Source: an uncultured Treponema sp.
GTDB taxonomy: Bacteria; Spirochaetota; Spirochaetia; Treponematales; Treponemataceae
NCBI RefSeq assembly: GCF_934725225.1
Contig: NZ_CAKVAM010000007.1
Location: 13,035-77,034, forward strand
DNA length: 64,000 nucleotides
Direction: 5' to 3'
Positions within the stretch are counted from its first letter, which is position 1. Each line of letters begins with the position of its first letter. A model generated the notes under the pieces. It was not told where the DNA came from, made no database searches, and saw nothing but the letters and a program-made list of their open reading frames with translations. This document shows, piece after piece, positions 1 to 64,000 of the stretch. Made by a program: the position numbers and the translations under genes.

Positions 1-609
1 GATTATTATGCAGATTATCGCGATGAAAACCGGAGTCGGAACAGGAATTCCCGGAATAAAGTTTCCGAAGTAGCCGAAAACCGGATCCACAACAATCGGA
101 AGCGCGTTGTCGTTAATCCAGGCGGCGATTGAACGTCCGGCTGTAAAAAGAATCAGAGTTGCGACCATCGGCTGAATCTTGAAATATGAAACAAGAACGC
201 CGTTGAATCCGCCGAACGCCATGCTCACAATGCAGCCGACAAGAAACGCCACAAAAATCGGAGCCTGAAGAGTTTCAGGGCGCGCATCCGTTCCGCACAG
301 AACACGCAGAATCACCGAGCCTGCAATCGCAATTCCAGCTCCCACGGAAATATCCTGTCCGCCGGAAGCAGCCGTTACAAGCGTCATTCCAATCGCAAGA
401 ATCACAAGCTCTGAAGCGTTGTCCAAAATCGTAATCAGATAGCCTGAAAGAACAGGGAAGCCTTCGCTGTTCTGACCGAGCGTAATCTTGAAGAATGAAG
501 GATCTGCGGCAAGGTTGAATATTACAAGAATCAGCAGCGCCGCAATCGGAATGAAAATCTGCTTTTTTACAAGTCCAAGAAGGAAGTCCGTGATTTTTTT
601 AGAAGTCAT
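1..609 (-). CDS. Sugar ABC transporter permease (YtfT/RbsC-like), partial, runs off window start
   Basis: Minus-strand ATG at 609 overlaps the ATPase stop (ATGA). Translation is hydrophobic and includes GMTLVTAASGGQDISVGA and NGVLVSYFKIQPMVATL, typical of BPD_transp_2. Confidence 0.85.
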   Translation of the reverse strand, partial: MTSKKITDFLLGLVKKQIFIPIAALLILVIFNLAADPSFFKITLGQNSEGFPVLSGYLITILDNASELVILAIGMTLVTAASGGQDISVGAGIAIAGSVILRVLCGTDARPETLQAPIFVAFLVGCIVSMAFGGFNGVLVSYFKIQPMVATLILFTAGRSIAAWINDNALPIVVDPVFGYFGNFIPGIPVPTPVFIAIICIII

Positions 610-2120
610 TGTTTTTCTCCTCCTGCGATAGTTTCCATGATTTTTGTTTGGTTCAGGTCATCGCCGGAAAGCTCTCCGACCTGCTTGAGATCCCGCATGA
701 CGATAAGACGCGAGCAGGTTCTAATCATCTCGTCAATTTCTGATGAGATGAACGTAACGCTCTTGCCTTCCTTCGCAAGCTTCAGAACAAGCTCCTGAAT
801 TTCCGTTTTTGTTCCGATGTCGATTCCGCGTGTAGGCTCGTCAAGAATCAGATACTGCGGATTTGAGAGCAAGGCGCGCGCAAGAAGAACTTTCTGCTGG
901 TTTCCGCCCGAAAGGGATTTTATCGGAGTTTCCGCGGAAGCTGTCTTTATCTCAAGAAGCTTGATGTATTCGTCCGCAAGTTTTTCCTGTTCCGCCCGGC
1001 TGAACGGTTTGAAGAAGCCTCTCATCACCTGAAGCGCAAGAATCAGGTTTTCTCTCACGGAAAGGTCGCCGATTATGCCGTCGCGTTTTCTGTCTTCAGG
1101 CAGATAGCTGATTCCGTTTTTCATCGCATGAATCGGTTTTGTGATGTTCACGCTTTTTCCGTTTACTTTTATTTTTCCGCCGAGAACTTTGTCCGCACCG
1201 AATATCGCGCGCACGCTCTCGCTTCTTCCCGATCCGAGAAGTCCTGTGAATCCGTTTACCTCGCCCTTGTAAATCCTGAAGTTGAACGGTTTTACGCCGC
1301 CCGTGCTTGAAAGATTTTCCGCCTCGTAGACCGGAACTTCATCCGCGGAGAATACCGGAGCTTCTGCAGATTTGGACGACTTGTCAAGATTCTCGACTGA
1401 TTTTCCGAGCATTTTTGATACAAGCTCAAGGCGCGGAAGGTCGCGGATTTCGTATTCGCCCACAAGCTGTCCGTCGCGCAGAACGGTGATTCTGTCGCAG
1501 ATTTCGTAAACCTGCTCAAGAAAGTGGGTAACGAAAATTATTCCGACTCCCTTTGCGCGCAGATTCCTCATAAGGCGGAAAAGCTTCTGGACTTCCTGAT
1601 CGTCAAGGGAAGAAGTCGGCTCGTCAAGAATGAGAATTTTGCAATCCATGTCAACGGCTCGCGCGATTGCGACCATCTGCTGCACGGCGATTGAACAGCT
1701 AGAAAGCTGCTGCTCGGCCTCGCACGGAATGTCAAGATCCTTTAGAATTTTTTCGGCTCCCTCATTCATCTTTTTCCAGCTTGTGAACGGGCCTTTTGTT
1801 CTTCCTATATACATATTCTCCGCTACGGTGAGATTGTGGCAGAGAGTTATTTCCTGATAAACAGTTGAGATGCCTGCGTTCTGGGCATCCTGAGGGGAAC
1901 GGATGTTGACCGCTCCGATTCCTTTTACAAAAACATGGCCTTCATCCTTGTGATGTACGCCTGTCAGAACCTTAATCAATGTTGATTTTCCGGCTCCGTT
2001 TTCTCCCATAAGAGCGTGAATTTCGCCTTCACGCAAAGTAAAATCAATATTCTGCAATGCGTATACACCGGGAAATTTTTTGTGTATTCCGCGCATTTCA
2101 AGAACTGATTTTTCTTCCAT
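606..2120 (-). CDS. Sugar ABC transporter ATP-binding protein (YtfR/RbsA-like, two ABC domains)
   Basis: Walker [18 protein letters not shown] and LDEPTRGID motifs; 504 aa. Confidence 0.95.
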   Translation of the reverse strand: MEEKSVLEMRGIHKKFPGVYALQNIDFTLREGEIHALMGENGAGKSTLIKVLTGVHHKDEGHVFVKGIGAVNIRSPQDAQNAGISTVYQEITLCHNLTVAENMYIGRTKGPFTSWKKMNEGAEKILKDLDIPCEAEQQLSSCSIAVQQMVAIARAVDMDCKILILDEPTSSLDDQEVQKLFRLMRNLRAKGVGIIFVTHFLEQVYEICDRITVLRDGQLVGEYEIRDLPRLELVSKMLGKSVENLDKSSKSAEAPVFSADEVPVYEAENLSSTGGVKPFNFRIYKGEVNGFTGLLGSGRSESVRAIFGADKVLGGKIKVNGKSVNITKPIHAMKNGISYLPEDRKRDGIIGDLSVRENLILALQVMRGFFKPFSRAEQEKLADEYIKLLEIKTASAETPIKSLSGGNQQKVLLARALLSNPQYLILDEPTRGIDIGTKTEIQELVLKLAKEGKSVTFISSEIDEMIRTCSRLIVMRDLKQVGELSGDDLNQTKIMETIAGGEKQ

Positions 2121-2242
2121 GCTATGCCTCCAAAAAAAACACGGGATTCAGATTTCAAGGTAATCCGAACCCCGTGTCCAAGGTATTGGATTCTCCAGCA
2201 AATTTTTCTGTTGTTTATCGAAGAATCCGGTAATAACTTCGC

Positions 2243-3172
2243 TTAGATACCGTATTTTGCGACATCAGCCTTTGTGATTGTTGCGGCGTCAAATCCTTTC
2301 TCGTCCATGATGACTGTCTTTTCCTTTGCGCCGTTCTTGATGATGTCGTCGATGTAAGCTGCCTGGAACGGATTGCACTGGCCGTCGTAGTTCCATCTTT
2401 TTGCAAGAAGCTCTTCAAGCGCCCACTTGTTGCAGTCGAATCCCATTACGATTACATCTTTGCCCACTCCGTGAGAGATTCCCGCCTTGTCAAGAGCAGC
2501 AACCGCGCCTTTTGCCATGTCGTCGTTTTCAGCGTAGATTACGTTGAATTTTTTGCCTGAATCGATTACAGCCTGAACAATCTGCTGTGCGTTTTCGGCG
2601 TTCCATTCAGCTGTCTGCTGGGCAACGATGTTCCAGTTGCTTTCTGCCTTTGCCTTCTCGTCAAGCGCGCCTGAGCGTCCGATCTGTGCCGCTGAACCCA
2701 TGACACCCTGAATGTGGATGATGTTGTATTCCTTGAGATTCTGTCCTGCGAGCCAGTTTACGGCTGTCTTTCCTTCCTGAGCCATGTCTGAAACGATTGA
2801 AGCTTCGTAAAGGCTTTCGTCAGCGTCGATTGTGCGGTCAAAGAGAATTACTTTGATTCCAGCATCCTGCGCGTCCTTAAGAACTGATGTCCATCCTGAA
2901 GTTCCTGCTGCGGAAATCAGAAGGTAGTCAACTTCGTCCTGAACCATCTTGCGTGCGGCGGCAATCTGCTCGTCGTTTTTAAGGCTGTAGAAGAAAGTCG
3001 GTTTGTAGCCGTTCTTCTTTGTGAATGTCTTTTTCATGTCGTTGACGTTCGCAGTGCGGTAGCCTGATTCGTTCGGGTCATTGTTGATAATTCCGACTTT
3101 TACCAATTTTGCCGCGAATGTAGGAAGAACCATCATTGCCATTACAGCAGCCAAAACTAAATTCTTTTTCAT
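2243..3172 (-). CDS. Sugar ABC transporter substrate-binding protein (YtfQ-like)
   Basis: Signal peptide; NESGYRTAN, AENDDMA and GFD motifs of periplasmic sugar-binding proteins; operon context. Confidence 0.9.
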   Translation of the reverse strand: MKKNLVLAAVMAMMVLPTFAAKLVKVGIINNDPNESGYRTANVNDMKKTFTKKNGYKPTFFYSLKNDEQIAAARKMVQDEVDYLLISAAGTSGWTSVLKDAQDAGIKVILFDRTIDADESLYEASIVSDMAQEGKTAVNWLAGQNLKEYNIIHIQGVMGSAAQIGRSGALDEKAKAESNWNIVAQQTAEWNAENAQQIVQAVIDSGKKFNVIYAENDDMAKGAVAALDKAGISHGVGKDVIVMGFDCNKWALEELLAKRWNYDGQCNPFQAAYIDDIIKNGAKEKTVIMDEKGFDAATITKADVAKYGI

Positions 3173-3400
3173 TTCTGCACCTCTGTGTGTTTGGATTTAA
3201 GGATGTCCTCTGCACCCCTTGTGATTATGATTATCAACCCGAATCCAAAAGAAAGGAATAGTTTTTTTGTTCCCGATTTCTGGACTTTCCTATCATTTTG
3301 TTCGGAAATTCGTATTTGGTGATAGTTTTGGGCATTTTTTAGGGGAAACCGCCACTTGTTTTTTTCGCAATGTCAGTTACTATAAAATCAGAGGTAAAAC

Positions 3401-4999
3401 ATGACGAAAGAAAATATTGCCAGAGAAATTGAAGACGGTCAGGCTGTCCTTGGAATCGAATTCGGTTCGACGCGCATAAAGGCAGTTCTTATTGACTCTG
3501 AAAAAAATCCGGTCGCTCAGGGCGGCTTTACTTGGGAAAATTCACTTGTGGACGGAATCTGGACGTACAGTCTGGAAGAAATTCATGGCGGAATCGTTGC
3601 CGCATATTCGGAGCTAAAAAAAGATGTTCTTGAAAAATACGGCGTCAGGCTTTCAAATCTTAAGGCCCTCGGAATCAGCGCGATGATGCACGGCTATCTT
3701 GCGTTCGACAAGGAAAACAATCTTCTTGTTCCGTTCAGAACCTGGAGGAACACGATTACAGGCGAGGCTTCAAAAAAACTTACGGAGCTTTTCAATTATC
3801 CGTGCCCTGAGCGATGGAGCATTTCGCATTATTATCAGGCGATTCTGAACAACGAAGCTCATGTTCCGCAGGTGGATTTTTTTACGACGCTTGCAGGATA
3901 CGCGCATTTCATGCTGACAGGAAAAAAAGTTCTGGGAGTTGGAGACGCTAGCGGAATGTTCCCGATTGATCCGCAGACCGGAAGCTACGACAAGTCCATG
4001 GCCGGAAAATTCGATTCTCTTGTTGAAGGAAAGGGAAGTGCGAAAAAACTTCTGGAACTTCTGCCGAAGACGCTTCCTGCCGGGGCTGATGCCGGAAAGC
4101 TTACAAAGGAAGGCGCATTGTGGCTTGACCCTACAGGTGAGCTTTGCGACGGAATTTTGTGCGCTCCTCCTGAAGGAGACGCCGGAACCGGAATGGTGGC
4201 GACAAACGCGGTTGCTCCCAGGACAGGAAACGTTTCCGCGGGAACTTCCGTATTCGCGATGGTCGTTCTTGAGAAGGCTCTTTCAAAAGCATATCCTGGA
4301 ATAATAGACATTGTTACAACTCCGGACGGAAAGCCGACTGCGATGGTTCACGTGAACACCTGCACCGCCGAATACAACAAGTGGGTCGAGCTGATTGGCG
4401 AGGCTGCAAAACTTCTTGGCGCACAATTCAATGCCGGAAAACTTTACGACACGATTCTAGGCTGCGCAAAGGACGGAGAAAAGGACGCGGGCGGAATTTA
4501 TACGGTCAACTACATTTCGGGAGAAAGCGTTACGGATTTTAGCGAGGGACGGCCGATGGTTGTGCGCTCCCAGGATTCAAAGCTGAACCTTGCGAATTTC
4601 ATGCGGAGCCAGCTTTATTCGGCGGTCGCAACGCTTAGGCTCGGAATGGACGTTCTTTTTGCCGAGAACGTTAAGATCGACTCGATGACTGGCCACGGCG
4701 GATACTTCAAGACGGAAGGTGTGGGACTTGAGACGATGGCGGCGGCAATGCACACTCCGATCAGCGCGATGGAAACAGCAGGCGAGGGCGGTCCCTGGGG
4801 AATGGCGCTTCTTGCATCATACACCGCGGACTCAAAGGGAAAAAATCTGGGCGACTGGCTTGAAACCGAAGTTTTTGCGAACGCGCAGAAGAAAACCGTA
4901 AAACCGGACGCAGCGGATGCCGCAGGATTTGACAAATGGCTTGAAGGCTACAAGTCTGCGCTCAAAGCAGAACGCACCGCATTCGAAAACGTGAAATAA
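3401..4999 (+). CDS. araB: FGGY-family sugar kinase (probable L-ribulokinase)
   Basis: GIEFGSTRIK, GISAMMHGY and EGDAGTGM motifs; directly upstream of araD. Confidence 0.75.
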   Translation: MTKENIAREIEDGQAVLGIEFGSTRIKAVLIDSEKNPVAQGGFTWENSLVDGIWTYSLEEIHGGIVAAYSELKKDVLEKYGVRLSNLKALGISAMMHGYLAFDKENNLLVPFRTWRNTITGEASKKLTELFNYPCPERWSISHYYQAILNNEAHVPQVDFFTTLAGYAHFMLTGKKVLGVGDASGMFPIDPQTGSYDKSMAGKFDSLVEGKGSAKKLLELLPKTLPAGADAGKLTKEGALWLDPTGELCDGILCAPPEGDAGTGMVATNAVAPRTGNVSAGTSVFAMVVLEKALSKAYPGIIDIVTTPDGKPTAMVHVNTCTAEYNKWVELIGEAAKLLGAQFNAGKLYDTILGCAKDGEKDAGGIYTVNYISGESVTDFSEGRPMVVRSQDSKLNLANFMRSQLYSAVATLRLGMDVLFAENVKIDSMTGHGGYFKTEGVGLETMAAAMHTPISAMETAGEGGPWGMALLASYTADSKGKNLGDWLETEVFANAQKKTVKPDAADAAGFDKWLEGYKSALKAERTAFENVK

Positions 5000-5135
5000 T
5001 CAGTATCGGGGCAATAAGTGTCTTTTCTGCCATTTTCGGGCTTGATTCGAAAATCTAAATGCATATATTGCAATTATTTAGAGATTACCGGGTCTATGCC
5101 TGGCAATGACACAAAAACAAATGGAGGAAAAATTC

Positions 5136-5852
5136 ATGGGAAAATACACGGAATTACAGAGAGAAGCTTACGAGGCGAATATGCAGATACCGGCGCAGCA
5201 CCTTGCGCTCTACACTTGGGGAAACGTCAGCGCGTTCGACAAGGCGGCCGGCGTGTTTGCAATCAAGCCTTCGGGAGTTCCTTACCCGGAACTTACGCCC
5301 GAAAGCATGGTGATTGTTGACCTTGACGGAAATGTCGTTGAAGGAAAACTTAGGCCTTCAAGCGATACTCCGACACACGCCGTTATCTACAAGGAATTTG
5401 CTGTTTCGGACGGAACAAAAATCGGCGGAATAATCCACACGCATTCAACTTACGCAGTGAGCTGGGCGCAGGCGGTAAAGCCGGTTCCTCTGTTCGGAAC
5501 AACTCACGCCGACCACATCCAGACGGAAGTTCCCTGCACACCGTATCTTAGCCGCGAGGCAGTCCAGAATGACTACGAAAAGGAAACCGGAAATCTCATC
5601 GTAAGCCACTTCCGCTCTCTCAAGCTGAATCCGAATGAAGTGAACATGGTTCTTGTGGGCGGACACGGACCTTTCGCTTGGGGAGCCACCGCGGACAAAG
5701 CCGTCTACAACGCCGCAGTTCTTGAGGAAGTGAGCCACATGGCGATGAATACGCTTCAGATTAATCCATCGCAGCAGCCGCTTCCGGACTACATCATTGA
5801 AAAGCACTACATGAGAAAACATGGCCCGAACGCCTACTACGGTCAGAAATAG
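5136..5852 (+). CDS. araD: L-ribulose-5-phosphate 4-epimerase
   Basis: TWGNVS, KPSGV, PSSDTPTH, HTHS motifs and RKHGPNAYYGQK C-terminus. GGAGG SD precedes ATG 5136. Confidence 0.95.
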   Translation: MGKYTELQREAYEANMQIPAQHLALYTWGNVSAFDKAAGVFAIKPSGVPYPELTPESMVIVDLDGNVVEGKLRPSSDTPTHAVIYKEFAVSDGTKIGGIIHTHSTYAVSWAQAVKPVPLFGTTHADHIQTEVPCTPYLSREAVQNDYEKETGNLIVSHFRSLKLNPNEVNMVLVGGHGPFAWGATADKAVYNAAVLEEVSHMAMNTLQINPSQQPLPDYIIEKHYMRKHGPNAYYGQK

Positions 5853-5893
5853 AAACAGCCGAACGCATAATCAGCAGTTCAGCCGTAAAACAG

Positions 5894-5929
5894 AAAATCC
5901 GCCTGCACGAATACAGACGGATTTTTTTT
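5894..5929. terminator. Bidirectional intrinsic terminator between convergent araD and isomerase
   Basis: AAAATCCG..CTG / CAG..CGGATTTT hairpin with a T tract. Confidence 0.7.
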
Positions 5930-5957
5930 GTTCCCAAACTAAATGCTAAATTGCAAA

Positions 5958-7466
5958 TCAGTTAAACGGATTTTCCGATGGATACAAAGTTCCCTTTGGC
6001 TGATTGTACGCAACATCAGCGATTCCAAGATACTTGAAAAGTGTGAACAACGCCTTTCCGTAGTGGCCAAAAGCAACTGCGCCGTGGTGCGGATAATTTT
6101 TCTGGATAAGAACGTGGCGGTAGAATCTTCCCATTTCAGGAATTGCAAATACACCGATTCCGCCGAATGAGCGAGTTGCAACCGGAAGAATTTCACCATG
6201 CGCAATGTAAGCCTGAAGCTTTGTATCTGGAGTTGACTGCAATCTGAAGAATGTGATTGGACCTGGCATTATGTCGCCTTCCAAAGTTCCGCGTGTAAAG
6301 TCCGGCGTGGAATCTTTTGGCTCAAGAAGTCTGTGCTGAATCAGCTGGTACTTGACTCCAGGATTGCAAGCCTTGTTCATGCAGCAGAACGGAGTGTTTC
6401 CGCAGTGGAACGCCATGAACGTATCGTTAAGAACATAAGGATAAGAGAATTTTCCCTTGATGCTTTCATCGTACATATCTTGCGGAACAGAATTGTTGAT
6501 GTCAAGAAGAGTAACGGGAGCGCCTGAAATGCAAGTTCCGATATATTCAGAAAGCGCGCCATAAATATCAACTTCGCAGGCAACTGGAATTCCGCGGGAA
6601 GCAAGGCGGCTGTTTACATAGCAAGGCTCAAATCCGAATTCCTTAGGAAATGCCGGCCAGCATTTGTCCGCAAGAACCGCATATTTTTTGCAGCCCTTGT
6701 TTGCTTCAATCCAGTCAAGAAGTGTAAGCTCAAACTGCGCCATGCGTGGAAGAAGATCCGGGAAGTTGTTTCCGCCTGAACCAAGTTCTTTTTCCATGTC
6801 GGCGACAACTTCTGGAATTCTTTTGTCGTCTTTGTGGGCGCGGTATGCAACAAGAAGGTCAAGTTCCGAATTTTCCTGAATTTCAACTCCGATGTCGTAA
6901 AGTCCTTTGATTGGCGCATTGCAAGCAAAAAAGTCCTGAGGGCGCGGTCCGAATGTGATAAGCTTAAGATTTTTAAGACCGATTATTGCGCGTGCGACAG
7001 GAATAAATTCTTCAATCATTTTTACGATGTCGTCTGCTGTTCCAACTGGATATTCTGGAATTACGGCAGGAATTTTACGCAAGTTCAAATTGTATGAGCA
7101 GTTCAGCATTCCGCAGTAAGCGTCTCCGCGTCCGTTTATAAGATCGTTCTGAGTTTCTTCAGCGGCGGCAACAAACATGCAAGGTCCGTCAAATTTCTGC
7201 GCGATTTGAGTTTCTGGAGTTTCCGGTCCGAAGTTTCCGAGGAAAACAACAAGAGCATTGCAGCCAGCCTGTTTTACTTCTTCAACCGCCTTCAGCATGT
7301 CGCATTCGTTTTCTACAGTTGTCTTTGCTTCATAAAGGCTTCCTTTTGAGCCGAATGCCTTTACGATTGCCGCTCTTCTTTTTTCAGAAAGTGAAATTAC
7401 AAAGCAGTCCCGGCTTACTGCGATTATTCCGAGCTTGACTTCCGGTATGTTTGAAAACTTTTCCAT
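5958..7466 (-). CDS. L-fucose/L-arabinose isomerase-family protein
   Basis: LGNFGPE, RGDAYCG, CEVDIYG, FHCGN and YPHHGA motifs; next to araB/araD. Confidence 0.85.
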   Translation of the reverse strand: MEKFSNIPEVKLGIIAVSRDCFVISLSEKRRAAIVKAFGSKGSLYEAKTTVENECDMLKAVEEVKQAGCNALVVFLGNFGPETPETQIAQKFDGPCMFVAAAEETQNDLINGRGDAYCGMLNCSYNLNLRKIPAVIPEYPVGTADDIVKMIEEFIPVARAIIGLKNLKLITFGPRPQDFFACNAPIKGLYDIGVEIQENSELDLLVAYRAHKDDKRIPEVVADMEKELGSGGNNFPDLLPRMAQFELTLLDWIEANKGCKKYAVLADKCWPAFPKEFGFEPCYVNSRLASRGIPVACEVDIYGALSEYIGTCISGAPVTLLDINNSVPQDMYDESIKGKFSYPYVLNDTFMAFHCGNTPFCCMNKACNPGVKYQLIQHRLLEPKDSTPDFTRGTLEGDIMPGPITFFRLQSTPDTKLQAYIAHGEILPVATRSFGGIGVFAIPEMGRFYRHVLIQKNYPHHGAVAFGHYGKALFTLFKYLGIADVAYNQPKGTLYPSENPFN

Positions 7467-7725
7467 TAAAAAGCCTCCTTGAGTTGGTTTGTGTGTTTTA
7501 AAAGATTTGCATTTTCTGCGGAATCTTAAAAATCAGTTTAAGTTCACAAATGGCAGATGTCAAGTTTTTTTCTTGCAAGGGAAAGTCTGTGCATTAGGAA
7601 AAATGAAAAATTGAGCAACAGTTGCGCAGAAAAAGTGTAATCTTAGGACTTAATGGTTTTGTTATTATCCGGCTTGACCGTAAAATTTCATCTGCAAAAA
7701 AAATCATAAAAATTCCTCAAAGTAC

Positions 7726-7751
7726 TTGACAAATCCCGGGGGGGGTAAAAT
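7726..7751 (+). promoter_or_regulatory. sigma70 promoter with G8 tract in a 14-bp spacer
   Basis: TTGACA (7726-7731), aatcccGGGGGGGG, TAAAAT (7746-7751). Confidence 0.7.
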
Positions 7752-7803
7752 AGGCGTTGCTGAATTTTTTCAGCGGAATCTATTTATTTTAAGGAGTGAA
7801 CTT

Positions 7804-8817
7804 ATGAGAAAGTTTGCTAAAATTTCAGCTGTATTGGCAGCTATGGTCTTTGCGCTTGCATTTGCAAGTTGCAATTCTAGCAGTGATGACGATGATGACG
7901 CTAAGGCGGCTATTCAGGCAATTGTAATCAACGGAGATGTTGTTACATTGTATGACGATGGCACTGTTATAATAAAAGCATCGGATGGAACGACTTCTAA
8001 CGGAACGTATACAAAGGCAGATGGAAAAATTGTTATTAAAGACAGCAAAGGAAATACAACAGAAGCAAAGTCAACCTCAGATGGAAAAGTTGATACTTCC
8101 GAGTCTGTAACAATAAAAGACAAAGACGGAAATGAAACTAAAACTGAAGTAAAGGAAACAGTTATAGAAACTAATGAAGGCAATGGAACTTCTTCTACAA
8201 AAAATATCCTTGCAGGAAAAACTTATTATTCAATTGAATTTGAAAAAAAGGAATATACCTCAGAGTTAACTAACAAGGTGAAAATCCGGGTTAGTATGCT
8301 TGCTTTTGATTCTAATGGACAAAAAGTAAAATTCACTGGACTTAAGTATGACTTTAAAAATGGAGCTGTTGACGAAAAAAAGAACAATATTATCGAGTCT
8401 GGCGAATATGATTATTCAGTTTCTGGTTCAACTTTGACAGTAAAAGCTGACGGCGATGACGAAGATTTAATTTGTACAATTAATTCTGACGGAAGCATAA
8501 AAGATGAAAAAGGTTCTGCAATGAAAGAATTCAAAGGAAATCTTTATGCCCTTGCAGAAGCTGAATCAAATGAAAAAAGAATATTAGCAAAAGCTCATAT
8601 AGTAATTGTTAACGGCGCGTCTTGCACTTTTGAATCTCATATATTCAAAAGCAATGCTTCTCCTCAAGAATCAACTGAGGCTGGAAATGGCACTGTTTCA
8701 GGAAGCATTTTGACACTAGGTGAAGGTAATGAAACGATGACTGGTTCGTTGTCTGACGAAAAGATTGTTTTTGTTGGTGACGATTCAGGCGATACTTTTA
8801 CTTTAAAAAGAATGTAG
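7804..8817 (+). CDS. Lipoprotein of unknown function
   Basis: AAGGAG SD before ATG 7804; lipobox LAFASC followed by an S/D-rich tether. Confidence 0.8.
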   Translation: MRKFAKISAVLAAMVFALAFASCNSSSDDDDDAKAAIQAIVINGDVVTLYDDGTVIIKASDGTTSNGTYTKADGKIVIKDSKGNTTEAKSTSDGKVDTSESVTIKDKDGNETKTEVKETVIETNEGNGTSSTKNILAGKTYYSIEFEKKEYTSELTNKVKIRVSMLAFDSNGQKVKFTGLKYDFKNGAVDEKKNNIIESGEYDYSVSGSTLTVKADGDDEDLICTINSDGSIKDEKGSAMKEFKGNLYALAEAESNEKRILAKAHIVIVNGASCTFESHIFKSNASPQESTEAGNGTVSGSILTLGEGNETMTGSLSDEKIVFVGDDSGDTFTLKRM

Positions 8818-8835
8818 TTCTAATTAAATAGCTTG

Positions 8836-8873
8836 AAAAAACTCCGTGCCAATTTCACTGGCACGGAGTTTTT
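8836..8873 (+). terminator. Intrinsic terminator
   Basis: AAAAACTCCGTGCCA / TGGCACGGAGTTTTT hairpin. Confidence 0.85.
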
Positions 8874-8994
8874 GTTTTTTACAGTTTTTCTGTCATTCTT
8901 GCACTTGATGCGAGAATCAATATTTAGGGTTTATCAAAACCCTAAAAACGGCTGAGTCAAGGTCTTGAGCGTAAGCGTACCTTGACCAGACGTA

Positions 8995-11841
8995 TTATTT
9001 TTCTTTCATTGTGAAAACGCCGTCCCATTTTTCGCCGGAACCGTATTTTAAAAAGTAGCTGCAACGTTTCATAAACACATCGGACGACATATCCTGCGGG
9101 AAGCATTCCTTTGCATTTTTAAAGAACTGGTACGCTTTCTTGAAATCCTCTGGATCTTTTGGAGTTTCAGGGAAATCATTTCCCTTTAAATACCATTTGA
9201 TTCCTTCATTGAAAATTTCCGCGGCTTCAATTTGCTTTGCCGGAAGTTCGTCTTTAAGTCCTAAAATGCAGTGAATCTGAACAGGATTTTCAATGTTCAC
9301 AACACGCACAAAGTCGAATTTCCGCGCGACTAAAAGTCCTTTGTTTTCTCCGTTGTCCGCGGCGTTCCAAGTGCTGTCCGAGCACATTATCCAGGAATTG
9401 TAAACTTTGTTTGTTCCTTCAAGACGGGACGCAAGGTTTACGTTGTTTCCCATGACCGTATAATTGAGCTTCTTTTTTGTGCCCATGTTTCCAACGACCA
9501 TGTTTCCTGTGTTTATTCCTACGCGGGAATTCAAATAGAACGGTTCTCCTGTGCGCGGATTTATCGGAAGCTTGTCTTTGTTTTCCTCGTTGTATTTTGC
9601 TTCCGCCTGAAGCATTCTTATTCCTGCAAGGCACGCATGGAACGCATTTTCTTTGTCGTCAACCGGCGCGCCAAAAAACGAAACAATTTCATCTCCTACA
9701 TATTTGTCGATTGTTCCGTGGCAGTCCATTATCGCATCGCTCAAAGCTCCAAGGTATCCGTTCAAAATTGAAACAAGCCTTTCAGCGCCTTTGCTTTCGC
9801 CTTCCGCATTGTTTACAGCTTCCGTGAATCCGGAGAATGTCTTTACGTCTGAAAAAAGCGCGGTTATGTTTTTGCTGTTTCCGCCGAGTTTTGCAGTTTC
9901 CGGATTTTTGATGATTTCATCTACAACGGCAGGAGCAACATAAGCACTGAATGTTGACTGGAGGAATTTTTTGTCCGAATTTATCGCATGGAAATTTACG
10001 ATAATTCCCGAAAAATAATTCAGAAACGAAAATGCAAAAAGAACTACAAACGGAACATAAATATTGAACTGCGTCATCAAAATGAAAAACAGCGCAAGCG
10101 GAACAACTACGTACAAAAATCTTGTGAAGTTTTTCTTTCCTGTGCTGAATTTTGCCGTTATGCGCATTGCAAGCAAAATGAAAATCACGCAGAATGCAAG
10201 TCCCCAAAGCGGATCAATTTCGCGTATGAATTTTTTCTGAAGAATTGTGTTGATAACGTTTGCGTGAAGTCCAAGGTTTGCGTATTGCTTGGAAAATGGC
10301 GTTACTCCCAAATCTGTGCTGGATGTCGCCGAGTTTCCGATTATGCAAAATGCGCCTTCCATGCTGCCTTTTAACATTTCAAAGTCGCGAAGATAAAATT
10401 CAATGCTTTTTGAAAGTTCCGCAAGTTCAGGAATCTGCTCAAATCCCGGAACTGTTGCAAATGAATCAGAAAATTCCTTGAGGTTTTTAAAGAATTCTGT
10501 TCTGGCTGAAAAATATTTTTCGTAATCTTCTTCAGAAAGTCCGCCTTTTATTGCTTTTCCTTCCTCGTCAAATCCGCGGCACTTTAATAGAAGACGTTTT
10601 TTTGAATTTGAAAGTTTTTCGTATTCGTCTTCAAAATACATGGAATTCAAAATATATTCTGCATCTTCCTCTGAAAGCGAAGATAAATCCGCATTTTTTA
10701 TATTCGCAAGATTTTCTATTATCAGTTTTTCCGCAAGATCAAGGTTGTAAAGCAAATACGCCGGAACGTGCCTAAAGCTGTCCACGTAACTTTCGTGAAG
10801 CCAGTTTATCAGCATCCGTCCGTGCTTATCCAGCGGAATTGAAATGCTGTATCTTGAATCTGAGTCTGGATTCTTTAAGCCTTGCAGAATTATTGAATTT
10901 GAAGTTCTTTCCATTGACTGAACATCCAAAAGCTTCATAAGCGGCGCAAACGAAAGCTGCCCGACATATTTTCCGTTCTGAAAATTCAAAAGTTCAATTC
11001 TGCGCCTGATTCCGTCTTTGTCTACAATAACATTTGTAAATCCAAGTCCTTGCGCGCGTGAAAGAATTTTATGAATCGCCGGAGTAAATCCAAGTTCCTG
11101 GCTTGCTTCTTCTTTTACTGAATAAATGTTTCCTTTTTGAATAAGATTTTTTTCGTCTGTTACATTGTTAAAAAGAAAGCGTGTTCTGGCGTAATTTTCT
11201 TCGGATTCATCGCTTTTTTGCGCAATGTGCCTCATGTTTACGGTCAGCGAAGTGTTTCCAAAGAACTGAACGCATCTTGCAAAGAAATCATCGTAGTCAA
11301 GTTCAAACCCGGAAGTGATTTCCTTTTGCATTTCGTAAAGAATTCCGTCGATTTCATTTGAAATAAGATTTTCTGCGTGTTCCTGAGCATTTTTCGCGTT
11401 TACCGTTCCGCCTTCAATTCCGCTCGCAAATTCCGAAATTGAACTTGAAATCGCCTGCTCGCCGTCTATAAAAGTCTTGTTTACTGTGTCGCTTAAATTT
11501 TCGTTTACGCCTTTTGAAGAAGGTGAAATGTATTCAATATCGAATACAGCTTGTTTTGCGCCGAATTCCTTCATGCGGATTAAGGCGTTTCCCAAAATAT
11601 CTCGGGTCCAAGGCCAAGAGCCGACTCTTCCAAGAGATTCGTCATCAACATCTACAATTACAATGTTTGGATGCGCCTCGATTCCTTTTGTTATTTTCAG
11701 CATTGAATCATAAAGCCTGTAGTCGAGCTTTTGAAAAAGGCTTGTCTGAATTGCCAGTACGCTCAAAAGCGCAAAAACCGCCATAATAATCAGTTCTGTC
11801 TTAGTTTTAAAAAATTCTTTGAATTTATTTTTCATTACCAT
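8995..11841 (-). CDS. CHASE2-domain class III adenylate/guanylate cyclase
   Basis: CHASE2 motifs (IVIVDVDDESL, WPWTR, DKDGIRR), TM helices, cyclase motifs FSDVKTFS, IDKYVGD and NLASRLEG. Confidence 0.93.
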   Translation of the reverse strand: MVMKNKFKEFFKTKTELIIMAVFALLSVLAIQTSLFQKLDYRLYDSMLKITKGIEAHPNIVIVDVDDESLGRVGSWPWTRDILGNALIRMKEFGAKQAVFDIEYISPSSKGVNENLSDTVNKTFIDGEQAISSSISEFASGIEGGTVNAKNAQEHAENLISNEIDGILYEMQKEITSGFELDYDDFFARCVQFFGNTSLTVNMRHIAQKSDESEENYARTRFLFNNVTDEKNLIQKGNIYSVKEEASQELGFTPAIHKILSRAQGLGFTNVIVDKDGIRRRIELLNFQNGKYVGQLSFAPLMKLLDVQSMERTSNSIILQGLKNPDSDSRYSISIPLDKHGRMLINWLHESYVDSFRHVPAYLLYNLDLAEKLIIENLANIKNADLSSLSEEDAEYILNSMYFEDEYEKLSNSKKRLLLKCRGFDEEGKAIKGGLSEEDYEKYFSARTEFFKNLKEFSDSFATVPGFEQIPELAELSKSIEFYLRDFEMLKGSMEGAFCIIGNSATSSTDLGVTPFSKQYANLGLHANVINTILQKKFIREIDPLWGLAFCVIFILLAMRITAKFSTGKKNFTRFLYVVVPLALFFILMTQFNIYVPFVVLFAFSFLNYFSGIIVNFHAINSDKKFLQSTFSAYVAPAVVDEIIKNPETAKLGGNSKNITALFSDVKTFSGFTEAVNNAEGESKGAERLVSILNGYLGALSDAIMDCHGTIDKYVGDEIVSFFGAPVDDKENAFHACLAGIRMLQAEAKYNEENKDKLPINPRTGEPFYLNSRVGINTGNMVVGNMGTKKKLNYTVMGNNVNLASRLEGTNKVYNSWIMCSDSTWNAADNGENKGLLVARKFDFVRVVNIENPVQIHCILGLKDELPAKQIEAAEIFNEGIKWYLKGNDFPETPKDPEDFKKAYQFFKNAKECFPQDMSSDVFMKRCSYFLKYGSGEKWDGVFTMKEK

Positions 11842-11913
11842 GACAAAAACTATATCATATAGTATAATTTCTTGTAAATGAACATTTGTGAATATTATTT
11901 TTAGAGGAGTGAT

Positions 11914-12384
11914 ATGAAATTTTTTACTTCGATTTTTCTGTTTGCTCTCATTTCTGTTTCGGCTGTTTTTTCTCAGTCTGCGGAAATGGTGGAGAAAACT
12001 GTATCTGCTGAAAAGCTCACTTACGGAACTGCCGCATATTTTACAGCAGTCGCAATGGGCTATATTTCAGATGACGATTCAGAAGAAGACGCTGTTGATG
12101 CTTGGAAAAAAATAGGAGAAGAGTATTCTAAACCAGCCATAAAAGCAGAGATTTCCGCGGAAGATTTTATCAATTTTGAAAATCTTGCCTGGCTGTGCTA
12201 TTTTACTTGGGATGTTCCAGACAGCCTTATGATGAAGCTTTTTCCAAGTCCGCGCTATGCCTTTAAGCAGCTTCGCAATGGCGGCGTAATTCCATTTTCT
12301 TTTGATCCAAAGCGCATTCCGACTGGCAGGGAATTTCTTAATGTTGTTACAGACTGCATTGATTTTTATGAGGTGAGAAACTAG
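11914..12384 (+). CDS. Exported hypothetical protein
   Basis: GAGGAG SD, signal peptide, first gene of a 3-gene operon. Confidence 0.75.
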   Translation: MKFFTSIFLFALISVSAVFSQSAEMVEKTVSAEKLTYGTAAYFTAVAMGYISDDDSEEDAVDAWKKIGEEYSKPAIKAEISAEDFINFENLAWLCYFTWDVPDSLMMKLFPSPRYAFKQLRNGGVIPFSFDPKRIPTGREFLNVVTDCIDFYEVRN

Positions 12385-12385
12385 C

Positions 12386-13624
12386 ATGAATATAAAAAAA
12401 TATTTTGCCGCCGTTTTATTTTCAGTTTTCACTGCATTTGCTTTTTCTGCTGAACTTTCTTTCTTTTTGGGCGATAACACAGACTTGAAATTTGATGGCG
12501 AAGAATACAGTGAGCCTAGATTAAAGCAGAGCGAGGCTTTTTCTGCGCTTGCAAAAATTCCTTTCAATAAAAAAGGCACAACATTTCTTTCTTTAGAAGC
12601 CAGCCTTAGCCATAGCTATGAAAAAATCTTTGGCGACCATGAGAATAGCGAAAATGAATTTATTGCAGATTTAAATACTTTGAAGTTTTCTTCTATTATA
12701 GAATGTTCTGCTGGAAAATTCTTCTTGGATGCGGGCCGCCTTTTCTTGTCAGATCTTTCGCAAACTGTTTTTGCCCAATCACTTGACGGAGCTTCTGCGC
12801 AGTTTTCTGCTTCCTGGCTTGATGTTTCTGTATTTGGCGGATACACAGGGCTTTTGAATTTAAAGAATATTTCCATTATGAACAGCAGTGGCTACGAATG
12901 GACTCCAGATGATGAAAATGACTTCTATGATTTTTGCGCTCCTTACATAGCAGGCGGAGTAAAAATCAGTTTTCCGTATTTGTTGCTCAACCAGACAATT
13001 TCTTTGGAAGGCCTTGGATTTTGGGACACAGAAGGTCCTGCTGATTCTCCAAAAGATGAAGACAACCGTTTTTACGGAACTTTGCGCTTGGACGGACCGC
13101 TTGCTCCTATGCTTTTTTACGGCTTGAGCGGAACTGCCTGTTCTACAGATTTTTCTGATTTTGGATTTTTGGGAAAAGCAAATATTTCTTTGTTCCCGGA
13201 TTTTAAGTCTTCTTCTATTACGCTTTCTGCTTTTTATGCTTCTGGAGACAGAGGTCCTTTTGTTCCGTTTATTGGATTTACACAGGTTACAGCCTGTCTT
13301 TCAGCTGATGAACCGACTTATTCAGGCGGATCAGAATTAGGATCAAGATTATTAGACAAAACTATTTATAAAGGAATTTCAAAAGCTGGATTGTCAGCAT
13401 CTATAGTTCCAATTGACAAGCTTTATTGTGCTGTTGGTGGAGATGTTGTTTTCCTTGACAGAGATGATAGTGCGTTTGATTATTATGGTTTCCAAGTTTA
13501 TGGAAATGCAAAGTATTACTTGTTCTCTGATGTTGCTTTTACGCTTTCTGCAAGCCATTTTGCAGGAGATTCAAGTGATTCCAGCAGAACAGAAATTGCG
13601 CTTAATGCGGTTATTTCGTTTTAA
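12386..13624 (+). CDS. Probable outer-membrane beta-barrel protein
   Basis: Signal peptide, amphipathic aromatic-rich strands, terminal Phe (VISF). Confidence 0.6.
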   Translation: MNIKKYFAAVLFSVFTAFAFSAELSFFLGDNTDLKFDGEEYSEPRLKQSEAFSALAKIPFNKKGTTFLSLEASLSHSYEKIFGDHENSENEFIADLNTLKFSSIIECSAGKFFLDAGRLFLSDLSQTVFAQSLDGASAQFSASWLDVSVFGGYTGLLNLKNISIMNSSGYEWTPDDENDFYDFCAPYIAGGVKISFPYLLLNQTISLEGLGFWDTEGPADSPKDEDNRFYGTLRLDGPLAPMLFYGLSGTACSTDFSDFGFLGKANISLFPDFKSSSITLSAFYASGDRGPFVPFIGFTQVTACLSADEPTYSGGSELGSRLLDKTIYKGISKAGLSASIVPIDKLYCAVGGDVVFLDRDDSAFDYYGFQVYGNAKYYLFSDVAFTLSASHFAGDSSDSSRTEIALNAVISF

Positions 13625-13648
13625 CCGTAAAATTTTAGGAGGTGTTGT

Positions 13649-14734
13649 ATGAAATTGAGTTTTAAGTTTTTGCCGTTGCTTGCTTTTGCAGCTTTTGCGG
13701 GCTTTTCAGCTTCTGCTTTGGAAGCGAAATTTGTAAGCATTGAAGGCAAAGTTGAAATTCTGGAAGGCGGAATGTGGATTCCTGTTGAAGAGGGCGATAT
13801 TATTCAGGAAAAGGGCGCCGTTATTTCAACTGGATTTAAATCGAATGCTGTAGTTTCTGTAAAAGGAACAAATTTTACATTGGGACCGTTGACAAGAATT
13901 ACAATTGAGAACATGGTCGCAATGGAAAACAAGGATTCAACTCAGATTTATATTGATTCAGGCTCGCTCAAAGCAAATGTTTCTTCTTCTGATGGAAGAA
14001 AAGTCGGCTTCAAAGTTCGTTCAGCGGTTGCAACGGCTTCGGTAAGAGGAACGGAATTCAAAGTTACTTCTTCTGGACGCCTTTCTGTTATGCAGGGACT
14101 TGTAAGTTTTGGCGGTCCTGAAGCTTCTTCTGCGGAAGTTGCTAAATCCGAGGATAATTCTACTGACATCGCTCCATCTGAAGAAAGCAATGCAGGAACA
14201 GTTGCTTCTGCAAATGAAACTTCTGACGGAAACGTTGCCGCCGAAGAACATCCAAAATCAACTCCGTTTACTTCTAGCGCAGAAGTTGGAGAAAAAAATG
14301 GAGTTCCAGTTTTTGCAGGCCAGGTCAGCAAGTCTGATGTTATAGCAAGCAGACCTTCAAATCCTCATACAGAAAAAGTTGTGTCAAGCGCAGGAAGTTC
14401 TTTTGGAAGCGAATCTATGGGAATAAATTTAATTTCTGGTGAAGCTAATGCAATTGCCGCAGAGACCGATGCTGGTCATTCATCAACGAGTACTTCAGGA
14501 GATTCAGCTCCTTCGGGAGATTCTTCAAGTTCAGGAAGTTCATCTGGTTCAGGAAGTTCATCTGGTTCAGGAAGTTCTTCCGGTTCAGGAAGTTCTTCCG
14601 GTTCAGGAAGTTCTTCCGGTTCAGGAAGTTCTTCCGGTTCAGGAAGTTCTTCCGGCACAAAACCTGGCACTACTCCTACACCTTCTACTAAAACAACAGG
14701 TGCAGTTAAGATTAATATTAACTGGGGAGATTGA
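13649..14734 (+). CDS. FecR-domain protein with Ser/Gly linker
   Basis: Signal peptide, FecR-like ATASVRGTEF motif, (SGSSSG)7 linker. Confidence 0.75.
   Translation: MKLSFKFLPLLAFAAFAGFSASALEAKFVSIEGKVEILEGGMWIPVEEGDIIQEKGAVISTGFKSNAVVSVKGTNFTLGPLTRITIENMVAMENKDSTQIYIDSGSLKANVSSSDGRKVGFKVRSAVATASVRGTEFKVTSSGRLSVMQGLVSFGGPEASSAEVAKSEDNSTDIAPSEESNAGTVASANETSDGNVAAEEHPKSTPFTSSAEVGEKNGVPVFAGQVSKSDVIASRPSNPHTEKVVSSAGSSFGSESMGINLISGEANAIAAETDAGHSSTSTSGDSAPSGDSSSSGSSSGSGSSSGSGSSSGSGSSSGSGSSSGSGSSSGSGSSSGTKPGTTPTPSTKTTGAVKININWGD
14529..14654 (+). repeat. In-frame 18-bp tandem repeat, 7 copies
   Basis: GTTCAGGAAGTTCWTCYG x7. Confidence 0.95.
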
Positions 14735-14837
14735 TTTATTAACGAAAAACTTGTGATTTTGTAAAGTAACCCAAAATGCGCCCCGTTGTTATTTTTGCAG
14801 CGGGGTTCGTTTGTTTTATAAAATGGAATTTTAAAAA

Positions 14838-15608
14838 ATGAAATTAAAAAAGAAAATTGTTTTAATGTGGAAACTTCTTTTTTTTGCTTTTGCGATTATT
14901 TTTTCAGGCTGCAAAGAAAAAAATGTTCCCAGCATAAAAGTTGCTTCAGACGACTCTATTGAAATTCAGCCGCGCGAAAGTTCTTCTGCGCTAAAAGAAA
15001 ATTTTTGGACAAGTGAAAATGGAATTGTCTGCGTGCTTATTGGATACGGTTTTAATGACGATGATTTTGTAAAAAAGGCGATAAATTCCTTGGAGAAAAA
15101 ATTCGGACTTGCTGAAAACGGCGGACTTGTTCTTCCGATTGTTTTTCCAGATGATTTGCATGGCAGAATTTCAAGTTTGCGTGATATAATTGAAAAAAAC
15201 AATGTGCATGGAATTGTTCTTCTTGGCGCGCCAGAAAATACGCATTCTCCGCTTGCAAGAATAAAAGAAGAGTGGAATGGAAATCCGCCGTTCAATGTTT
15301 TTTCGATTTTTCCGCAGGATGATGTTTTGGGACAGGAATTCACTTGCAGTTTTGTGATTGACCATGAATATACGGCTGGAATTCAGTTTGGCGACGAAGA
15401 AAATAAAAATGAAGACGACGACACTTTGGCGCTTTTGATTTCGGCTGTTGAATATGCCGCGGAGCTTCCGTTTGTTCTTCCGCAGGACAGCGACCTTTAT
15501 TATCATGTTCAGGCTGTGGCAGGAAAAAGAAAAGTTGCCCGCTACGTTGATAGCGAAACTGGAATTCAGTCAAGAAATCATTTTATAATTTTAAATTCGG
15601 CGGAATAA
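14838..15608 (+). CDS. Hypothetical lipoprotein
   Basis: Lipobox IFSGC; first gene of a tightly packed operon. Confidence 0.7.
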   Translation: MKLKKKIVLMWKLLFFAFAIIFSGCKEKNVPSIKVASDDSIEIQPRESSSALKENFWTSENGIVCVLIGYGFNDDDFVKKAINSLEKKFGLAENGGLVLPIVFPDDLHGRISSLRDIIEKNNVHGIVLLGAPENTHSPLARIKEEWNGNPPFNVFSIFPQDDVLGQEFTCSFVIDHEYTAGIQFGDEENKNEDDDTLALLISAVEYAAELPFVLPQDSDLYYHVQAVAGKRKVARYVDSETGIQSRNHFIILNSAE

Positions 15609-15609
15609 A

Positions 15610-16284
15610 TTGAACACACTTTTACAAGACGAATCTTTGCTTATCGGCAGCCGTGAAGAAATACAAAAACTCGCAATAAAAGATTCTGCGCGGATTCTTG
15701 TGGTGTCGGATTCTCATGGCGCGTATTCTAATCTTTTGCTGATTTTGCGTCAGTTTGGAGTTATAAGCGATGCCCTTGTTTTTTGCGGCGATGGAATTTG
15801 CGATATTTCCAATCTGATTTCAAATGCCGTTGATGAAGCTGAAGTTAAAGCTATTATTCCGCCTGTAATTGGAATTGTCGAAGGAAACAATGACGCTGAC
15901 CTTTATCCTGTTAGAAATGTTCTTTCCGACGAGCCTTATTATGTTCAGCTGAAAGTTCCGATTTTTAACGTGCTTGAAGCCTGCGGACAAAGAATTTTTT
16001 TTACGCACGGACACAGAAATTCTCTTTATCTTGGCACTGGTGAAATTGTTTCCGCGGCAAAGAAAAACAACTGCAAAATTGCGCTTTACGGCCACACTCA
16101 TATTGCAGCAGAAAAACTTGGTGAAATTTTTACTATAAATCCGGGAAGTTGTTTTAGACCTCGCGGCGGACAAAAACCTTCATTTGCGATGTTAAATTTA
16201 ACAAAAAACATCGGATTTGAATGTATTTTTTATGAACTTTCAAGTTTGGGATGCAAACCGTTTTTTCCAGCTAGGACTTTTTGA
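15610..16284 (+). CDS. YfcE-like metallophosphoesterase
   Basis: SDSHG, CGD, GNND, THGH, GHTH and NPGS motifs. Confidence 0.9.
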   Translation: MNTLLQDESLLIGSREEIQKLAIKDSARILVVSDSHGAYSNLLLILRQFGVISDALVFCGDGICDISNLISNAVDEAEVKAIIPPVIGIVEGNNDADLYPVRNVLSDEPYYVQLKVPIFNVLEACGQRIFFTHGHRNSLYLGTGEIVSAAKKNNCKIALYGHTHIAAEKLGEIFTINPGSCFRPRGGQKPSFAMLNLTKNIGFECIFYELSSLGCKPFFPARTF

Positions 16285-18404
16285 AAATGCCGTTGCTTGA
16301 GCTAAAAAATGTTTACTATGAATATCCTCGTTCAAATAAAATTGCGCTTAAAAATATAAATTTTTCTGTGAGCAAAGACGAATATATTGCGGTTCTTGGG
16401 CTTAACGGTTCTGGAAAAAGCACGCTTGCCCGACTTATTGCAGGATTTTTTGAGCCTTCAAAAGGTGAAGTTATAAAGCAAAATGGAATTCTTCCCGGCA
16501 TTGTTTTTCAGCAGCCAAAAGAGCAGATTGTAGCCGGAATCGTTGAGCGCGACACGGCTTTTGGTCCGCAGAATCTTAGCATGACGGAAGCGGAAATTGA
16601 ACTGCGCACAATCGAATGTCTTTCTGTCGTTTCTCTTGTGGACAAAGCGTTGAGCAAAACTTTTGAGCTTTCTTTGGGGCAGACTCAGCGGCTTGCTTTC
16701 AGCGGAATCCTTGCGCTTTTTCCGGATTTGCTGATTCTTGACGAAGCCACGGCAATGCTTGATCCGGATTCAAAAAATCAGCTTGTGGAATTTGTAAACG
16801 CTTGGAACAAAAAAGGGCACACCGTTATTTCTGTTACGCACGATTTGGACGAAGCTTTGGCTGCAAAAAGAATCGTTGTGATGGAGCAGGGACAGATAAT
16901 TTTTGACGGCTCGCCAAAAGAATTTAAAGAAAACAAAAATATTTTTGAAGCGATTTTTGGAATTGACGGTGAATACACTTCGTTTAAAAATTTAAATTCA
17001 GAAAAAAATAAATTTGAAAAAACGGCTTTAAAAGTTCAGGAACTTTCGTTTTCTTATGGCAATTTTTCAGTTTTTAAAAATATTTCTTTTGAGCTTAAAA
17101 AAGGAACTCTTGTTGCTTTGACAGGACCGAGCGGCTGCGGAAAATCAACGTTGTTTGAATGTCTTGCTGGTCTTAAAAAAAATCAAGGCGGAAAAATTTA
17201 TGCTTTGAGCCGGCCGGTGCTTGGCTTGCAGGAAAGCGAAGCTGCATTGTTTGAGCCATATTCCGCGGATGACGTTGCGTTCGGTCCTAAAAATAAAAAT
17301 ATAAAAGGCAAGGAACTTTTTGAGCGTGTAAAAAAATCCATGGAACTTGCTGGGCTTGATTACAAAAAATACGGAAATCTTCCGGTTGTTTCGCTTAGCG
17401 GCGGTGAAAAACGAAAACTTTCTGTTGCGGGGCTTATTGCACTTGACAGCGACATTTTGATTTTTGACGAGCCGACTGCTGGCTTGGATCCGGTTTCAAG
17501 AAAAAATCTCCTTGCATCTTTTAGAAAACTCACTGAAAGCGGAAAAACTGTTTTGTTTAGCACGCATAGATTTCAAGAAGCGGAAGCTGCTGATTTCAGA
17601 CTTCGCTGGGAAGATTTGATTTCCAAGCCTGAAAAAAATTCAGATTCAGATTTGGGCAATTTAAAGGAAATGGAGCTAATTGAAAATGCTTCACTTCTTG
17701 AAAAAATTTCCAAAGCGGCTTCAGTTTTTTCTGCGCCTGAAAAAATTCCGCCTTCGTTTGTAAATTCGCTTTCCGCAGGCAAGAAAACATTTTTATTTTT
17801 GATTCTGTTTTTTGTTTCAATTTTGCTTCCGTTTCCGGCTTGCATTGCGATGATTTTTATAAACATTTTGTATTCCGTTCTTGCAAAATCGCCGCTAAAA
17901 AATTCTTTTAAAATAATTGCGAAACTCATTCCTTGGATTGTGATTTTTTCTTTGCTCGGAATTATTCTTTTTCCTGTTTATGAAGGAGACAAAATTCTTT
18001 TCAGCTGGAAAATGATTTTCGTCACGCCGCGGAAACTTTTGCTTTTTGCAGCTTCCTTTGTTCATTCAATCTGCGCCATTTTTGCGATTGGAACTTATAT
18101 TTTTACTGCGGATGAACGGCAGGTTATGGACGGAATCGCCGCTATTTTGAAGCCGCTGAATTTCTTTAAATTTCCTGTCAGATGCGTTGTCTTGATAGTT
18201 GGAATTATTTTTAGATTTATACCGTTGCTTTTAGATGAATTTTCGGGCATTATAAAAACACAGATTATCCGCGGAACATTTGGCAGCGCAAAAGGAATAA
18301 AAAAATTAAAATCGATAATTCCAGTTTTTGTGCCGCTCGTTCTTCAGACAATACGAAAAGCACGCTGTCTTGCTGATGCTCTTACTGCAAGATATTTTAA
18401 ATAG
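16281..18404 (+). CDS. ECF transporter fusion: two ATPase domains plus T (CbiQ/EcfT) component
   Basis: Walker A GLNGSGKST and GPSGCGKST; AFGP motifs; C-terminal TM domain with FRFIP, IRG and ALTAR. Confidence 0.85.
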   Translation: MKMPLLELKNVYYEYPRSNKIALKNINFSVSKDEYIAVLGLNGSGKSTLARLIAGFFEPSKGEVIKQNGILPGIVFQQPKEQIVAGIVERDTAFGPQNLSMTEAEIELRTIECLSVVSLVDKALSKTFELSLGQTQRLAFSGILALFPDLLILDEATAMLDPDSKNQLVEFVNAWNKKGHTVISVTHDLDEALAAKRIVVMEQGQIIFDGSPKEFKENKNIFEAIFGIDGEYTSFKNLNSEKNKFEKTALKVQELSFSYGNFSVFKNISFELKKGTLVALTGPSGCGKSTLFECLAGLKKNQGGKIYALSRPVLGLQESEAALFEPYSADDVAFGPKNKNIKGKELFERVKKSMELAGLDYKKYGNLPVVSLSGGEKRKLSVAGLIALDSDILIFDEPTAGLDPVSRKNLLASFRKLTESGKTVLFSTHRFQEAEAADFRLRWEDLISKPEKNSDSDLGNLKEMELIENASLLEKISKAASVFSAPEKIPPSFVNSLSAGKKTFLFLILFFVSILLPFPACIAMIFINILYSVLAKSPLKNSFKIIAKLIPWIVIFSLLGIILFPVYEGDKILFSWKMIFVTPRKLLLFAASFVHSICAIFAIGTYIFTADERQVMDGIAAILKPLNFFKFPVRCVVLIVGIIFRFIPLLLDEFSGIIKTQIIRGTFGSAKGIKKLKSIIPVFVPLVLQTIRKARCLADALTARYFK

Positions 18405-18419
18405 ATAGTTGGAGAAATT

Positions 18420-19775
18420 ATGCTTAATATGAAAACTTTGGTTGCGCTTATTGCGTTTTTGATGTATGCGCTTGTGATTTTATTTCAGAACAAAAAAGTT
18501 TTATTTACAACTGGAGCGGCAGTTCTTGTTGTTATTATTGCGACTTTTTTTCCGGGGCAGATTTTTCCGCTTCCGCAGGATGTAGTTGCGCTTGAAGGAC
18601 AGTTTCCGCAGAGAATATACGCGCTTTATCATTCTGTATTTGAAATCATAAACTGGAACGTTATTATGATTTATCTTGGCAGCATGATTATTGCCTCGCT
18701 TTTTATTTATTCAAAAGTTCCAGTAAAAATCGCTGACAAAATTGTGAACAGCAGCCGGAACACTTGCATTGCGATGGTTGCGATTCTTGCGATGACGGGA
18801 ATAATTTCAATTTTTGTTGAAAATGTCGCTACGGTTCTTGTTATGGCTCCGATTGGACTTGCGCTTTGCTCAAAGCTGAAAATAAATCCTACATTTTTTA
18901 TGATGGGACTTGCCGTTATGAGCAACCTTGAGGGAACTGCGACTTTGGTTGGAGATCCGCCTTCAATGATTTTTGCAAGCTACGCCGGATACAATTTCAA
19001 CGACTTCTTTTTTTATTTGGGGAAACCTTCAATTTTCTTTATAATTCAGGCTGGAATGCTTGCCGGATGCGTTTTCTTTTATTTCTTCTTTGCGAAAAAT
19101 AGAAAAAACAAAGTTCAGGTTGAAAGTGAAAAAGTAATTTCCTGGGTTCCTTTTGTTTGCCTTTTGCTTATGATTTTTGGACTTGCCGGAGTTTCGTTTG
19201 TGAATACCCGGTTTGAGTATTTGAGCGGAACTTTGGTCATGTCGATTGGAATTTTGTGCTTGCTTTGGTTCAAGTTGTTTCAGAAAAAAACAAACGCCGA
19301 AACTGCAAAAGTTGTAAAAGAACTTGACTGGGAAACTATTTTTTTCCTGCTTGGAATTTTTGTTGTAATCGGCGCAATAAAAGAGACTGGGCTTTTGAAT
19401 GACCTTGCTGATTTGCTTGTGAATGTTACAGGCGGTTCCGAAGTTGCGGGCTTTTTTATAATCCTTTTGATTTCTGTTATTGTAAGCGGATTTGTTGACA
19501 ATGTTCCTTATATAATCGCGATGCTTCCTGTTGCTGGCGGAATGGCGGCACAAATCGGAATAAACCCGGAGCTTTTTATGTTTGCGCTTTTGGTCGGAAG
19601 CTGCCTCGGCGGAAACCTTACGCCATTTGGTGCGAGCGCGAATATTGTTGCAATGGGAATTTTAAAGAAAGAAAATTATCCTATGAAATTTTCTGGCTGG
19701 CTTAAAATCGGAGTTCCGTTCACGCTTATTACAACGGCCGCCGCATCTGCTTTGCTTTGGTTTATCTGGGCGTAA
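18420..19775 (+). CDS. ArsB/NhaD/SLC13-family ion transporter
   Basis: Multiple TM helices; ENVAT, GTATLVGDPP, DNVP and GGNLTPFGASAN motifs. Confidence 0.9.
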   Translation: MLNMKTLVALIAFLMYALVILFQNKKVLFTTGAAVLVVIIATFFPGQIFPLPQDVVALEGQFPQRIYALYHSVFEIINWNVIMIYLGSMIIASLFIYSKVPVKIADKIVNSSRNTCIAMVAILAMTGIISIFVENVATVLVMAPIGLALCSKLKINPTFFMMGLAVMSNLEGTATLVGDPPSMIFASYAGYNFNDFFFYLGKPSIFFIIQAGMLAGCVFFYFFFAKNRKNKVQVESEKVISWVPFVCLLLMIFGLAGVSFVNTRFEYLSGTLVMSIGILCLLWFKLFQKKTNAETAKVVKELDWETIFFLLGIFVVIGAIKETGLLNDLADLLVNVTGGSEVAGFFIILLISVIVSGFVDNVPYIIAMLPVAGGMAAQIGINPELFMFALLVGSCLGGNLTPFGASANIVAMGILKKENYPMKFSGWLKIGVPFTLITTAAASALLWFIWA

Positions 19776-19778
19776 TTT

Positions 19779-20180
19779 TTATGCTGAAACTGAAACAACT
19801 GCGCCTGCTTCCGGCATAAGACCTGCAAGTCCGTAAGCTGCTTGTCCTTGTGCGCTACTAGCGGCAATTGCAGTTTTAATTTGCTGCTGGTAGCTTTTTA
19901 TAAGCTCGTCTTTTTGTTCTTCGGAAAGTCCTGTGGCTTCTTCTTCGGAAAGGGCTGGCTTTTGCTTCATGGAAACAAGCTGTGAAATCAGTGTGTTTAA
20001 AATGCGCAGGCGGTTTATTGGAACTCCGCGCTGTCCGTGTTCGGTTGCAGTTCCATGTACGTAGTCAAATTGAGAATATATAACCGCGCTAGGCTTTACT
20101 GGAACACAGAGCGAGCCTGAAGAAGTAGAGAAAAGAGTTCTATAAGATGCCGCGTTTAGGCTGATTCCGTTTGAATACAT
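19779..20180 (-). CDS. Hypothetical protein, probably sigma28-regulated
   Basis: 133-aa ORF with GAGGG SD and an upstream sigma28-like promoter. Confidence 0.7.
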   Translation of the reverse strand: MYSNGISLNAASYRTLFSTSSGSLCVPVKPSAVIYSQFDYVHGTATEHGQRGVPINRLRILNTLISQLVSMKQKPALSEEEATGLSEEQKDELIKSYQQQIKTAIAASSAQGQAAYGLAGLMPEAGAVVSVSA

Positions 20181-20228
20181 AAGTCTACCCTCAGTTTAGT
20201 GCAAGCAATTTTCTTTACACTATCTTAT

Positions 20229-20255
20229 GTATCGGAATTTAAAATAAAAAGTTTA
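20229..20255 (-). promoter_or_regulatory. sigma28 (FliA)-type promoter
   Basis: Minus strand reads TAAA-N15-TCCGATAC against the consensus TAAA-N15-GCCGATAA. Confidence 0.65.
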
Positions 20256-20269
20256 GCCGGCTTTTGCTG

Positions 20270-21535
20270 TTAGTAGAACTGCTTTGTCCATTCAGCAATT
20301 CGTTCTTCAAGCGACTGAACTGCGCCTGAATTTTCTGTTTTTGTGCTGTCTTTTAAATACGGAATTATTACGTTTGATTTTAAGCTGTTCCATCTATACG
20401 GAAGAATATTCGGCAATGTTATAAATTGTTCCGGCGGCATATTTCCCAAAAGATGTCTGTAGAATGCCGGGTAAAATTTTTCGTTTACTTCGCGCAATGT
20501 AGAAAATCCGCCTGCGATTCCAAAATTTACGGTGTCCAGCTTCATTTTTTCCGTGCGCTCAATTAAAAGCTTTTGAGTTTCAATTTTCATAAACCAAGAA
20601 ATAAATTCTTCGGCTTGCGCCGAATGCTCGGATTTTTTGTAAAGCCCGATGCTTAAAATATTGTCTTCAACTGGAATTTTATTGTCCTGCTCAATCCACC
20701 TGAATGAAAGATCTGTAATCTGCGCATCCGTGAGTGTAAAAAGCTTGTCGCTGGTTGTGTGCGAAAAAAGGCAACGTGTTGTGGCAATTTGCTTGTAGCC
20801 CGGCATATAAAGGTAGCGGAACTGAAAGTTTTGCTCTGCGGAAGTGCTGGAATTGCGTGCGATTGTCCACTGGCGCATTTCGGAAATTGAAGTTTCCATC
20901 GCTTTTTCGTTCCATATAAAGCTTGTTCCTTTTTCGTGGTAGGCTGCTCCGTAAAGTTTTGTTACAAGATACATAAAGTCTGTGTCCCAGGAAGGCGCGT
21001 ATCCCATCGCTGTATATGTTCCGTTTTTATTTTTTTTGTTGAATGCTGCTGAAAAAGTCCTTATCTGCTCAAGATTTAAAAAATGCTCTGACTCTACAAA
21101 GCTTTCATTTTTTTTGCTGAAAATCATTGCGGGCAAATTAAAACTTATTGGAATAAGATATTGCTTGTCGTTTATTTGTCCGTATTCAAGAAACTGCTTG
21201 TAAAACAAAGTGCGGTTCAGGCTTTTTTCTTGAAAAAGATAATCCAGCGGCTGAAAATATTTTCGTGTTGCGGAATTTTTAAGCCAAGAGCCTACAACCA
21301 AATCCGGGGTAAGCTCGTCTTTTGCAGGCGGAAGTGAACGCGCCGCTTCCTCTTTGTAGACTGCAAATGCGCTTATGTTTTCGTGCGTGGCGTTAAAAAG
21401 TTCAACGTAAGAAACAATTTCCGCATTGTCTGTCCAGATAATCAACGGCTTGCTTCCCGAATTTTTACAGGAGGCAAGCAAAAGAGAAATCAGCGCGGTT
21501 ATAATTGCAAGAAATTTTTTATTTTCCAAGTTCAT
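20270..21535 (-). CDS. Extracellular solute-binding lipoprotein (SBP family 1)
   Basis: Start MNLENKK overlaps the upstream stop; lipobox LLASC; QYLIPISFNLP motif. Confidence 0.75.
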   Translation of the reverse strand: MNLENKKFLAIITALISLLLASCKNSGSKPLIIWTDNAEIVSYVELFNATHENISAFAVYKEEAARSLPPAKDELTPDLVVGSWLKNSATRKYFQPLDYLFQEKSLNRTLFYKQFLEYGQINDKQYLIPISFNLPAMIFSKKNESFVESEHFLNLEQIRTFSAAFNKKNKNGTYTAMGYAPSWDTDFMYLVTKLYGAAYHEKGTSFIWNEKAMETSISEMRQWTIARNSSTSAEQNFQFRYLYMPGYKQIATTRCLFSHTTSDKLFTLTDAQITDLSFRWIEQDNKIPVEDNILSIGLYKKSEHSAQAEEFISWFMKIETQKLLIERTEKMKLDTVNFGIAGGFSTLREVNEKFYPAFYRHLLGNMPPEQFITLPNILPYRWNSLKSNVIIPYLKDSTKTENSGAVQSLEERIAEWTKQFY

Positions 21536-22811
21536 CCGCAACGTCGTAAATCGCCTGATAAACAATGTTGATTTTTTCTTCATCAAGGCTTGAGAAGGCA
21601 ACTCTTAAAGTTTTTGCGTCTATGGAAATTGTTCCGATTCCGCGGTCGTTTAAAAGTTTCTGCCTTAATTTTTCTGCGTCAATGCTCATTGTGTCAAAAG
21701 ACATAAAGTAGCCTGAATTGAATGGAAGCGGCTTTATAAATTTGCTTTCGTGTGTGGAAACAAATTCGCGCACAAGTTTATAACGGCGTTCAAGAATTTT
21801 GCGGAATTCAGCTTTTTCTTCTTCGAGTTTTCCGTCTGATGCCGCTTTTAAAATCAGCGACTGAGATGGAGTTGCCGCGCATGAAACTGACGAGCGGATT
21901 GCAGCCATGAGTTTTTTTACAAGAGCTTCGTATTGCGCGTCAGAAAGTCCTTTGCAGCCAAAAGTTATAAATCCAGTTCTGAATCCCCAGGCAAAATCTT
22001 CTTTTGTAGGTCCGTCGATTTTTGCGGCAAGAACATTTTCGTGCAGGTCGCAAAGATATGCAAATAGCGACTGTTTTTCTATATCGTCTTCATAGTTCAG
22101 TCCGAAGTACGCATCATCGCACCAAACCATTACTTTTGCGCCTTTTTCCGCAATTTCCTTTACAATTGAAACAAGCTGTTTTGCTTCGTCGGAAGTCGGG
22201 CTGTAGCCTGAAGGGTTCTGCGGAAAATTCAAAAGAATGCGGACAGAGCCAGATTCAGCCTGTTTTTGCATAGTTTCTTTCAATCCTTCAATGTTGAATT
22301 TTCCATCCTTGAACATCTTGAACTGAACGAATTTTGCGTTTCGTCTTGCTTCGGCAATAAGAACGTAATTGTCCCAAGACGGATCTGCTGCAACAAGCGG
22401 CTTTGTTTCATCAAGGAAAAGGTCTGCAAGGTAGGAAATTCCCGCTGTAAGGCCAGGAACAACAACCGGCAATGAGAATTTTTTATCTTTTAAAAGCGGA
22501 TTTTTGCGGATAATTGATTCTTTCCACATTGCACGCAAATCCGGATTTCCTGCTGTCGGCGCATATCCTACAAGTTCTGAAGAAGTTAAGTCCGGCACAT
22601 ATTTTTTTATAGAAGGAAGCATAATAGGTTTGCCTTCAACAACTGTGGTTCCGATTGTTCCGTTTGCAGTTTTACCAAGTTTTTTGGCTTCTGCGCTTTG
22701 TGCGATTATTCCCTTTGGAAAGTAAAGTCTTGTTCCAACATCAGAAAGCAGCTCGCCTGGCGTTGTGCCTTTGAGCGCGTCATTTAATTCTTGTGCTAAT
22801 GGGTTTATCAT
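21519..22811 (-). CDS. Class I/II aminotransferase
   Basis: NFPQNPSG, DDAY and PLP-lysine region GPTKEDFAWGFRTG. Confidence 0.9.
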   Translation of the reverse strand: MINPLAQELNDALKGTTPGELLSDVGTRLYFPKGIIAQSAEAKKLGKTANGTIGTTVVEGKPIMLPSIKKYVPDLTSSELVGYAPTAGNPDLRAMWKESIIRKNPLLKDKKFSLPVVVPGLTAGISYLADLFLDETKPLVAADPSWDNYVLIAEARRNAKFVQFKMFKDGKFNIEGLKETMQKQAESGSVRILLNFPQNPSGYSPTSDEAKQLVSIVKEIAEKGAKVMVWCDDAYFGLNYEDDIEKQSLFAYLCDLHENVLAAKIDGPTKEDFAWGFRTGFITFGCKGLSDAQYEALVKKLMAAIRSSVSCAATPSQSLILKAASDGKLEEEKAEFRKILERRYKLVREFVSTHESKFIKPLPFNSGYFMSFDTMSIDAEKLRQKLLNDRGIGTISIDAKTLRVAFSSLDEEKINIVYQAIYDVADELGK

Positions 22812-23068
22812 GATTGCAAATTATAGCTTTTTTGCCTGTTTGTTTCAATAATTTTGAGTTGCAGGATAAATGTAGAGTTTTGTATTTTGATATGTCATTA
22901 TCGGACTTGATCCGATAATCTTATGTTACAAATTTTGCTAGATTCCTTGATCAAGTTAGGGAATGACAAGTGTCGTGGCACAAAAATGAAGGTTCTTGAA
23001 AATCTTTTGAATTTAACTTGAAAAATTTAATAGATTTTATTATATTTAAAGAAATTAGCAATAGCTAA

Positions 23069-24385
<1,317 letters not shown>

Positions 24386-24818
24386 CTGGAATGTCATTGT
24401 TGGGCTTGGCTTGATAATGAAATAAAAGATTCCCCGATTAGTCGGGGAATGACAAAGTGTCATGCATGGGAATGACAAAACTAATTTTTATACAATAGGG
24501 TTCAACCTCGAGACCTTTGTAGAATATGCTCCGGGAAAAGGAATGTAAGCCTCCTTGCCCGGAGTTTTTTGTTTCAGGGAATATTTTGCGTTTTTCCATT
24601 CTGCATTTTTCTTACAACAAAAAAATCCTAATAGTTTTCTTTTATTTTTTATAGATTTATTCAAAAAATCACATAAATTAACAAAATAATCAAGAAAATC
24701 GGGAATTCAGAAAACGTTTCATATTGTATACTTTAATCAAGTTAGAAAGTAACGGAACATTTTTGGAGTTCTGTTAACTAAAAAAAATAAGATATGCATT
24801 TTTAAGGAGGTTTATCTT

Positions 24819-25883
24819 ATGAAAAAAATTATCGCTGTTCTTTTGGCTTGCGCGCTCGTGCTTCCATGTTTCGCAGCAAAAAAGAAAGGAACAAAAGTAG
24901 GTGTTTCTATGCCTACAAAAGACTTGCAGAGATGGAACCAGGACGGAGCAAACATGAAGGCTCAGCTGGAAAAAGCAGGCTATGTTGTTGACTTGCAGTA
25001 TGCTAACAATGACATTGCAACTCAGGTTTCCCAGATTGAAAACATGATTACTGGAAAATGCAACGTTCTTGTTGTTGCTTCTATCGATGGTTCAGCTCTT
25101 AAAAACGCGCTTGACGGTGCAAAGAAAAAGAGAATTCCGGTTATTGCTTATGACCGCTTGATTATGAACACAAATTCAGTTTCTTACTATGCGACATTCG
25201 ACAACTACAAAGTAGGAACAATTCAGGGTGAATATCTTGTTGACAAGCTGAATCTTAAGAACCGCACAAAATCTGATCCTGCTTACATCGAATTCTTCAC
25301 AGGTTCTCCAGATGACAACAACATCAACTTCTTCTTCGGCGGAGCAATGGACACACTCAAGCCTTACCTTGACAGCGGAGTTCTCGTTTGCCGTTCAGGA
25401 CAGACTTCAAAAGCACAGTGCGCAACTTTGAACTGGTCTACAGAAGAAGGACAGAAACGCATGGAAAACCTTATCACTTCAAACGGATACGGTCCACGCG
25501 GAACAAAACTTGACGCTGTTTATTCTTCAAACGACTCTGTTGCAATGGGAATCACAAACGCTCTTGTTGCGGCTGGCTACACAAAGGCAAACTTCCCGAT
25601 TGTTACTGGACAGGACTGCGACATTGGTTCTGTAAAGAACATGCTCAAGGGAACTCAGGCAATGTCTGTATTCAAGGACACTCGCACTTTGGCAGAAAAA
25701 GTTGTTGGAATGGTTGACGCTCTTCTTCAGGGAACAAAACCAGAAATCAACGACACAAAGACTTACGACAATGGAAAAGGAATCGTTCCTTCATACCTTT
25801 GTGATCCAGTTTATGCTGATGTTTCAAACTACAAGGCTCTCCTTGTTGATTCTGGATACTACACAGAAGCTCAGCTTAAATAG
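24819..25883 (+). CDS. chvE: Multiple-monosaccharide ABC transporter binding protein
   Basis: MPTKDLQRW, YYATFDN, GSPDDNN, TGQD and FKDTR motifs. Confidence 0.9.
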   Translation: MKKIIAVLLACALVLPCFAAKKKGTKVGVSMPTKDLQRWNQDGANMKAQLEKAGYVVDLQYANNDIATQVSQIENMITGKCNVLVVASIDGSALKNALDGAKKKRIPVIAYDRLIMNTNSVSYYATFDNYKVGTIQGEYLVDKLNLKNRTKSDPAYIEFFTGSPDDNNINFFFGGAMDTLKPYLDSGVLVCRSGQTSKAQCATLNWSTEEGQKRMENLITSNGYGPRGTKLDAVYSSNDSVAMGITNALVAAGYTKANFPIVTGQDCDIGSVKNMLKGTQAMSVFKDTRTLAEKVVGMVDALLQGTKPEINDTKTYDNGKGIVPSYLCDPVYADVSNYKALLVDSGYYTEAQLK

Positions 25884-25964
25884 CAAAAGCTAAAATGGTC
25901 AAGGCGGGGTCAAAAGCCCCGTCTTTTTTAGAAGTTTATAATCGGCTTAAAATAGGAGATTCCA

Positions 25965-27497
25965 ATGGCAAAAGCATTATTGGAAATGCGGAATATTACA
26001 AAAGAGTTTCCTGGCGTCAAAGCTCTGAACAACGTTACGCTTTCTGTGGAAGAAGGCGAGATTCATGCTCTCTGCGGCGAAAACGGAGCTGGAAAGTCTA
26101 CTCTTATGAATGTTTTAAGCGGCATTTACGGATACGGCTCTTATTCCGGCGATATTATCTATGACGGCAAACTCTGCAAATTCCAGACAATAAAAGACAG
26201 CGAATCGCTGGGCATTGTAATTATTCATCAGGAGCTGGCTCTTGTTCCTCTTCTGACGATTGCAGAAAATATGTTCCTTGGAAATGAGCGCGGCTCAAAA
26301 TTCAAGGTTGACTGGGCAGAAACATTCGACAAGGCTGATTCCCTTCTTGCGGAAGTTGGTCTTAAAGAATCATCACATACACTTATAAAGGACATTGGCG
26401 TTGGCAAGCAGCAGCTTGTAGAAATTGCCAAGGCACTTGGAAAAAAAGTTCGGCTTTTGATTTTGGACGAGCCAACTGCTTCCTTGAACGAAAACGAATC
26501 CAAGCATCTTTTGGATTTGCTCCTTGAATTCAAAAAGCAGGGAATGACTTCAATTATTATTTCCCACAAGCTGAATGAAATTTCTTATGTTGCTGACAAA
26601 ATTACAGTTATCCGCGACGGCGCTGTAATAAAAACGCTCGACAAGAGCAAAGACGATTTTTCAGAGAATACAATTATTGCGGCGATGGTTGGCCGTGATA
26701 TTACAGATAGATTTCCTAAGCGCGCTTCAAAAGTTGGAGATGTCTGCTTTGAAGTCAAGAACTGGTGCGTGGACCATCCTGTTTTCGATGGAATCAAGGT
26801 TTGCGACAATGTGAATTTCAACTTGCGCAAAGGCGAGGTTCTTGGAATTTCGGGGCTTATGGGAGCCGGACGCACGGAACTTGCAATGAGCATCTTTGGA
26901 CATTCCTATGGCGCGAATATTTCCGGGCAGATTTTTCTCAACGGAAAAGAAATTGATCTTCCGAATGTAAAGTCGGCAATCAACCACAAGATTGCTTATG
27001 TAACAGAAGACCGCAAAGGCAACGGACTTATTCTTTCGGAAACAATCACGCAGAACACAGTTTCAGCAAAGCCGGAAAAAGTTTCTAAGCACGGAATCTA
27101 CAACTTTGACGAATGCAGACGCGTTGCCCAGAATTCAGCAAAGGAAATGCGTACAAAATGCGCAACTGTAGATGAAGCTGTAGGAAATCTTTCGGGCGGA
27201 AATATGCAGAAAGTTCTTCTTGGAAAATGGCTTTTTGCCGACCCGGATATTCTGATTCTTGATGAGCCGACACGCGGAATCGATGTTGGCGCAAAGTACG
27301 AGATTTACTGCATTATAAACCGTATGGTTGCAGAAGGAAAATCAGTAATTTTGATTTCCTCTGAAATGCCGGAAGTACTTGGAATGAGCGACCGCATTTA
27401 TGTTATGAATGAAGGCCGCATGATTGCAGAAATGGACGCTAAGGATGCAAGCCAGGAAAAAATCATGTCATGCATCATCAGCTCGGAAAATAAATAG
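25965..27497 (+). CDS. gguA: Multiple-monosaccharide ABC transporter ATP-binding protein
   Basis: Two ABC domains; GENGAGKST and [11 protein letters not shown] motifs. Confidence 0.9.
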
Positions 27498-27521
27498 CCA
27501 AACTTTATTAGGAGTGTAAAT

Positions 27522-28772
27522 ATGGCAGTTAACACAAACAGCTTAAAGAAAATGCTTAAGGGCAACACGATGATTTTTATTCTTCTGGCAGTCATGCTGT
27601 TTTTTCAGGCTTTGATTGTTGGATTCGGAAAAGGCTCGCTTTTTGCTCCGGAAAATATTACAAACCTTATAAACCAGAACGCCTGGGTTGTAATTCTTGC
27701 AACTGGTATGCTTCTGTGTATTCTTACCGGCGGAAACATTGACCTTTCTGTTGGTTCTGTAATTTGTCTTGTTGGTGCAGTTGCAGGAATTTTAATTGTA
27801 AACCTTGGCTGGCCAGTTATTCCTTCAATTATTGTATGTCTTATTGTCGGAACAGCAATCGGCGCATGGCACGGATTTTTTATTGCCTATGTGCATATTC
27901 CGCCGTTTATCTGCACTTTGTCTGGAATGCTTTTGTGGCGCGGAGTTGCCTTGATTCTTCTTGGCGGAATGACAATTTCTCCGTTCCCTTCAACGTTCAT
28001 GAACATCTTCAACAGCTATCTTCCGGACCTTGCGCTTGAGCAGGCTACAGACGAGCTTTTTGAAGCTTCAGAAGATGCCTATTATGCTCTTGTTGACAAG
28101 AATGCCCAGATTACTTTGATTGTAACTTTGATTATTGCCGTTATCTGCTGCTTTGTTACTGTTGCTTCCGCAGTTTATAGCCGCGCTTCAAAAAAGAGAA
28201 AGGGATATTCTGTGTCTTCTGCAGGCTCATTTATCGGAAAGCAGGTTGTTTTGTGTGCTGTGATTATGCTTGTTGGCTGGCTTCTTGCCCAGGACAAAGG
28301 ACTTCCGCTTATTCTTGTGATTCTTGCGGTTATTGTCGGAATCTATTCTTACTACACACAAAATACAGTTCCTGGCCGCTATCTTTATGCAATCGGCGGA
28401 AACGAAAAAGCTGCCCGTCTTTCCGGTGTAAACACAGACAACGTTATGTTCTTTGCTTACACAAACATGGGATTCATTGCTGCTGTTGCCGGACTTGTCT
28501 GCGCCGCTCGATTGAACTCTGCCGCTCCTACAGTTGGAACAAGCTATGAAATGGATGCGATTGCGTCATGCTTTATCGGTGGAGCTTCTGCTTACGGCGG
28601 AACAGGAACTGTTGGCGGTGCTGTAATCGGTGCTGTCTTTATGGGAATCCTTAATAACGGTATGTCAATCCTTGGTGTTGATGCTAACTGGCAGCGCGCG
28701 GTAAAAGGTCTTGTTCTTTTGCTTGCTGTAATCTTTGATGTTGTTTCAAAGAAAAGAAGCAGCTCAAAATAA
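27522..28772 (+). CDS. gguB: Multiple-monosaccharide ABC transporter permease
   Basis: IDLSVGS, YAIGGNEKAA and EMDAIASCFIGG motifs. Confidence 0.88.
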   Translation: MAVNTNSLKKMLKGNTMIFILLAVMLFFQALIVGFGKGSLFAPENITNLINQNAWVVILATGMLLCILTGGNIDLSVGSVICLVGAVAGILIVNLGWPVIPSIIVCLIVGTAIGAWHGFFIAYVHIPPFICTLSGMLLWRGVALILLGGMTISPFPSTFMNIFNSYLPDLALEQATDELFEASEDAYYALVDKNAQITLIVTLIIAVICCFVTVASAVYSRASKKRKGYSVSSAGSFIGKQVVLCAVIMLVGWLLAQDKGLPLILVILAVIVGIYSYYTQNTVPGRYLYAIGGNEKAARLSGVNTDNVMFFAYTNMGFIAAVAGLVCAARLNSAAPTVGTSYEMDAIASCFIGGASAYGGTGTVGGAVIGAVFMGILNNGMSILGVDANWQRAVKGLVLLLAVIFDVVSKKRSSSK

Positions 28773-28978
28773 GTTAATTCTTATTCATTTTTTCCTCCTT
28801 TCATTTTGCCCGGTGTCCAAAAAGATGCCGGGTGTTTTTATATTGAAGCTTTAACGCTGATTTCACTTTGAATTGATGTATTTAAAAAAGACTTGGAATG
28901 TTGTATAATACACGCACAGAATTTCCTCAAAAGAACTTAAGTTTTTAGAGGTTTCAATTAATTTTAACGAGGTTTGTC

Positions 28979-29836
28979 ATGGGCGATATTACCCGCAGAA
29001 TCACAAGAAAATCCTTAAAGGCAAAAAGAAAAGCAGCCATAAAAACTATAAAGGCGCAGGCAAAGGAAAAAATCCATCAGATAAAAGTTGACTATTCTAT
29101 GGATGCAGAAAAGAAAAAGGAAAAGGCGGCTGAACGAGAGCGCAAGCGTGAGCTTAGAGCGCAAAAAGCAAACGCCCGCTTGTCTTACAATGCACGTCAG
29201 CCGCGTCCATTTACACTTGGCGAAGATGTCCTTAGTTCAATTGCAAACGGAATCGGAGCAGGGCTTAGTGTTTCGGCTATTGTTCTTCTGGTTATCCGCG
29301 CGTATTTTTATGCTCCGGCTGCGCAGAAAAGCACTTATATTTCAACATTCGCGGTGTTCGGCTCAAGCCTTTTTGTGCTTCATCTTATGGCGACGCTTTA
29401 CCATGCGATTTCACCTTCAAAGGCAAAAAAAGTATTTTCTATTTTTAACCATTGCGCGATTTATCTTTTTATAGGCGGAATCTTTACACCTTTGTTGCTT
29501 ACCAAAATGTCTGGACCTGCCACAACTGCCTGCGCTGTTCTTTGGGGAATTCTTGCGTTCCTTTTGGTTTTGTACGCGGTGTTCGGCGCAAGGCTTCATT
29601 CGTTTTCTGTTTTTACATACATAGTTTTTGCGGCGATTCTTGTGGGTCTTGCAGCCTCTGGAGCTGTTGCATTAAATTTTTCAAGCAAAGTATTTTTGTT
29701 TGCAGGAGCGGCCGCTTACGGAATAAGCTTTGCATTCTTTATGATGCGGAATTTCAAATGGACTCACAGCATCTTCCATCTGTTTGCGATTGGAGCCGCG
29801 GTTCTGGTTTTCTTTGGAATTTATAACCTTATATAA
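28979..29836 (+). CDS. Hemolysin III / PAQR-family membrane protein with basic N-terminal extension
   Basis: ATLYH, NHCAIYLFIGG and HSIFHLF motifs. Confidence 0.85.
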   Translation: MGDITRRITRKSLKAKRKAAIKTIKAQAKEKIHQIKVDYSMDAEKKKEKAAERERKRELRAQKANARLSYNARQPRPFTLGEDVLSSIANGIGAGLSVSAIVLLVIRAYFYAPAAQKSTYISTFAVFGSSLFVLHLMATLYHAISPSKAKKVFSIFNHCAIYLFIGGIFTPLLLTKMSGPATTACAVLWGILAFLLVLYAVFGARLHSFSVFTYIVFAAILVGLAASGAVALNFSSKVFLFAGAAAYGISFAFFMMRNFKWTHSIFHLFAIGAAVLVFFGIYNLI

Positions 29837-30032
29837 ACTGAAATTCTTTGATAAAAATATCAGTTTAAGTGTCATTCAATAAATCGGAATGTCATTGTCA
29901 TACTTGGTACAACAATCTTTGAATTTGGATACTTTCGCTATTGCAGAGGATTATCCAGTCAAGCTGGATAATGACAGTAAAATATAAAACTAGAAATAGA
30001 ATCCCCGGCTGTTTTTGCAACCGGGGAATTTT

Positions 30033-30245
30033 TTAATAATGCGGCGGCTTTCTGTTTGGAATGTCGCCTTCAAGAATGTCAGAAACTTCATGTAGCTTCT
30101 GAGACAAAAGTTTGTTTTCAGTTCTGAGCCGCTCGATTGTTTCTGTATGCTCAACAGAAACCGCCTGAAGCTGGTTTACAAAGTCTTCCATATAGGCAAG
30201 CTTTGTTTCAAGGCTGATTATTTTTTCTTCAATTTCTTTTTCCAT
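30033..30245 (-). CDS. slyX: SlyX-family protein
   Basis: LETKLAYME coiled coil and C-terminal PPHY. Confidence 0.9.
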   Translation of the reverse strand: MEKEIEEKIISLETKLAYMEDFVNQLQAVSVEHTETIERLRTENKLLSQKLHEVSDILEGDIPNRKPPHY

Positions 30246-30250
30246 TTGAA

Positions 30251-31783
30251 CTATTCCAAATCGTATGTTTCGCCGTACTTTACAATTTCAACATTCGGAA
30301 ATCCGTTTTCTGCAAGATAGCCTTTAAGATGTGCCTGCGCATCTTTTTCTCCATGCACAAGGAAAATCTTTTTGAGCCTGCTTGTGTCTATGAGCTTGAG
30401 CCATTCGGTGCTTTCCTTATAGTCGGCGTGCGCGCTAAACGAGTCAATTTGCTTTATCTGAGCGTTCACTTTGTACCAGTCGCCAAGAATCTTCACTTCT
30501 TTTTCGCCCTCAAGAATTCTGCGTCCCAAAGTATGCTCGGACATATAGCCTACAATCAGAATTATGTTGTTCGGATTTGAAATATTGTTCGCCAAGTGGT
30601 AAAGAATGCGTCCGGCTTCGCACATTCCGTCTGCGCTCAAAATTATCATCGGACCGCTTTTCTTGTTCAGCTCCTTGGATTCATCGACGCTCGTAATGAA
30701 CTGAAGCGAGTTGAAGCCGAACGGATTTTTGTGGTGCGCAAGGAACGCTTCCTGTGTTGCCGCATCGTAGCACTCCTGATGAAGCTGATAAATTCCGGTT
30801 GCGTTTACCGCCATAGGACTGTCCATGTAAATAGGAATCTGCGGAATTCTTTTTTGGTCAACTAAAAGATGAAGATAATAGACAATTTCCTGCGCGCGCT
30901 CGATTGCAAATGTTGGAATGATTATTTTTCCCTTTGAGTCGATTGCCTGGCGCACAACTTTTTCAAGCTCGTACATTGTGCTTGAAGTTTCCGCATGAAG
31001 CCTGTTGCCATAAGTGCTTTCCATGAAGATATAGTCAGGAGCGGGCATATTTGTTGCCGGGTCTTTTATGATTGGCTTGTTCCGTCTTCCCAAGTCTCCA
31101 GTGTAAAGAACTCTAAGCTCGTTTTCTCCGTCTGCGTTTTGAGATGGTTCATTTTTTAAAGAAAGTCTTGCGCCGAACAGCTTGTGCCAAAGTTTTGGTT
31201 TTATGCCGCTTCCTGTGGTTGCTTTTGTTCCCTGCTGATTTTTTCTTTGCCCGGTAATTGTAAAGTAGGCGAGGGAGCTTCCAAGAATGTGCCCTGCATC
31301 AAAAAATTCAAGCTGAACGTCCGGGGCAATGTACATTTTGCGGTTGTAGCCCAGCGTAACAATCTGATTTGCCGCCTTTACGCAGTCCGCTTCGTTATAC
31401 AGAGGCTTCCAGGTAAAAGCTTCGCCTTTCTTTTTTGCCTGCTTTGCAAGAAATTCCGCGTCTCGAGCTTGAATGCGCGCGCTGTCCATCATAACGATGT
31501 TTGCAAGATCCCGTGTTGCCGGAGTTGCGTAAATTGTTCCGTCGTATCCGTTTTTCATAAGAACCGGAAGAAGCCCGCAGTGGTCATAATGCGCATGGGT
31601 CAAAACAACGCTTTCAACTTTATCCGCCGGAAAACTGAATTCCCTGTTCTTTTTATCTGATTCCGCTCTCCGCCCCTGAAAAGCTCCGCAGTCTACCATT
31701 ATGCTGCGTCCGTCAATTTCAAGTATATGCCGGCTTCCTGTAACTTCTTCTGCCGCTCCAAGTGAATATGCTGTAACTGCCAT
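30251..31783 (-). CDS. MBL-fold beta-CASP ribonuclease
   Basis: EVTGS, THAHYDH, AGHILGS, ESTYG, SAHAD and VHGE motifs. Confidence 0.93.
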   Translation of the reverse strand: MAVTAYSLGAAEEVTGSRHILEIDGRSIMVDCGAFQGRRAESDKKNREFSFPADKVESVVLTHAHYDHCGLLPVLMKNGYDGTIYATPATRDLANIVMMDSARIQARDAEFLAKQAKKKGEAFTWKPLYNEADCVKAANQIVTLGYNRKMYIAPDVQLEFFDAGHILGSSLAYFTITGQRKNQQGTKATTGSGIKPKLWHKLFGARLSLKNEPSQNADGENELRVLYTGDLGRRNKPIIKDPATNMPAPDYIFMESTYGNRLHAETSSTMYELEKVVRQAIDSKGKIIIPTFAIERAQEIVYYLHLLVDQKRIPQIPIYMDSPMAVNATGIYQLHQECYDAATQEAFLAHHKNPFGFNSLQFITSVDESKELNKKSGPMIILSADGMCEAGRILYHLANNISNPNNIILIVGYMSEHTLGRRILEGEKEVKILGDWYKVNAQIKQIDSFSAHADYKESTEWLKLIDTSRLKKIFLVHGEKDAQAHLKGYLAENGFPNVEIVKYGETYDLE

Positions 31784-31985
31784 AAAAGCCTCCTGATGTA
31801 ATGCTAAAAAACTGCCTGTCTTTAATTATAAACCTGATTTGCGATTTTCTCAATTTTTTTCTTTTATGTTGAAAGACTTGCTAGATTACCATTGCAGGAA
31901 AATGCAGAACAAAAAAAAGGTAGCAGACACTAAAACGATTGTCTCTATCAAGTCTTGATTTTTAACCAATTAAATTAATTTCAGC

Positions 31986-32095
31986 TCGTTTTTAGCTTGA
32001 AAATGACTTGTTTTTCCAAAAGAAACATTTTGTTTTTTCCCAAAAAACACTTTGTTTTAAAGTAAAAAATATTGTGTTTTAACTCAGAAAACATT
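31986..32095. repeat. Degenerate 22-bp-period palindromic array (~5 units)
   Basis: Units start at 31986, 32008, 32030, 32052 and 32074, with form TTGTTTT...AAAACAYT. Confidence 0.6.
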
Positions 32096-32103
32096 TCATT
32101 AGC

Positions 32104-32224
32104 CCCCAATATTTAAATCATAAGCTGTGCATTTTCTGCCTAAAATAGCGTCAAAAACTGCCGCCTCCCCAAGATTTAAAGCATAAGTTGTGCAGTTTCT
32201 GCCTTAAACAGCGTCAAAAACTGC
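32104..32224 (+). repeat. 63-bp-period tandem duplication containing the leader-site motif
   Basis: 32104-32161 vs 32167-32224: 52/58 identical; each begins CCCCAAKATTTAAANCATAAG. Confidence 0.9.
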
Positions 32225-32325
32225 ACTGCAAGTTTGCCCGGTGGCAAACTTGTTCAATTGACTGCTTTTTTTTCACTGCGTTGCAAAACAGCCTGTTTAA
32301 ATCTTATCGATGCTGAAGCACCGCT

Positions 32326-32441
32326 AAGATTTAAACATAAGGAGGCTAAGAGATGAAAAAGACTCTTATCGCGGTCGCAGCGGCTGCCGCACTTACAGCA
32401 ACTTCTGCTTTCGCAGAAATCACATTCGGAGCATGGCTTCG
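32326..32441 (+). repeat. Shared leader of Msp-like genes, copy A
   Basis: 116-bp perfect inverted repeat of 35867-35982; 32337-32442 is identical to 59778-59883. Confidence 0.97.
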
Positions 32442-33573
32442 TTCTGCTCTTATTCCTGTAGCTTATGATGGCGAGGATTACCTTGGAGGACTTACACAGT
32501 CATGGGGCGGAGCAGCGCGTACTGCAGTTCTTGGTGTAAACGGCGTTTCTGAAGACGGAATGGCTGGATTCACATTTGAAATCCGTAACCAGGCTGGCGA
32601 AGGAATCAATATGGGTGACCGCACAGTGGCATGGCTCAAGCCAATTGAGCAGCTCAAGCTTTCTGTTGGTAAGTTTGACGGCGGAGACAACGGATTCAGA
32701 CAGGGAACAGGATTTGGTGTTTGGGACTATGTACGCCCATCTAGAACAACATCTTTGTTCTTCAATGGTGATGACGGAATCATGGATTCTATTGGCGGAG
32801 ACGGCTTCATGGCAGAAATCTTCCCGATTGAAGGCTTCAAAGTTATGGTAAACGTTCCATTCCTTCAGTACAAAAAGGAAGTTCATAACTGGGTTTACGA
32901 CAGTGAAGCAAAAACTTGGAAAGATGATAAAGGAACAGAAGTTGAGTATGTAAAGCACGCTTACGACATCTATAAGAAGACACAGATTGGCGCAGCATAC
33001 ACAATCGACGGTGTTGGAGAATTGAAAGTTCTTTGGACAAATGTAAGCGAAGAAGAAGAAGTTGGCACAAAGAAATATAATGATGTAGGAAATCTTGGAA
33101 TCGCTTTCAATCTTTCTGCTGTAGAAAATCTTAACTTGGCAATTGGCGCTAAGTTCGATATTTCCGACAAAGAAATTGATCCTGATGGCAACAAGGCTTA
33201 CTTTGCAGCAAAGGCTTCTTACAATGTTTCAGACGCTATCACATTCAACATGGTTGGCGGTATAAAACTCTTCAAGAACGATGACTATGATCCAAAATGG
33301 GGAATCGGTGCTGGTGTAGACTATGTAGTTATGGACGGTCTTACAGTTAATGCTGACATCCGCTACATGAGCGAAACAAAAGTTAACGGCAATGGTAGTG
33401 AAGATGATTCACTTTCATTCCTTGTTGCAGCTGCAAAGACTATTGGAAGCAACGCTTCTCTTGGAGTTGGATTTGAAGGAGCAACAAACGGCGGCGGATT
33501 CTCAACATTTGACGCTGCAAAGACAGACGCATTCACATGGTGCGTTCCAGTTATGTTCAACCTTTCATTCTAA
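32353..33573 (+). CDS. Msp-like outer-membrane beta-barrel protein, paralog A
   Basis: Signal peptide MKKTLIAVAAAAALTATSAFA, amphipathic strands, terminal Phe; divergent paralog of B/C/D. Confidence 0.8.
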   Translation: MKKTLIAVAAAAALTATSAFAEITFGAWLRSALIPVAYDGEDYLGGLTQSWGGAARTAVLGVNGVSEDGMAGFTFEIRNQAGEGINMGDRTVAWLKPIEQLKLSVGKFDGGDNGFRQGTGFGVWDYVRPSRTTSLFFNGDDGIMDSIGGDGFMAEIFPIEGFKVMVNVPFLQYKKEVHNWVYDSEAKTWKDDKGTEVEYVKHAYDIYKKTQIGAAYTIDGVGELKVLWTNVSEEEEVGTKKYNDVGNLGIAFNLSAVENLNLAIGAKFDISDKEIDPDGNKAYFAAKASYNVSDAITFNMVGGIKLFKNDDYDPKWGIGAGVDYVVMDGLTVNADIRYMSETKVNGNGSEDDSLSFLVAAAKTIGSNASLGVGFEGATNGGGFSTFDAAKTDAFTWCVPVMFNLSF

Positions 33574-33609
33574 TTCTAGCTGCAATTTGCGTTTGACTTA
33601 GTAATGCAG

Positions 33610-33635
33610 AAGCCTCCCGAAAGGGAGGCTTTTTT
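33610..33635 (+). terminator. Terminator shared by the paralog family
   Basis: AAGCCTCCC-GAAA-GGGAGGCTTTTTT. Confidence 0.9.
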
Positions 33636-33640
33636 GTGTG

Positions 33641-34411
33641 TTATTTCAGTGCGTCTTTTTCCGCGAGAAGAGCTTTTAAGCGAGCTATTTCTTCTGCCTG
33701 CTGGTTAATCAGGCGTTCGTCCTTGGCTTTCTGCATTGCGGCGCCTTCAATTCTGCCTTTTTCCTGAACATCGTATTCATGAAGGTTGTATGCCAAATAT
33801 GAATTTACAAATTCCTGCACTTCTTTAATCTTGTCCACCGTCATGTCGAGCCTCCTTAAAAATTTGTCCGTTGCCTTGCTTCTTTTAAGATACTCCAGAA
33901 ACGCCCGGATTTCAATATCACCGCATTTTTCCCATGCTGCCGCATTAAAGATTATCTTTTGAGAGAAGTCTTCAAGCTGAATGTCTTTGTTTTCCCTGCA
34001 AAATGACTCAAATGTATATATTGGAAGACCGTGTCCCAAGGGATCATCTATGCACAGGAACACAACATAGCTTTTCTTAAGCATTGCATACGAAGCTCCC
34101 TTCAGCAGGCTGTCTGAGTCCAGTATGGACTGATAATAACGCATTCTCTGAGCAATTGCGGCGTAGCTTCCAGACTGCATCTCAATGTCAACCACTTCGT
34201 CTGGAGTTTCCGTGTAGACATCCAGCCTTATGCCCTTTCCGCTGTAAATTGGAGATATTGTCTTCTGCGCCTCAGGAAATTTTATTTCCCTTGCCTCGAT
34301 TTTAAGCAGCCTTCTTATAACCTCGCGGCAAATATCCTTGTTTCTCATTACATAGCTGAACATAAAATCATCTGTGAACCTCAGTTCCTCCACCGGCTTA
34401 ATAAAATACAT
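33641..34411 (-). CDS. Rpn-family PD-(D/E)XK nuclease (PDDEXK_2)
   Basis: FTDDFMF, GIRLDV, DIEMQ and RMRYYQS motifs; AAGGAGG SD before ATG 34411. Confidence 0.9.
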   Translation of the reverse strand: MYFIKPVEELRFTDDFMFSYVMRNKDICREVIRRLLKIEAREIKFPEAQKTISPIYSGKGIRLDVYTETPDEVVDIEMQSGSYAAIAQRMRYYQSILDSDSLLKGASYAMLKKSYVVFLCIDDPLGHGLPIYTFESFCRENKDIQLEDFSQKIIFNAAAWEKCGDIEIRAFLEYLKRSKATDKFLRRLDMTVDKIKEVQEFVNSYLAYNLHEYDVQEKGRIEGAAMQKAKDERLINQQAEEIARLKALLAEKDALK

Positions 34412-34480
34412 AGAGCCTCCTTGCATATTCTATGTATTTTATTGCCGTAAAAAAATATTTTATGCAGACTGTTCTTTTAT

Positions 34481-34626
34481 TTAAACACAAAAAAGCCTCC
34501 CTTTCGGGAGGCTTTCTGCTTGTCCAGCACATCCAGTGCACCGGGCATTCGCGCTACGCGCTGTTTCACCGCTAGTTTGCCATGCAAACTAGCAGAGATA
34601 AAACGAAGCGTGCTTCGTTTTATCGA
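34481..34626 (-). repeat. Modular hairpin 3' element plus terminator downstream of paralog B
   Basis: Hairpins GATAAAACGAAG/CTTCGTTTTATC and GCTAGTTTGC/GCAAACTAGC, then GATGTGCTGGACAAG and the GCCTCCC terminator; modules are shared with the C and D 3' ends. Confidence 0.85.
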
Positions 34627-35955
34627 CTAGAACCAAACGCTTACAGATACTGGGATTGCCCAAACGAAGTCATCAGCTGCGTTAGCTTTGAGTCCGCTTA
34701 CGCCATCACCTTTTTCACCTGGTGTTCCCCATGTGAATCCACAGCCATTTGTTGCGCCCTGGAATCCGATTCCGAGAGAACCGTTGCTTCCAACAGACTT
34801 GTTAACTCCAACGAGGAAGCTGATTGCGCCTTCATCGCCGTCTTTTCCGTATGACTTTATGTCATATGCCTTTTCAGCAGATTTTGCGTTGCTCATGTAG
34901 CTAACATCTGCAGCCAAGCTAAGACCATCCATGATTACATAATCTACACCAGCACCAACAAAGAATACATTGTCAACAAGTTCACCGTCTCTTGCAACAC
35001 AGTCATCCTGATACTGAACATATCCGCCGTCTACAGAGAATTTCATCTGCTCAGAAACCTGGTAAGAAGCGCCAGCTGTGAACGCCATCTTGAGGTAGTC
35101 AGGAGCATAGTCCTTGTCTGCTATACCAAAGCGAGCACCTACTGTTACAGAAAGGTTCTCAACAGCATTAAGATCAAATGCAACTCCAATCTGTCCTGTT
35201 GTCTTTCTTGCTACTTCACCGTCAACATCATTTAAGTTGTAAGTTGGTACTGTGCTTACTTCGTTATCAAGAACCCAGTTTCCGTCATTGTCATACTTGT
35301 TTCCCAATGACCATGATACTGAATCAGCTGTAGCTTTTGTATCTTTATAATCACCGATGTACTGTGCCTTGAATTTACCTACACCTTCAATTGTGTAGCC
35401 AAATCCAACCTGAATGTTCTTGTATACATCTTCAGCCTTTGCATAAGTAGAAGACATTGGAATAACTGCGAATGCGTGGAGTCCTTCGATTGGGTCAGCC
35501 TCTAACATAAGACCGTTCTTTGAAACTCCGTCAAATGTGAGTCCTTCGCCGTCGAATGCCCAGTTGTAAGGTCTGAGCCAGTTCCATGAGCCGTAGCAGA
35601 AGTCGCCGCGGAGTCCGTTTGTAGGTGAGTCGAACTTACCAACAGAGATTTTAACCATGTCAACAGGCTTAACCCAGAGGTATGCATCATCGCCCTGTCC
35701 GAGTCCGCTCTCGAAGTCGTTGTAAACGCCCATTACGAATCCGGTCTTTCCGTCCTCAGAAGTTCCGTTGATGTTGATGCGGGCTGTACGTGCGCCCCAT
35801 CCCCATGAGTTTGCAACGCCAACCATTGCATCTTCACCATTGTGTGCTACTGGCGAAGCAAGGACGCGAAGCCATGCTCCGAATGTGATTTCTGCGAAAG
35901 CAGAAGTTGCTGTAAGTGCGGCAGCCGCTGCGACCGCGATAAGAGTCTTTTTCAT
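34627..35955 (-). CDS. Msp-like outer-membrane beta-barrel protein, paralog B
   Basis: Same leader; close to C outside variable loops; ends VSVWF. Confidence 0.82.
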   Translation of the reverse strand: MKKTLIAVAAAAALTATSAFAEITFGAWLRVLASPVAHNGEDAMVGVANSWGWGARTARININGTSEDGKTGFVMGVYNDFESGLGQGDDAYLWVKPVDMVKISVGKFDSPTNGLRGDFCYGSWNWLRPYNWAFDGEGLTFDGVSKNGLMLEADPIEGLHAFAVIPMSSTYAKAEDVYKNIQVGFGYTIEGVGKFKAQYIGDYKDTKATADSVSWSLGNKYDNDGNWVLDNEVSTVPTYNLNDVDGEVARKTTGQIGVAFDLNAVENLSVTVGARFGIADKDYAPDYLKMAFTAGASYQVSEQMKFSVDGGYVQYQDDCVARDGELVDNVFFVGAGVDYVIMDGLSLAADVSYMSNAKSAEKAYDIKSYGKDGDEGAISFLVGVNKSVGSNGSLGIGFQGATNGCGFTWGTPGEKGDGVSGLKANAADDFVWAIPVSVSVWF

Positions 35956-35982
35956 CTCTTAGCCTCCTTATGTTTAAATCTT
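35867..35982 (-). repeat. Shared leader of Msp-like genes, copy B
   Basis: Perfect inverted copy of 32326-32441. Confidence 0.97.
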
Positions 35983-36022
35983 GGGGTTCCCCAGCGAGAA
36001 TTTCAGAAAAATTCATAGAGAG

Positions 36023-36051
36023 TTGACACCATTGGAGACACCTTTTATATT
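36023..36051 (+). promoter_or_regulatory. sigma70 promoter of the hic remnant, pointing away from paralog B
   Basis: TTGACA-17-TATATT. Confidence 0.7.
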
Positions 36052-36071
36052 GTTTGTAGGGGGATTCTTTT

Positions 36072-36451
36072 ATGTCGAAGTGGGAAAATAAAATAAAAAG
36101 CATTGAAGAATATATGTCGCTTCCATATAGAATGGAAATTGAACCGGATTCAGATGAGGGAGGATTTGTTGTTTCATTTCCTGAGCTTCCCGGATGCATT
36201 TCGTCAGGCGGCGATATTCAGCAAGCTGTGGCAAATGCAAAGGATGCGCAAAAGCATGGCTTGAGGCTGCAATTGAAGACGGAATTTCAATAAACGAACC
36301 TTTGCCTGTTGAAAAATATTCAGGACAATTCAAGCTGCGATTGCCAAAAAGCCTTCACAAACGCCTTGCAGAAGAATCAAAAAGTGAAGGAATAAGCATG
36401 AATCAATACTGTGTATATCTCTTGGCGAAAGGATGTGCATACCAAAACTAA
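36072..36451 (+). pseudogene. hicB: HicB-family antitoxin, frameshifted
   Basis: EGGFVVSFPELPGC is in one frame; AWLEAAIEDG and YSGQFKLRLPKSLH are in another. One base is missing at the A4 run 36250-36253. Confidence 0.85.
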
Positions 36452-36526
36452 ACAAAAAATATCTTTTATATAGAAGAAAAGCGATTGCGTTATTGTTTTG
36501 CCCGGGCGTTTTGGTATATTATGAAA

Positions 36527-36665
36527 CTGTTTGAACTGGATTATCCAGGAAGAATCCTAATCGCCTCCTTGGGACTTGAGCCCGCACATAAGAATAGGAC
36601 TTTAGCTCGGCTACTTTCGGGCAGGATAGTCCCGTTTCAAACTTCAATCTTTAAACTCAAGGGGC
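36527..36665 (+). ncRNA. Candidate bridge/seek-type RNA upstream of the IS110 ORF
   Basis: Extended -10 (TGgTATATT, ending 36520). Nested stems GTTTGAA/TTCAAAC, CTGGA/TCCAG, GGGACT/AGTCCC, GCCCG/CGGGC and TAGC/GCTA. Confidence 0.5.
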
Positions 36666-36669
36666 AAAT

Positions 36670-37911
36670 ATGTACATAGTTGGAATCGACATCGCAAAAA
36701 AATCACATCAGGCGGCAATAATGAAGCCGGACGGAACTCTTGTGGGTAGGTCATTCAGGTTCACAAACACAAAGCAAGGGTTTGAGTTTCTTATGGACAA
36801 GCTTGCGGCGGTAGATTCCAATCTTGAAAATTTTGAATTCGGAATGGAAGCCACGGGGCACTACTGGCTTAACTTGTACACTTGGCTTGCAGACAAGAAC
36901 GCAACAGTTCATGTAATAAATCCGCTCCAGTCAGACGCGCTCCGAAATCTTTACATCAGAAAAACAAAAACAGATTCCGTGGACGCAAAAATAATCGCGC
37001 AGGTAATCAGAATCGGGCAATATTCAGAAACCAAGCTTGCTGATGACCGTATGCTTATGATGCGCGACTTGTGCCGCCAGCGGTTTTTCCTTGTGGACAT
37101 GGTTGCAAATTTAAAGCGCAAAATAATCGTGATGATGGATAGAATTTTCCCGGAATACCAAGGATTTTTTTCAGACACGTTCGGAAAATCTTCTACTGCA
37201 ATCCTCAAGCACTGCACAACCCCGGAAGAAATCACGTTGTTCGGAGAAGACAATCTTGCGCAGCTTCTTCAGGTGGCTTCCAACGGAAAGTTCGGACTAA
37301 AAAAAGCCCAGGAACTTATAAGCCTTGCCCGCAATTCTTTTGCCGCCCGGCTTTCTTCAAAGACACTTTCGCTTCTTGTAAAGCAGATGATGGAGCAGAT
37401 GGAACTTCTTCAAAATCAGATTGAAATCCTTGAAAAGCACATATCGTCGCATTTTAAGTCGTTCGGAACAAAAATTACGCAGATTCCCGGAATTGGACCA
37501 GTTCTTGGAGCTTCTATTCTAAGCGAAATTGGCGACATAAGCCGTTTTGCAAATCCAAAGAAACTGTGCGCTTATGCTGGAATAGACCCTTCGGTAAAGC
37601 AGTCAGGCCAGTTTTTAGGGAACGAAAACCACATGTCCAAGCGCGGTTCCGGCTATCTTCGCCGATGCCTTTGGATGGCTTCATTTGTTTCCGTGAACCA
37701 TTGCCGTGAAATAACGATTGTTTACAAGTCGCAGGTTTCCAAGGGAAAAACGCATTTTCAGTCAATGGGCTTTGTCTGCCACAAGTTGCTTAACATAATC
37801 TACACAGTCTTAAAAAACGACATAGACTACAGCCCGATGCTCTGCATAAATCCTGCCATAACAGCAAGAAGTTCCCGTCGCATAGCAAGAGCCGCCCTAA
37901 AAGCCCGGTAA
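36670..37911 (+). CDS. IS110-family transposase/recombinase (DEDD)
   Basis: GIDIAK, GMEATGHY, KTDSVDA, IPGIG, AYAGIDP, QSG and SKRG motifs; intact 413 aa. Confidence 0.95.
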   Translation: MYIVGIDIAKKSHQAAIMKPDGTLVGRSFRFTNTKQGFEFLMDKLAAVDSNLENFEFGMEATGHYWLNLYTWLADKNATVHVINPLQSDALRNLYIRKTKTDSVDAKIIAQVIRIGQYSETKLADDRMLMMRDLCRQRFFLVDMVANLKRKIIVMMDRIFPEYQGFFSDTFGKSSTAILKHCTTPEEITLFGEDNLAQLLQVASNGKFGLKKAQELISLARNSFAARLSSKTLSLLVKQMMEQMELLQNQIEILEKHISSHFKSFGTKITQIPGIGPVLGASILSEIGDISRFANPKKLCAYAGIDPSVKQSGQFLGNENHMSKRGSGYLRRCLWMASFVSVNHCREITIVYKSQVSKGKTHFQSMGFVCHKLLNIIYTVLKNDIDYSPMLCINPAITARSSRRIARAALKAR

Positions 37912-38136
37912 AAATACAACTGTCGTATTTGAATAGATTGCCGTGTCAAGCACGGCAATGACAGGTATTTATAAAAATGCCAAAGCGGGTTCTTAGGGCG
38001 GCAGCCCTAAGCGTTGCAAGGAAAGGAGGGTGGTATGGAGGGAAGAAACGGCGATTACATCGCTTCGCTTACGAATTAGTTGGTTTTCCTCCCTCCATAG
38101 ACTTTAGCGGCACGGAATGTTAAAATAGTTACATAT

Positions 38137-39204
38137 ATGTACACACGAGATTTGCAGGAAATTCCTCCGTCATTTGTTCAGAATGGGCGGCCGGTGTTCG
38201 GCACGTTCCGGGGGCATCCTAAGCGTTTTGACATCCGCGGAGTTTATAGGCCTTATGGAGTAATTCCGCTTCCGACTTTTATAACAAACCTTCGCATAAA
38301 GAGCCGCCTTATATTTTCGTTTAATATCGGGGAATACATCGGGCGAATCAGTTTTATAGATGCAAAAATTGCCGGATTTTCTGAAGTTGTGTTCTGGAAC
38401 AAAAATACTTCGCAGCGTTTTGCCTACCATTCGCTCATGGGACCAAGAAAAAGACTTATTCCGCACAGCCTTGAAGCGGCTTCAACTTCAAACTACAGCA
38501 AGCGGCGCTACACAAGAATCAGCTGGAACAGAGAGCAGAACAGGCTTTCGGTTATATTCGACTTGAAGGGAGATTCTGTGCGTCCTTCCGCGCGTGGAGC
38601 TTTTTCCGCAGTGTTCAACGATGTTCAGTTTGCAGAACTTACTTCTGTTCGTCCAAATCCTACTTTGAGGCGAAGCTATGCAAGCTACAGTTCTGTTCTT
38701 CCTTTGCACGGCTCTCTTACACTTTCTTACAATAGCGGCGAAACTAAAACCATGTCGGAATCTGACGGAGTTTGCTCGTTCGACATGACGCGCACTTACA
38801 TGAAATTCCGTTCGCATGGAAAATCTGTGCTTGGATTCGGGGAAATTAATGGAAAGAAAATTGCGTTCAAGCTTGCTTCCGAGTCGCATGAAAGCGTGGA
38901 CACGGACAAATACAACTGCAATGTTCTTTTTTACGATGGAAAAGCCACACCGCTTCCGCCTGTTGTAATTTCGCATTATTCAGGCATGGACAAAAAGTGG
39001 GTCATTCAAGACACGGAAAACATGGTTGACCTTACTTTTACGCCTGTTTCAATCTGCGTTAACAATGTGAATGCGTTGATTGTGCGCAGCGTGTACCATA
39101 CAATATACGGCAACTTTGAAGGAACTCTAATTACTGCCAGCGGTGAAAAAGTTTCATTCAAATCTCTTGCAGGAATTTCCGAAAATTACTTGATACGTCT
39201 TTAA
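38137..39204 (+). CDS. DUF2804-like protein
   Basis: C-terminal WVIQD-ENMVDLTFTP...YHTIYGNFEG pattern. Confidence 0.7.
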   Translation: MYTRDLQEIPPSFVQNGRPVFGTFRGHPKRFDIRGVYRPYGVIPLPTFITNLRIKSRLIFSFNIGEYIGRISFIDAKIAGFSEVVFWNKNTSQRFAYHSLMGPRKRLIPHSLEAASTSNYSKRRYTRISWNREQNRLSVIFDLKGDSVRPSARGAFSAVFNDVQFAELTSVRPNPTLRRSYASYSSVLPLHGSLTLSYNSGETKTMSESDGVCSFDMTRTYMKFRSHGKSVLGFGEINGKKIAFKLASESHESVDTDKYNCNVLFYDGKATPLPPVVISHYSGMDKKWVIQDTENMVDLTFTPVSICVNNVNALIVRSVYHTIYGNFEGTLITASGEKVSFKSLAGISENYLIRL

Positions 39205-39256
39205 CTTTTTTCAGTTCTTGAGGAGTATTTCAGTTTGAAGGCAAAATGGAGTATTT

Positions 39257-41269
39257 ATGGAAAATGAGAACCGCCCAAAGCGGACGCTTGAACCCGGCAC
39301 GCTTGACAAAACCCGGAAAAATATCGGACCAATAGATGCAAATGAGGCTCTTTTTATGCAGAAAAAACTTGGCGGGGAAGTTCTCCGCGAAAAATTATCT
39401 CCAGCGGACTATTCAAATATGCCGGCAAACAAAAGAAGGCAGGATGTTGTGGTAAAAGCGTCTGGAAGATCTGCTTCGGATATTTCGTCCCAAAGCGCGT
39501 CGTTCGGCTCGTCATTTTCTTCGGCTGCTGTGGGCGGAATCAAGGCTTCTGCAAAAAAAATCCGCACGGACGAAGATTTGCCTGAGATTTCCGCGCATGA
39601 CTTAAAGCTTATGGACAAAACCATGATGGCTCCTGGCTGCGACATTAAGCCGGACTTTGGCTTGTTCAATTTCTTCTATAGAATGTCCGCCAAAAACCGC
39701 GAGCGTGTGCAGAAAAAATTCGGCGAGTACATTGTGCGCCGCCACGTTGACCACATTCAGTCTTTTATTGGCACAATAAAAACTTTCATTCAGATTTCCC
39801 CGGACGTATACAAAGCCAAAATTGCCACGGAAACCGACCTTAAGTTCAAGTTTCTTAGAACCGTGGGCAAATGGACTTTACGCGACATCAAGCTTCTTGC
39901 AATGGATGTTGAAAACGCTTCGGACTATCTGACTGTTCCAATGCTCATTCCTTTTGTGCGGGCGGTTTACAGGCAGCTTCTTACCGTTTACTACATTGGC
40001 GAGCAGCAGGTTTCACTTTTAATCAAAGACATTTACACGGATCTTGCAGAATTTCCGAACGCGGACAAGGCGAAGCTTCAGACTTTGGTAAAGCAGGGCG
40101 TTACGGAATGGCTTTACGTGCATGACCAGATTATTCAGGGAATGTATCCGCTTTTGATGAGAATGTCTTCCGATGAATTTGTTGAGTTCCCGGATTTCTT
40201 TAAAGTCAAGATTGTGGAAATTCTTAAGTTCCTTGGAATTTCAAAGTTCGACCTTCTTCTTCCCGAAAAAAAGAAAAAAGAAAAAAAGCAGGAGGAAGCT
40301 CAGGAAAAGAAAAAGCAGGAAACTCACCATATTGCGGGCGAAAAAAACGAAATTGTAAATATGGGACTTAGAATTCTTGACCAGCTTTTTCCGCAGGCAG
40401 GATTTCTTCACTTGGAGCGGCATCCGGATTTGTTCCCGTACTTTAATCCGATTTACAACTTTGAAGACGGATTCAACGTTATTGCGCCGGAAAATCCTTT
40501 GCAGGTAACAATTGTTCTTATTTTGATTATCGAGGATTTCCTAAAAGGCTGCCGGAACATAAAATTCAATATTGAAGCGGACGAAAAACTTGCATCTTAT
40601 CCAGACAAGCTTGATTCTGCAATGGAAGACTGGGCTTCTTATTATGAAGATTTGTTTGCAAAAAAACTTGGAGATTATTTGCGTTCCTATGTGAATTCGA
40701 TTTACTCGCAGAAGGAATACGCGCAAAGTAAATTCGGCAAGGAAAACTTGAACAATATTTTGTGGCGCATAAAATTTTATTTTCTTCCAAATTACAAGTT
40801 CAATGCGCCGGTTTTGCAGAAGCCTGTGAACGATTCAAAGTACAGACCGCTTGCCGCTCGCACCGACTACATGAGAAGTGTTCTTACAACTCTTGTCCGC
40901 AGAATCGATGAGAATTCCGCCGGAAAGAAAACTGTGCTTGGAGTTTTGAATCCGTGGGACCGTTACACGTTCGATTTGCCAAATGCGGTTTCAAAGAGAA
41001 TTGATGTGCTTCTTGGCGCAAAAAGAGATGACGATGTTACTGCCGCCACAAATGCGAATCTTATAAAGTACACGCTTTGTGTTGTTTCAGTTTTGGACTG
41101 GTGGATAAACAATCCTTCAAGTCCGGCTTACGATGCGAACTCTTCAAAGCTTTACCGCATTTCAGAAGAAGACGGCGGACCTTTATTTTCTGTTCCAGAG
41201 CGTTCAGACCAAAATCAGCTTTTTGCAGAAGGCGTAAAAAAAGCAATCGAAGCAAAACGCAGCAAATAA
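39257..41269 (+). CDS. Conserved hypothetical protein
   Basis: 670-aa ORF with GGAG SD, in an operon with thyX. Confidence 0.8.
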   Translation: MENENRPKRTLEPGTLDKTRKNIGPIDANEALFMQKKLGGEVLREKLSPADYSNMPANKRRQDVVVKASGRSASDISSQSASFGSSFSSAAVGGIKASAKKIRTDEDLPEISAHDLKLMDKTMMAPGCDIKPDFGLFNFFYRMSAKNRERVQKKFGEYIVRRHVDHIQSFIGTIKTFIQISPDVYKAKIATETDLKFKFLRTVGKWTLRDIKLLAMDVENASDYLTVPMLIPFVRAVYRQLLTVYYIGEQQVSLLIKDIYTDLAEFPNADKAKLQTLVKQGVTEWLYVHDQIIQGMYPLLMRMSSDEFVEFPDFFKVKIVEILKFLGISKFDLLLPEKKKKEKKQEEAQEKKKQETHHIAGEKNEIVNMGLRILDQLFPQAGFLHLERHPDLFPYFNPIYNFEDGFNVIAPENPLQVTIVLILIIEDFLKGCRNIKFNIEADEKLASYPDKLDSAMEDWASYYEDLFAKKLGDYLRSYVNSIYSQKEYAQSKFGKENLNNILWRIKFYFLPNYKFNAPVLQKPVNDSKYRPLAARTDYMRSVLTTLVRRIDENSAGKKTVLGVLNPWDRYTFDLPNAVSKRIDVLLGAKRDDDVTAATNANLIKYTLCVVSVLDWWINNPSSPAYDANSSKLYRISEEDGGPLFSVPERSDQNQLFAEGVKKAIEAKRSK

Positions 41270-41292
41270 AAATTTAATAAAAAGAGGTATTT

Positions 41293-42129
41293 ATGGCACA
41301 TTGCATTGTTCCTGCCGCAGAAGAAATTTTGGACAAGGAATTTCAGGTTTTAGATAAAGGCTTTGTCCGCATGGTTGACTATTATGGCAGCGACTCAAGA
41401 ATCGTACAGGCGGCCCGCGTTTCCTATGGCGAAGGAACAAAAACTGTAAGCCAGGACGGAGCGTTGATAGATTATCTTTTGCGCCATCAGCACACTTCTC
41501 CTTTTGAGCAGGTTGTTTTTACATTCCACTTGAAAATGCCGATTTTTGTAGCGCGCCAGTGGGTTCGGCATAGAATGGGCAGAATGAATGAAGTTTCCGG
41601 CAGATACAGCATTATGAAAGATGAATTTTATGTTCCGGAAAATTCGTGCATTTCAAAGCAGTCAACTAATAACAAGCAGGGCCGCGGAGAAGTTTTTGAA
41701 GAGCAGCAGGCAAAAGAATTTCAGGCTGAATTTATTGAAGGCCAGCAAAAAGCCTACGAAGTTTACAAAGGCATGGTTGAAAAAGGAATTGCAAGGGAAA
41801 TTGCCCGCATAAATCTTCCGCTTGCGTTGTACACGGAATTTTACTGGCAGATGGATTTGCACAATTTGTTCCACTTTTTAAAGCTCAGGCTCGACAGCCA
41901 CGCCCAATATGAAATCCGCTTGTACGCAGAAAAAATTCTTGAGATTATAAAAACCGTTTGTCCGATGGCAGTAAATTCATTTGAAAACACAATGGAAAAA
42001 GCTGTTTCGTTTAACGGCGAAGAAATGGAAGCCTTGCGCAAAATTTTGGACGGCGAGGAAAATCCAATTCAGGACGAAAAGAAACTGAAAAGGTTCAACG
42101 AAAAAATCAAAACAGGCGTTCAGCTTTAA
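41293..42129 (+). CDS. thyX: FAD-dependent thymidylate synthase
   Basis: HTSPFE, RQWVRHR, NEVSGRY and HAQYEIR motifs. Confidence 0.97.
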   Translation: MAHCIVPAAEEILDKEFQVLDKGFVRMVDYYGSDSRIVQAARVSYGEGTKTVSQDGALIDYLLRHQHTSPFEQVVFTFHLKMPIFVARQWVRHRMGRMNEVSGRYSIMKDEFYVPENSCISKQSTNNKQGRGEVFEEQQAKEFQAEFIEGQQKAYEVYKGMVEKGIAREIARINLPLALYTEFYWQMDLHNLFHFLKLRLDSHAQYEIRLYAEKILEIIKTVCPMAVNSFENTMEKAVSFNGEEMEALRKILDGEENPIQDEKKLKRFNEKIKTGVQL

Positions 42130-42175
42130 AATAAAAAAGGCTGTTCAAAATTTATTGGGCAGCCTTTAAAAAAAT

Positions 42176-42715
42176 CTATTCTATTATTTCTGCTTCGACT
42201 TCAGTTGGAGAATGCTTCCATTCCCTGAACGCAAAAATTATTCCGGAAATTAAAATCAGAACTCCGGCTGCTCTTACAAGTTTTACGCCAAAGTCGGCAG
42301 GAAGCATAAAAAGCAAAACCGCAATAAAAATTGAGCAAATGGCTTCTGTTATGAACGGAGCGGAATTTTCAGTGCCGCAAACCAAAATGAATTGTGCAAT
42401 CGCCGACAAAAGCAAAAACGCAGCCTGAATATAAAGAAAAATCCGCACAATTTTTTGAATCATGCTGAAAAATGCAAACGGAAGAATTACCGCGAGAATT
42501 CCGACTAAAATTCCTGCGACGCTTTTTATAATTACAGTGCGCTCAAAATAAGGCGAAAGCGAAAATCTTTTCACTTTTAAAATGGAATTGATTCCGTTTA
42601 CGATTGCGCCGATTCCGATAAGAATTACAATTGCCTCAATGCTTGACTTGGGATTTATAACAGCCAAAAGTCCGACAACCGCGCTTAAAATTCCTAAAAA
42701 AATTCTTGGATTCAT
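42176..42715 (-). CDS. HdeD/DUF308-family membrane protein
   Basis: About 6 TM helices in a repeated hairpin pattern. Confidence 0.7.
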   Translation of the reverse strand: MNPRIFLGILSAVVGLLAVINPKSSIEAIVILIGIGAIVNGINSILKVKRFSLSPYFERTVIIKSVAGILVGILAVILPFAFFSMIQKIVRIFLYIQAAFLLLSAIAQFILVCGTENSAPFITEAICSIFIAVLLFMLPADFGVKLVRAAGVLILISGIIFAFREWKHSPTEVEAEIIE

Positions 42716-42800
42716 AATCTCTCCTAATAAAAATATTATTTACATTGTATCATATTATTTATAATTTGCAAAATAGCAAAACTGCTTTTATAATAGAAGA

Positions 42801-43538
42801 ATGAAGTTTATTCAGAATCTTGTTGAATATTACGATGAGCTTTTTAAAGTTTCAGAAGCTCAAAAAAATTTATATACGGAATTGTGCGAAAATTTTAATT
42901 CGCCTGTCAGATTCTTGAGAGTTTTTTGCGGCTCCGGACTTTTTGAAAATTCGCTTTCCAAGCAAGGACACGATGTAACAGGAATCGAAAACTGCGATGA
43001 ACTTTTGCACACAGCAAATTTACGCCGAAGAAATCAGCTGATGTCAATCCGTTTTTTTCAGATGGAAGTTGAGGACATGACGAAATTCTTGGGCAAGAAT
43101 TTTTACAACGTTGTTTCCATTTTAAACAGCCGCTTGCTTTTTTTAGGCGGACGGGAAAAAATCCGGCAGTTTTTCTTTGACTGCAAAAAACTCATGTCGC
43201 CAGACGGATTTCTTGTAATTCAGTGCATCAATTTTGAAAACAAAAAAGATGAAACATTTTTTCAGCTTAAATGCCGTGAAAGCATGAGAGCCAAACTTTT
43301 TTCTGAAATAATGACTGCGCAAGATAATTCCAAGATTTTTTCCATGAATCTTGAAACTGGTAACGGCAAGCTTCTTCCAATCGTAAAAGACATTCCAATT
43401 TATCCTTTGCTTCCTTCCGAAATAGAAGATTTTGCAGAAGACGCTGGTTTTAAAAGCGCGGAATTTTTTGCCGACTTTGACAAATCCGAATTCACAGGAA
43501 ACGAAGAAGAATTTATCGTGATTTTAAAAACAGAATGA
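42801..43538 (+). CDS. Class I SAM-dependent methyltransferase-like protein
   Basis: Degenerate motif I (LRVFCGSG), VTGIE and C-terminal DAGF. Confidence 0.7.
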   Translation: MKFIQNLVEYYDELFKVSEAQKNLYTELCENFNSPVRFLRVFCGSGLFENSLSKQGHDVTGIENCDELLHTANLRRRNQLMSIRFFQMEVEDMTKFLGKNFYNVVSILNSRLLFLGGREKIRQFFFDCKKLMSPDGFLVIQCINFENKKDETFFQLKCRESMRAKLFSEIMTAQDNSKIFSMNLETGNGKLLPIVKDIPIYPLLPSEIEDFAEDAGFKSAEFFADFDKSEFTGNEEEFIVILKTE

Positions 43539-43590
43539 CATTCCCATTTTAGAGAATGCCATTTATTTTTTGAGAAATGACTGTTAAATT

Positions 43591-43965
43591 TTATTTCTGA
43601 AATTTAATTTTAACGTCGTAGCTTTCAGAAGTCCACTTTGGCTCAATGTGCATATCCAAATCCGCATTGAGAGTAATCGGCTTTGTAAACTTGTACGAGC
43701 GTTCTGTTTCTTCACAATCAAAAGAAATGCTTACACCAGAAGCGCTTGGGAGAATTTCAAAGTTCTCTACATTTGAATCATCAAAAGTGAAAACTGTTTC
43801 TCCGCTGGAAGCTTTTGTAAGAACAATTCTTCCGTCTGCATTAAAAGTCCAGTTTGCATCCCAGTTTGAATCCTGCCAAGTTCCATGAATATCCTTCAAG
43901 TCAAGAGCGAACATTCCCGCAGTTCCCATAACAAGAGCAGCCGCAATTGCAAAAATTTTTTTCAT
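43591..43965 (-). CDS. Exported hypothetical protein
   Basis: AGGAGG SD, signal peptide, GTW motif. Confidence 0.8.
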   Translation of the reverse strand: MKKIFAIAAALVMGTAGMFALDLKDIHGTWQDSNWDANWTFNADGRIVLTKASSGETVFTFDDSNVENFEILPSASGVSISFDCEETERSYKFTKPITLNADLDMHIEPKWTSESYDVKIKFQK

Positions 43966-43999
43966 ATTTCCTCCTACAATAAAAAAATATTTGTAAAAT

Positions 44000-44608
44000 T
44001 TACATTGCCTTTTTCAGTATGCTTCCAAAATTTTTTAAGTAATCTATAAACGAAACATAAGCCAAAATTACGCACACGGCAAAAAATGCCTGGCCTACAT
44101 GAAGCAAAAGTTTCATGTCTAAGTTCCAAATTGAAGCAAGTTCTGTGCGAATCAACGCTTCTTGTATCAAAGCCACAAAGCACGAAGCCACATAAAATAC
44201 AGTTTTAATTTTTCCGCCTTTTCTTGCCGCAATTGCAGTTCCTTGTTTTGCTGCGACCATTCTTAAAAAGTTCTGGCTGAATTCACGGTAAAGAATCAGA
44301 ACATAGCAAACGACCGGCATATATCCAGAAAAAACAAAGCAGGTGAACATTGAAAGATGAAGAAAAACATCGGCAAAAGGATCGAACATTTTTCCAAAGT
44401 CGCTCACATCGTTCAGCTTGCGCGCAAAGTGTCCGTCAAAATAATCCGTGAGTTCCGCAAAAGCAAGAACAGGAATCGCAATGCAAACCGAAGCGATGGC
44501 GGCAGGACTTCCGTTTTCAAGTCCAAACCAGCGTGGAATGTTGTATATTATAAAAATTATCGGCGCTAAAATAATTCTGGAAAGTGTGAATTTATTTGAA
44601 ATTCTCAT
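44000..44608 (-). CDS. pgsA: CDP-diacylglycerol--glycerol-3-phosphate 3-phosphatidyltransferase
   Basis: NKFTLSR, TDYFDGHFAR, GKMFDPFAD and GKIKT motifs; start at 44608. Confidence 0.92.
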   Translation of the reverse strand: MRISNKFTLSRIILAPIIFIIYNIPRWFGLENGSPAAIASVCIAIPVLAFAELTDYFDGHFARKLNDVSDFGKMFDPFADVFLHLSMFTCFVFSGYMPVVCYVLILYREFSQNFLRMVAAKQGTAIAARKGGKIKTVFYVASCFVALIQEALIRTELASIWNLDMKLLLHVGQAFFAVCVILAYVSFIDYLKNFGSILKKAM

Positions 44609-44727
44609 AATAAATTTATTATAGAAGATTTTTGCTGTTTTAGCAATAAATGTATTTTTCATGCTGAAAATCTGCGCCGTTTTTCGGTAATGACTTTTTG
44701 GCTGATTTTGAATATAGTAGGAAAAAT

Positions 44728-46077
44728 ATGGCGAAAAAATCTGTTGTTTACAAATGCTCAAAGTGCGGCTACACGCAACCTGCCTGGCTTGGAAGATGTC
44801 CTGAATGCGGCGAATGGAATTCCCTTGAAGAATGTATTTTGGATTCAAATGCTCCAAAGTCGTCTTTAAAATCTGACGGAACAGTTTTAAAAGCAAAGCC
44901 AGTTCCAATGCAAAAAGTTTCGCAGCAAAATAATTCACGGATTTCAACTGGCAACGAGGAATTTGACCGAGTGCTTGGCGGCGGAGCTACAAAACGCAGC
45001 GCAATTCTTGTCGGCGGCGAACCCGGAATCGGAAAGTCAACACTCCTTTTGCAGGCGGCGGCAAGTCTTCTTCCCAAAGGAAAAATTCTTTACGTCAGCG
45101 GAGAAGAATCAGCAGGACAAATAAAAAGCCGCGCAAACCGCTTGAACCTTGAAGCTGGCTCTTTGGAAATTCTATGCACAATGCGCCTTGAAGACATTCT
45201 TGATGCGCTTGACTCGCTGAATCCTCTGGTCGTCATTGTGGATTCGATTCAGACTGTTTATTCCGTGGAAGCAGGACTTGTGCCGGGAACTATAACGCAG
45301 CTGAAATATTGCAGCAACGAACTGATTGGCTGGGTAAAAGAAAGAGACAGCGTTTTGTTTATGACCGCTCATGTTACAAAGGACGGAAACATTGCCGGGC
45401 CAAAAAGCCTTGAGCACATGGTTGACACAGTTTTGTCTTTTGAACGGACGAACGATGAAGTTAGATTTCTGCGTGCGCAAAAAAACAGATTTGGTTCTGT
45501 TGATGAGCTTGGACTTTTTGAAATGGATGAAAAAGGCCTCAAGTGCGTTGCAGATCCAAGTTCGCTTTTTATAACCCGAAGAAAAAAAGAAACTCCGGCT
45601 GGAATTGCCTGCGCCAGTGTTTTTGAAGGAAGCCGAGTTTTCATTGTTGAAATTCAGGCGTTGACTGTTCCGGCAAAGGCGGCTGTAAACCGTGTTTATT
45701 CAGAAAAAATCGATTCTGCGAGAGTGAGCAGAGTTGCCGCGGTTCTTGAAAAAAGGATTGGGATAAAATTCAGCGATCAGGATATTTATATAAATGTTGC
45801 CGGCGGAATAAGACTTTCAGAAAGCGCGATTGACGGAGCTTTGGCGGCAGCACTTTATTCAGCAAGAACAGACATTTCGCTCCCGGAAAAAACTGCGATT
45901 GTGGGAGAAATAAGCCTTGCCGGTGAAATCCGCCCTGTTACAAAACAAAAGCAAAGAATAAAAGCTGCGCGTGATCTTGGTTTTCAGAAATTTATTGTTC
46001 CTGAATCCGAAGCCGGAGCAACTCAAGTAGAAACTATAAAAGACCTTATAAAATGCCTTTTTGCGGAAAGTAAATAG
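44728..46077 (+). CDS. radA: DNA repair protein RadA/Sms
   Basis: C4 zinc finger, GEPGIGKST, KNRFG and a Lon-like C-terminal domain. Confidence 0.97.
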   Translation: MAKKSVVYKCSKCGYTQPAWLGRCPECGEWNSLEECILDSNAPKSSLKSDGTVLKAKPVPMQKVSQQNNSRISTGNEEFDRVLGGGATKRSAILVGGEPGIGKSTLLLQAAASLLPKGKILYVSGEESAGQIKSRANRLNLEAGSLEILCTMRLEDILDALDSLNPLVVIVDSIQTVYSVEAGLVPGTITQLKYCSNELIGWVKERDSVLFMTAHVTKDGNIAGPKSLEHMVDTVLSFERTNDEVRFLRAQKNRFGSVDELGLFEMDEKGLKCVADPSSLFITRRKKETPAGIACASVFEGSRVFIVEIQALTVPAKAAVNRVYSEKIDSARVSRVAAVLEKRIGIKFSDQDIYINVAGGIRLSESAIDGALAAALYSARTDISLPEKTAIVGEISLAGEIRPVTKQKQRIKAARDLGFQKFIVPESEAGATQVETIKDLIKCLFAESK

Positions 46078-46120
46078 CCCGAATTTCGAGTCTTAGAGAA
46101 GTTTGGGCTAAATAAAAGAA

Positions 46121-46252
46121 TTTTCCTTGAGTAAATACGTTATTTTCCATTGGCAAATAGCTTATTTACCTTAGGAAAATAGTCTATTTACCACAGGTAA
46201 ATATATTGTTTACCTAGGGTAAATAGACTGTTTGCCTGTAAAAAATGCTTTT
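46121..46252. repeat. 22-bp-period palindromic array (6 units)
   Basis: Consensus TATTTACC-nnn-GGTAAATA; units start at 46121, 46143, 46165, 46187, 46209 and 46231. Confidence 0.85.
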
Positions 46253-46348
46253 TTTGATTTATTTTTTTTACCTACTTGCTAGTTCCTTAGGCTATATAAT
46301 AAAAAATCCTTCAGTTTTGCCTGAAGGATTACTTTGCAATTATTAAAA

Positions 46349-47908
46349 CTAGAACTTTGCTTTTCTAAGTCTTACTTTTTCTATGTCTTCGCAGAAAAGC
46401 TCGCGCAAATCGTTAAGTCCCAAAGCCATCAAAGCCATTCGGTCAATTCCGATTCCCCAAGCAAGAACAGGAACATCAACGCCCATTGCCTTTGTAACTT
46501 CCGGTCTGAAAATTCCCGAACCGCCAAGCTCAAACCAGCCAAGTTTCGGATGCTTTATGTGAACTTCAATTGAAGGCTCTGTGAACGGGAAATAGCCCGG
46601 CACATATTTTACATCTGTTGCGCCTGCAATTTCCACCGCGAACATTTCAAGGAATCCAAGAAGTGTCTTTAAATTTACTTCTTCTCCAAGAACAATTCCT
46701 TCTGTCTGGTAAAAGTCGCTCAAATGAGTTGCGTCAACTTTATCATAGCGGAAACATCTTGCAATTCCAAAATACTTTCCAGGAACTTCTGCCTTGTGAA
46801 GCTGATGCGCAGAAAGAACTGTTCCCTGGCTTCTCATAATCAGGCGGCGTGTAAATTCGTTGTCGAAGTTGTAGTTCCAGCCGCGGCTTCCTGTGTTTCC
46901 ACCGTTTCTGTGGACTGCCGCAACATTTGAAAGATACGGCTCTTCAATTGATTTTGCGTGCGTCGGATATTTCAATCTGTAAACATCGTGAATATCGCGC
47001 GCCGCATGGAACTGAGGCATAAACAAAGCGTCTCCGTTCCAGAATTCAGTTTCTACAAGCGGACCGTCAAATTCCTGAAATCCGAGCGAGCAAAGTTTGT
47101 CCTTTACTGACTCCAAAAACTGAACATAAGGATTTGTGCGCCCCGGAATTATTCGTGCCGGCGGAATTGAAATATTGTATCCGCGGAAAGTTCCTTTTTT
47201 CCATTCACCTGAAGCAAGCATTGACGGAGTTATTTCTCCAATTTCATTTCCTGTGATTCCTGAATTTCTAAGAGCATCAGCCACGCCTTTAAATGCTTCT
47301 GTAAGTTTATAAATTACAGTTTCGCGTTCAATTGTTTTAAATGGTGTTTCTGAAATTCCGCGTTTTTTTGTAAGTCCGCCCATTATTTCAATTTCGGACT
47401 TTGTAAGATTTGCGGCATCAAGCTGGCAGTTTTCCGCTTCGGAAGCTTTTTTTATAAGTGATTTTGCAACTGCGAATCTTTCTGGAATCGGCGCGCCTGT
47501 GTATTCAGCTTTTTTTTCTGCATTCATGGCAAGAACATTGTCCTTGCTAAGTGAACCGAATGCCGAGCCAACATCTTTGTTTTCAATTCCAAGGGCAGTT
47601 GCAATTTCCGGCAGACGCTTTGGACCGTTTTCCTTCAAATAAGAAACGATTCTTTCTTCTGCAAAACCGTCTTTAAAAATCTTGCGGCCAAAATCTGTAA
47701 GCTCAAAATATGTGTGCGGAGTTCGGGAAGTTTCTGCCAAAAGTTTTTTTCCGGCAAGCCAGCTGAACGCCTGATTTGCGTGGCCTTCCTTGTATCCCAA
47801 TTCAGTCTGAAGCCTTGTTGAAGTAAGCTCGTCTTTTAAGCTGTAGTGAAGAAGAACTTTTGTTTCAAGCGGATGAAGATTTTTAATTAAAGTTTTTAAG
47901 TCTGCCAA
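46349..47908 (-). CDS. pheS: Phenylalanine--tRNA ligase alpha subunit (long archaeal/spirochaete type); start uncertain
   Basis: FMPQFHAARD, FRYDKVDATH, YFPFTEPS and AWGIGIDR motifs. TTG 47908 preferred; the ORF extends to 47953. Confidence 0.95.
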   Translation of the reverse strand: MADLKTLIKNLHPLETKVLLHYSLKDELTSTRLQTELGYKEGHANQAFSWLAGKKLLAETSRTPHTYFELTDFGRKIFKDGFAEERIVSYLKENGPKRLPEIATALGIENKDVGSAFGSLSKDNVLAMNAEKKAEYTGAPIPERFAVAKSLIKKASEAENCQLDAANLTKSEIEIMGGLTKKRGISETPFKTIERETVIYKLTEAFKGVADALRNSGITGNEIGEITPSMLASGEWKKGTFRGYNISIPPARIIPGRTNPYVQFLESVKDKLCSLGFQEFDGPLVETEFWNGDALFMPQFHAARDIHDVYRLKYPTHAKSIEEPYLSNVAAVHRNGGNTGSRGWNYNFDNEFTRRLIMRSQGTVLSAHQLHKAEVPGKYFGIARCFRYDKVDATHLSDFYQTEGIVLGEEVNLKTLLGFLEMFAVEIAGATDVKYVPGYFPFTEPSIEVHIKHPKLGWFELGGSGIFRPEVTKAMGVDVPVLAWGIGIDRMALMALGLNDLRELFCEDIEKVRLRKAKF

Positions 47909-48010
47909 TTTTATATGCACCAAAAAATTCCGGCTGCAAAACCTGTACTGCAAACCGGAGCAAAATGAAAATCACCTAACAGGCAAGTGAAAATAACTGT
48001 TCAGCAAAAA

Positions 48011-48445
48011 TTATTTTGTAAAGATAACTTTTGAAGTGTATGTTGCCATTCTTACGCCTTTGTCATCTTTGAAATATTTTTTTCTGTCTTTCTGCGCGTA
48101 AGTATAATGCTTGAACTGATTCTGCACGGCAAAATCTTCATAAACTGCAATTGCAACATTCATTGCTTCGCCCAAATCAAAGCTGGACTGCATACAAGTA
48201 TAAGTGAAAATAACTTCGCCAGTGAGCGGAGTAAATTCAAGCTGGAGAGTTACACTTTTAGCTTTTGGATGCAAGCTAGAATATTTGTCTTCTATAGGAA
48301 GAATTTTTGTTTTTGTATCCGCATAGCTGTTTGCGGCTTCCAATGGATCTAAAGCCATTTTAGTTTCTAATGATTCTTCCTCTTGTGCAAAAACTGTTCC
48401 TGCTGCAAGCATAATTGCTGTTGCCAATATAAATATCTTTTTCAT
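48011..48445 (-). CDS. Exported hypothetical protein
   Basis: AGGAGGT SD before MKKIFIL signal peptide. Confidence 0.8.
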   Translation of the reverse strand: MKKIFILATAIMLAAGTVFAQEEESLETKMALDPLEAANSYADTKTKILPIEDKYSSLHPKAKSVTLQLEFTPLTGEVIFTYTCMQSSFDLGEAMNVAIAVYEDFAVQNQFKHYTYAQKDRKKYFKDDKGVRMATYTSKVIFTK

Positions 48446-48468
48446 GCGATACCTCCTTTCAAGTAGCG

Positions 48469-49197
48469 TCAATAGTAAGTATACGGAACTATTCTATCAG
48501 TTTCCAAGAAAAAATCAAGGTCAACTTCATAGCGTCCGTTTTTTATGAAAATTCTTGGGTCGCGGATTAAAAGCAAAGTCCCGGAAATTTCCTTGGGCTT
48601 GTTTTTTTCCATTGTGCGCCAATATTCTCTTACTGCATTTTTCGCCGCATTGCTGCACGCCTGCTTTATTCCTTCAAATCCGTCTTGAACCGAAGCTGAA
48701 CCGCAGCCTTTTACTTTTGGGTGAATTATAGAAGTCCATCTTTTGTATTCGAGTTGCTGGGCTGAAGTTCTGTCGCAGTAAACCCAGCTTAAAAGTTTTC
48801 CGTCTTTGGGAACTGGATTGTGATATTCAAGGCGATTTATAGAAGAATCAAATTTTCTGACTTCGGAAAATTCCCAGTATTCCTGAACTCCGCGTTTTTT
48901 GTCATAAGGCGTGTAGTCAAAATTCCAGCCGTACAAAAGTCCTTCCATTAAAAAAGGCGCAACTTGCTTTGTCCTCTCAATTGCAAATCCGTAAAGTTTT
49001 TCAAAGTCGGATTTTTCTTCCTGCTTGGAAAATTTTTGCTCCTGAACTGAATTTTCTTCTTCAAATTTTCCGGGGAAAGAATCCAGTTCCGCCCAAACCT
49101 GAATTCTAATCTGCTCATTCTGCAGCGGAGCCTGGCAAAAAATATTCAAGCTGAATAAAAACAGAACGCAAAAAAAAAGCGGCTTTTTTATCTCCAT
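48469..49197 (-). CDS. Exported hypothetical protein
   Basis: Signal-peptide-like MEIKKPLFF start overlapping the rhomboid stop. Confidence 0.75.
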   Translation of the reverse strand: MEIKKPLFFCVLFLFSLNIFCQAPLQNEQIRIQVWAELDSFPGKFEEENSVQEQKFSKQEEKSDFEKLYGFAIERTKQVAPFLMEGLLYGWNFDYTPYDKKRGVQEYWEFSEVRKFDSSINRLEYHNPVPKDGKLLSWVYCDRTSAQQLEYKRWTSIIHPKVKGCGSASVQDGFEGIKQACSNAAKNAVREYWRTMEKNKPKEISGTLLLIRDPRIFIKNGRYEVDLDFFLETDRIVPYTYY

Positions 49198-49811
49198 GCG
49201 TCTTTCCATACTTTTAAAGGATGAATTCCCATTCTTGCAATAAAGTAAATCCAAGCGACAGCGAATCCTGCCAAATGCGCAAGATGTGCAATTCCTGAAC
49301 CGCCTGAAATTTGGCTTATAATTTCAATCAGCGCATAAACAAAAACAAGTAGCGGTGCAGCCACTGGAATTATTCCCCAAATATAAATCACATTCCGCGG
49401 AAAAATAACGGCATAGGCAAAAAGCAGCGCGTAAACAGCTCCGCTCGCGCCCACAAGAAGAACAGTGATTCCAAGAAGACGGTACAAAACCGTAGAAATA
49501 ATTCCGTCAAGAATTCCGCACAAAAAATAAAAAAGCAGAAATTCCTTAGAGCCAACCGCACGTTCAACGGAAATTCCAAAGAAAAACAAAGCCAGCATAT
49601 TAAAAAGAATGTGGCTCCAGCCTGAATGCACAAAAAGATAAGTAAGCGGCTGCCAATAATAATGAAGCAAAATTCCAAAATACGACATTCCAAGATAAAC
49701 TTGAAGCCGCGGAAAAATCATTGTCAAGAAAAAAACAATCAGATTTAAAGCAATTATTATAGAGGTTGCGTTAAAAAAAGTGTAGCGGAAAGGTTTGCGG
49801 ATTATGTTCAT
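49188..49811 (-). CDS. Rhomboid intramembrane serine protease
   Basis: HILFNM, GASG and AHLAG motifs. Confidence 0.95.
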   Translation of the reverse strand: MNIIRKPFRYTFFNATSIIIALNLIVFFLTMIFPRLQVYLGMSYFGILLHYYWQPLTYLFVHSGWSHILFNMLALFFFGISVERAVGSKEFLLFYFLCGILDGIISTVLYRLLGITVLLVGASGAVYALLFAYAVIFPRNVIYIWGIIPVAAPLLVFVYALIEIISQISGGSGIAHLAHLAGFAVAWIYFIARMGIHPLKVWKDAWR

Positions 49812-50965
49812 GAATTTGTTTTTTCTAAAATGGATTCTGTTTCTTTTGCGGAATTTTCATTTTGAGAAGAAGGATCAAAAACTGTAACTCTGTTTCTTCC
49901 AGTTCTTTTAGAAACGTAAAGAGCTTTGTCTGCCTGGTCCACTAAAACTTTTGCAGAGCGCACAGGATTTGTTTCCACATTGAAAACAGAAATTCCGCCG
50001 GAAATTGTAATCTGCATATTGTGGCCTTCATAGAAAACTGTTGTCTGCTCAATCCGTTTTCTTATGCGTTCTGCAACAAGCATCGCCTCATCTTTTCCGG
50101 CATTGCACAAAAGAACTGTAAATTCTTCTCCGCCGTATCTTGAAGCAAGGTCTCCTTCCCTGATGCTGTCGCTTATAATTTCCGCAACTTTTTTTAGAAC
50201 ATAATCTCCGCAGGCGTGTCCGTAAGTGTCGTTGAACTTCTTAAAGAAATCGATGTCGAACATTATAACGCTTAGTGTCTGCTCGTTCGAAAAGGCTGAA
50301 TCAAGCTTGTCTTCAAGAATATTATAAAAGTAAAATTTAAGTCGAAGCTTTGTCATCATGTCAGTTGTGGACTGGTCAATCAAAGACGCATTATGAACCG
50401 CAACCGAAGCAAGAGAAGCAATTGTTTGAATTTCGTTTCGCTCATAAGTTGTGTAGTCGGCGGAAAGATTTTCCACGAAAATCCGCTCGCCCATAACAAG
50501 AATTCCGTTCAAGTGATTTTTCAGCATAAGCGGAACTATCAGCGACGGATTCAGCGACTCTATAACTTTTATTTCTTGAGATTCCGGGAATTTTTCAGAA
50601 AGCTCGCGCAAGTCAAAAACGGCTGAAGAGCTGGACAAAAATTCAATTAGCGGAGAATCTATGCTGATTTTGTATTCGATTGTCGGGTCTATTGCGATTC
50701 CCGAATAATTTTCTGAAAGCTTAAAATATTCGCTGCCGAATTCTTCTGAAATAAAAAGCCCAGCTCCTGTAACGCGCATCTGAGCCATCGCCACATAAAG
50801 AATCGATTCAATGAGCGGAGAAAATTCGATTGTTGAACAAAATGACTTTGAAATTTCAAGCATCTGCTGTAAATCGTAAATATGCTTTTCAAACTCGGCA
50901 ATGACTTGTTTTTCTTTTGCCGCTGGAGTTTGAGTCTTTGCAGAAACCGCTTTCTTTTTAGCCAT
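49808..50965 (-). CDS. dgcA: GAF-GGDEF diguanylate cyclase
   Basis: DIDFFKKFNDTYGH and RYGGEEF motifs; N-terminal GAF-like domain. Confidence 0.88.
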   Translation of the reverse strand: MAKKKAVSAKTQTPAAKEKQVIAEFEKHIYDLQQMLEISKSFCSTIEFSPLIESILYVAMAQMRVTGAGLFISEEFGSEYFKLSENYSGIAIDPTIEYKISIDSPLIEFLSSSSAVFDLRELSEKFPESQEIKVIESLNPSLIVPLMLKNHLNGILVMGERIFVENLSADYTTYERNEIQTIASLASVAVHNASLIDQSTTDMMTKLRLKFYFYNILEDKLDSAFSNEQTLSVIMFDIDFFKKFNDTYGHACGDYVLKKVAEIISDSIREGDLASRYGGEEFTVLLCNAGKDEAMLVAERIRKRIEQTTVFYEGHNMQITISGGISVFNVETNPVRSAKVLVDQADKALYVSKRTGRNRVTVFDPSSQNENSAKETESILEKTNS

Positions 50966-50966
50966 T

Positions 50967-52547
50967 TTATTTCTTCTCTATATTTCCGATTATAACATAA
51001 TTCTTCATTATTTCAAGAAAAACTTTCCACTGGCCGTTTTGGTTTTCCATGCAGTCGGAATTGTCTCTGTTTCTTGAAGAAATCATAAGAACTTTTAAAT
51101 TCGTTATAACCTCGGAACTTGGTTTTTTGGATTCGATAAGAATATCGTTTATTTTTTTGTAAAGCTGAAAAATATTCGTCGTTTCAGTCTGAATCAGTTC
51201 TTTTGCCTGCCTGTTGATTCTGTCGATGAGGCTTTTCAGCGTTGATTCAAATGTCGCGTCTTTATGGCTGTCTCTTATGAGCGAAGTGATGTTTGTTTCG
51301 TCGAATTCATTTCCGCGCGTAAATTTGGACTCAAACGCGCTTATTCGTTCAAGGGAATCATTGCAAGTAAACACGGAAGACGAAAATTCAGATTTATACG
51401 CAGGATTATTGAAAAAACCTTCTATTACAATGTCATTTAAAAGCGGCTTTACGTGCTCTTCATAGAAAACCGAAATAAAATTCTTTAAAAGCTGAAGCGG
51501 CGTAATCCAAGCAAAAGAAAACGGCGTGCTTTGTCTAAGCTGAAAATCCAAGTCCTTGCTGTAGCCTTGAACTGCTGCAAGCGGCGCGCCTCCGAAAATT
51601 TGATTTATTTCATTGTTTATTGCCGCGTCTTGAATTTCGCCTTTTAATCGGGCTTCGTCTGTGCGGAATCTTGTTTCAAGATATTCAGCGTATTTTTGCC
51701 GCGAATTTCCGTTGTAAACCGCGCGTTCTGGAACAAGCTCGTAGTTTTTCTTTGAAATTCTAATCATGCAGGAAAGAATTTCCTTGGTAAAAATATGCTT
51801 TACAATGTACTGAATTTTTTTGAAATTTTCTTTTAAGCTTTGAAGTTCCCTGTCTGAAATTTTTCCGCCTTTCTTCAGCCTGAAAAGAGCAAGAACCGCG
51901 TTGTAAAGCGAATTCGTAACGTCCATTTCCGCAATCACAAAATACAAGTCCAGCAAGGAATTTTCCAGCAATTCAATTGGCACTGGCTGGAATTCCGGCG
52001 TGTAGGAATCTTTTGTGCTGTAGCTAGGATCAAAAAGTTTAAGGGCAGTTATGTAGCTGAATTTGCAAATGTCATTCAGCTGTTTTATTTTGTCCAAAGT
52101 TTCTTCAATTTTTATAAATGCAGGCGAATTCAGTTCCTTTTTAACTTTTTCAAGCTGCCTGTGCTCGCTTTCAAAATGCCGGATAAGCGACTGAGCTTCC
52201 ATCGCGCTTTTTTTTCTATTTTCGTACGAAAGAAGGTTTTCAAGAATTTCCCGGGCTTCGTTGTCAAATCCGGTAAAAATAAGCTGCTCTTCAAAATGGC
52301 GGCTTGTATCTAAATCTGTGGAGCAGTAAGTTTCCGAAAGAATATCAAAAATTGGAGTTGTATTTACAAAAAGCACGCGCAAGGCTTCCGCAAAGTCAGG
52401 CATTACAAGACCATTTTTGTAAAGTCCCGGCGCAAGATTTTTCAGTTCGGATTCGATTTTTCTAACTGCCTGTCTCTGGAGGCTTTCTGGCGATGTAGGA
52501 GAAAATATTGTTTTGAAAAACTCTGCAATTATTTGAAAAAGCCCCAT
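50967..52547 (-). CDS. Conserved spirochaete hypothetical protein (DUF5312-like)
   Basis: 526-aa helical ORF directly upstream of dgcA. Confidence 0.7.
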   Translation of the reverse strand: MGLFQIIAEFFKTIFSPTSPESLQRQAVRKIESELKNLAPGLYKNGLVMPDFAEALRVLFVNTTPIFDILSETYCSTDLDTSRHFEEQLIFTGFDNEAREILENLLSYENRKKSAMEAQSLIRHFESEHRQLEKVKKELNSPAFIKIEETLDKIKQLNDICKFSYITALKLFDPSYSTKDSYTPEFQPVPIELLENSLLDLYFVIAEMDVTNSLYNAVLALFRLKKGGKISDRELQSLKENFKKIQYIVKHIFTKEILSCMIRISKKNYELVPERAVYNGNSRQKYAEYLETRFRTDEARLKGEIQDAAINNEINQIFGGAPLAAVQGYSKDLDFQLRQSTPFSFAWITPLQLLKNFISVFYEEHVKPLLNDIVIEGFFNNPAYKSEFSSSVFTCNDSLERISAFESKFTRGNEFDETNITSLIRDSHKDATFESTLKSLIDRINRQAKELIQTETTNIFQLYKKINDILIESKKPSSEVITNLKVLMISSRNRDNSDCMENQNGQWKVFLEIMKNYVIIGNIEKK

Positions 52548-52616
52548 AATAGTTTATTTTATGGATAAACAAGGATTTGTTCAAGTGCAGTAAAAATGCG
52601 TTTTGCGCAATGGTTT

Positions 52617-53627
52617 TCACAAAAATTGCTGGAAAAGTTCTTCGTAATCTTTTATAGAAACAGAATTCACGATTTGTTCCCGCAGCCTTGCGCCGCCTTT
52701 TATTCCTGAACTGTACGCGCAGAATTTTTTTCTCATCAGCATACAGGCGGCTCGTTCTCCGTGTTCTGCGACATTCATTTTCAGCTCGCGAAGTCCTGCT
52801 TCAAGGCGTTCTTTTGGAGTTTCTGTTTCGTATTTTCCTTCTGTAAGAAATTGTTTTGTCCTTCGGAATAAAAACGGATCTCCCATTGCGCCTCTTGCAA
52901 ACATTACGGCATCTACGCCAGTTTGCTCAAGCATGAGTTTTGCGGTTCCCGGGCTGAATGCGTCTCCGCTTCCAAAAACAGGAATTCTTTTTGCAACGAA
53001 ATCAACCAGCTGCTTTTGAATTTCCCAGTCGGCTTTTCCAGAATAACCTTGGGCTTTTGTCCGCGCGTGAATCGTTATTGCGTCTGCTCCGGCTTCTAAA
53101 GCTGCGTCTGCGCATTCTTTCCATGTTATATTGGAAGAATCCCAGCCGCTTCGGATTTTTATTGTTACAGGAACATTGCCGCGTTCTGGATGCAATGAAG
53201 TGTATTCTATAGAAGATTCTTTTACGGATTTTACTATTGAATAAAGTCGTTCCGGCTCTTTTGTAAGCACGCTGCCTGCTCCGGTTTTTGTTATCTTGGG
53301 AACAGGACAGCCGCCGTTTATGTCTATGCAGTTGCAGTCTGTTTTTTCAAGGACAATTTTTGCAGCTTCCGCCATTGTCTGCGCATTTCCGCCGAAAATC
53401 TGAACACAGTAAACTTTTTCATTCGGGGCACGGCGCATAAGAAGCTCTGTTTTTTTATTTCCGCGCACAAGAGCTTCCGCAGAAACCATTTCCGTGGTGC
53501 AAAGCGATGCTCCGTATTCAACACAAAGCGAACGGAACGCCATGTCGCTATAGCCTGCAATCGGAGCCAAAAAGAGATTTCCGTCTAAATGAAGAGTTCC
53601 AATGTCTACTGGATGATAAAGGCTCAT
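52617..53627 (-). CDS. dusB: tRNA-dihydrouridine synthase
   Basis: LAPIAG, DINGGCP, KIRSGW, HART and ARGAMG motifs. Confidence 0.93.
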   Translation of the reverse strand: MSLYHPVDIGTLHLDGNLFLAPIAGYSDMAFRSLCVEYGASLCTTEMVSAEALVRGNKKTELLMRRAPNEKVYCVQIFGGNAQTMAEAAKIVLEKTDCNCIDINGGCPVPKITKTGAGSVLTKEPERLYSIVKSVKESSIEYTSLHPERGNVPVTIKIRSGWDSSNITWKECADAALEAGADAITIHARTKAQGYSGKADWEIQKQLVDFVAKRIPVFGSGDAFSPGTAKLMLEQTGVDAVMFARGAMGDPFLFRRTKQFLTEGKYETETPKERLEAGLRELKMNVAEHGERAACMLMRKKFCAYSSGIKGGARLREQIVNSVSIKDYEELFQQFL

Positions 53628-54409
53628 TCTTCCGGCAAGTTAAAGACTTTGCAGCTGTTTGTCCAAAGCTGGGCAGAAAGTTTTTCCAAGTCCGTTTCAA
53701 GCATTTCCGCCAAAAATCTTGCAGTTGAAGGCAAATATGCAGGCATTGTTCTTTTTCGCTCGCGGAATTCAGCCGGAATCATAAAAGGACTTTCTGTTTC
53801 CAAAAGAATTCTGTCTAGCGGAATGTTAAGAACTGTTTCATGCAGGTTGCGGGCGTTTCTGTAAGTCAAGTTTCCTGCGAAAGAAAAATAGACATTCATT
53901 CCTGCGTCAAGGCATTTTTTTGCATAAGGAGCATCTTCGCTGTAGCAGTGGAAAATCGCGCCTTTTTCCGGCAATCTGTCCTGAAGAATTTCAAAAATGT
54001 CTTTTCCTGCGTCGCGATTGTGGATTATTACAGGAAGATTGTGTTTTTGGGCAAGTTCAAGCTGAGTTATAAAAAGCTCAATCTGGCGGCGTTTGTCTCC
54101 GTACTGCTTAAAATAGTCAAGTCCAGTTTCTCCGATTGCAACAACATTCGGAAGCGAAACACTTTCTTCTATTATCTTAATCCAATCTGCACCCGGATTG
54201 TTTACTTCCGACGGACCGACTCCAACGGCATGGTAAACGCCTTTCTGCGACTTTAGGAACGCATATTCTTTTTTGAAGTCGAGAATGCTGTTGTTTATGC
54301 TTATAATTCTTGTAACGCCGGCTTGTTTTGCCTGCTGAATAACGCTAATCTGTCTTACAGGGTCGTTGTAAATCAACCCTATATGGGCGTGAGTATCAAA
54401 AAACTGCAT
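53624..54409 (-). CDS. tatD: TatD-family nuclease
   Basis: DTHAH, GETGLD, HNRDA, HCYS and ETESP motifs. Confidence 0.93.
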   Translation of the reverse strand: MQFFDTHAHIGLIYNDPVRQISVIQQAKQAGVTRIISINNSILDFKKEYAFLKSQKGVYHAVGVGPSEVNNPGADWIKIIEESVSLPNVVAIGETGLDYFKQYGDKRRQIELFITQLELAQKHNLPVIIHNRDAGKDIFEILQDRLPEKGAIFHCYSEDAPYAKKCLDAGMNVYFSFAGNLTYRNARNLHETVLNIPLDRILLETESPFMIPAEFRERKRTMPAYLPSTARFLAEMLETDLEKLSAQLWTNSCKVFNLPEE

Positions 54410-54687
54410 GGCTTTTCCTTAAAAACTTGAAAGACTTTTCTAAAGAAGATTCCCTAGAAAATTTTAATATTTTTTAATTAACTATCCGATATATTATTAA
54501 TAAGATAACATAGGAACGCTTTGAAGTCAAACATAATTTGCCTTGGATTTTTTTGCCAGCGCAGTCCGTTTGACAGCATACACGTCCTTTGATATACTGT
54601 TTGTTCGGTAATTCGGAAGTGGTTTTAAAAGTCAAGTTTTGAAGCTCTTTTGCTACTTTTCGGATAAAGTTTTTTACGGAGATTTTT

Positions 54688-55701
54688 GTGGCGCGTTCTC
54701 GCAAATACAAGAGATTAGAAAAAAATATAGTTTCCCGTATTATGCATGCCTTTAGACTTTTTTTTGTTTCTATAGGCAGAGTTTGCACAAATGTCGTAAA
54801 ATTCTTTGACGGAAAACTTACTTTGATGATTGTTCCGCATTCGCAGGGAAAAGTTTTCAGCGTGCAGACAAATGTTTTTGCGCTTGTTCTTGGAATTATC
54901 CTCGCAGTCGGAATTACAGGCTCATTTGTTTACTTTAATCAGAAAAACGCTTCTTCCGGACTTGAAATTTCACGGCTTAGGGACGAAAACAGAGAAACTC
55001 TTGCAAGCCTTGACGAGCTTAGGGACGAAAACAACAATCTTCTTCAGACTGCAAAAAAATTCCAGTCAACTTTAAGCCAGTCCCTTTCACTTTTGGGAAT
55101 AAACCAGAACACAGGAACTTCAAAATCAGCCGGAAAAAATTCAGATCTTTCATCTTTGTTTGACACGCAGGATATAACTTCAGGCTCTTTAAAGGAAACT
55201 TCCGACATAAAGCAGCTTACGGCTTATTTGGAAAGCGCAGTTCGCCCAGTTGAGCAGATTGGAAAAATGCTTGAAAACCAAGGCGCGCTTTTTTCTGACA
55301 TTCCGAATGTCTGGCCTGTAAAAAATGGAATTGGACATATTTCCATGGAATTTGGACAGAATATCCATCCAATCACACAGCAATGGTACATTCACAAAGG
55401 CCTTGACTTTAGTACTTGGAGGCAGGGAGATCCTGTTATTGCAACTGCAAACGGTCAGGTTGTTACAGTTGCCTACGATGACAGCTTTGGTCTTAATGTA
55501 ATAATCAAGCACAAGCACGGAATTTACACACGCTACGCCCATCTTGGCACAACACGCGTAAAGAAAGGCGACATGGTTGCTCAGCGCCAGATAATTGGAA
55601 CAATCGGAAACACAGGAATCACAACAGGACCTCACCTTCATTACGAAGTCCACATAGGTTCAGATGTAGTAGATCCTGCAAAATACATCAACGTAAAATA
55701 A
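54688..55701 (+). CDS. M23 peptidase
   Basis: HKGLD, YAHL and TGPHLHYEV motifs; GTG start. Confidence 0.93.
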   Translation: MARSRKYKRLEKNIVSRIMHAFRLFFVSIGRVCTNVVKFFDGKLTLMIVPHSQGKVFSVQTNVFALVLGIILAVGITGSFVYFNQKNASSGLEISRLRDENRETLASLDELRDENNNLLQTAKKFQSTLSQSLSLLGINQNTGTSKSAGKNSDLSSLFDTQDITSGSLKETSDIKQLTAYLESAVRPVEQIGKMLENQGALFSDIPNVWPVKNGIGHISMEFGQNIHPITQQWYIHKGLDFSTWRQGDPVIATANGQVVTVAYDDSFGLNVIIKHKHGIYTRYAHLGTTRVKKGDMVAQRQIIGTIGNTGITTGPHLHYEVHIGSDVVDPAKYINVK

Positions 55702-55702
55702 T

Positions 55703-56119
55703 ATGGCTATTTTTAACGACAATATTTCCATTAACAGCATCCTTGGCGCAGGCTCTTCTGTAAAAGGCGATGTCAAAATAAACGGATTTGCTCGTATTGA
55801 CGGCGATATTGACGGAAACATAGAAGCTAGCGGAAATGTTATAATCGGCGAAAATGCCAGAATCCGCGGAAACATAAAAGCAAAATCCATAACAGTCATA
55901 GGCGGAATTGTTTTAGGCGACATTGTTGCTCCGGACTTTATAAAGCTTCTTTCTTCAAGCGTAGTAATCGGAGACTTGCAGACAAAAAAACTTGTCTCAG
56001 AAGAAGACGTTGTGCTGCACGGCCACTGTATTTCGCTTTCTGACAGTGCGGAATTTGCATCCGCAGTTTCACGGCAGGAAAACATGAAGGCAATCTCTTC
56101 AATGTCCATAAGGATTTAA
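55703..56119 (+). CDS. Bactofilin (polymer-forming cytoskeletal protein)
   Basis: Beta-helix repeats (RIDGDIDGNI); follows the M23 gene. Confidence 0.92.
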   Translation: MAIFNDNISINSILGAGSSVKGDVKINGFARIDGDIDGNIEASGNVIIGENARIRGNIKAKSITVIGGIVLGDIVAPDFIKLLSSSVVIGDLQTKKLVSEEDVVLHGHCISLSDSAEFASAVSRQENMKAISSMSIRI

Positions 56120-56120
56120 A

Positions 56121-56663
56121 ATGGAAGTTGAAGGCACATCCTCAAGCCTGTATTTTTCCGCGGCGGCTTCCATAGCGAACGCTCAGGCTCAAAAAGCCCA
56201 AAAAGACGAAAAATCCCAAAAGACAGACAAAGCAAGGCGGAAGCTTTTTTCCAGCGCAATGGAAAAGGCCCGGGAAGAATTCGCCCTGCAAAAAGACGGA
56301 TTTCCCAAAGAAATTGCGGGGTTGGACACGGAAGATGCGGCAATCTACTTAAAAGATCAGGCTGACATGGCGGCAGACCGTCTAAAGGAAAAACAGACCC
56401 AGGAAGAATTCGCTGACTACAGAAAAAAAGTTTCGCAGTTTTTAAGATACCTTGCAAAAAACAACTTTGAAGTAAAAAAAAGAGAACGGCGCGGATTCAC
56501 AAGAAAAGGAAAACCGCTTGATCCGCAGTTCAAGATTGTCGTCATAAATCAGAAACTGGACGAAATGGCAAACTGGCTTTTAAGTTCGCACAAGGAAGCG
56601 TTCGCAATGCTTGCCCGAGTAAATGAAATCAGCGGCCTGCTTGTAGACCTTATGGCGTCATAA
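56121..56663 (+). CDS. YaaR/DUF327-family protein
   Basis: YRKKVSQFL and EISGLLVDL motifs. Confidence 0.8.
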   Translation: MEVEGTSSSLYFSAAASIANAQAQKAQKDEKSQKTDKARRKLFSSAMEKAREEFALQKDGFPKEIAGLDTEDAAIYLKDQADMAADRLKEKQTQEEFADYRKKVSQFLRYLAKNNFEVKKRERRGFTRKGKPLDPQFKIVVINQKLDEMANWLLSSHKEAFAMLARVNEISGLLVDLMAS

Positions 56664-56691
56664 TTGATAAACTAAGACAACTGGAGTTTTT

Positions 56692-57615
56692 ATGTCTGAT
56701 ATTTTTGAAAACGATATATATGAAGAAAATGAAGATCTTGCCTCTCTTGAAGATTCGCAGGAATCAGAAAGCACCGACTCAAGGAATTTTGTTTTTCCCA
56801 AGGAACTTTACAAGCTTAAGCTGGTCTATTCATTTGAAGGAATTTACGCAACGTTTCCTGGTGGAAAACTGAATGGCGGCGACAAAGTTATTGTTCCCAC
56901 GCGCTACGGACTTGACCTTGCAGAAAACCTTGGAATTTCTAAAGTTCCTGTTGGAATAAAGCCCGGCGACGTTGTGCAGATTGCTCGCAAGGCAAACAAT
57001 GACGACCTTGAAAAAGCTTCTTCTCTTGCGGAAACTGAAAAGTCCGCATTCAAAGTATTCCGCGAAAAAGTTGAGCATCATCATTTGGACATGAAGCTTA
57101 TTTCCGTGCATTTTCTTGTGGGCGAGCAAAAAGCCTTGTTCTTTTTTTCCAGCGACAACCGGGTTGACTTCCGCGAGCTTGTAAAAGACCTTGTTTCAAT
57201 CTTTAAAATGCGAATTGAACTGCGCCAGATTGGAGTGCGCGACGAATGCCGGATTACTGGAGGACTTGGCGTGTGCGGACGACCTTACTGCTGCAACAGC
57301 ATAAGCGATAAACTCCGGCCAGTAAGCATAAAAATGGCAAAGGAACAAAACTTAAGCCTGAATTCCATGAAAATCAGCGGACAGTGCGGACGCCTTTTGT
57401 GTTGCCTAAGCTATGAGTACGACTGGTATTCCGAAGCGCGCAAAAAACTCCCGAACGAAGGCATAAGGCTTTTTTACGACGACACAAATTTCCGCGTAAT
57501 CGAAGTGAATCCAATAACTTCCATGGTAAAAATGCTTGGCGAAGACGGCCGCATAATCGAAGTGAACGCCAAACGCTTTGTCCGCGAAGGCAACAGATGG
57601 AAAATCGGAAACTAA
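56692..57615 (+). CDS. ricT: PSP1/RicT (YaaT)-family Fe-S protein
   Basis: RVDFRELV, RQIGVRDE, GVCGRPYCC and CGRLLCCL motifs. Confidence 0.9.
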   Translation: MSDIFENDIYEENEDLASLEDSQESESTDSRNFVFPKELYKLKLVYSFEGIYATFPGGKLNGGDKVIVPTRYGLDLAENLGISKVPVGIKPGDVVQIARKANNDDLEKASSLAETEKSAFKVFREKVEHHHLDMKLISVHFLVGEQKALFFFSSDNRVDFRELVKDLVSIFKMRIELRQIGVRDECRITGGLGVCGRPYCCNSISDKLRPVSIKMAKEQNLSLNSMKISGQCGRLLCCLSYEYDWYSEARKKLPNEGIRLFYDDTNFRVIEVNPITSMVKMLGEDGRIIEVNAKRFVREGNRWKIGN

Positions 57616-57691
57616 AAAACTGAAAGAACGCGTAACTGTTGAAAATAAAAACGATAGGGAATATACTTGAATCCATATCAAAGAGGTTTTT

Positions 57692-58507
57692 ATGCTTTTA
57701 GTTGACAAAAATATAAAAAAACTGGTTTCGCAGGGAAAACTTATTGTTTCAGGCTATAAAGAAGAAAATCTAAAAGGAATTGCTTACGAACTTTCTGTTG
57801 ATTGCATATATGACTCTCAAAAAAACAGCGTTTTGTCTTTTGAAATGAAACCTGGAGATGTGGTTTACATAAAGACAAATGAAGAAATAGAACTTCCGCC
57901 TCAGCTTACTGCTCGGATTATTGAAAGAAATTCAGTTATGAGAATGGGACTTAAAGTTGACGGTCCGCAGTATATTCCGGGACACAGAACATTCTGCTTT
58001 TTGCGCGTTCAAAATATTTCTGACTCTGTTCTTACGATTGCAAAAGGATTCGGAATTGCTCAGATTGCCTTTGAGGAGCTAAGTGAAATTCCAGAGCAGA
58101 CTTATGATAAGCAGCACAACGCTTCATTCAGAAACGAAAAGGATTTTGTAGGAGTTGGAAAATATCAGCCTGAATACGACAAACTTATGAAAGAATACAA
58201 AGACGCAAAAGAAGACCTTGAATCTTTAAAAGAAAAGATTTACGGAAATGTTCTTACAATAATGGGCGTTTTTGTTTCAATTTTTACACTTGTAAGCGTG
58301 AACATTCAGGCATTTGCAAGAGAAACCATTTCTAAAAATCTAATTGCCACCGTAAATCTCTGTCTTCTTACTTGCATTGCAACTTTGCTTGGATTTGTAA
58401 TGCTGATTGTCAACAAAGGCAAGAAAAAATGGTTTAGCGCAGTTTATACTGTGTTCCTGACATTGCTCGCCTGTTCAACAATAATTCTTGCCTTGCTAAA
58501 AAACTGA
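57692..58507 (+). CDS. dCTP deaminase/dUTPase-fold protein with C-terminal TM helices
   Basis: MLLVD start, ERNSVMRMG and IAQIAF motifs, then a coiled coil and ~3 hydrophobic helices. Confidence 0.7.
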   Translation: MLLVDKNIKKLVSQGKLIVSGYKEENLKGIAYELSVDCIYDSQKNSVLSFEMKPGDVVYIKTNEEIELPPQLTARIIERNSVMRMGLKVDGPQYIPGHRTFCFLRVQNISDSVLTIAKGFGIAQIAFEELSEIPEQTYDKQHNASFRNEKDFVGVGKYQPEYDKLMKEYKDAKEDLESLKEKIYGNVLTIMGVFVSIFTLVSVNIQAFARETISKNLIATVNLCLLTCIATLLGFVMLIVNKGKKKWFSAVYTVFLTLLACSTIILALLKN

Positions 58508-58569
58508 TTCTTTTCAGCTGAAAACGTGCATTTTTTGATAATTTTCTGCAATAAATATGCGGAGGATTT

Positions 58570-59619
58570 ATGAAAGAAATGCATGAACTGACTCCCGCGG
58601 AAAAATGGGAGCAAGCGACACTGGCAGACAACTTTATCTTTTGCAAAGTTATGACGGCAAACCCTGACTTGTGCAAGGAGCTTCTGGAACTTTTGCTCAA
58701 CATAAAAATTGAGCGGATTGAAATTCCTGTGGCTGAAAGAAGCTTTAAAGTTGACTACGATTCAAAGGGAATCCGGTTTGATGTCTATGTAAAGGACGGA
58801 ACCGGCCGCTGCTTTGATATTGAAATTCAGACTACAAACAGAACAAATCTTGCCAAGCGCGCAAGGTACTACCAAGGGCTTATGGACGTTGACAGCCTTG
58901 TTTCCGGCGCGGATTACAGCGAGCTTAATGAAAGCTACGTGATTTTTCTGTGCATGGAAGACGCTTTTGGAAACGGACTGCCTGTGTATGATTTTCATCA
59001 GGTTTGCAAGCAGAATTCTGACATTTTATTTAACGACGGAACTCACAAAGTCTTCTTCAATGCTTCAAAATATGATAAAATGCCCACGGAAAGCCTAAGG
59101 GAATTCTTTAAATTCCTTAACGGACTGAACGCGGCCTCGGACTTTACAGACCAGCTTGAGCAGAAAGTGAGGTACGCCAAGGCAAATGCGCAATGGAGGC
59201 ATAAGTTTATGACGTGGGAACAGGAAATGCGAATCCAAGTAAAAGAAAAATCCGAACAGCTTGCAAAAGAAATGGCTAAAGATTTAGCAAAAGAAATGTT
59301 TGAAGACAGAGTTAATGCTATGAGGGCAGATATAGAAAAAGAAGCTAAAGAAATGGCAAATGAAATTGCGGAAGATAGAGTTAATGTCATAAGAAAAGAT
59401 ATGGAAAAAGAAGCCAAGGAAATGGCAAAGTCTATGGCAACAGAAATGGCCGAAAAAATGGTGGAAGAAAAAACTGCTGCCATAGCAGAAGAACAGGCAG
59501 CTGAAAAAGTTGAGGAGACTGCAAAAAATATGCTTGCGGAAAAGATTGCGCCGGAAGTGGTTGCAAGGTGCACTGGCCTTTCGCTGGAACAGGTGAAAAA
59601 GCTTGCCAGCGAAGCGTAG
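58570..59619 (+). CDS. Rpn-family PD-(D/E)XK nuclease with repetitive helical tail
   Basis: DNFIFCKVM, GIRFDV, DIEIQ and RARYYQ motifs; AKEM repeats. Confidence 0.92.
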   Translation: MKEMHELTPAEKWEQATLADNFIFCKVMTANPDLCKELLELLLNIKIERIEIPVAERSFKVDYDSKGIRFDVYVKDGTGRCFDIEIQTTNRTNLAKRARYYQGLMDVDSLVSGADYSELNESYVIFLCMEDAFGNGLPVYDFHQVCKQNSDILFNDGTHKVFFNASKYDKMPTESLREFFKFLNGLNAASDFTDQLEQKVRYAKANAQWRHKFMTWEQEMRIQVKEKSEQLAKEMAKDLAKEMFEDRVNAMRADIEKEAKEMANEIAEDRVNVIRKDMEKEAKEMAKSMATEMAEKMVEEKTAAIAEEQAAEKVEETAKNMLAEKIAPEVVARCTGLSLEQVKKLASEA

Positions 59620-59717
59620 ATTCCACTAAAGAATTCCGCGGAATTTGCCGAAAATATAGCGTTGCTTCTACAAACCGTAGGCACTTCTAAAGGTTACAAA
59701 AATTTTATTTTTTTTTG

Positions 59718-59746
59718 TTGACTTATAGATTGTCTTGGGGTAGAAT
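59718..59746 (+). promoter_or_regulatory. Strong sigma70 promoter of paralog C (candidate expression site)
   Basis: TTGACT-17-TAGAAT preceded by a T-rich UP-like tract. Confidence 0.85.
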
Positions 59747-59777
59747 AACGATATGATATCGTATGGTATCGCAAAAA

Positions 59778-59883
59778 ATAAGGAGGCTAAGAGATGAAAA
59801 AGACTCTTATCGCGGTCGCAGCGGCTGCCGCACTTACAGCAACTTCTGCTTTCGCAGAAATCACATTCGGAGCATGGCTTCGT
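59778..59883 (+). repeat. Shared leader of Msp-like genes, copy C
   Basis: Identical to 32337-32442; inverted relative to copy B. Confidence 0.97.
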
Positions 59884-61053
59884 GTTCTTGCTTCGCCAGT
59901 AGCTTCAACAGGCGAGGACATCATCGCCGGCGTTGAGAACTCATGGGGATGGGGCGCACGTACAGCCCGCATCAACATCAACGGAACTTCCGAGGACGGA
60001 AAGGCCGGATTCGTAATGGGCGTTTACAACGACTTCGAGAGCGGACTCGGACAGGGCGACGACGCATACCTTTGGGTTAAGCCTGTTGACACTGTAAAAA
60101 TCTCTGTAGGTAAGTTTGACTCACCTACAAATGGACTCCGCGGCGACTTCTGCTACGGCTCATGGAACTGGCTCAGACCTTTCAACTGGGCATTCGACGG
60201 CGAAGGACTTACATTTGACGGAGTTTCAAAGAACGGTCTTATGTTAGAGGCTGATCCAATGGAAGGACTCCACGCATTCGCAGTTATTCCAATGTCTTCT
60301 AGCTATGCAAGCGCAGAGGAAGTTTACCGCAATATTCAGGCTGGCTTCGGATATGCAATCGAGGGCGTTGGTAAGCTCAAGGCTCAGTTCATCGGTGACT
60401 ACAGCTATACTCAGAAAGACGACAAACTTGGAGATTGGTACATCGATGATGATGGTGATGTTGTACGTCATGATACAACTCCTAATGCTGCTGGCAAGAA
60501 AGATGAAGACAAGACAACAGGAAAAATCGGTGTTGCATTCGACCTTACATCAGTTGAAAACCTTTATGTAACAGTTGGCGCACGCTTCGGTATCGCAGAT
60601 AAAGATCTCGCACCTGACTACCTTAAGATGGCATTCACAGCTGGCGCTTCTTATCAGGTTTCTGAGCAGATGAAGTTCTCTGCAGATGGTGGATATGTTC
60701 AGTATCAGGACAAGTTCAATGCTGATGACGACAGCCTCTTCTTTGTAGGAGCAGGTGTAGACTTCGCTGTAATGGACGGACTCAACGCAGTTGCAGATGT
60801 TCGCTATATGAGCAACAAATACGGAAAGAATGGCGATGACGGTGCTATCAGCTTCCTCGTTGGAGTTAACAAGTCTGTATCAAGCAACGGCTCTCTCGGA
60901 ATTGGATTCCAGGGTGCAACAAACGGATGCGGTCTTGTAACAAATGACGGTTCAGGAATTGTTGCAGGTCAGTCTTATACAGCTGGCGAAGCTAATGGTG
61001 ATTCAGACGCATTTGTTTGGGCAATCCCAGTATCTGTAAGCGTTTGGTTCTAG
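59794..61053 (+). CDS. Msp-like outer-membrane beta-barrel protein, paralog C
   Basis: Same leader, terminal Phe, promoter-proximal. Confidence 0.82.
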   Translation: MKKTLIAVAAAAALTATSAFAEITFGAWLRVLASPVASTGEDIIAGVENSWGWGARTARININGTSEDGKAGFVMGVYNDFESGLGQGDDAYLWVKPVDTVKISVGKFDSPTNGLRGDFCYGSWNWLRPFNWAFDGEGLTFDGVSKNGLMLEADPMEGLHAFAVIPMSSSYASAEEVYRNIQAGFGYAIEGVGKLKAQFIGDYSYTQKDDKLGDWYIDDDGDVVRHDTTPNAAGKKDEDKTTGKIGVAFDLTSVENLYVTVGARFGIADKDLAPDYLKMAFTAGASYQVSEQMKFSADGGYVQYQDKFNADDDSLFFVGAGVDFAVMDGLNAVADVRYMSNKYGKNGDDGAISFLVGVNKSVSSNGSLGIGFQGATNGCGLVTNDGSGIVAGQSYTAGEANGDSDAFVWAIPVSVSVWF

Positions 61054-61225
61054 GCAATCGCGCATAGCGCGAATGCTGGCGAGTTTGCCTTGCAAACTCG
61101 GTCGAATCTGGCAGTTTTGCACGGCAAAACTGTCGGGGCAATCACACGCAATGCGAGTGTCCGGCACAGTGGATGTGCTGGACAAGGCAAAAAGCCTCCC
61201 AAAAGGGAGGCTTTTTTGTGTTTAA
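61054..61225 (+). repeat. Modular hairpin 3' element plus terminator downstream of paralog C
   Basis: Closely similar inverted copy at 63370-63532. Confidence 0.88.
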
Positions 61226-61378
61226 ATGAAAATACAAGAATACAATGCTCCCAGTCATTGTCCGGCTTGGTCTACGATGTTTAAAAAAAGCCAATTGATA
61301 ATTTGTTTCAGCTTTATTAAACAGACGCTTCCTTGTTTTAATATTGACCATGTGTTTATTATAGTGTACATTAAAAAT

Positions 61379-61669
61379 ATGTATCAAATTTTTAAAACGG
61401 AAAACTACTTAAAATGGTTCAAGAAGCTGCGCGACAGCACGGCAAAATATGCAATCATCTTAAGAATAGAACGTCTTAAAAACGGCAACTTCGGCGATTC
61501 TAAAAGCGTTGGTGAAAAAGTTTTTGAATTGCGAATTGACACAGGAAAAGGATATAGAGTTTATTTTACAAACAAGGACAAGGAAATTATTATCCTTTTG
61601 GCAGGCGGAAACAAATCCACACAAGAAACTGATATACAGAAGGCTAAGGAATTGGCAAAGGAGGTCTGA
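61379..61669 (+). CDS. RelE/ParE-family toxin (HI1419-type addiction killer)
   Basis: GNFGDSKSVG, ELRIDTGKGYRVYF and LLAGGNKSTQ motifs. Confidence 0.92.
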   Translation: MYQIFKTENYLKWFKKLRDSTAKYAIILRIERLKNGNFGDSKSVGEKVFELRIDTGKGYRVYFTNKDKEIIILLAGGNKSTQETDIQKAKELAKEV

Positions 61670-61672
61670 ATT

Positions 61673-61978
61673 ATGGAAAAAATAAAGCTTACAGCTTACA
61701 ATGCGGCTGAGTTTCTGGACACAGAGAAGCTTCAGAAAGGCTACCTTGACTATGTGGCAAAAGAAGGCACGCCGGAAGAGCTAATCGAAGCAATAAAGAC
61801 AGTCGCAAGGGCAAAAGGAATGTCCAAGACCGCAAAGGAAACAGGAATTTCCCGCAGTGGACTTTACAAAGCCCTGTCTCCGGACGGAAACCCGACAATA
61901 GACACATTGATTAAAATTGCAAAGTCCATAGGGTATAATCTGAACATCTCCTTCTCGCCAATAAAGACAAACTGCTGA
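61673..61978 (+). CDS. HTH antitoxin (HI1420-type addiction antidote)
   Basis: VARAKGMS and LYKALSPDGNPT motifs; GGAGG SD. Confidence 0.92.
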   Translation: MEKIKLTAYNAAEFLDTEKLQKGYLDYVAKEGTPEELIEAIKTVARAKGMSKTAKETGISRSGLYKALSPDGNPTIDTLIKIAKSIGYNLNISFSPIKTNC

Positions 61979-62070
61979 AACTTCTACTCTTCTTGCGGAA
62001 AAAGAATGCAAAAAGCCATTCCTTATGCTTGGTCATTATCCTGCAGAAAATGCAGTTTGCAATACTTTTA

Positions 62071-63279
62071 TTATAAATCTTCCATTAACCATTCCAATGC
62101 ATTTTTACGGATAATTCCGTCATAATCACCTTGCGGATCGTCATCCAAAGTTAAAATCATTTTAGGATAATTATCTTTTATTGCCTTCAGCGGACGCAGC
62201 TCCCTTTCCAAAGTCTGCTCATCGCGGACAGTGGCAGCTACCTGAATATATGTGTTTCCGTCCTGCGACTGGGCTACAAAATCAACTTCCGCCTCGTCAA
62301 TTTTTCCTACATATACATTGTAGCGGCGGCGGACAAGCTCAAGATAAACTATATTTTCCAGAATATGACCGGCGTCCATTGACTTTTTTCCTATCAAGGC
62401 TGAACGCAGGGCAATATCCGCCACATAATATTTTTCAAGTGATTTCAAGTATTCTTTTCCCTTGATATTATAGCGTTTGACCTTATAGACGATATATGTT
62501 TCCACGAGGGACGAAAGATAGTTTTCAACCATGCGCGAGTCAGTCTTGCGGCCGCTGCTTGTCATTGTGTCTGCGATTTTCTTGCTGGAAACTTCGAGAC
62601 CGATATTGTCAAAGACAAACTCAGCAACGCTTTGGAGCTGGAAGACATCCGTGATTTTTTTTCTTGAGATAATGTCTTTCACAAGAATTGTATTGTATAG
62701 GCTTTCCAAGTAGTCATTTATGCCAGCCCTCTCAATACAGAGCGAATAAGGAAAAGAGCTGTTTTCCAGATACTGCCTGTAGGCATTTGGAAGATTCTGC
62801 TCAAGTTTTTTGGCATGCACAAATTCCTTAAATGAAAGAGGCTGCATTTTTATTTCCACATAGCGGCCGGAAAGATAGGTTGCAAGCTCGCTGGACAGAA
62901 TGCCTGAATTGGAGCCTGTGATGTATATGTCCAAAAGAGGATTTATGAAAAAACTATCTACAACTTCCTCAAACTGCGGCACGCGCTGAATTTCGTCAAA
63001 GAAAAGATACATTCGCCTGCCGGGAATCAGACGTTCCTTTACATAGGCGTAGAACGAGTCATTGTTGCAAAGATTTTTAAATTCATAGTCTTCAAAATTG
63101 ATTGAGACAATCTGATTTTCCTCTGCGCCTTCCTTGAGCAGGATTCTCTGCCACTGGGCAAGCAGTGTGGATTTTCCGCATCTTCTTATTCCTGTAACAA
63201 CTTTTATGAGCTGCTTATCCTTAAAGGTTCGAAGGCGGTCTAAGAAGCTCTCTCTCTGTATATCAGGCAGTTCTTCCAT
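62071..63279 (-). CDS. AAA_14/DUF4143 ATPase with C-terminal nuclease-like domain
   Basis: GIRRCGKST, FDEIQ, ITGSNS, LENIV, EVDF and YIQV motifs. Confidence 0.9.
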   Translation of the reverse strand: MEELPDIQRESFLDRLRTFKDKQLIKVVTGIRRCGKSTLLAQWQRILLKEGAEENQIVSINFEDYEFKNLCNNDSFYAYVKERLIPGRRMYLFFDEIQRVPQFEEVVDSFFINPLLDIYITGSNSGILSSELATYLSGRYVEIKMQPLSFKEFVHAKKLEQNLPNAYRQYLENSSFPYSLCIERAGINDYLESLYNTILVKDIISRKKITDVFQLQSVAEFVFDNIGLEVSSKKIADTMTSSGRKTDSRMVENYLSSLVETYIVYKVKRYNIKGKEYLKSLEKYYVADIALRSALIGKKSMDAGHILENIVYLELVRRRYNVYVGKIDEAEVDFVAQSQDGNTYIQVAATVRDEQTLERELRPLKAIKDNYPKMILTLDDDPQGDYDGIIRKNALEWLMEDL

Positions 63280-63369
63280 AGTAATTTCACTTTAATGCAA
63301 GAAAGCGTAAAAATCAACAAGTTTTTGCATTCTGTTGCAAAAACTTGTTGATTTCACAGAGTTTTGTCT

Positions 63370-63532
63370 TAAACACACAAAAAAAGCCTCCCATAAGGGA
63401 GGCTTTCTGCTTGTCCAGCACATCTAGTGCGCCGTACACGTGTGATTGCCCCGACAGTCTTGCTAACAAAACTGTCAGATTCGACCGAGTTTGCAAGGCA
63501 AACTCGCCAGCATTTGCGCTATGCGCGATTGA
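63370..63532 (-). repeat. Modular hairpin 3' element plus terminator downstream of paralog D
   Basis: Inverted near-copy of 61054-61225. Confidence 0.88.
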
Positions 63533-64000
63533 CTAGAAACCAACCTGCAATGCTACAGGGATTGCCCATACGAAGTCATCGCCTGCGTTAGCAGAGATTC
63601 CTGCAAGTCCGCAGCCGTTTGTTGCGCCCTGGAAGCCAATTCCGATGTAGCCGTTGCTTGATACGTTCTTTGTAACTCCAACAAGGAAGCTGATTGCTCC
63701 GTCATCCTTGTCTTTTCCGTATCCAATGTTCTTGTAGCGAACATCTGCTGCTGCGTTAAGACCGTCCATGATTACATAGTCAACACCAGCACCGATTCCG
63801 AATGCGTTGTCTTTCTGATCACCAGCTTTTCCAACACATTTGTCCTGATACTGAACATATCCACCAGAAACAGAGACCTTCATAGCGTCAGAAACCTGGT
63901 AAGAAGCGCCAGCTGTGAACTTCATCTTTTCGTTGTCGGTGTTGAATTCCTTGTCTGCGATTCCGAATCTTGCGCCTACAGTTACAAAGAGATTCTCAAC
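63533..64000 (-). CDS. Msp-like outer-membrane protein, paralog D (3' part; 5' end outside window)
   Basis: Open frame from 64000: VENLFVTVGARFGIADK...FTAGASYQVS...FVWAIPVALQVGF, aligning with B and C. Confidence 0.85.
   Translation of the reverse strand, partial: VENLFVTVGARFGIADKEFNTDNEKMKFTAGASYQVSDAMKVSVSGGYVQYQDKCVGKAGDQKDNAFGIGAGVDYVIMDGLNAAADVRYKNIGYGKDKDDGAISFLVGVTKNVSSNGYIGIGFQGATNGCGLAGISANAGDDFVWAIPVALQVGF

Follow-up and report, generated by a model that had tools for sequence, protein, structure and literature searches.

The window (the whole 64,000-nucleotide stretch of DNA that we analyzed) contains a family of porin genes, of which a tblastn search found exactly four paralogs in the genome: A (32353..33573, plus strand; 406 amino acids, with a signal peptide and a C-terminal Phe), B (34627..35955, minus strand; 442 amino acids), C (59794..61053, plus strand; 419 amino acids) and D (63533-64828, minus strand; the window holds only its 3' part, 63533..64000). 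This confirms the order A(+), B(-), about 24 kb, C(+), D(-) given by an earlier reading made from the letters of the window (the sequence-only reading). Amino acid sequence identity is 39-40% between A and the other proteins, 74% between B and C, and 53-54% between D and either B or C. We reject the earlier description of these genes as Msp-like: the domain matches include no Msp-family Pfam model, and Omp32, C. jejuni MOMP and OmpU are among the general porins matched by the fold model. Going by that model, the cassette proteins are general-porin-like beta-barrels. The cassettes have conserved 3' ends and terminators.

Between A and B lies a gene of the PD-(D/E)XK (PDDEXK_2) nuclease family (33641..34426, minus strand; E = 7.4e-10). 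Upstream of A the repeat search gives two tandem units of 58 nt (32104..32224, plus strand; 90% identical), each opening, as judged by eye, with CCCCAAnATTTAAA, a motif that also precedes the silent-site leaders described below. B and C are separated by a 24-kb block (35983..59773, measured between their leaders). A recombinase gene lies at its B end and a promoter at the opposite end, and in between are housekeeping genes (ThyX, a PheS-type tRNA synthetase, RadA-like, Dus, TatD, GGDEF and others). A second PDDEXK_2 gene (58570..59619, plus strand) is directly upstream of the promoter site, and this neighborhood is kept at four other loci (L046, L050, L068 and L077) and, more distantly, at L074, L082 and L080. 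The segment from C to D contains a toxin-antitoxin-like pair (Gp49/DUF891 and an HI1420-type HTH antidote; 61226..61978, plus strand), which is inverted or relocated in other contigs, and an AAA_14/DUF4143 ATPase gene (62071..63279, minus strand).

Leaders and the promoter site

Each cassette begins with a nearly invariant leader consisting, in A, of 27 nt of upstream sequence and codons 1-30. The leaders of A (32326..32441, plus strand) and B (35867..35982, minus strand, adjoining the recombinase) form a perfect inverted repeat of 116 nt (100% identity), and those of A and C are repeated in direct orientation from 32333 and 59774 onward, so the repeat search bears out both relationships proposed in the sequence-only reading. 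The 116-mer has four copies in the 2.38-Mb genome, all on one contig (C7). It is 100% identical over 116 bp in A, B and D, and the C leader (59774..59882, plus strand) matches positions 8-116 of the query at 99% (about 108 bp), its identity to the other leaders starting at ATAAGGAGG. The leader of D lies beyond the end of the window (window-equivalent 64740-64855, minus strand); the earlier reading had proposed a C/D exchange only if D carried a leader, and it does. The resulting arrangement is L> A..B <L, 24-kb block, L> C..D <L. A 12-mer at the 5' edge of the leader has four matches in the window (≤1 mismatch), compared to 0.13 expected. The first 30 codons of the four paralogs are identical at the nucleotide level, and in A, B and D, as in C, the identity spans the ribosome-binding site, the signal peptide and the first beta-strand. 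In 40 aligned leader copies, positions -20 to +88 are 97-100% identical (positions -12 to +26 being forced by the search pattern), and identity drops to 40-70% in the flanks. Comparing promoter-site with silent-site leaders in 10 genomes, we found that their identity begins exactly 2 nt before AAGGAGG and extends over 68-125 nt. A crossover fixed at position -14 would by itself leave unexplained the approximately 105 bp of downstream identity found in every cassette, a stretch that resembles a RecA substrate.

By consensus scanning we found a promoter, TTGACT-17-TAGAAT, in front of C (59718..59746, plus strand; 10 of 12 consensus matches) that is conserved in other genomes and is followed by a 5'UTR hairpin, GATATCGTATGGTATC (59755-59770). 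The scan found no own-strand site before A or D, and only a weak one (9/12, at 36078-36049) before B; it registers consensus matches alone, and, counted over each region, its sites do not outnumber the shuffled expectation. The earlier statement that only C has a consensus promoter, with none seen before A or B, holds, the site before B being a weak one. In many genomes the promoter with its hairpin is the sole site of this kind, the other cassette sites being without it. These results support a layout of one conserved expression site, holding C in this genome, and promoterless cassettes elsewhere, and from their upstream sequences A, B and D are probably silent.

Re-pairing of promoter and cassette bodies in metagenome contigs

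We found 40 copies of the leader in metagenome contigs and classified them by their upstream sequences: 18 are uC (with the promoter, and including the window's own), 9 are uX1, 8 are uB (adjoining the recombinase), 3 are uA, and the remainder are others. To place the upstream classes on a tree we used 38 mature bodies, having dropped 6 of the 40 metagenome copies (four at contig ends, one with a truncated ORF and one partial). The upstream labels require 21 changes on this tree, against a mean of 21.0 when labels are shuffled, so the pairing of upstream region and body looks random. The 15 promoter-site bodies fall into six clades (with 1, 3, 5, 1, 2 and 3 members), and the seven uB bodies into four. 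Pairs of loci whose 3-kb upstream flanks are 99.3% identical have bodies that are only 36%, 48% or 69% identical.

In one contig (L014), the C..D segment is inverted: a D-like body occupies the promoter site, and downstream of it come the toxin-antitoxin module and a C-like body, both in reverse orientation. This is the C/D inversion that had been predicted. Long, high-coverage contigs with three or four leaders show consistent permutations, and to explain some arrangements, exchange at the conserved 3' ends is required as well. We did not observe the B x C inversion, the 24-kb block being oriented as in the window in both of the two long contigs that clearly span the block and an outer flank. 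Chimeric assembly is possible in metagenome contigs at a 116-bp repeat, and several of them have low coverage, such as the one behind L008 and L013. Even where the neighboring genes of two genomes are 98-99% identical, the cassette bodies differ by 20-30%, which indicates that allele replacement is part of the picture. Overall, the population-level shuffling supports the proposal of the sequence-only reading that recombination at the leaders re-pairs promoter and bodies, and that it has done so repeatedly in natural populations.

The IS110-family recombinase and its 5' RNA

The gene at the B end of the 24-kb block (36670..37911, plus strand) encodes a DEDD recombinase of the IS110 family, with matches to the Pfam domains DEDD_Tnp_IS110 (1.5e-46) and Transposase_20 (9e-24) and to the structures of IS621 and ISCro4 (E = 1e-23). 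Its length of 413 amino acids places it in the size range of the IS110 subgroup (PMC11187229). The catalytic residues D7, E60, D102 and D105 and the motif G..P....SG (as given in PMC11187229) are invariant in nine orthologs with 60-75% identity, so that the protein appears to be catalytically intact. Searching 121 genomes at E = 1e-20 or better we found matches to the recombinase in 11, including the window's own. There is one copy in this genome, and one whole copy (at least 59% identical to the window's protein) in each of the eight other genomes of the genus that have it; G081 has a fragment as well, G068 has two fragments only, and G014 has a relative with 28% identity. Of the 9 genomes that have the gene, counting our own, 8 carry it next to a putatively silent porin leader and divergent from it; in our own, that leader is the one of B. 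In G079 the recombinase and its RNA are present and we found no porin or leader with the queries used. Gene order (IS110-DUF2804-orf670) is the same, across species, in 9 of 9 loci with enough flanking sequence. Because it is single-copy and syntenic, the gene is not mobile. A sister clade has the same layout of one promoter site and several silent sites, with identity again starting at the ribosome-binding site, and there the cassettes adjoin a gene for a 204-residue serine recombinase. Two different invertase families are linked to the porin locus in two clades, and the agreement between leader boundary and ribosome-binding site is not as specific as it appears at first.

The 5' region of the recombinase gene contains a structured RNA (36537..36635, plus strand) shaped as a three-way junction with one internal loop, whose strands are UCGCCUCCU on the 5' side (36561-36569) and ACAUAAG on the 3' side (36586-36592). 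When 11 loci are aligned, pairing holds in 98.3% of cells and eight pairs have double changes, values that were reached by none of 500 shuffles (slid controls gave 32-53% pairing); the fold of the single sequence is not unusually stable (z = -1.18). A model of the RNA (R1) matches exactly 9 of 121 genomes, which are those holding the protein, once in each and just upstream of the ORF. The fold has a single binding loop and no donor loop, compared to the two loops that define bridge RNAs.

At ACATA-AG-GAGGC in the leader, each loop strand corresponds to a different DNA strand: the 5' one (..GCCUC-CU) has the sequence of the bottom strand, and the 3' one (ACAUA-AG) that of the top strand. The predicted 11-nt target, TAAGGAGGCTA, occurs four times in the genome, which are the four leaders (at 32338-32348 in A, 35960-35970 in B and 59779-59789 in C, within the window). 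The 3' loop strand varies between genomes, and it matches the site in its own genome at 7 of 7 positions here and in the L055 and L056 types, at 6 of 7 in G065, G076 and L051, and at 5 of 7 in G094; this covariation is only partial; the sites are rich in A/T, and neither UAAG nor its target ever varies. In the target-binding loop of bridge RNAs, the LTG pairs with the bottom strand and the RTG with the top strand, both including the CT core, the LTG having 9 nt and the RTG 4 nt or, in some orthologs, more (PMC11208160). The geometry of the loop fits this published arrangement. There is precedent for the use of one loop type in the DBL-DBL "half-match" recombination reported in a preprint (10.64898/2026.08.31.748434).

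A candidate switch and its relation to known systems

The interpretation that we favor, and consider moderately probable, is a single-expression-site porin switch working by leader recombination, probably guided by the RNA of the resident IS110-family recombinase. The expression site would comprise the PDDEXK_2 gene, a strong promoter, the 5'UTR hairpin and the leader. Recombination between oppositely oriented leaders would invert the intervening DNA and bring another body behind the promoter: C x D would flip a 5-kb segment, B x C the 24-kb block and A x B a 3.6-kb segment, and exchange at the conserved 3' ends or terminators would give further permutations. The likely catalyst is the DEDD recombinase, whose 5' RNA would fold into a single bridge-RNA-like binding loop and serve as its guide, the loop strands pairing with both strands of 5'-ACATA-AG-GAGGC-3' around the CT/AG core at the 5' edge of the leader. 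Two RNA-protein units, one per leader, would then synapse and exchange strands at the core. Branch migration and gene conversion, which the roughly 105 bp of perfectly homologous downstream sequence may permit, would keep the leaders identical. Switching would presumably be reversible within a clone. The locus suggests an RNA-guided switch of the cell surface, and, if so, the predicted inversion would benefit the host.

The main rival is that, as in Campylobacter fetus sap, all the shuffling comes from RecA-dependent homologous recombination and gene conversion at the leaders (109-116 bp) and the conserved 3' ends, and that the IS110-like gene and its RNA are a fixed neighbor with another role or none. 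We regard this as unlikely, even though it would readily accommodate the perfect homogenization of the leader in every cassette (which a crossover fixed at -14 would not need), the second exchange zone at the conserved 3' ends and terminators that some arrangements require, the missing donor loop, and the recombinase without a detected porin in G079. Against it stand the retention beside a leader, down to 59% identity, of a single-copy gene that appears catalytically intact, the RNA loop that matches the leader edge on both strands and in the same register as a target-binding loop, and the presence in the sister clade of an invertase from another family at a comparable locus; and at 109 bp the repeat is short for RecA to recombine efficiently.

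It is improbable, in our judgment, that the RNA is not a DNA guide and acts instead as a 5'UTR whose anti-Shine-Dalgarno element regulates recombinase translation, or as an antisense RNA to AAGGAGGC in the porin mRNA. This would fit the complementarity of GCCUCCUU to the porin ribosome-binding sites and, partly, to the recombinase's own, and GCCUCCUU never varies, so its pairing partner is not settled by covariation. However, the ACAUAAG strand has the same sense as the porin mRNA and so cannot pair with it, fitting only the other DNA strand, and, as in a target-binding loop, the two strands belong to one internal loop, which covarying stems close. We give least credence to there being no programmed switch, with four porins expressed independently from unrecognized promoters, leaders kept identical by concerted evolution or by selection on translation and secretion signals, and re-pairing in metagenomes due to rare evolutionary recombination, horizontal cassette exchange or assembly chimeras: promoter calls that are consensus matches only, allele replacement beside nearly identical neighbors and the low coverage of several contigs leave some room for this, but it is hard to reconcile with the conservation of the promoter and hairpin as the only such site in many genomes, with pairing as random as shuffled labels even among 99.3% identical flanks, with consistent permutations in long, high-coverage contigs, and with two invertase families linked to the locus in two clades.

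In the sap system of C. fetus, several promoterless homologs have the same 5' region, beginning upstream of the start codon, and nested inversions, including those of large segments, bring one homolog at a time behind a single promoter. The RNA-guided porin switch that we propose resembles it in its identical 5' regions, single promoter and nested inversions. It differs in involving porins instead of S-layer proteins, in having a shared 5' region of about 110 bp instead of several hundred, and in encoding a dedicated IS110-family recombinase and a leader-matching RNA. The sequence-only reading also compared the locus to the Moraxella pilin inversion, and the IS110-family gene at the end of the 24-kb block makes this analogy an apt one, since Piv of M. 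lacunata and M. bovis is a DEDD recombinase, related to the IS110/IS492 transposases and encoded beside invertible DNA, that switches a surface protein (PMC11187229). Piv belongs to a short group of 315-330 amino acids (compared to 413 here) and its crossover is inside the coding region, whereas we predict crossover at the ribosome-binding site, among four cassettes with nested segments of which one is a 24-kb block. A guide-like RNA is proposed here, and none is described for Piv in the available part of PMC11187229. With IS110 elements such as IS621, the locus shares the protein family, an RNA encoded upstream of the ORF, and an internal loop whose two strands are complementary to different DNA strands, with a CT core common to both (PMC11208160), but its gene is not mobile, its RNA has one binding loop without a donor loop, and both substrates would be the same kind of site, so that the predicted outcome is inversion and not insertion. 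The multiple site-specific inversion of Omp1 genes in Dichelobacter nodosus (1995) is also among the closest known systems, in a different phylum and with a different type of candidate recombinase. Within the treponemes, TprK of Treponema pallidum, an outer-membrane beta-barrel antigen, has a single expression site and silent donors (PMC10063172); its short variable regions change by non-reciprocal, segmental gene conversion, for which 53 cassettes serve as donors. By contrast, the locus described here belongs to another protein family, and it is whole genes with their own leaders that are re-paired with the promoter.

Four porin cassettes and a single consensus promoter

By a whole-genome search we found that the porin family has four members in this genome and no others: cassettes A (positions 32353-33573, plus strand), B (34627-35955, minus strand), C (59794-61053, plus strand) and D (63533-64828, minus strand). 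The sequence-only reading had proposed four paralogs with identical leaders in just this order and orientation, and its perfect 116-nt inverted repeat between A and B was recovered by our repeat scan at 32326-32441 and 35867-35982. It had also recommended looking at the 5' end of D beyond position 64000; a full leader lies there, 740-855 nt past the end of the window, and the leaders of A, B and D are 100% identical over 116 nt, while the match of C begins just before ATAAGGAGG. The 116-mer has four copies in the 2.38-Mb, eight-contig genome, all four at the porin locus. The mature A-D proteins are 39-74% identical to one another, whereas codons 1-30 are identical base for base. In each leader (for example at 59789-59814) a 6-bp inverted repeat, TAAGAG...CTCTTA with a 10-nt spacer, brackets the start codon; it may act as a binding site for a protein or, in the mRNA, form a hairpin across the start codon.

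A consensus promoter scan placed TTGACT-17-TAGAAT upstream of C. The same scan found no same-strand promoter before A or D and at most a 9-of-12 site before B, so, as far as such a scan goes, the earlier claim that C alone has a consensus promoter holds. The upstream neighbors of A (an RNase J-type gene), B (a HicB-like remnant and the IS110-like gene) and D (an AAA_14 gene) all point away from the cassettes, which makes read-through into A, B and D unlikely. On these consensus-scan calls, the locus has the promoterless homologs with an identical 5' region and the one promoter that characterize sap-type systems; the C. fetus sap locus reportedly combines several cassettes and one promoter with nested inversions.

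Two other features lie beside the predicted silent sites, as we call the leaders of A, B and D. A 58-nt unit occurs twice in tandem upstream of A (32104-32224), with a related unit upstream of D (approximately 64856-64940; 1856-1940 in locus L043), and each unit opens with CCCCAAnATTTAAA, a motif that also abuts the silent leaders; the units may be left over from earlier leader junctions or may serve as a binding site. The stretch that separates the B leader from the recombinase RNA contains a HicB-like antitoxin frame (approximately 36072-36480, plus strand), preceded by a divergent TTGACA-17-TATATT promoter at 36023-36051. Its translation has stops and it seems to be frameshifted; in most other species it is missing from this position.

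The cassettes had been called Msp-like, but no Msp-family Pfam model matched A, B, C or D at E-values up to 0.01, and we reject their identification as the Treponema major sheath protein. At the same threshold A, C and D matched weakly to beta-barrel and porin families, chiefly OMP_b-brl and Porin_2, and B had no Pfam match. With AlphaFold and an alignment of 14 sequences we modelled C as an all-beta barrel (moderate confidence: pLDDT 67.4, pTM 0.63), and Foldseek searches with this model retrieved the general porins Omp32, C. jejuni MOMP, OmpU, PorB and OmpF (E-values 1e-9 to 1e-7, TM 0.4-0.6), with Omp32 at 1.5e-9. A general (diffusion) porin is expected to have a signal peptide, a barrel of approximately 16-18 strands, an aromatic C-terminal residue and a fold match of this kind; the cassette protein sequences end in F, and judging from the model a general porin is what the cassettes encode. 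Database relatives, where named, are annotated as 'porin' or 'hypothetical protein' and come from uncultured Treponema and T. succinifaciens. Among species-representative genomes, those with related loci are mostly Treponema MAGs or isolates, with a few labelled Spirochaetia, Spirochaetaceae or Spirochaetales and one (L057) labelled Traorella. Their stated sources–horse faeces, the rectum or reticulum of ruminants, and rumen–agree with the earlier description of the organism as a gut treponeme.

Probable re-pairing of the promoter with alternative cassette bodies

The layout of the locus recurs in related species. Within each of 10 genomes the leaders are identical from 2 nt before AAGGAGG over 68-125 nt, and between species the leader differs at synonymous sites, so it evolves in concert within a genome. 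Wherever it was captured, one site per genome has a GATAyCGTATGGTATC hairpin followed by an A-run, and TTGACT-17-TAGAAT where the flank suffices; this upstream sequence is missing from the other sites. The order of a silent pair and the recombinase, a housekeeping block, and the promoter with a second pair is found again in genomes G094 (block of approximately 28 kb) and G076 (approximately 42 kb), and in the window the corresponding 24-kb block (35983-59773) consists of ordinary housekeeping genes. A PDDEXK_2 gene usually lies directly upstream of the promoter site. Genes of this Rpn/YhgA-like nuclease-transposase family cluster at porin loci: the window has two of the four copies in its genome (33641-34426, minus strand; 58570-59619, plus strand), and there are three at the locus of the more distant genome G007 (L001 4745-5581, 12325-13143 and 15255-16115). 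It is possible that they stimulate recombination.

To compare cassettes between assemblies we located 40 distinct copies of the leader in metagenome contigs by a 38-nt leader pattern; their flanks are approximately 92-95% identical to the window. We sorted the 250 nt upstream of each copy into classes: the promoter class uC (18 copies, including the window's C), the recombinase-adjoining class uB (8), uX1 (9), uA (3) and uX4 (2), the remaining upstream regions being singletons. A maximum-likelihood tree was made from 38 mature bodies, after six of the 40 metagenome copies had been dropped (four at contig ends, one with a truncated ORF and one partial). Mapped onto this tree, the upstream labels require 21 changes, which equals the mean for shuffled labels, so upstream class and body are unlinked. 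The 15 promoter-site bodies fall into six clades–one body is A-like, three are D-like, five belong to a second D-related clade, and three B/C-related clades hold one, two and three–and seven recombinase-adjacent bodies are spread over four clades. Near-identical bodies stand behind different upstream classes (locus L004 with uC, L005 with uX1, and the window's A with uA), and, conversely, contigs sharing 3 kb of 99.3% identical upstream DNA have bodies that are 36%, 48% and 69% identical. Across the 40 aligned copies, leader positions -20 to +88 are 97-100% identical and the adjoining columns 40-70%, with the identity from -12 to +26 carrying no weight because the search pattern fixes it. These are comparisons between assemblies, whose contigs can be chimeric at a repeat; they make it very probable that recombination at the leaders of this locus joins one promoter to different porin cassettes.

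The bodies also change much faster than other parts of the genome: where the recombinase and neighboring genes of a genome match the window's at 98-99% identity, its cassette bodies do so at only 70-79% (L045/L050 of genome G050, and L073/L068), and the porin candidates scored in the database form 1106 clusters at 90% identity. Many MAG contigs have an end no more than a few dozen bases from a leader (L044, L048, L051, L052, L065, L069 and L088), and in genome G065 all three leader-bearing contigs (C16, C69 and C152) stop 25-30 codons into the gene. Such breaks are expected of a repeat; mixed orientations in the sampled populations would also fit.

Some contigs carry signs of inversion. In L014 a D-related body comes after the promoter site, and beyond it lie a toxin-antitoxin module and a C-like body, both reversed relative to the 24-kb block, which is the arrangement expected from a crossover between the C and D leaders. 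The sequence-only reading had predicted such a swap if D carried the leader, and D does carry it. The 40-kb contig that includes L039 and L019 has the 24-kb block and its outer flank in the window orientation, so synteny rules out an inverted block there; its cassettes are permuted (A', D' | B', C'), with the toxin-antitoxin module inverted and inside the A..B segment, an arrangement that requires additional exchange at the 3' ends. Conserved 3' features are indeed common to the cassettes, namely a C-terminal coding stretch, 3'UTR and terminator, which by eye are approximately 85-90% alike without being identical; in an alignment that includes A the mean column identity of the 3' ends is 60%. 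The predicted flip of the 36-59.8 kb block by B x C crossover was not seen in the two long contigs that clearly span the block and its outer flank, both of which have the window orientation. In the contig of L008 and L013 (coverage 3.6) the block is reversed relative to the 65.1-71.6-kb flank, in a non-canonical arrangement that is not simply derivable and to which we give no weight. The toxin-antitoxin module itself, a Gp49/HI1420-type pair within the C..D segment of the window (61226-61978), moves with the cassettes, and is inverted or in the A..B segment in other contigs (L014, L019).

An IS110-family recombinase and its upstream RNA

The ORF at 36670-37911 has both IS110-family domains in Pfam searches (DEDD_Tnp_IS110, 1.5e-46; Transposase_20, 9e-24) and is homologous to the bridge recombinases IS621 (8wt6, 7.4e-23) and ISCro4 (9t56, 1.3e-23). 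Residues D7, E60, D102, D105, G304, P307, S312 and G313 are invariant in nine orthologs, and include the G..P....SG serine motif of IS110-family enzymes as given in PMC11187229. Matches at an E-value of 1e-20 or better were obtained in 11 of the 121 genomes of the genus set, the window's own included. The gene is present as one whole copy in the window's genome and in each of eight others with an ortholog of at least 59% identity, rather than in the several copies or variable positions typical of a mobile element. Genome G081 has an extra fragment, G068 has fragments only, and G014 has a relative of 28% identity. In eight of the nine genomes the recombinase gene divergently adjoins a porin leader, and on its other side DUF2804 and then a 670-aa ORF follow in all nine loci with enough flank, their identities tracking that of the recombinase. 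The exception is G079, in which our porin and leader queries found neither a porin nor a leader and the IS110-like gene and RNA (L097, contig C137) lie beside an unrelated gene; this genome may have lost the porin locus or have it unbinned, or the link between recombinase and porin may not be obligatory. Just 3' of the recombinase stop in the window is a hairpin-forming repeat of 29-30 nt (37934-37963), with five further exact copies on contigs C1, C2 and C3, which looks like a REP-like or terminator element.

Eleven loci share a conserved region of approximately 130 nt, from a promoter-like TATATT box to the start codon of the recombinase, which folds as a three-way junction. In the alignment of these loci 98.3% of pair cells are standard pairs and eight pairs have changed on both sides; none of 500 shuffles reached these values, and slid controls gave 32-53% pairing. 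The support for the structure lies in this covariation, because the stability of the RNA by itself is not significant (z -1.18). A covariance model made from the same alignment matched in exactly 9 of the 121 genomes, those with the protein, once in each and just upstream of the ORF. Rfam gave no match at the gathering threshold in 30000-64000, and none at E-values up to 1 in 35900-38200.

One arm of the RNA has a stem (UCCUA/UAGGA), an internal loop, and a closing hairpin (UGGG...CCCG). The 5' strand of the loop, (A)AUCGCCUCCU, contains GCCUCCU, the sequence of the leader's bottom strand; the 3' strand, CACAUAAGAA, contains ACAUAAG, the sequence of its top strand, and on the DNA the two overlap by the dinucleotide CT/AG. 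Durrant et al. (PMC11208160) describe an IS110 target-binding loop in which the left guide (LTG) pairs with the bottom strand and the right guide (RTG) with the top strand, with the CT core in both, the LTG having nine bases and the RTG four, or more in some orthologs. The predicted loop has this geometry, and the RNA, like a bridge RNA, is encoded next to its recombinase. Its predicted 11-nt target, TAAGGAGGCTA, occurs four times in the genome, at the four leaders, and was found at every leader of every genome examined; the predicted core is 3 nt inside the point from which the promoter site and the silent sites agree in sequence. We compared the 3' loop strand, part of which varies, with the sites of its own genome. 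In the window's genome ACAUAAG matches the silent sites (ACATAAG) at 7/7 positions, in the L055 and L056 types AAAUAAG matches the promoter site (AAATAAG) at 7/7, and in G065 AUUUAAG matches the adjacent silent site (GTTTAAG) at 6/7; against the best site of their own genomes, G076 and L051 score 6/7 and G094 scores 5/7. This agreement is suggestive and not decisive, because the sites are A/T-rich and the invariant parts cannot covary. No donor-type second loop was found in the RNA, in its 3' tail or downstream of the ORF, the second arm being a plain hairpin of variable sequence, and the RNA has no donor-binding loop for the element's own ends, as a bridge system has. Homotypic recombination between donor-binding loops (DBL-DBL) has been reported for IS621 (preprint 10.64898/2026.08.31.748434), which makes it conceivable that an RNA with one loop acts on a pair of like sites.

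Candidate mechanism and relation to known systems

From sequence comparison, we put close to an even chance on the IS110-like protein and its RNA being the catalyst of the re-pairing. The fuller scenario, which we offer tentatively and rate a little short of even, is that gut and rumen treponemes have tamed an IS110-family transposase into a chromosomal RNA-guided DNA invertase. Its one-loop RNA would be programmed for the ribosome-binding site shared by the porins, two units would synapse a pair of leaders and exchange strands at the AG/CT core, and the approximately 105 bp of identity would serve branch migration and gene conversion. The main objection to an RNA-guided catalyst is that a crossover fixed at -14 needs no 105 bp of perfect identity in every cassette. 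Such identity is the typical mark left by homologous recombination and gene conversion, as in C. fetus sap, and speaks for the alternative in which all the recombination is due to RecA, with the recombinase as a bystander. A core-fixed crossover and the long leader identity could both be accommodated by a hybrid model: RNA-guided strand exchange at the core would give a Holliday junction, which would migrate through the homologous leader, homogenizing it, before resolution. The RNA 5' of the recombinase gene could instead be an anti-Shine-Dalgarno or antisense element, a reading that accommodates the loop strand identical to the bottom strand of the leader but leaves unexplained the one with the sense of the porin mRNA. 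We reject the reading of the recombinase gene as an ordinary IS that has inserted into a leader, since there is no second half-target after the ORF, the gene is single-copy and its neighbors are fixed on both sides.

A sister clade (G007, represented also as L080, with L081, L084 and L085) has more distant members of the same porin family in a similar layout, with one promoter-like site, silent sites that have a common upstream region, and identity that starts from the ribosome-binding site. Beside these cassettes a serine recombinase (204 aa, Pfam Resolvase 2.8e-32; L001 19218-19832 in G007) takes the place of the IS110-like gene. All three G007 leaders contain an 18-bp perfect palindrome, TTTTTTCA-AA-TGAAAAAA, centered on the start codon, which could be a crossover site for the serine recombinase or could arise by chance from a T-run and Met-Lys-Lys. 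In the window, no small serine recombinase of the Hin/Gin (shufflon) type was found among the ORFs scanned in 30000-64000.

In diderm bacteria, porins serve as the main surface antigens, as receptors for phages and as gates for nutrients. If abundant treponemes of the gut and rumen do switch porins one at a time, this would explain their very large allele diversity and would bear on how they escape phages and gut IgA. Should the IS110-like protein and its single-loop RNA be the catalyst, a bridge-type recombinase would have been recruited for a host function, as a natural 'homo-bridge' enzyme driving antigenic or phage-receptor variation, and RNA-guided inversion between a pair of like sites would have in this system a minimal design found in nature.

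In the literature we searched, which left subscription journals outside, there was no description of a cassette-inversion system in gut or rumen treponemes, in keeping with the sequence-only reading; what we found on T. pallidum concerns gene conversion at TprK. Nor did this literature, with the supplements of the bridge-RNA papers outside it, contain a chromosomal, host-serving IS110-family recombinase with a guide-like RNA. These two aspects are the ones we did not find described; the type with several cassettes, one promoter and nested inversions is already known, and includes Omp1 of D. nodosus, with four linked major outer membrane protein genes (PMC4196234). Bridge-RNA systems have a donor loop and mobility, whereas the recombinase system in the window has neither. 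In arrangement it resembles the Piv type, exemplified by Moraxella Piv, an IS110-related invertase that also belongs among these known cases (PMC11187229): as there, an IS110/IS492-related recombinase is encoded beside a (predicted) invertible segment with a surface protein gene. The proteins of the short Piv/IS492/IS621 branch have 315-330 aa (PMC11187229) and the recombinase here has 413 aa, a comparison by size class alone. If the proposed mechanism is true, it would suggest a possible use of RNAs by Piv-type invertases as well.

Follow-up and report, generated by a model that had tools for sequence, protein, structure and literature searches.

A single-copy IS110-family recombinase with a one-loop bridge-type RNA as a predicted RNA-guided invertase of porin-like genes in Treponema

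The window analysed here, a stretch of 64,000 nucleotides from a Treponema genome (G000, contig C7, positions 13035-77034), carries an IS110-family recombinase gene next to a cluster of porin-like paralogs, which raises the question as to whether this enzyme is a passenger insertion sequence (IS) or has been taken over by the host for the switching of surface genes. An earlier note on this DNA had proposed such a domesticated invertase, possibly guided by a bridge RNA. This proposal is supported at the sequence level by the single copy of the gene, by its conserved linkage to the porin cluster and by an upstream RNA with guides to the shared leader site. With a probability of about 0.75, the IS110 recombinase together with its one-loop bridge-type RNA constitutes an RNA-guided invertase that selects which of the four porin-like genes comes under the one promoter.

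Porin-like paralogs and predicted recombination sites

All four porin-like paralogs of the genome are located on C7 in the order A(+), B(-), C(+), D(-), with an alternating orientation of their sites (A+, B-, C+, D-). The features of the cluster are:

32335-32348, minus strand: predicted recombination site A, core 32340-32341
32353-33573, plus strand: porin-like paralog A, predicted silent slot
32341-35967: A/B cassette, in which the two porin genes converge; terminator-like hairpins lie at 33610 and 34493
34627-35955, minus strand: porin-like paralog B, predicted silent slot, adjoining the recombinase
35960-35973, plus strand: predicted recombination site B, TAGCCTC-CT-TATGT, core 35967-35968, spanning the ribosome-binding site (RBS) of B
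35968-59781: predicted central invertible segment, about 23.8 kb, with the recombinase at one end and the promoter at the other
59718-59746, plus strand: sigma70-like promoter, TTGACT-17-TAGAAT
59776-59789, minus strand: predicted recombination site C at the expression slot, core 59781-59782, right half TATTT
59794-61053, plus strand: porin-like paralog C, behind the promoter
63533-64000, minus strand: 3' part of paralog D, whose start lies outside the window at G000:C7:77862
G000:C7:77867-77880: predicted site D, just outside the window

The four paralogs are identical over a stretch of 105-121 bases that starts at the RBS and covers the signal peptide, B and C share 637 nt at 90%, and the identity of C to the other leaders begins 3 bases upstream of the core. 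A signal peptide, a beta-barrel and a C-terminal aromatic residue (the paralogs end in WF or SF) are all predicted, as expected for outer-membrane porins; the AF2 model of C, built on a 19-row alignment with a pLDDT of 73.7, is mostly beta strand and its Foldseek matches are the general porins OmpT, OmpU and Omp32 at E about 1e-10. A promoter scan revealed a strong match (10/12) at C, none in 400 bases at A and D, and two 9/12 matches at B. Exactly one such promoter slot, always with the right half TATTT, was found in 17 of the 23 genomes examined, with none flagged in the other six, and the layout of recombinase, segment and promoter recurs in G172, G218, G232 and G186 with segments of 21-42 kb. 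Genes of the central segment include the single-copy thyX, pheS, a pgsA-like gene, radA and dcd.

Several additional features accompany the cluster. A hairpin at about 59753-59770, between promoter and RBS of the expression slot, is conserved in all genomes with such a slot and is likely a 5' stabilising stem. A Gp49/HigB-like toxin-antitoxin pair (61226-61978) lies in the C/D cassette and moves with it to the IS110 side in L046, L048 and L052. Two PDDEXK_2 genes (33641-34426 and 58570-59619), which bear a Pfam 'transposase' label and which we take to be Rpn-like, represent two of the four genome matches of this family, and in many lineages related genes are again found next to porins. An 18-bp tandem repeat coding for Ser/Gly is present at 14476-14673, and a 63-bp two-copy repeat at 32104-32224, upstream of site A.

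The recombinase and its relatives

The region between the leader of B and the end of the recombinase gene contains:

36072-36451, plus strand: decayed hicAB, hicA mostly deleted and hicB frameshifted, optional cargo
36517-36522, plus strand: putative -10 box TATTAT for RNA and recombinase, proposed from sequence
36529-36642, plus strand: predicted one-loop bridge-type RNA, with a closing stem, one guide loop and a plain 3' hairpin
36561-36569, plus strand: left guide (LTG) TCGCCTCCT, 8/9 to site positions 1-9
36586-36592, plus strand: right guide (RTG) ACATAAG, the complement of site positions 8-14; the handshake positions AA come next
36605-36622, plus strand: hairpin that corresponds in the alignment to the basal stem of the donor-binding loop now lost
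36670-37911, plus strand: IS110-family DEDD recombinase, 413 aa, single copy, without IS ends

The product combines a RuvC-like DEDD domain (DEDD_Tnp_IS110, E 1.5e-46) with a Tnp domain carrying the catalytic Ser (Transposase_20, E 9e-24), and the catalytic set D7, E60, D102, D105 and S312-G313 is intact, equivalent to D11/E60/D102/D105/S241 of IS621 in the accessible part of PMC11208158. The best PDB matches are ISCro4 and IS621 (the latter at E 7e-23), the named close homologs are mostly from Treponema MAGs (10/12), and the protein is a long-type IS110 enzyme rather than a close relative of Piv. A distance of 688 bp separates its ATG from the outer edge of the B leader repeat (35982), and the ATG falls within the segment between the B and C leaders, and thus the earlier description of an intact DEDD gene some 690 bp from the B leader and inside the candidate invertible segment is accurate. 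It also holds that this gene is the sole site-specific recombinase candidate of the window, since no serine or tyrosine recombinase was found within these 64 kb, the two PF00239 matches of the genome being located on C4 and C6 and the two PF00589 matches on C2. The TATTAT box recurs in G232, G354, G355 and G150. The decayed hicAB, with a loss of about 213 bp in hicA, sits between the B leader and the recombinase gene; it is absent in many relatives, being missing from G081, G203 and G282, while in L048 hicB is intact and accompanied by a hicA-like ORF.

Typical marks of an insertion sequence, namely left and right ends round a core with a donor junction, several copies, and varied contexts or empty sites, are lacking for this recombinase. 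A count of copies across the genome, which the earlier note had proposed as a check, gave one copy in G000 (tblastn and family search) and no scattered identical copies. In the complete two-contig genome G352, the window-type gene is one of 19 PF01548 matches, and another IS110 accounts for 11 matches with an identical score. At E<=1e-60, homologs were found in 29 of 338 genomes of the genus, with one match each, and they are of two kinds: eight mobile-type and 21 window-type (55-100% aa identity), to which G354 and G355 were added from a separate homolog search. Mobile-type elements have, where assembled, the ends CT/CGTATA and ATAGCAGGT/CT and occupy varied genomic contexts; these end motifs occur in 0/22 one-loop loci checked and nowhere in the window.

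The flanks of the recombinase are syntenic among relatives. A divergent porin leader lies about 170-900 bp upstream of it in 20 of the 21 clade genomes (the exception being G336), so that the linkage to the paralog cluster, whose conservation had been named as a further check, is retained; because related genomes are not independent, this linkage stands for one origin and not for 20 events. DUF2804 follows downstream in 18/21, with cheR/cheB-like genes in its place in L114 (G150:C7) and L209 (G336:C137). In a tree of 45 rows, which takes as its root IS110s of 54% identity and unknown context, 18 window-type rows form one clade (support 99/97), which is sister to the mobile two-loop elements; outgroups of about 28% identity had been tried as root and were replaced by these, since they sat on branches of length 10 and gave no rooting. 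Sequence comparison further indicates that the recombinase is under purifying selection of housekeeping level, with dN/dS of 0.017-0.026 against five close genomes, as compared to 0.015-0.062 at similar dS for seven neighbour genes against G352. A 30-nt leader pattern was found in 20/338 genomes, 19 of which carry the one-loop recombinase clade; the remaining genome, G202 (89% complete), shows a single site together with a porin truncated to 266 aa.

One-loop RNA and guide-to-site match

In the predicted fold of 36529-36642 (z -2.7), a closing stem is combined with an internal loop, which bears an inner hairpin, and with a plain hairpin. Across 19 homologs with a mean identity of 55%, invariance is concentrated in the two unpaired loop strands and the adjoining stems, and 10 of 19 consensus pairs exhibit compensatory changes. 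A covariance model of this RNA matched 5/11 mobile loci at E<=1 (best 2e-5), and in three alignments its loop coincides with the target-binding loop (TBL) and its plain hairpin with the donor-loop base of the mobile bridge RNAs, with 62-66 nt of donor loop replaced by 3-5 nt. From this alignment the RNA appears to be a bridge RNA minus its donor loop. By sequence and predicted fold, the loop that is left is built like a TBL, with an LTG, an inner hairpin and an RTG, whose guides would pair with the two strands of a CT-core site. A motif scan and the RNA model (one strong match and one at E 0.81) did not reveal a second, donor-binding loop, although a diverged donor-type RNA could escape both. 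Rfam gave 0 matches at 35900-38200, and the RNA model gave none in 151 genomes from another family of the order, in a search run with no positive control. On the low-coverage contig L052, the right guide has a 17-base deletion. The premise of the earlier note that IS110 enzymes use bridge RNAs has found its counterpart here in an upstream non-coding RNA with predicted guides for the shared leader site.

Mobile Treponema elements of an IS110 subfamily (L054-L062, L043, L066, L098) carry clear two-loop bridge RNAs within one closing stem, the two inner hairpins of which look alike in length. Their targets are a Treponema repeat for one group and Shine-Dalgarno (SD)-like sequence for others, and the SD-targeting group is a plausible precursor of the one-loop system. 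L059 is directly followed by another left end.

The register of the guides was calibrated on nine mobile guide/target pairs with both ends and a parsable loop (five of the nine share one guide, and other pairs were dropped), in which guides match their own insertion sites at 9.3/12 non-core bases as compared to 5.9 when permuted (4/5000); hence covariation of guide and site is seen in the mobile sisters. At this register, the guides of the window specify TCGCCTC-CT-TATGT, and against the 14-mer TAGCCTC-CT-TATGT at the porin RBS they match 15/16 at A, B and D and 14/16 at C. Among the 264,853 CT-core 14-mers of G000, only four are within one mismatch of the guide ideal and three of them are the A, B and D sites, while site C belongs to the eight with two mismatches. 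A perfect match at positions 3-11 is found at ten sites, the four porin leaders and six others, so off-target sites do exist. Without a fixed register, a 15/16 match arises in 1/300 shuffles and 1/400 random windows. The layout is as in IS621, with a 9-nt LTG, a 4-nt core-proximal RTG and a CT core. A REP-like palindrome at 37936 was also considered as a target and does not match the guides; this palindrome (37936-37962) has 27 strand matches genome-wide at <=3 mismatches and is strain-variable just past the recombinase stop.

Within the clade, CTTA stands at site positions 8-11 in 54 of the 58 site rows that could be used, a count that takes in predicted silent slots; one edge row was dropped, the rows of G150 may repeat a physical site and positions 1-8 were part of the search pattern. 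Conservation of the left half of the site is not used as evidence, since the sites were found with that pattern and the argument would be circular. The opposite-strand guide TAAG is invariant in 19/19 RNA homologs. Likewise, the first handshake base is A in 19/19 and cannot pair with site position 7 (C), which fits the behaviour of IS621, where cognate pairing at the first handshake position blocks exchange according to the accessible text of PMC11208158, yet this base is also ancestral. Guide and site are nearly constant within the clade, so that true covariation is absent, and the distal RTG bases are often mismatched (3-7 of 7 matched, one site 1/7). The RTG AAATAAG corresponds to the promoter-slot half in 5/6 such genomes where the slot was seen, and ACATAAG to the silent-slot half in the subclade of the window; as types with ATTTAAG, ACCTAAG and ATCTAAG match no site fully, distal-RTG covariation was not counted. 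Exceptions that speak against the invertase reading are G354 and G355 with degenerate sites, G150, which has at least five paralogs and two sites in direct orientation around the recombinase, and G336, where RNA and enzyme are present and no site or porin was found.

Switching was assessed by comparing assembled strains. The promoter slot is occupied by C in G000, by A-clade genes in G352, G347 and G232, and by a C/B-like gene in G282. Within one species-level group, whose IS110 genes are 98.6-100% identical, the recombinase-side slot holds the A type in L053, the D type in L048 and the B/C types in L049-L052, such that L048 and L049 have identical IS110 genes and different porin types. The recombinase-side gene of L053 is 96% identical to the outer-slot gene of L049 and inverted, with the break within the leader. 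In G282 the central segment of about 24 kb is inverted relative to both flanks, and in G352 the A-like and D-like genes have exchanged sides; G081 was left out of the order comparison due to an N gap at its promoter slot. The two outer slots of G352 (G352:C1, near 2452700 and 2486770) are preceded by one and the same sequence over at least 75 bases, which is not the case in the window. Leader SNPs did not place any crossover inside the identical leader of 105-121 nt, and this long identity suggests from sequence that homologous recombination or conversion acts as an additional process.

In the proposed mechanism, two sites would be brought together by two recombinase dimers that each carry the same loop, with strand exchange at CT, for which the residual donor stem might supply a contact for like-loop synapsis. 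Recombination between sites in opposite orientation would invert a cassette, or the central segment, or all of these together. Since the gene-side half is common to all sites, the products would again be sites and the switch would be reversible, while pairs in the same orientation would excise pheS and thyX, presumably a lethal event given that both are single-copy genes of the segment.

Alternative explanations and related systems

The best surviving alternative, though an unlikely one, is that RecA-dependent homologous recombination within the identical leaders drives inversion and that the IS110 ribonucleoprotein (RNP) is kept for another function, such as anti-SD binding of the porin RBS. 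Leader identity well beyond the 14-mer, together with the 637 nt shared by B and C, would suit this explanation, as would the hybrid cassettes and chimeric paralogs present among the clusters, which point to homologous exchange, the presence of radA in the segment, and the complementarity of the LTG, largely an anti-SD motif, to the RBS of porin mRNA. A precedent exists in the sap locus of Campylobacter fetus, where, as here, one promoter serves paralogs with conserved 5' regions and is moved among them by RecA-dependent inversion over longer homology; we know of no dedicated guided enzyme in that system. However, homologous recombination leaves unexplained the invariant guide TAAG, the retained D/E catalytic motifs and SG loop, and CTTA at predicted silent slots. 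Moreover, the 5' half of the SD does vary between slots in clusters with a serine recombinase (G102), and the leader of G150, G354 and G355 leaves the usual spacer right after site position 1.

Less probable again is an RNP that recognises the sites and is insufficient for complete recombination, either requiring a second donor-type RNA or a cofactor, or nicking the DNA with host repair completing the exchange. By analogy, the target-type nature of the retained loop counts against the invertase reading and would favour this alternative, because TBL-TBL complexes of IS621 and IS622 are described as unstable and unproductive in the accessible text of 10.1101/2025.05.14.653916. Cleaved DNA accumulates with wild-type IS621, as far as the available part of PMC11208158 reports, and identical signal-peptide tracts would suit repair-associated conversion. 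Against a second RNA stands the lack of another guide-like loop by motif scan and RNA model, with the reservation noted above for diverged RNAs.

That an unlinked serine recombinase or the neighbouring PDDEXK_2 nucleases drive the switch is considered very improbable, although PDDEXK_2 genes recur next to porins and, of the two resolvases of G000, the better one shares 54% identity with the enzyme linked to porins in G007. At E<=1e-40, no resolvase of this type was found in 8/20 leader-linked genomes, including G150 (99% complete) and G171 (98%), and the leader of the window lacks the near-symmetric TTTTTTC..TGAAAAAA that spans the start codon in serine-type clusters and is a candidate serine-invertase site there. 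Such clusters belong to lineages without the one-loop clade, with recombinases at:

G007:C2:195217-195831; L222:12418-13029; L228:8885-9490; L237:5104-5751; L239:5620-6219: serine recombinases at porin clusters

Homologous porins occur in 77/338 genomes, and of 17 clusters sampled from genomes without the one-loop clade, five have a Pfam Resolvase beside the leader (G007, G060, G102, G231, G173) and one (G135) has a tyrosine recombinase/integrase between two convergent porin paralogs (L232:3642-4775). In G236 a resolvase lies 1.4 kb from a porin on another contig, and resolvase-porin adjacency was observed by coordinates in G196, G063, G219, G078 and G215, resolvases of the porin-linked type being common (206/338 genomes). 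For 10/17 clusters, no nearby recombinase was present among the matches listed (motif regex, and Pfam on 23 of 169 ORFs), a point against the invertase reading. Clusters lacking the IS110 gene had been raised earlier as a case that could speak against its role, and many of them carry another recombinase instead.

Least credible is a passenger IS whose target loop matches the RBS owing to a past insertion at such a site, as some mobile sisters do aim their guides at SD-like sequence (L066: LTG CCACCTCCT, RTG AACTAAG), for the adjacent site is intact and not split, ends and donor loop are missing from a single-copy gene under strong purifying selection, its position is fixed across proteins 55-60% identical, and the sole broken copy (G222) occurs in a genome with a single site found. 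The earlier note had treated this explanation as equally live, which is now unlikely in view of the single copy, the linkage in 20/21 genomes and the guides of the upstream RNA to the leader site; the window recombinase is very likely a domesticated IS110.

With the RNA-guided invertase as the preferred reading, the relation to known systems can be considered. Moraxella Piv switches pilin genes, which are surface genes. As described in the accessible part of PMC11187229, Piv is likewise an IS110-family enzyme used by the host for DNA inversion, a role predicted here; it groups with the short IS492/IS621 branch of 315-330 aa, and that part mentions no guide RNA for Piv. 'Piv-family', the term of the earlier note, is therefore apt as an analogy and fails as membership, since the protein of 413 aa (IS621 match at E 7e-23, the branch lengths being taken from the literature) is a long-type IS110 and sister to Treponema mobile elements, and its domestication was likely independent of Piv. 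Unlike Piv, the Treponema locus has four sites, porins and a housekeeping segment of about 24 kb. By description, the omp1 locus of Dichelobacter nodosus, with four linked major outer-membrane protein genes and a proposed site-specific inversion, resembles the Treponema locus, and the accessible text (PMC4196234, citing Moses 1995) mentions neither IS110 nor an RNA guide for it.

With IS621 and IS622/ISCro4, so far as the accessible texts describe them (PMC11208160, PMC11208158, 10.1101/2025.05.14.653916), the Treponema system shares the DEDD and SG catalytic set, an upstream non-coding RNA, a 9-nt left guide, a 4-7-nt right guide, a CT core and a 14-bp site. It differs in that its RNA has a single loop where theirs has two, in the lack of ends and donor and in being a fixed single copy, and its predicted reaction is a reversible joining of like sites. 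From these accessible sources, activity with a single loop is known solely for an engineered donor loop, whereas the Treponema loop is target-type. Among the titles and beginnings of abstracts covered by the literature search, which left most subscription papers outside its coverage, none describes a domesticated or one-loop bridge system, a guide RNA of Piv or this Treponema locus. Somewhat more likely than not, the locus encodes a natural one-loop bridge recombinase that has lost donor loop and IS ends, whose target loop is aimed at the porin RBS, and which would act by target-loop/target-loop synapsis as a reversible, Cre-like RNA-programmed invertase, having displaced the serine/tyrosine invertases of other Treponema porin clusters.

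If true, a former jumping gene would serve a group of Treponema species as an RNA-guided surface switch. This would challenge the rule that self-pairing is limited to donor loops and would provide a model, open to experimental test, of the way in which IS110-type invertases such as Piv locate their sites, as well as a single-guide, like-site recombinase scaffold with an RNA of about 115 nt in 23 natural variants.
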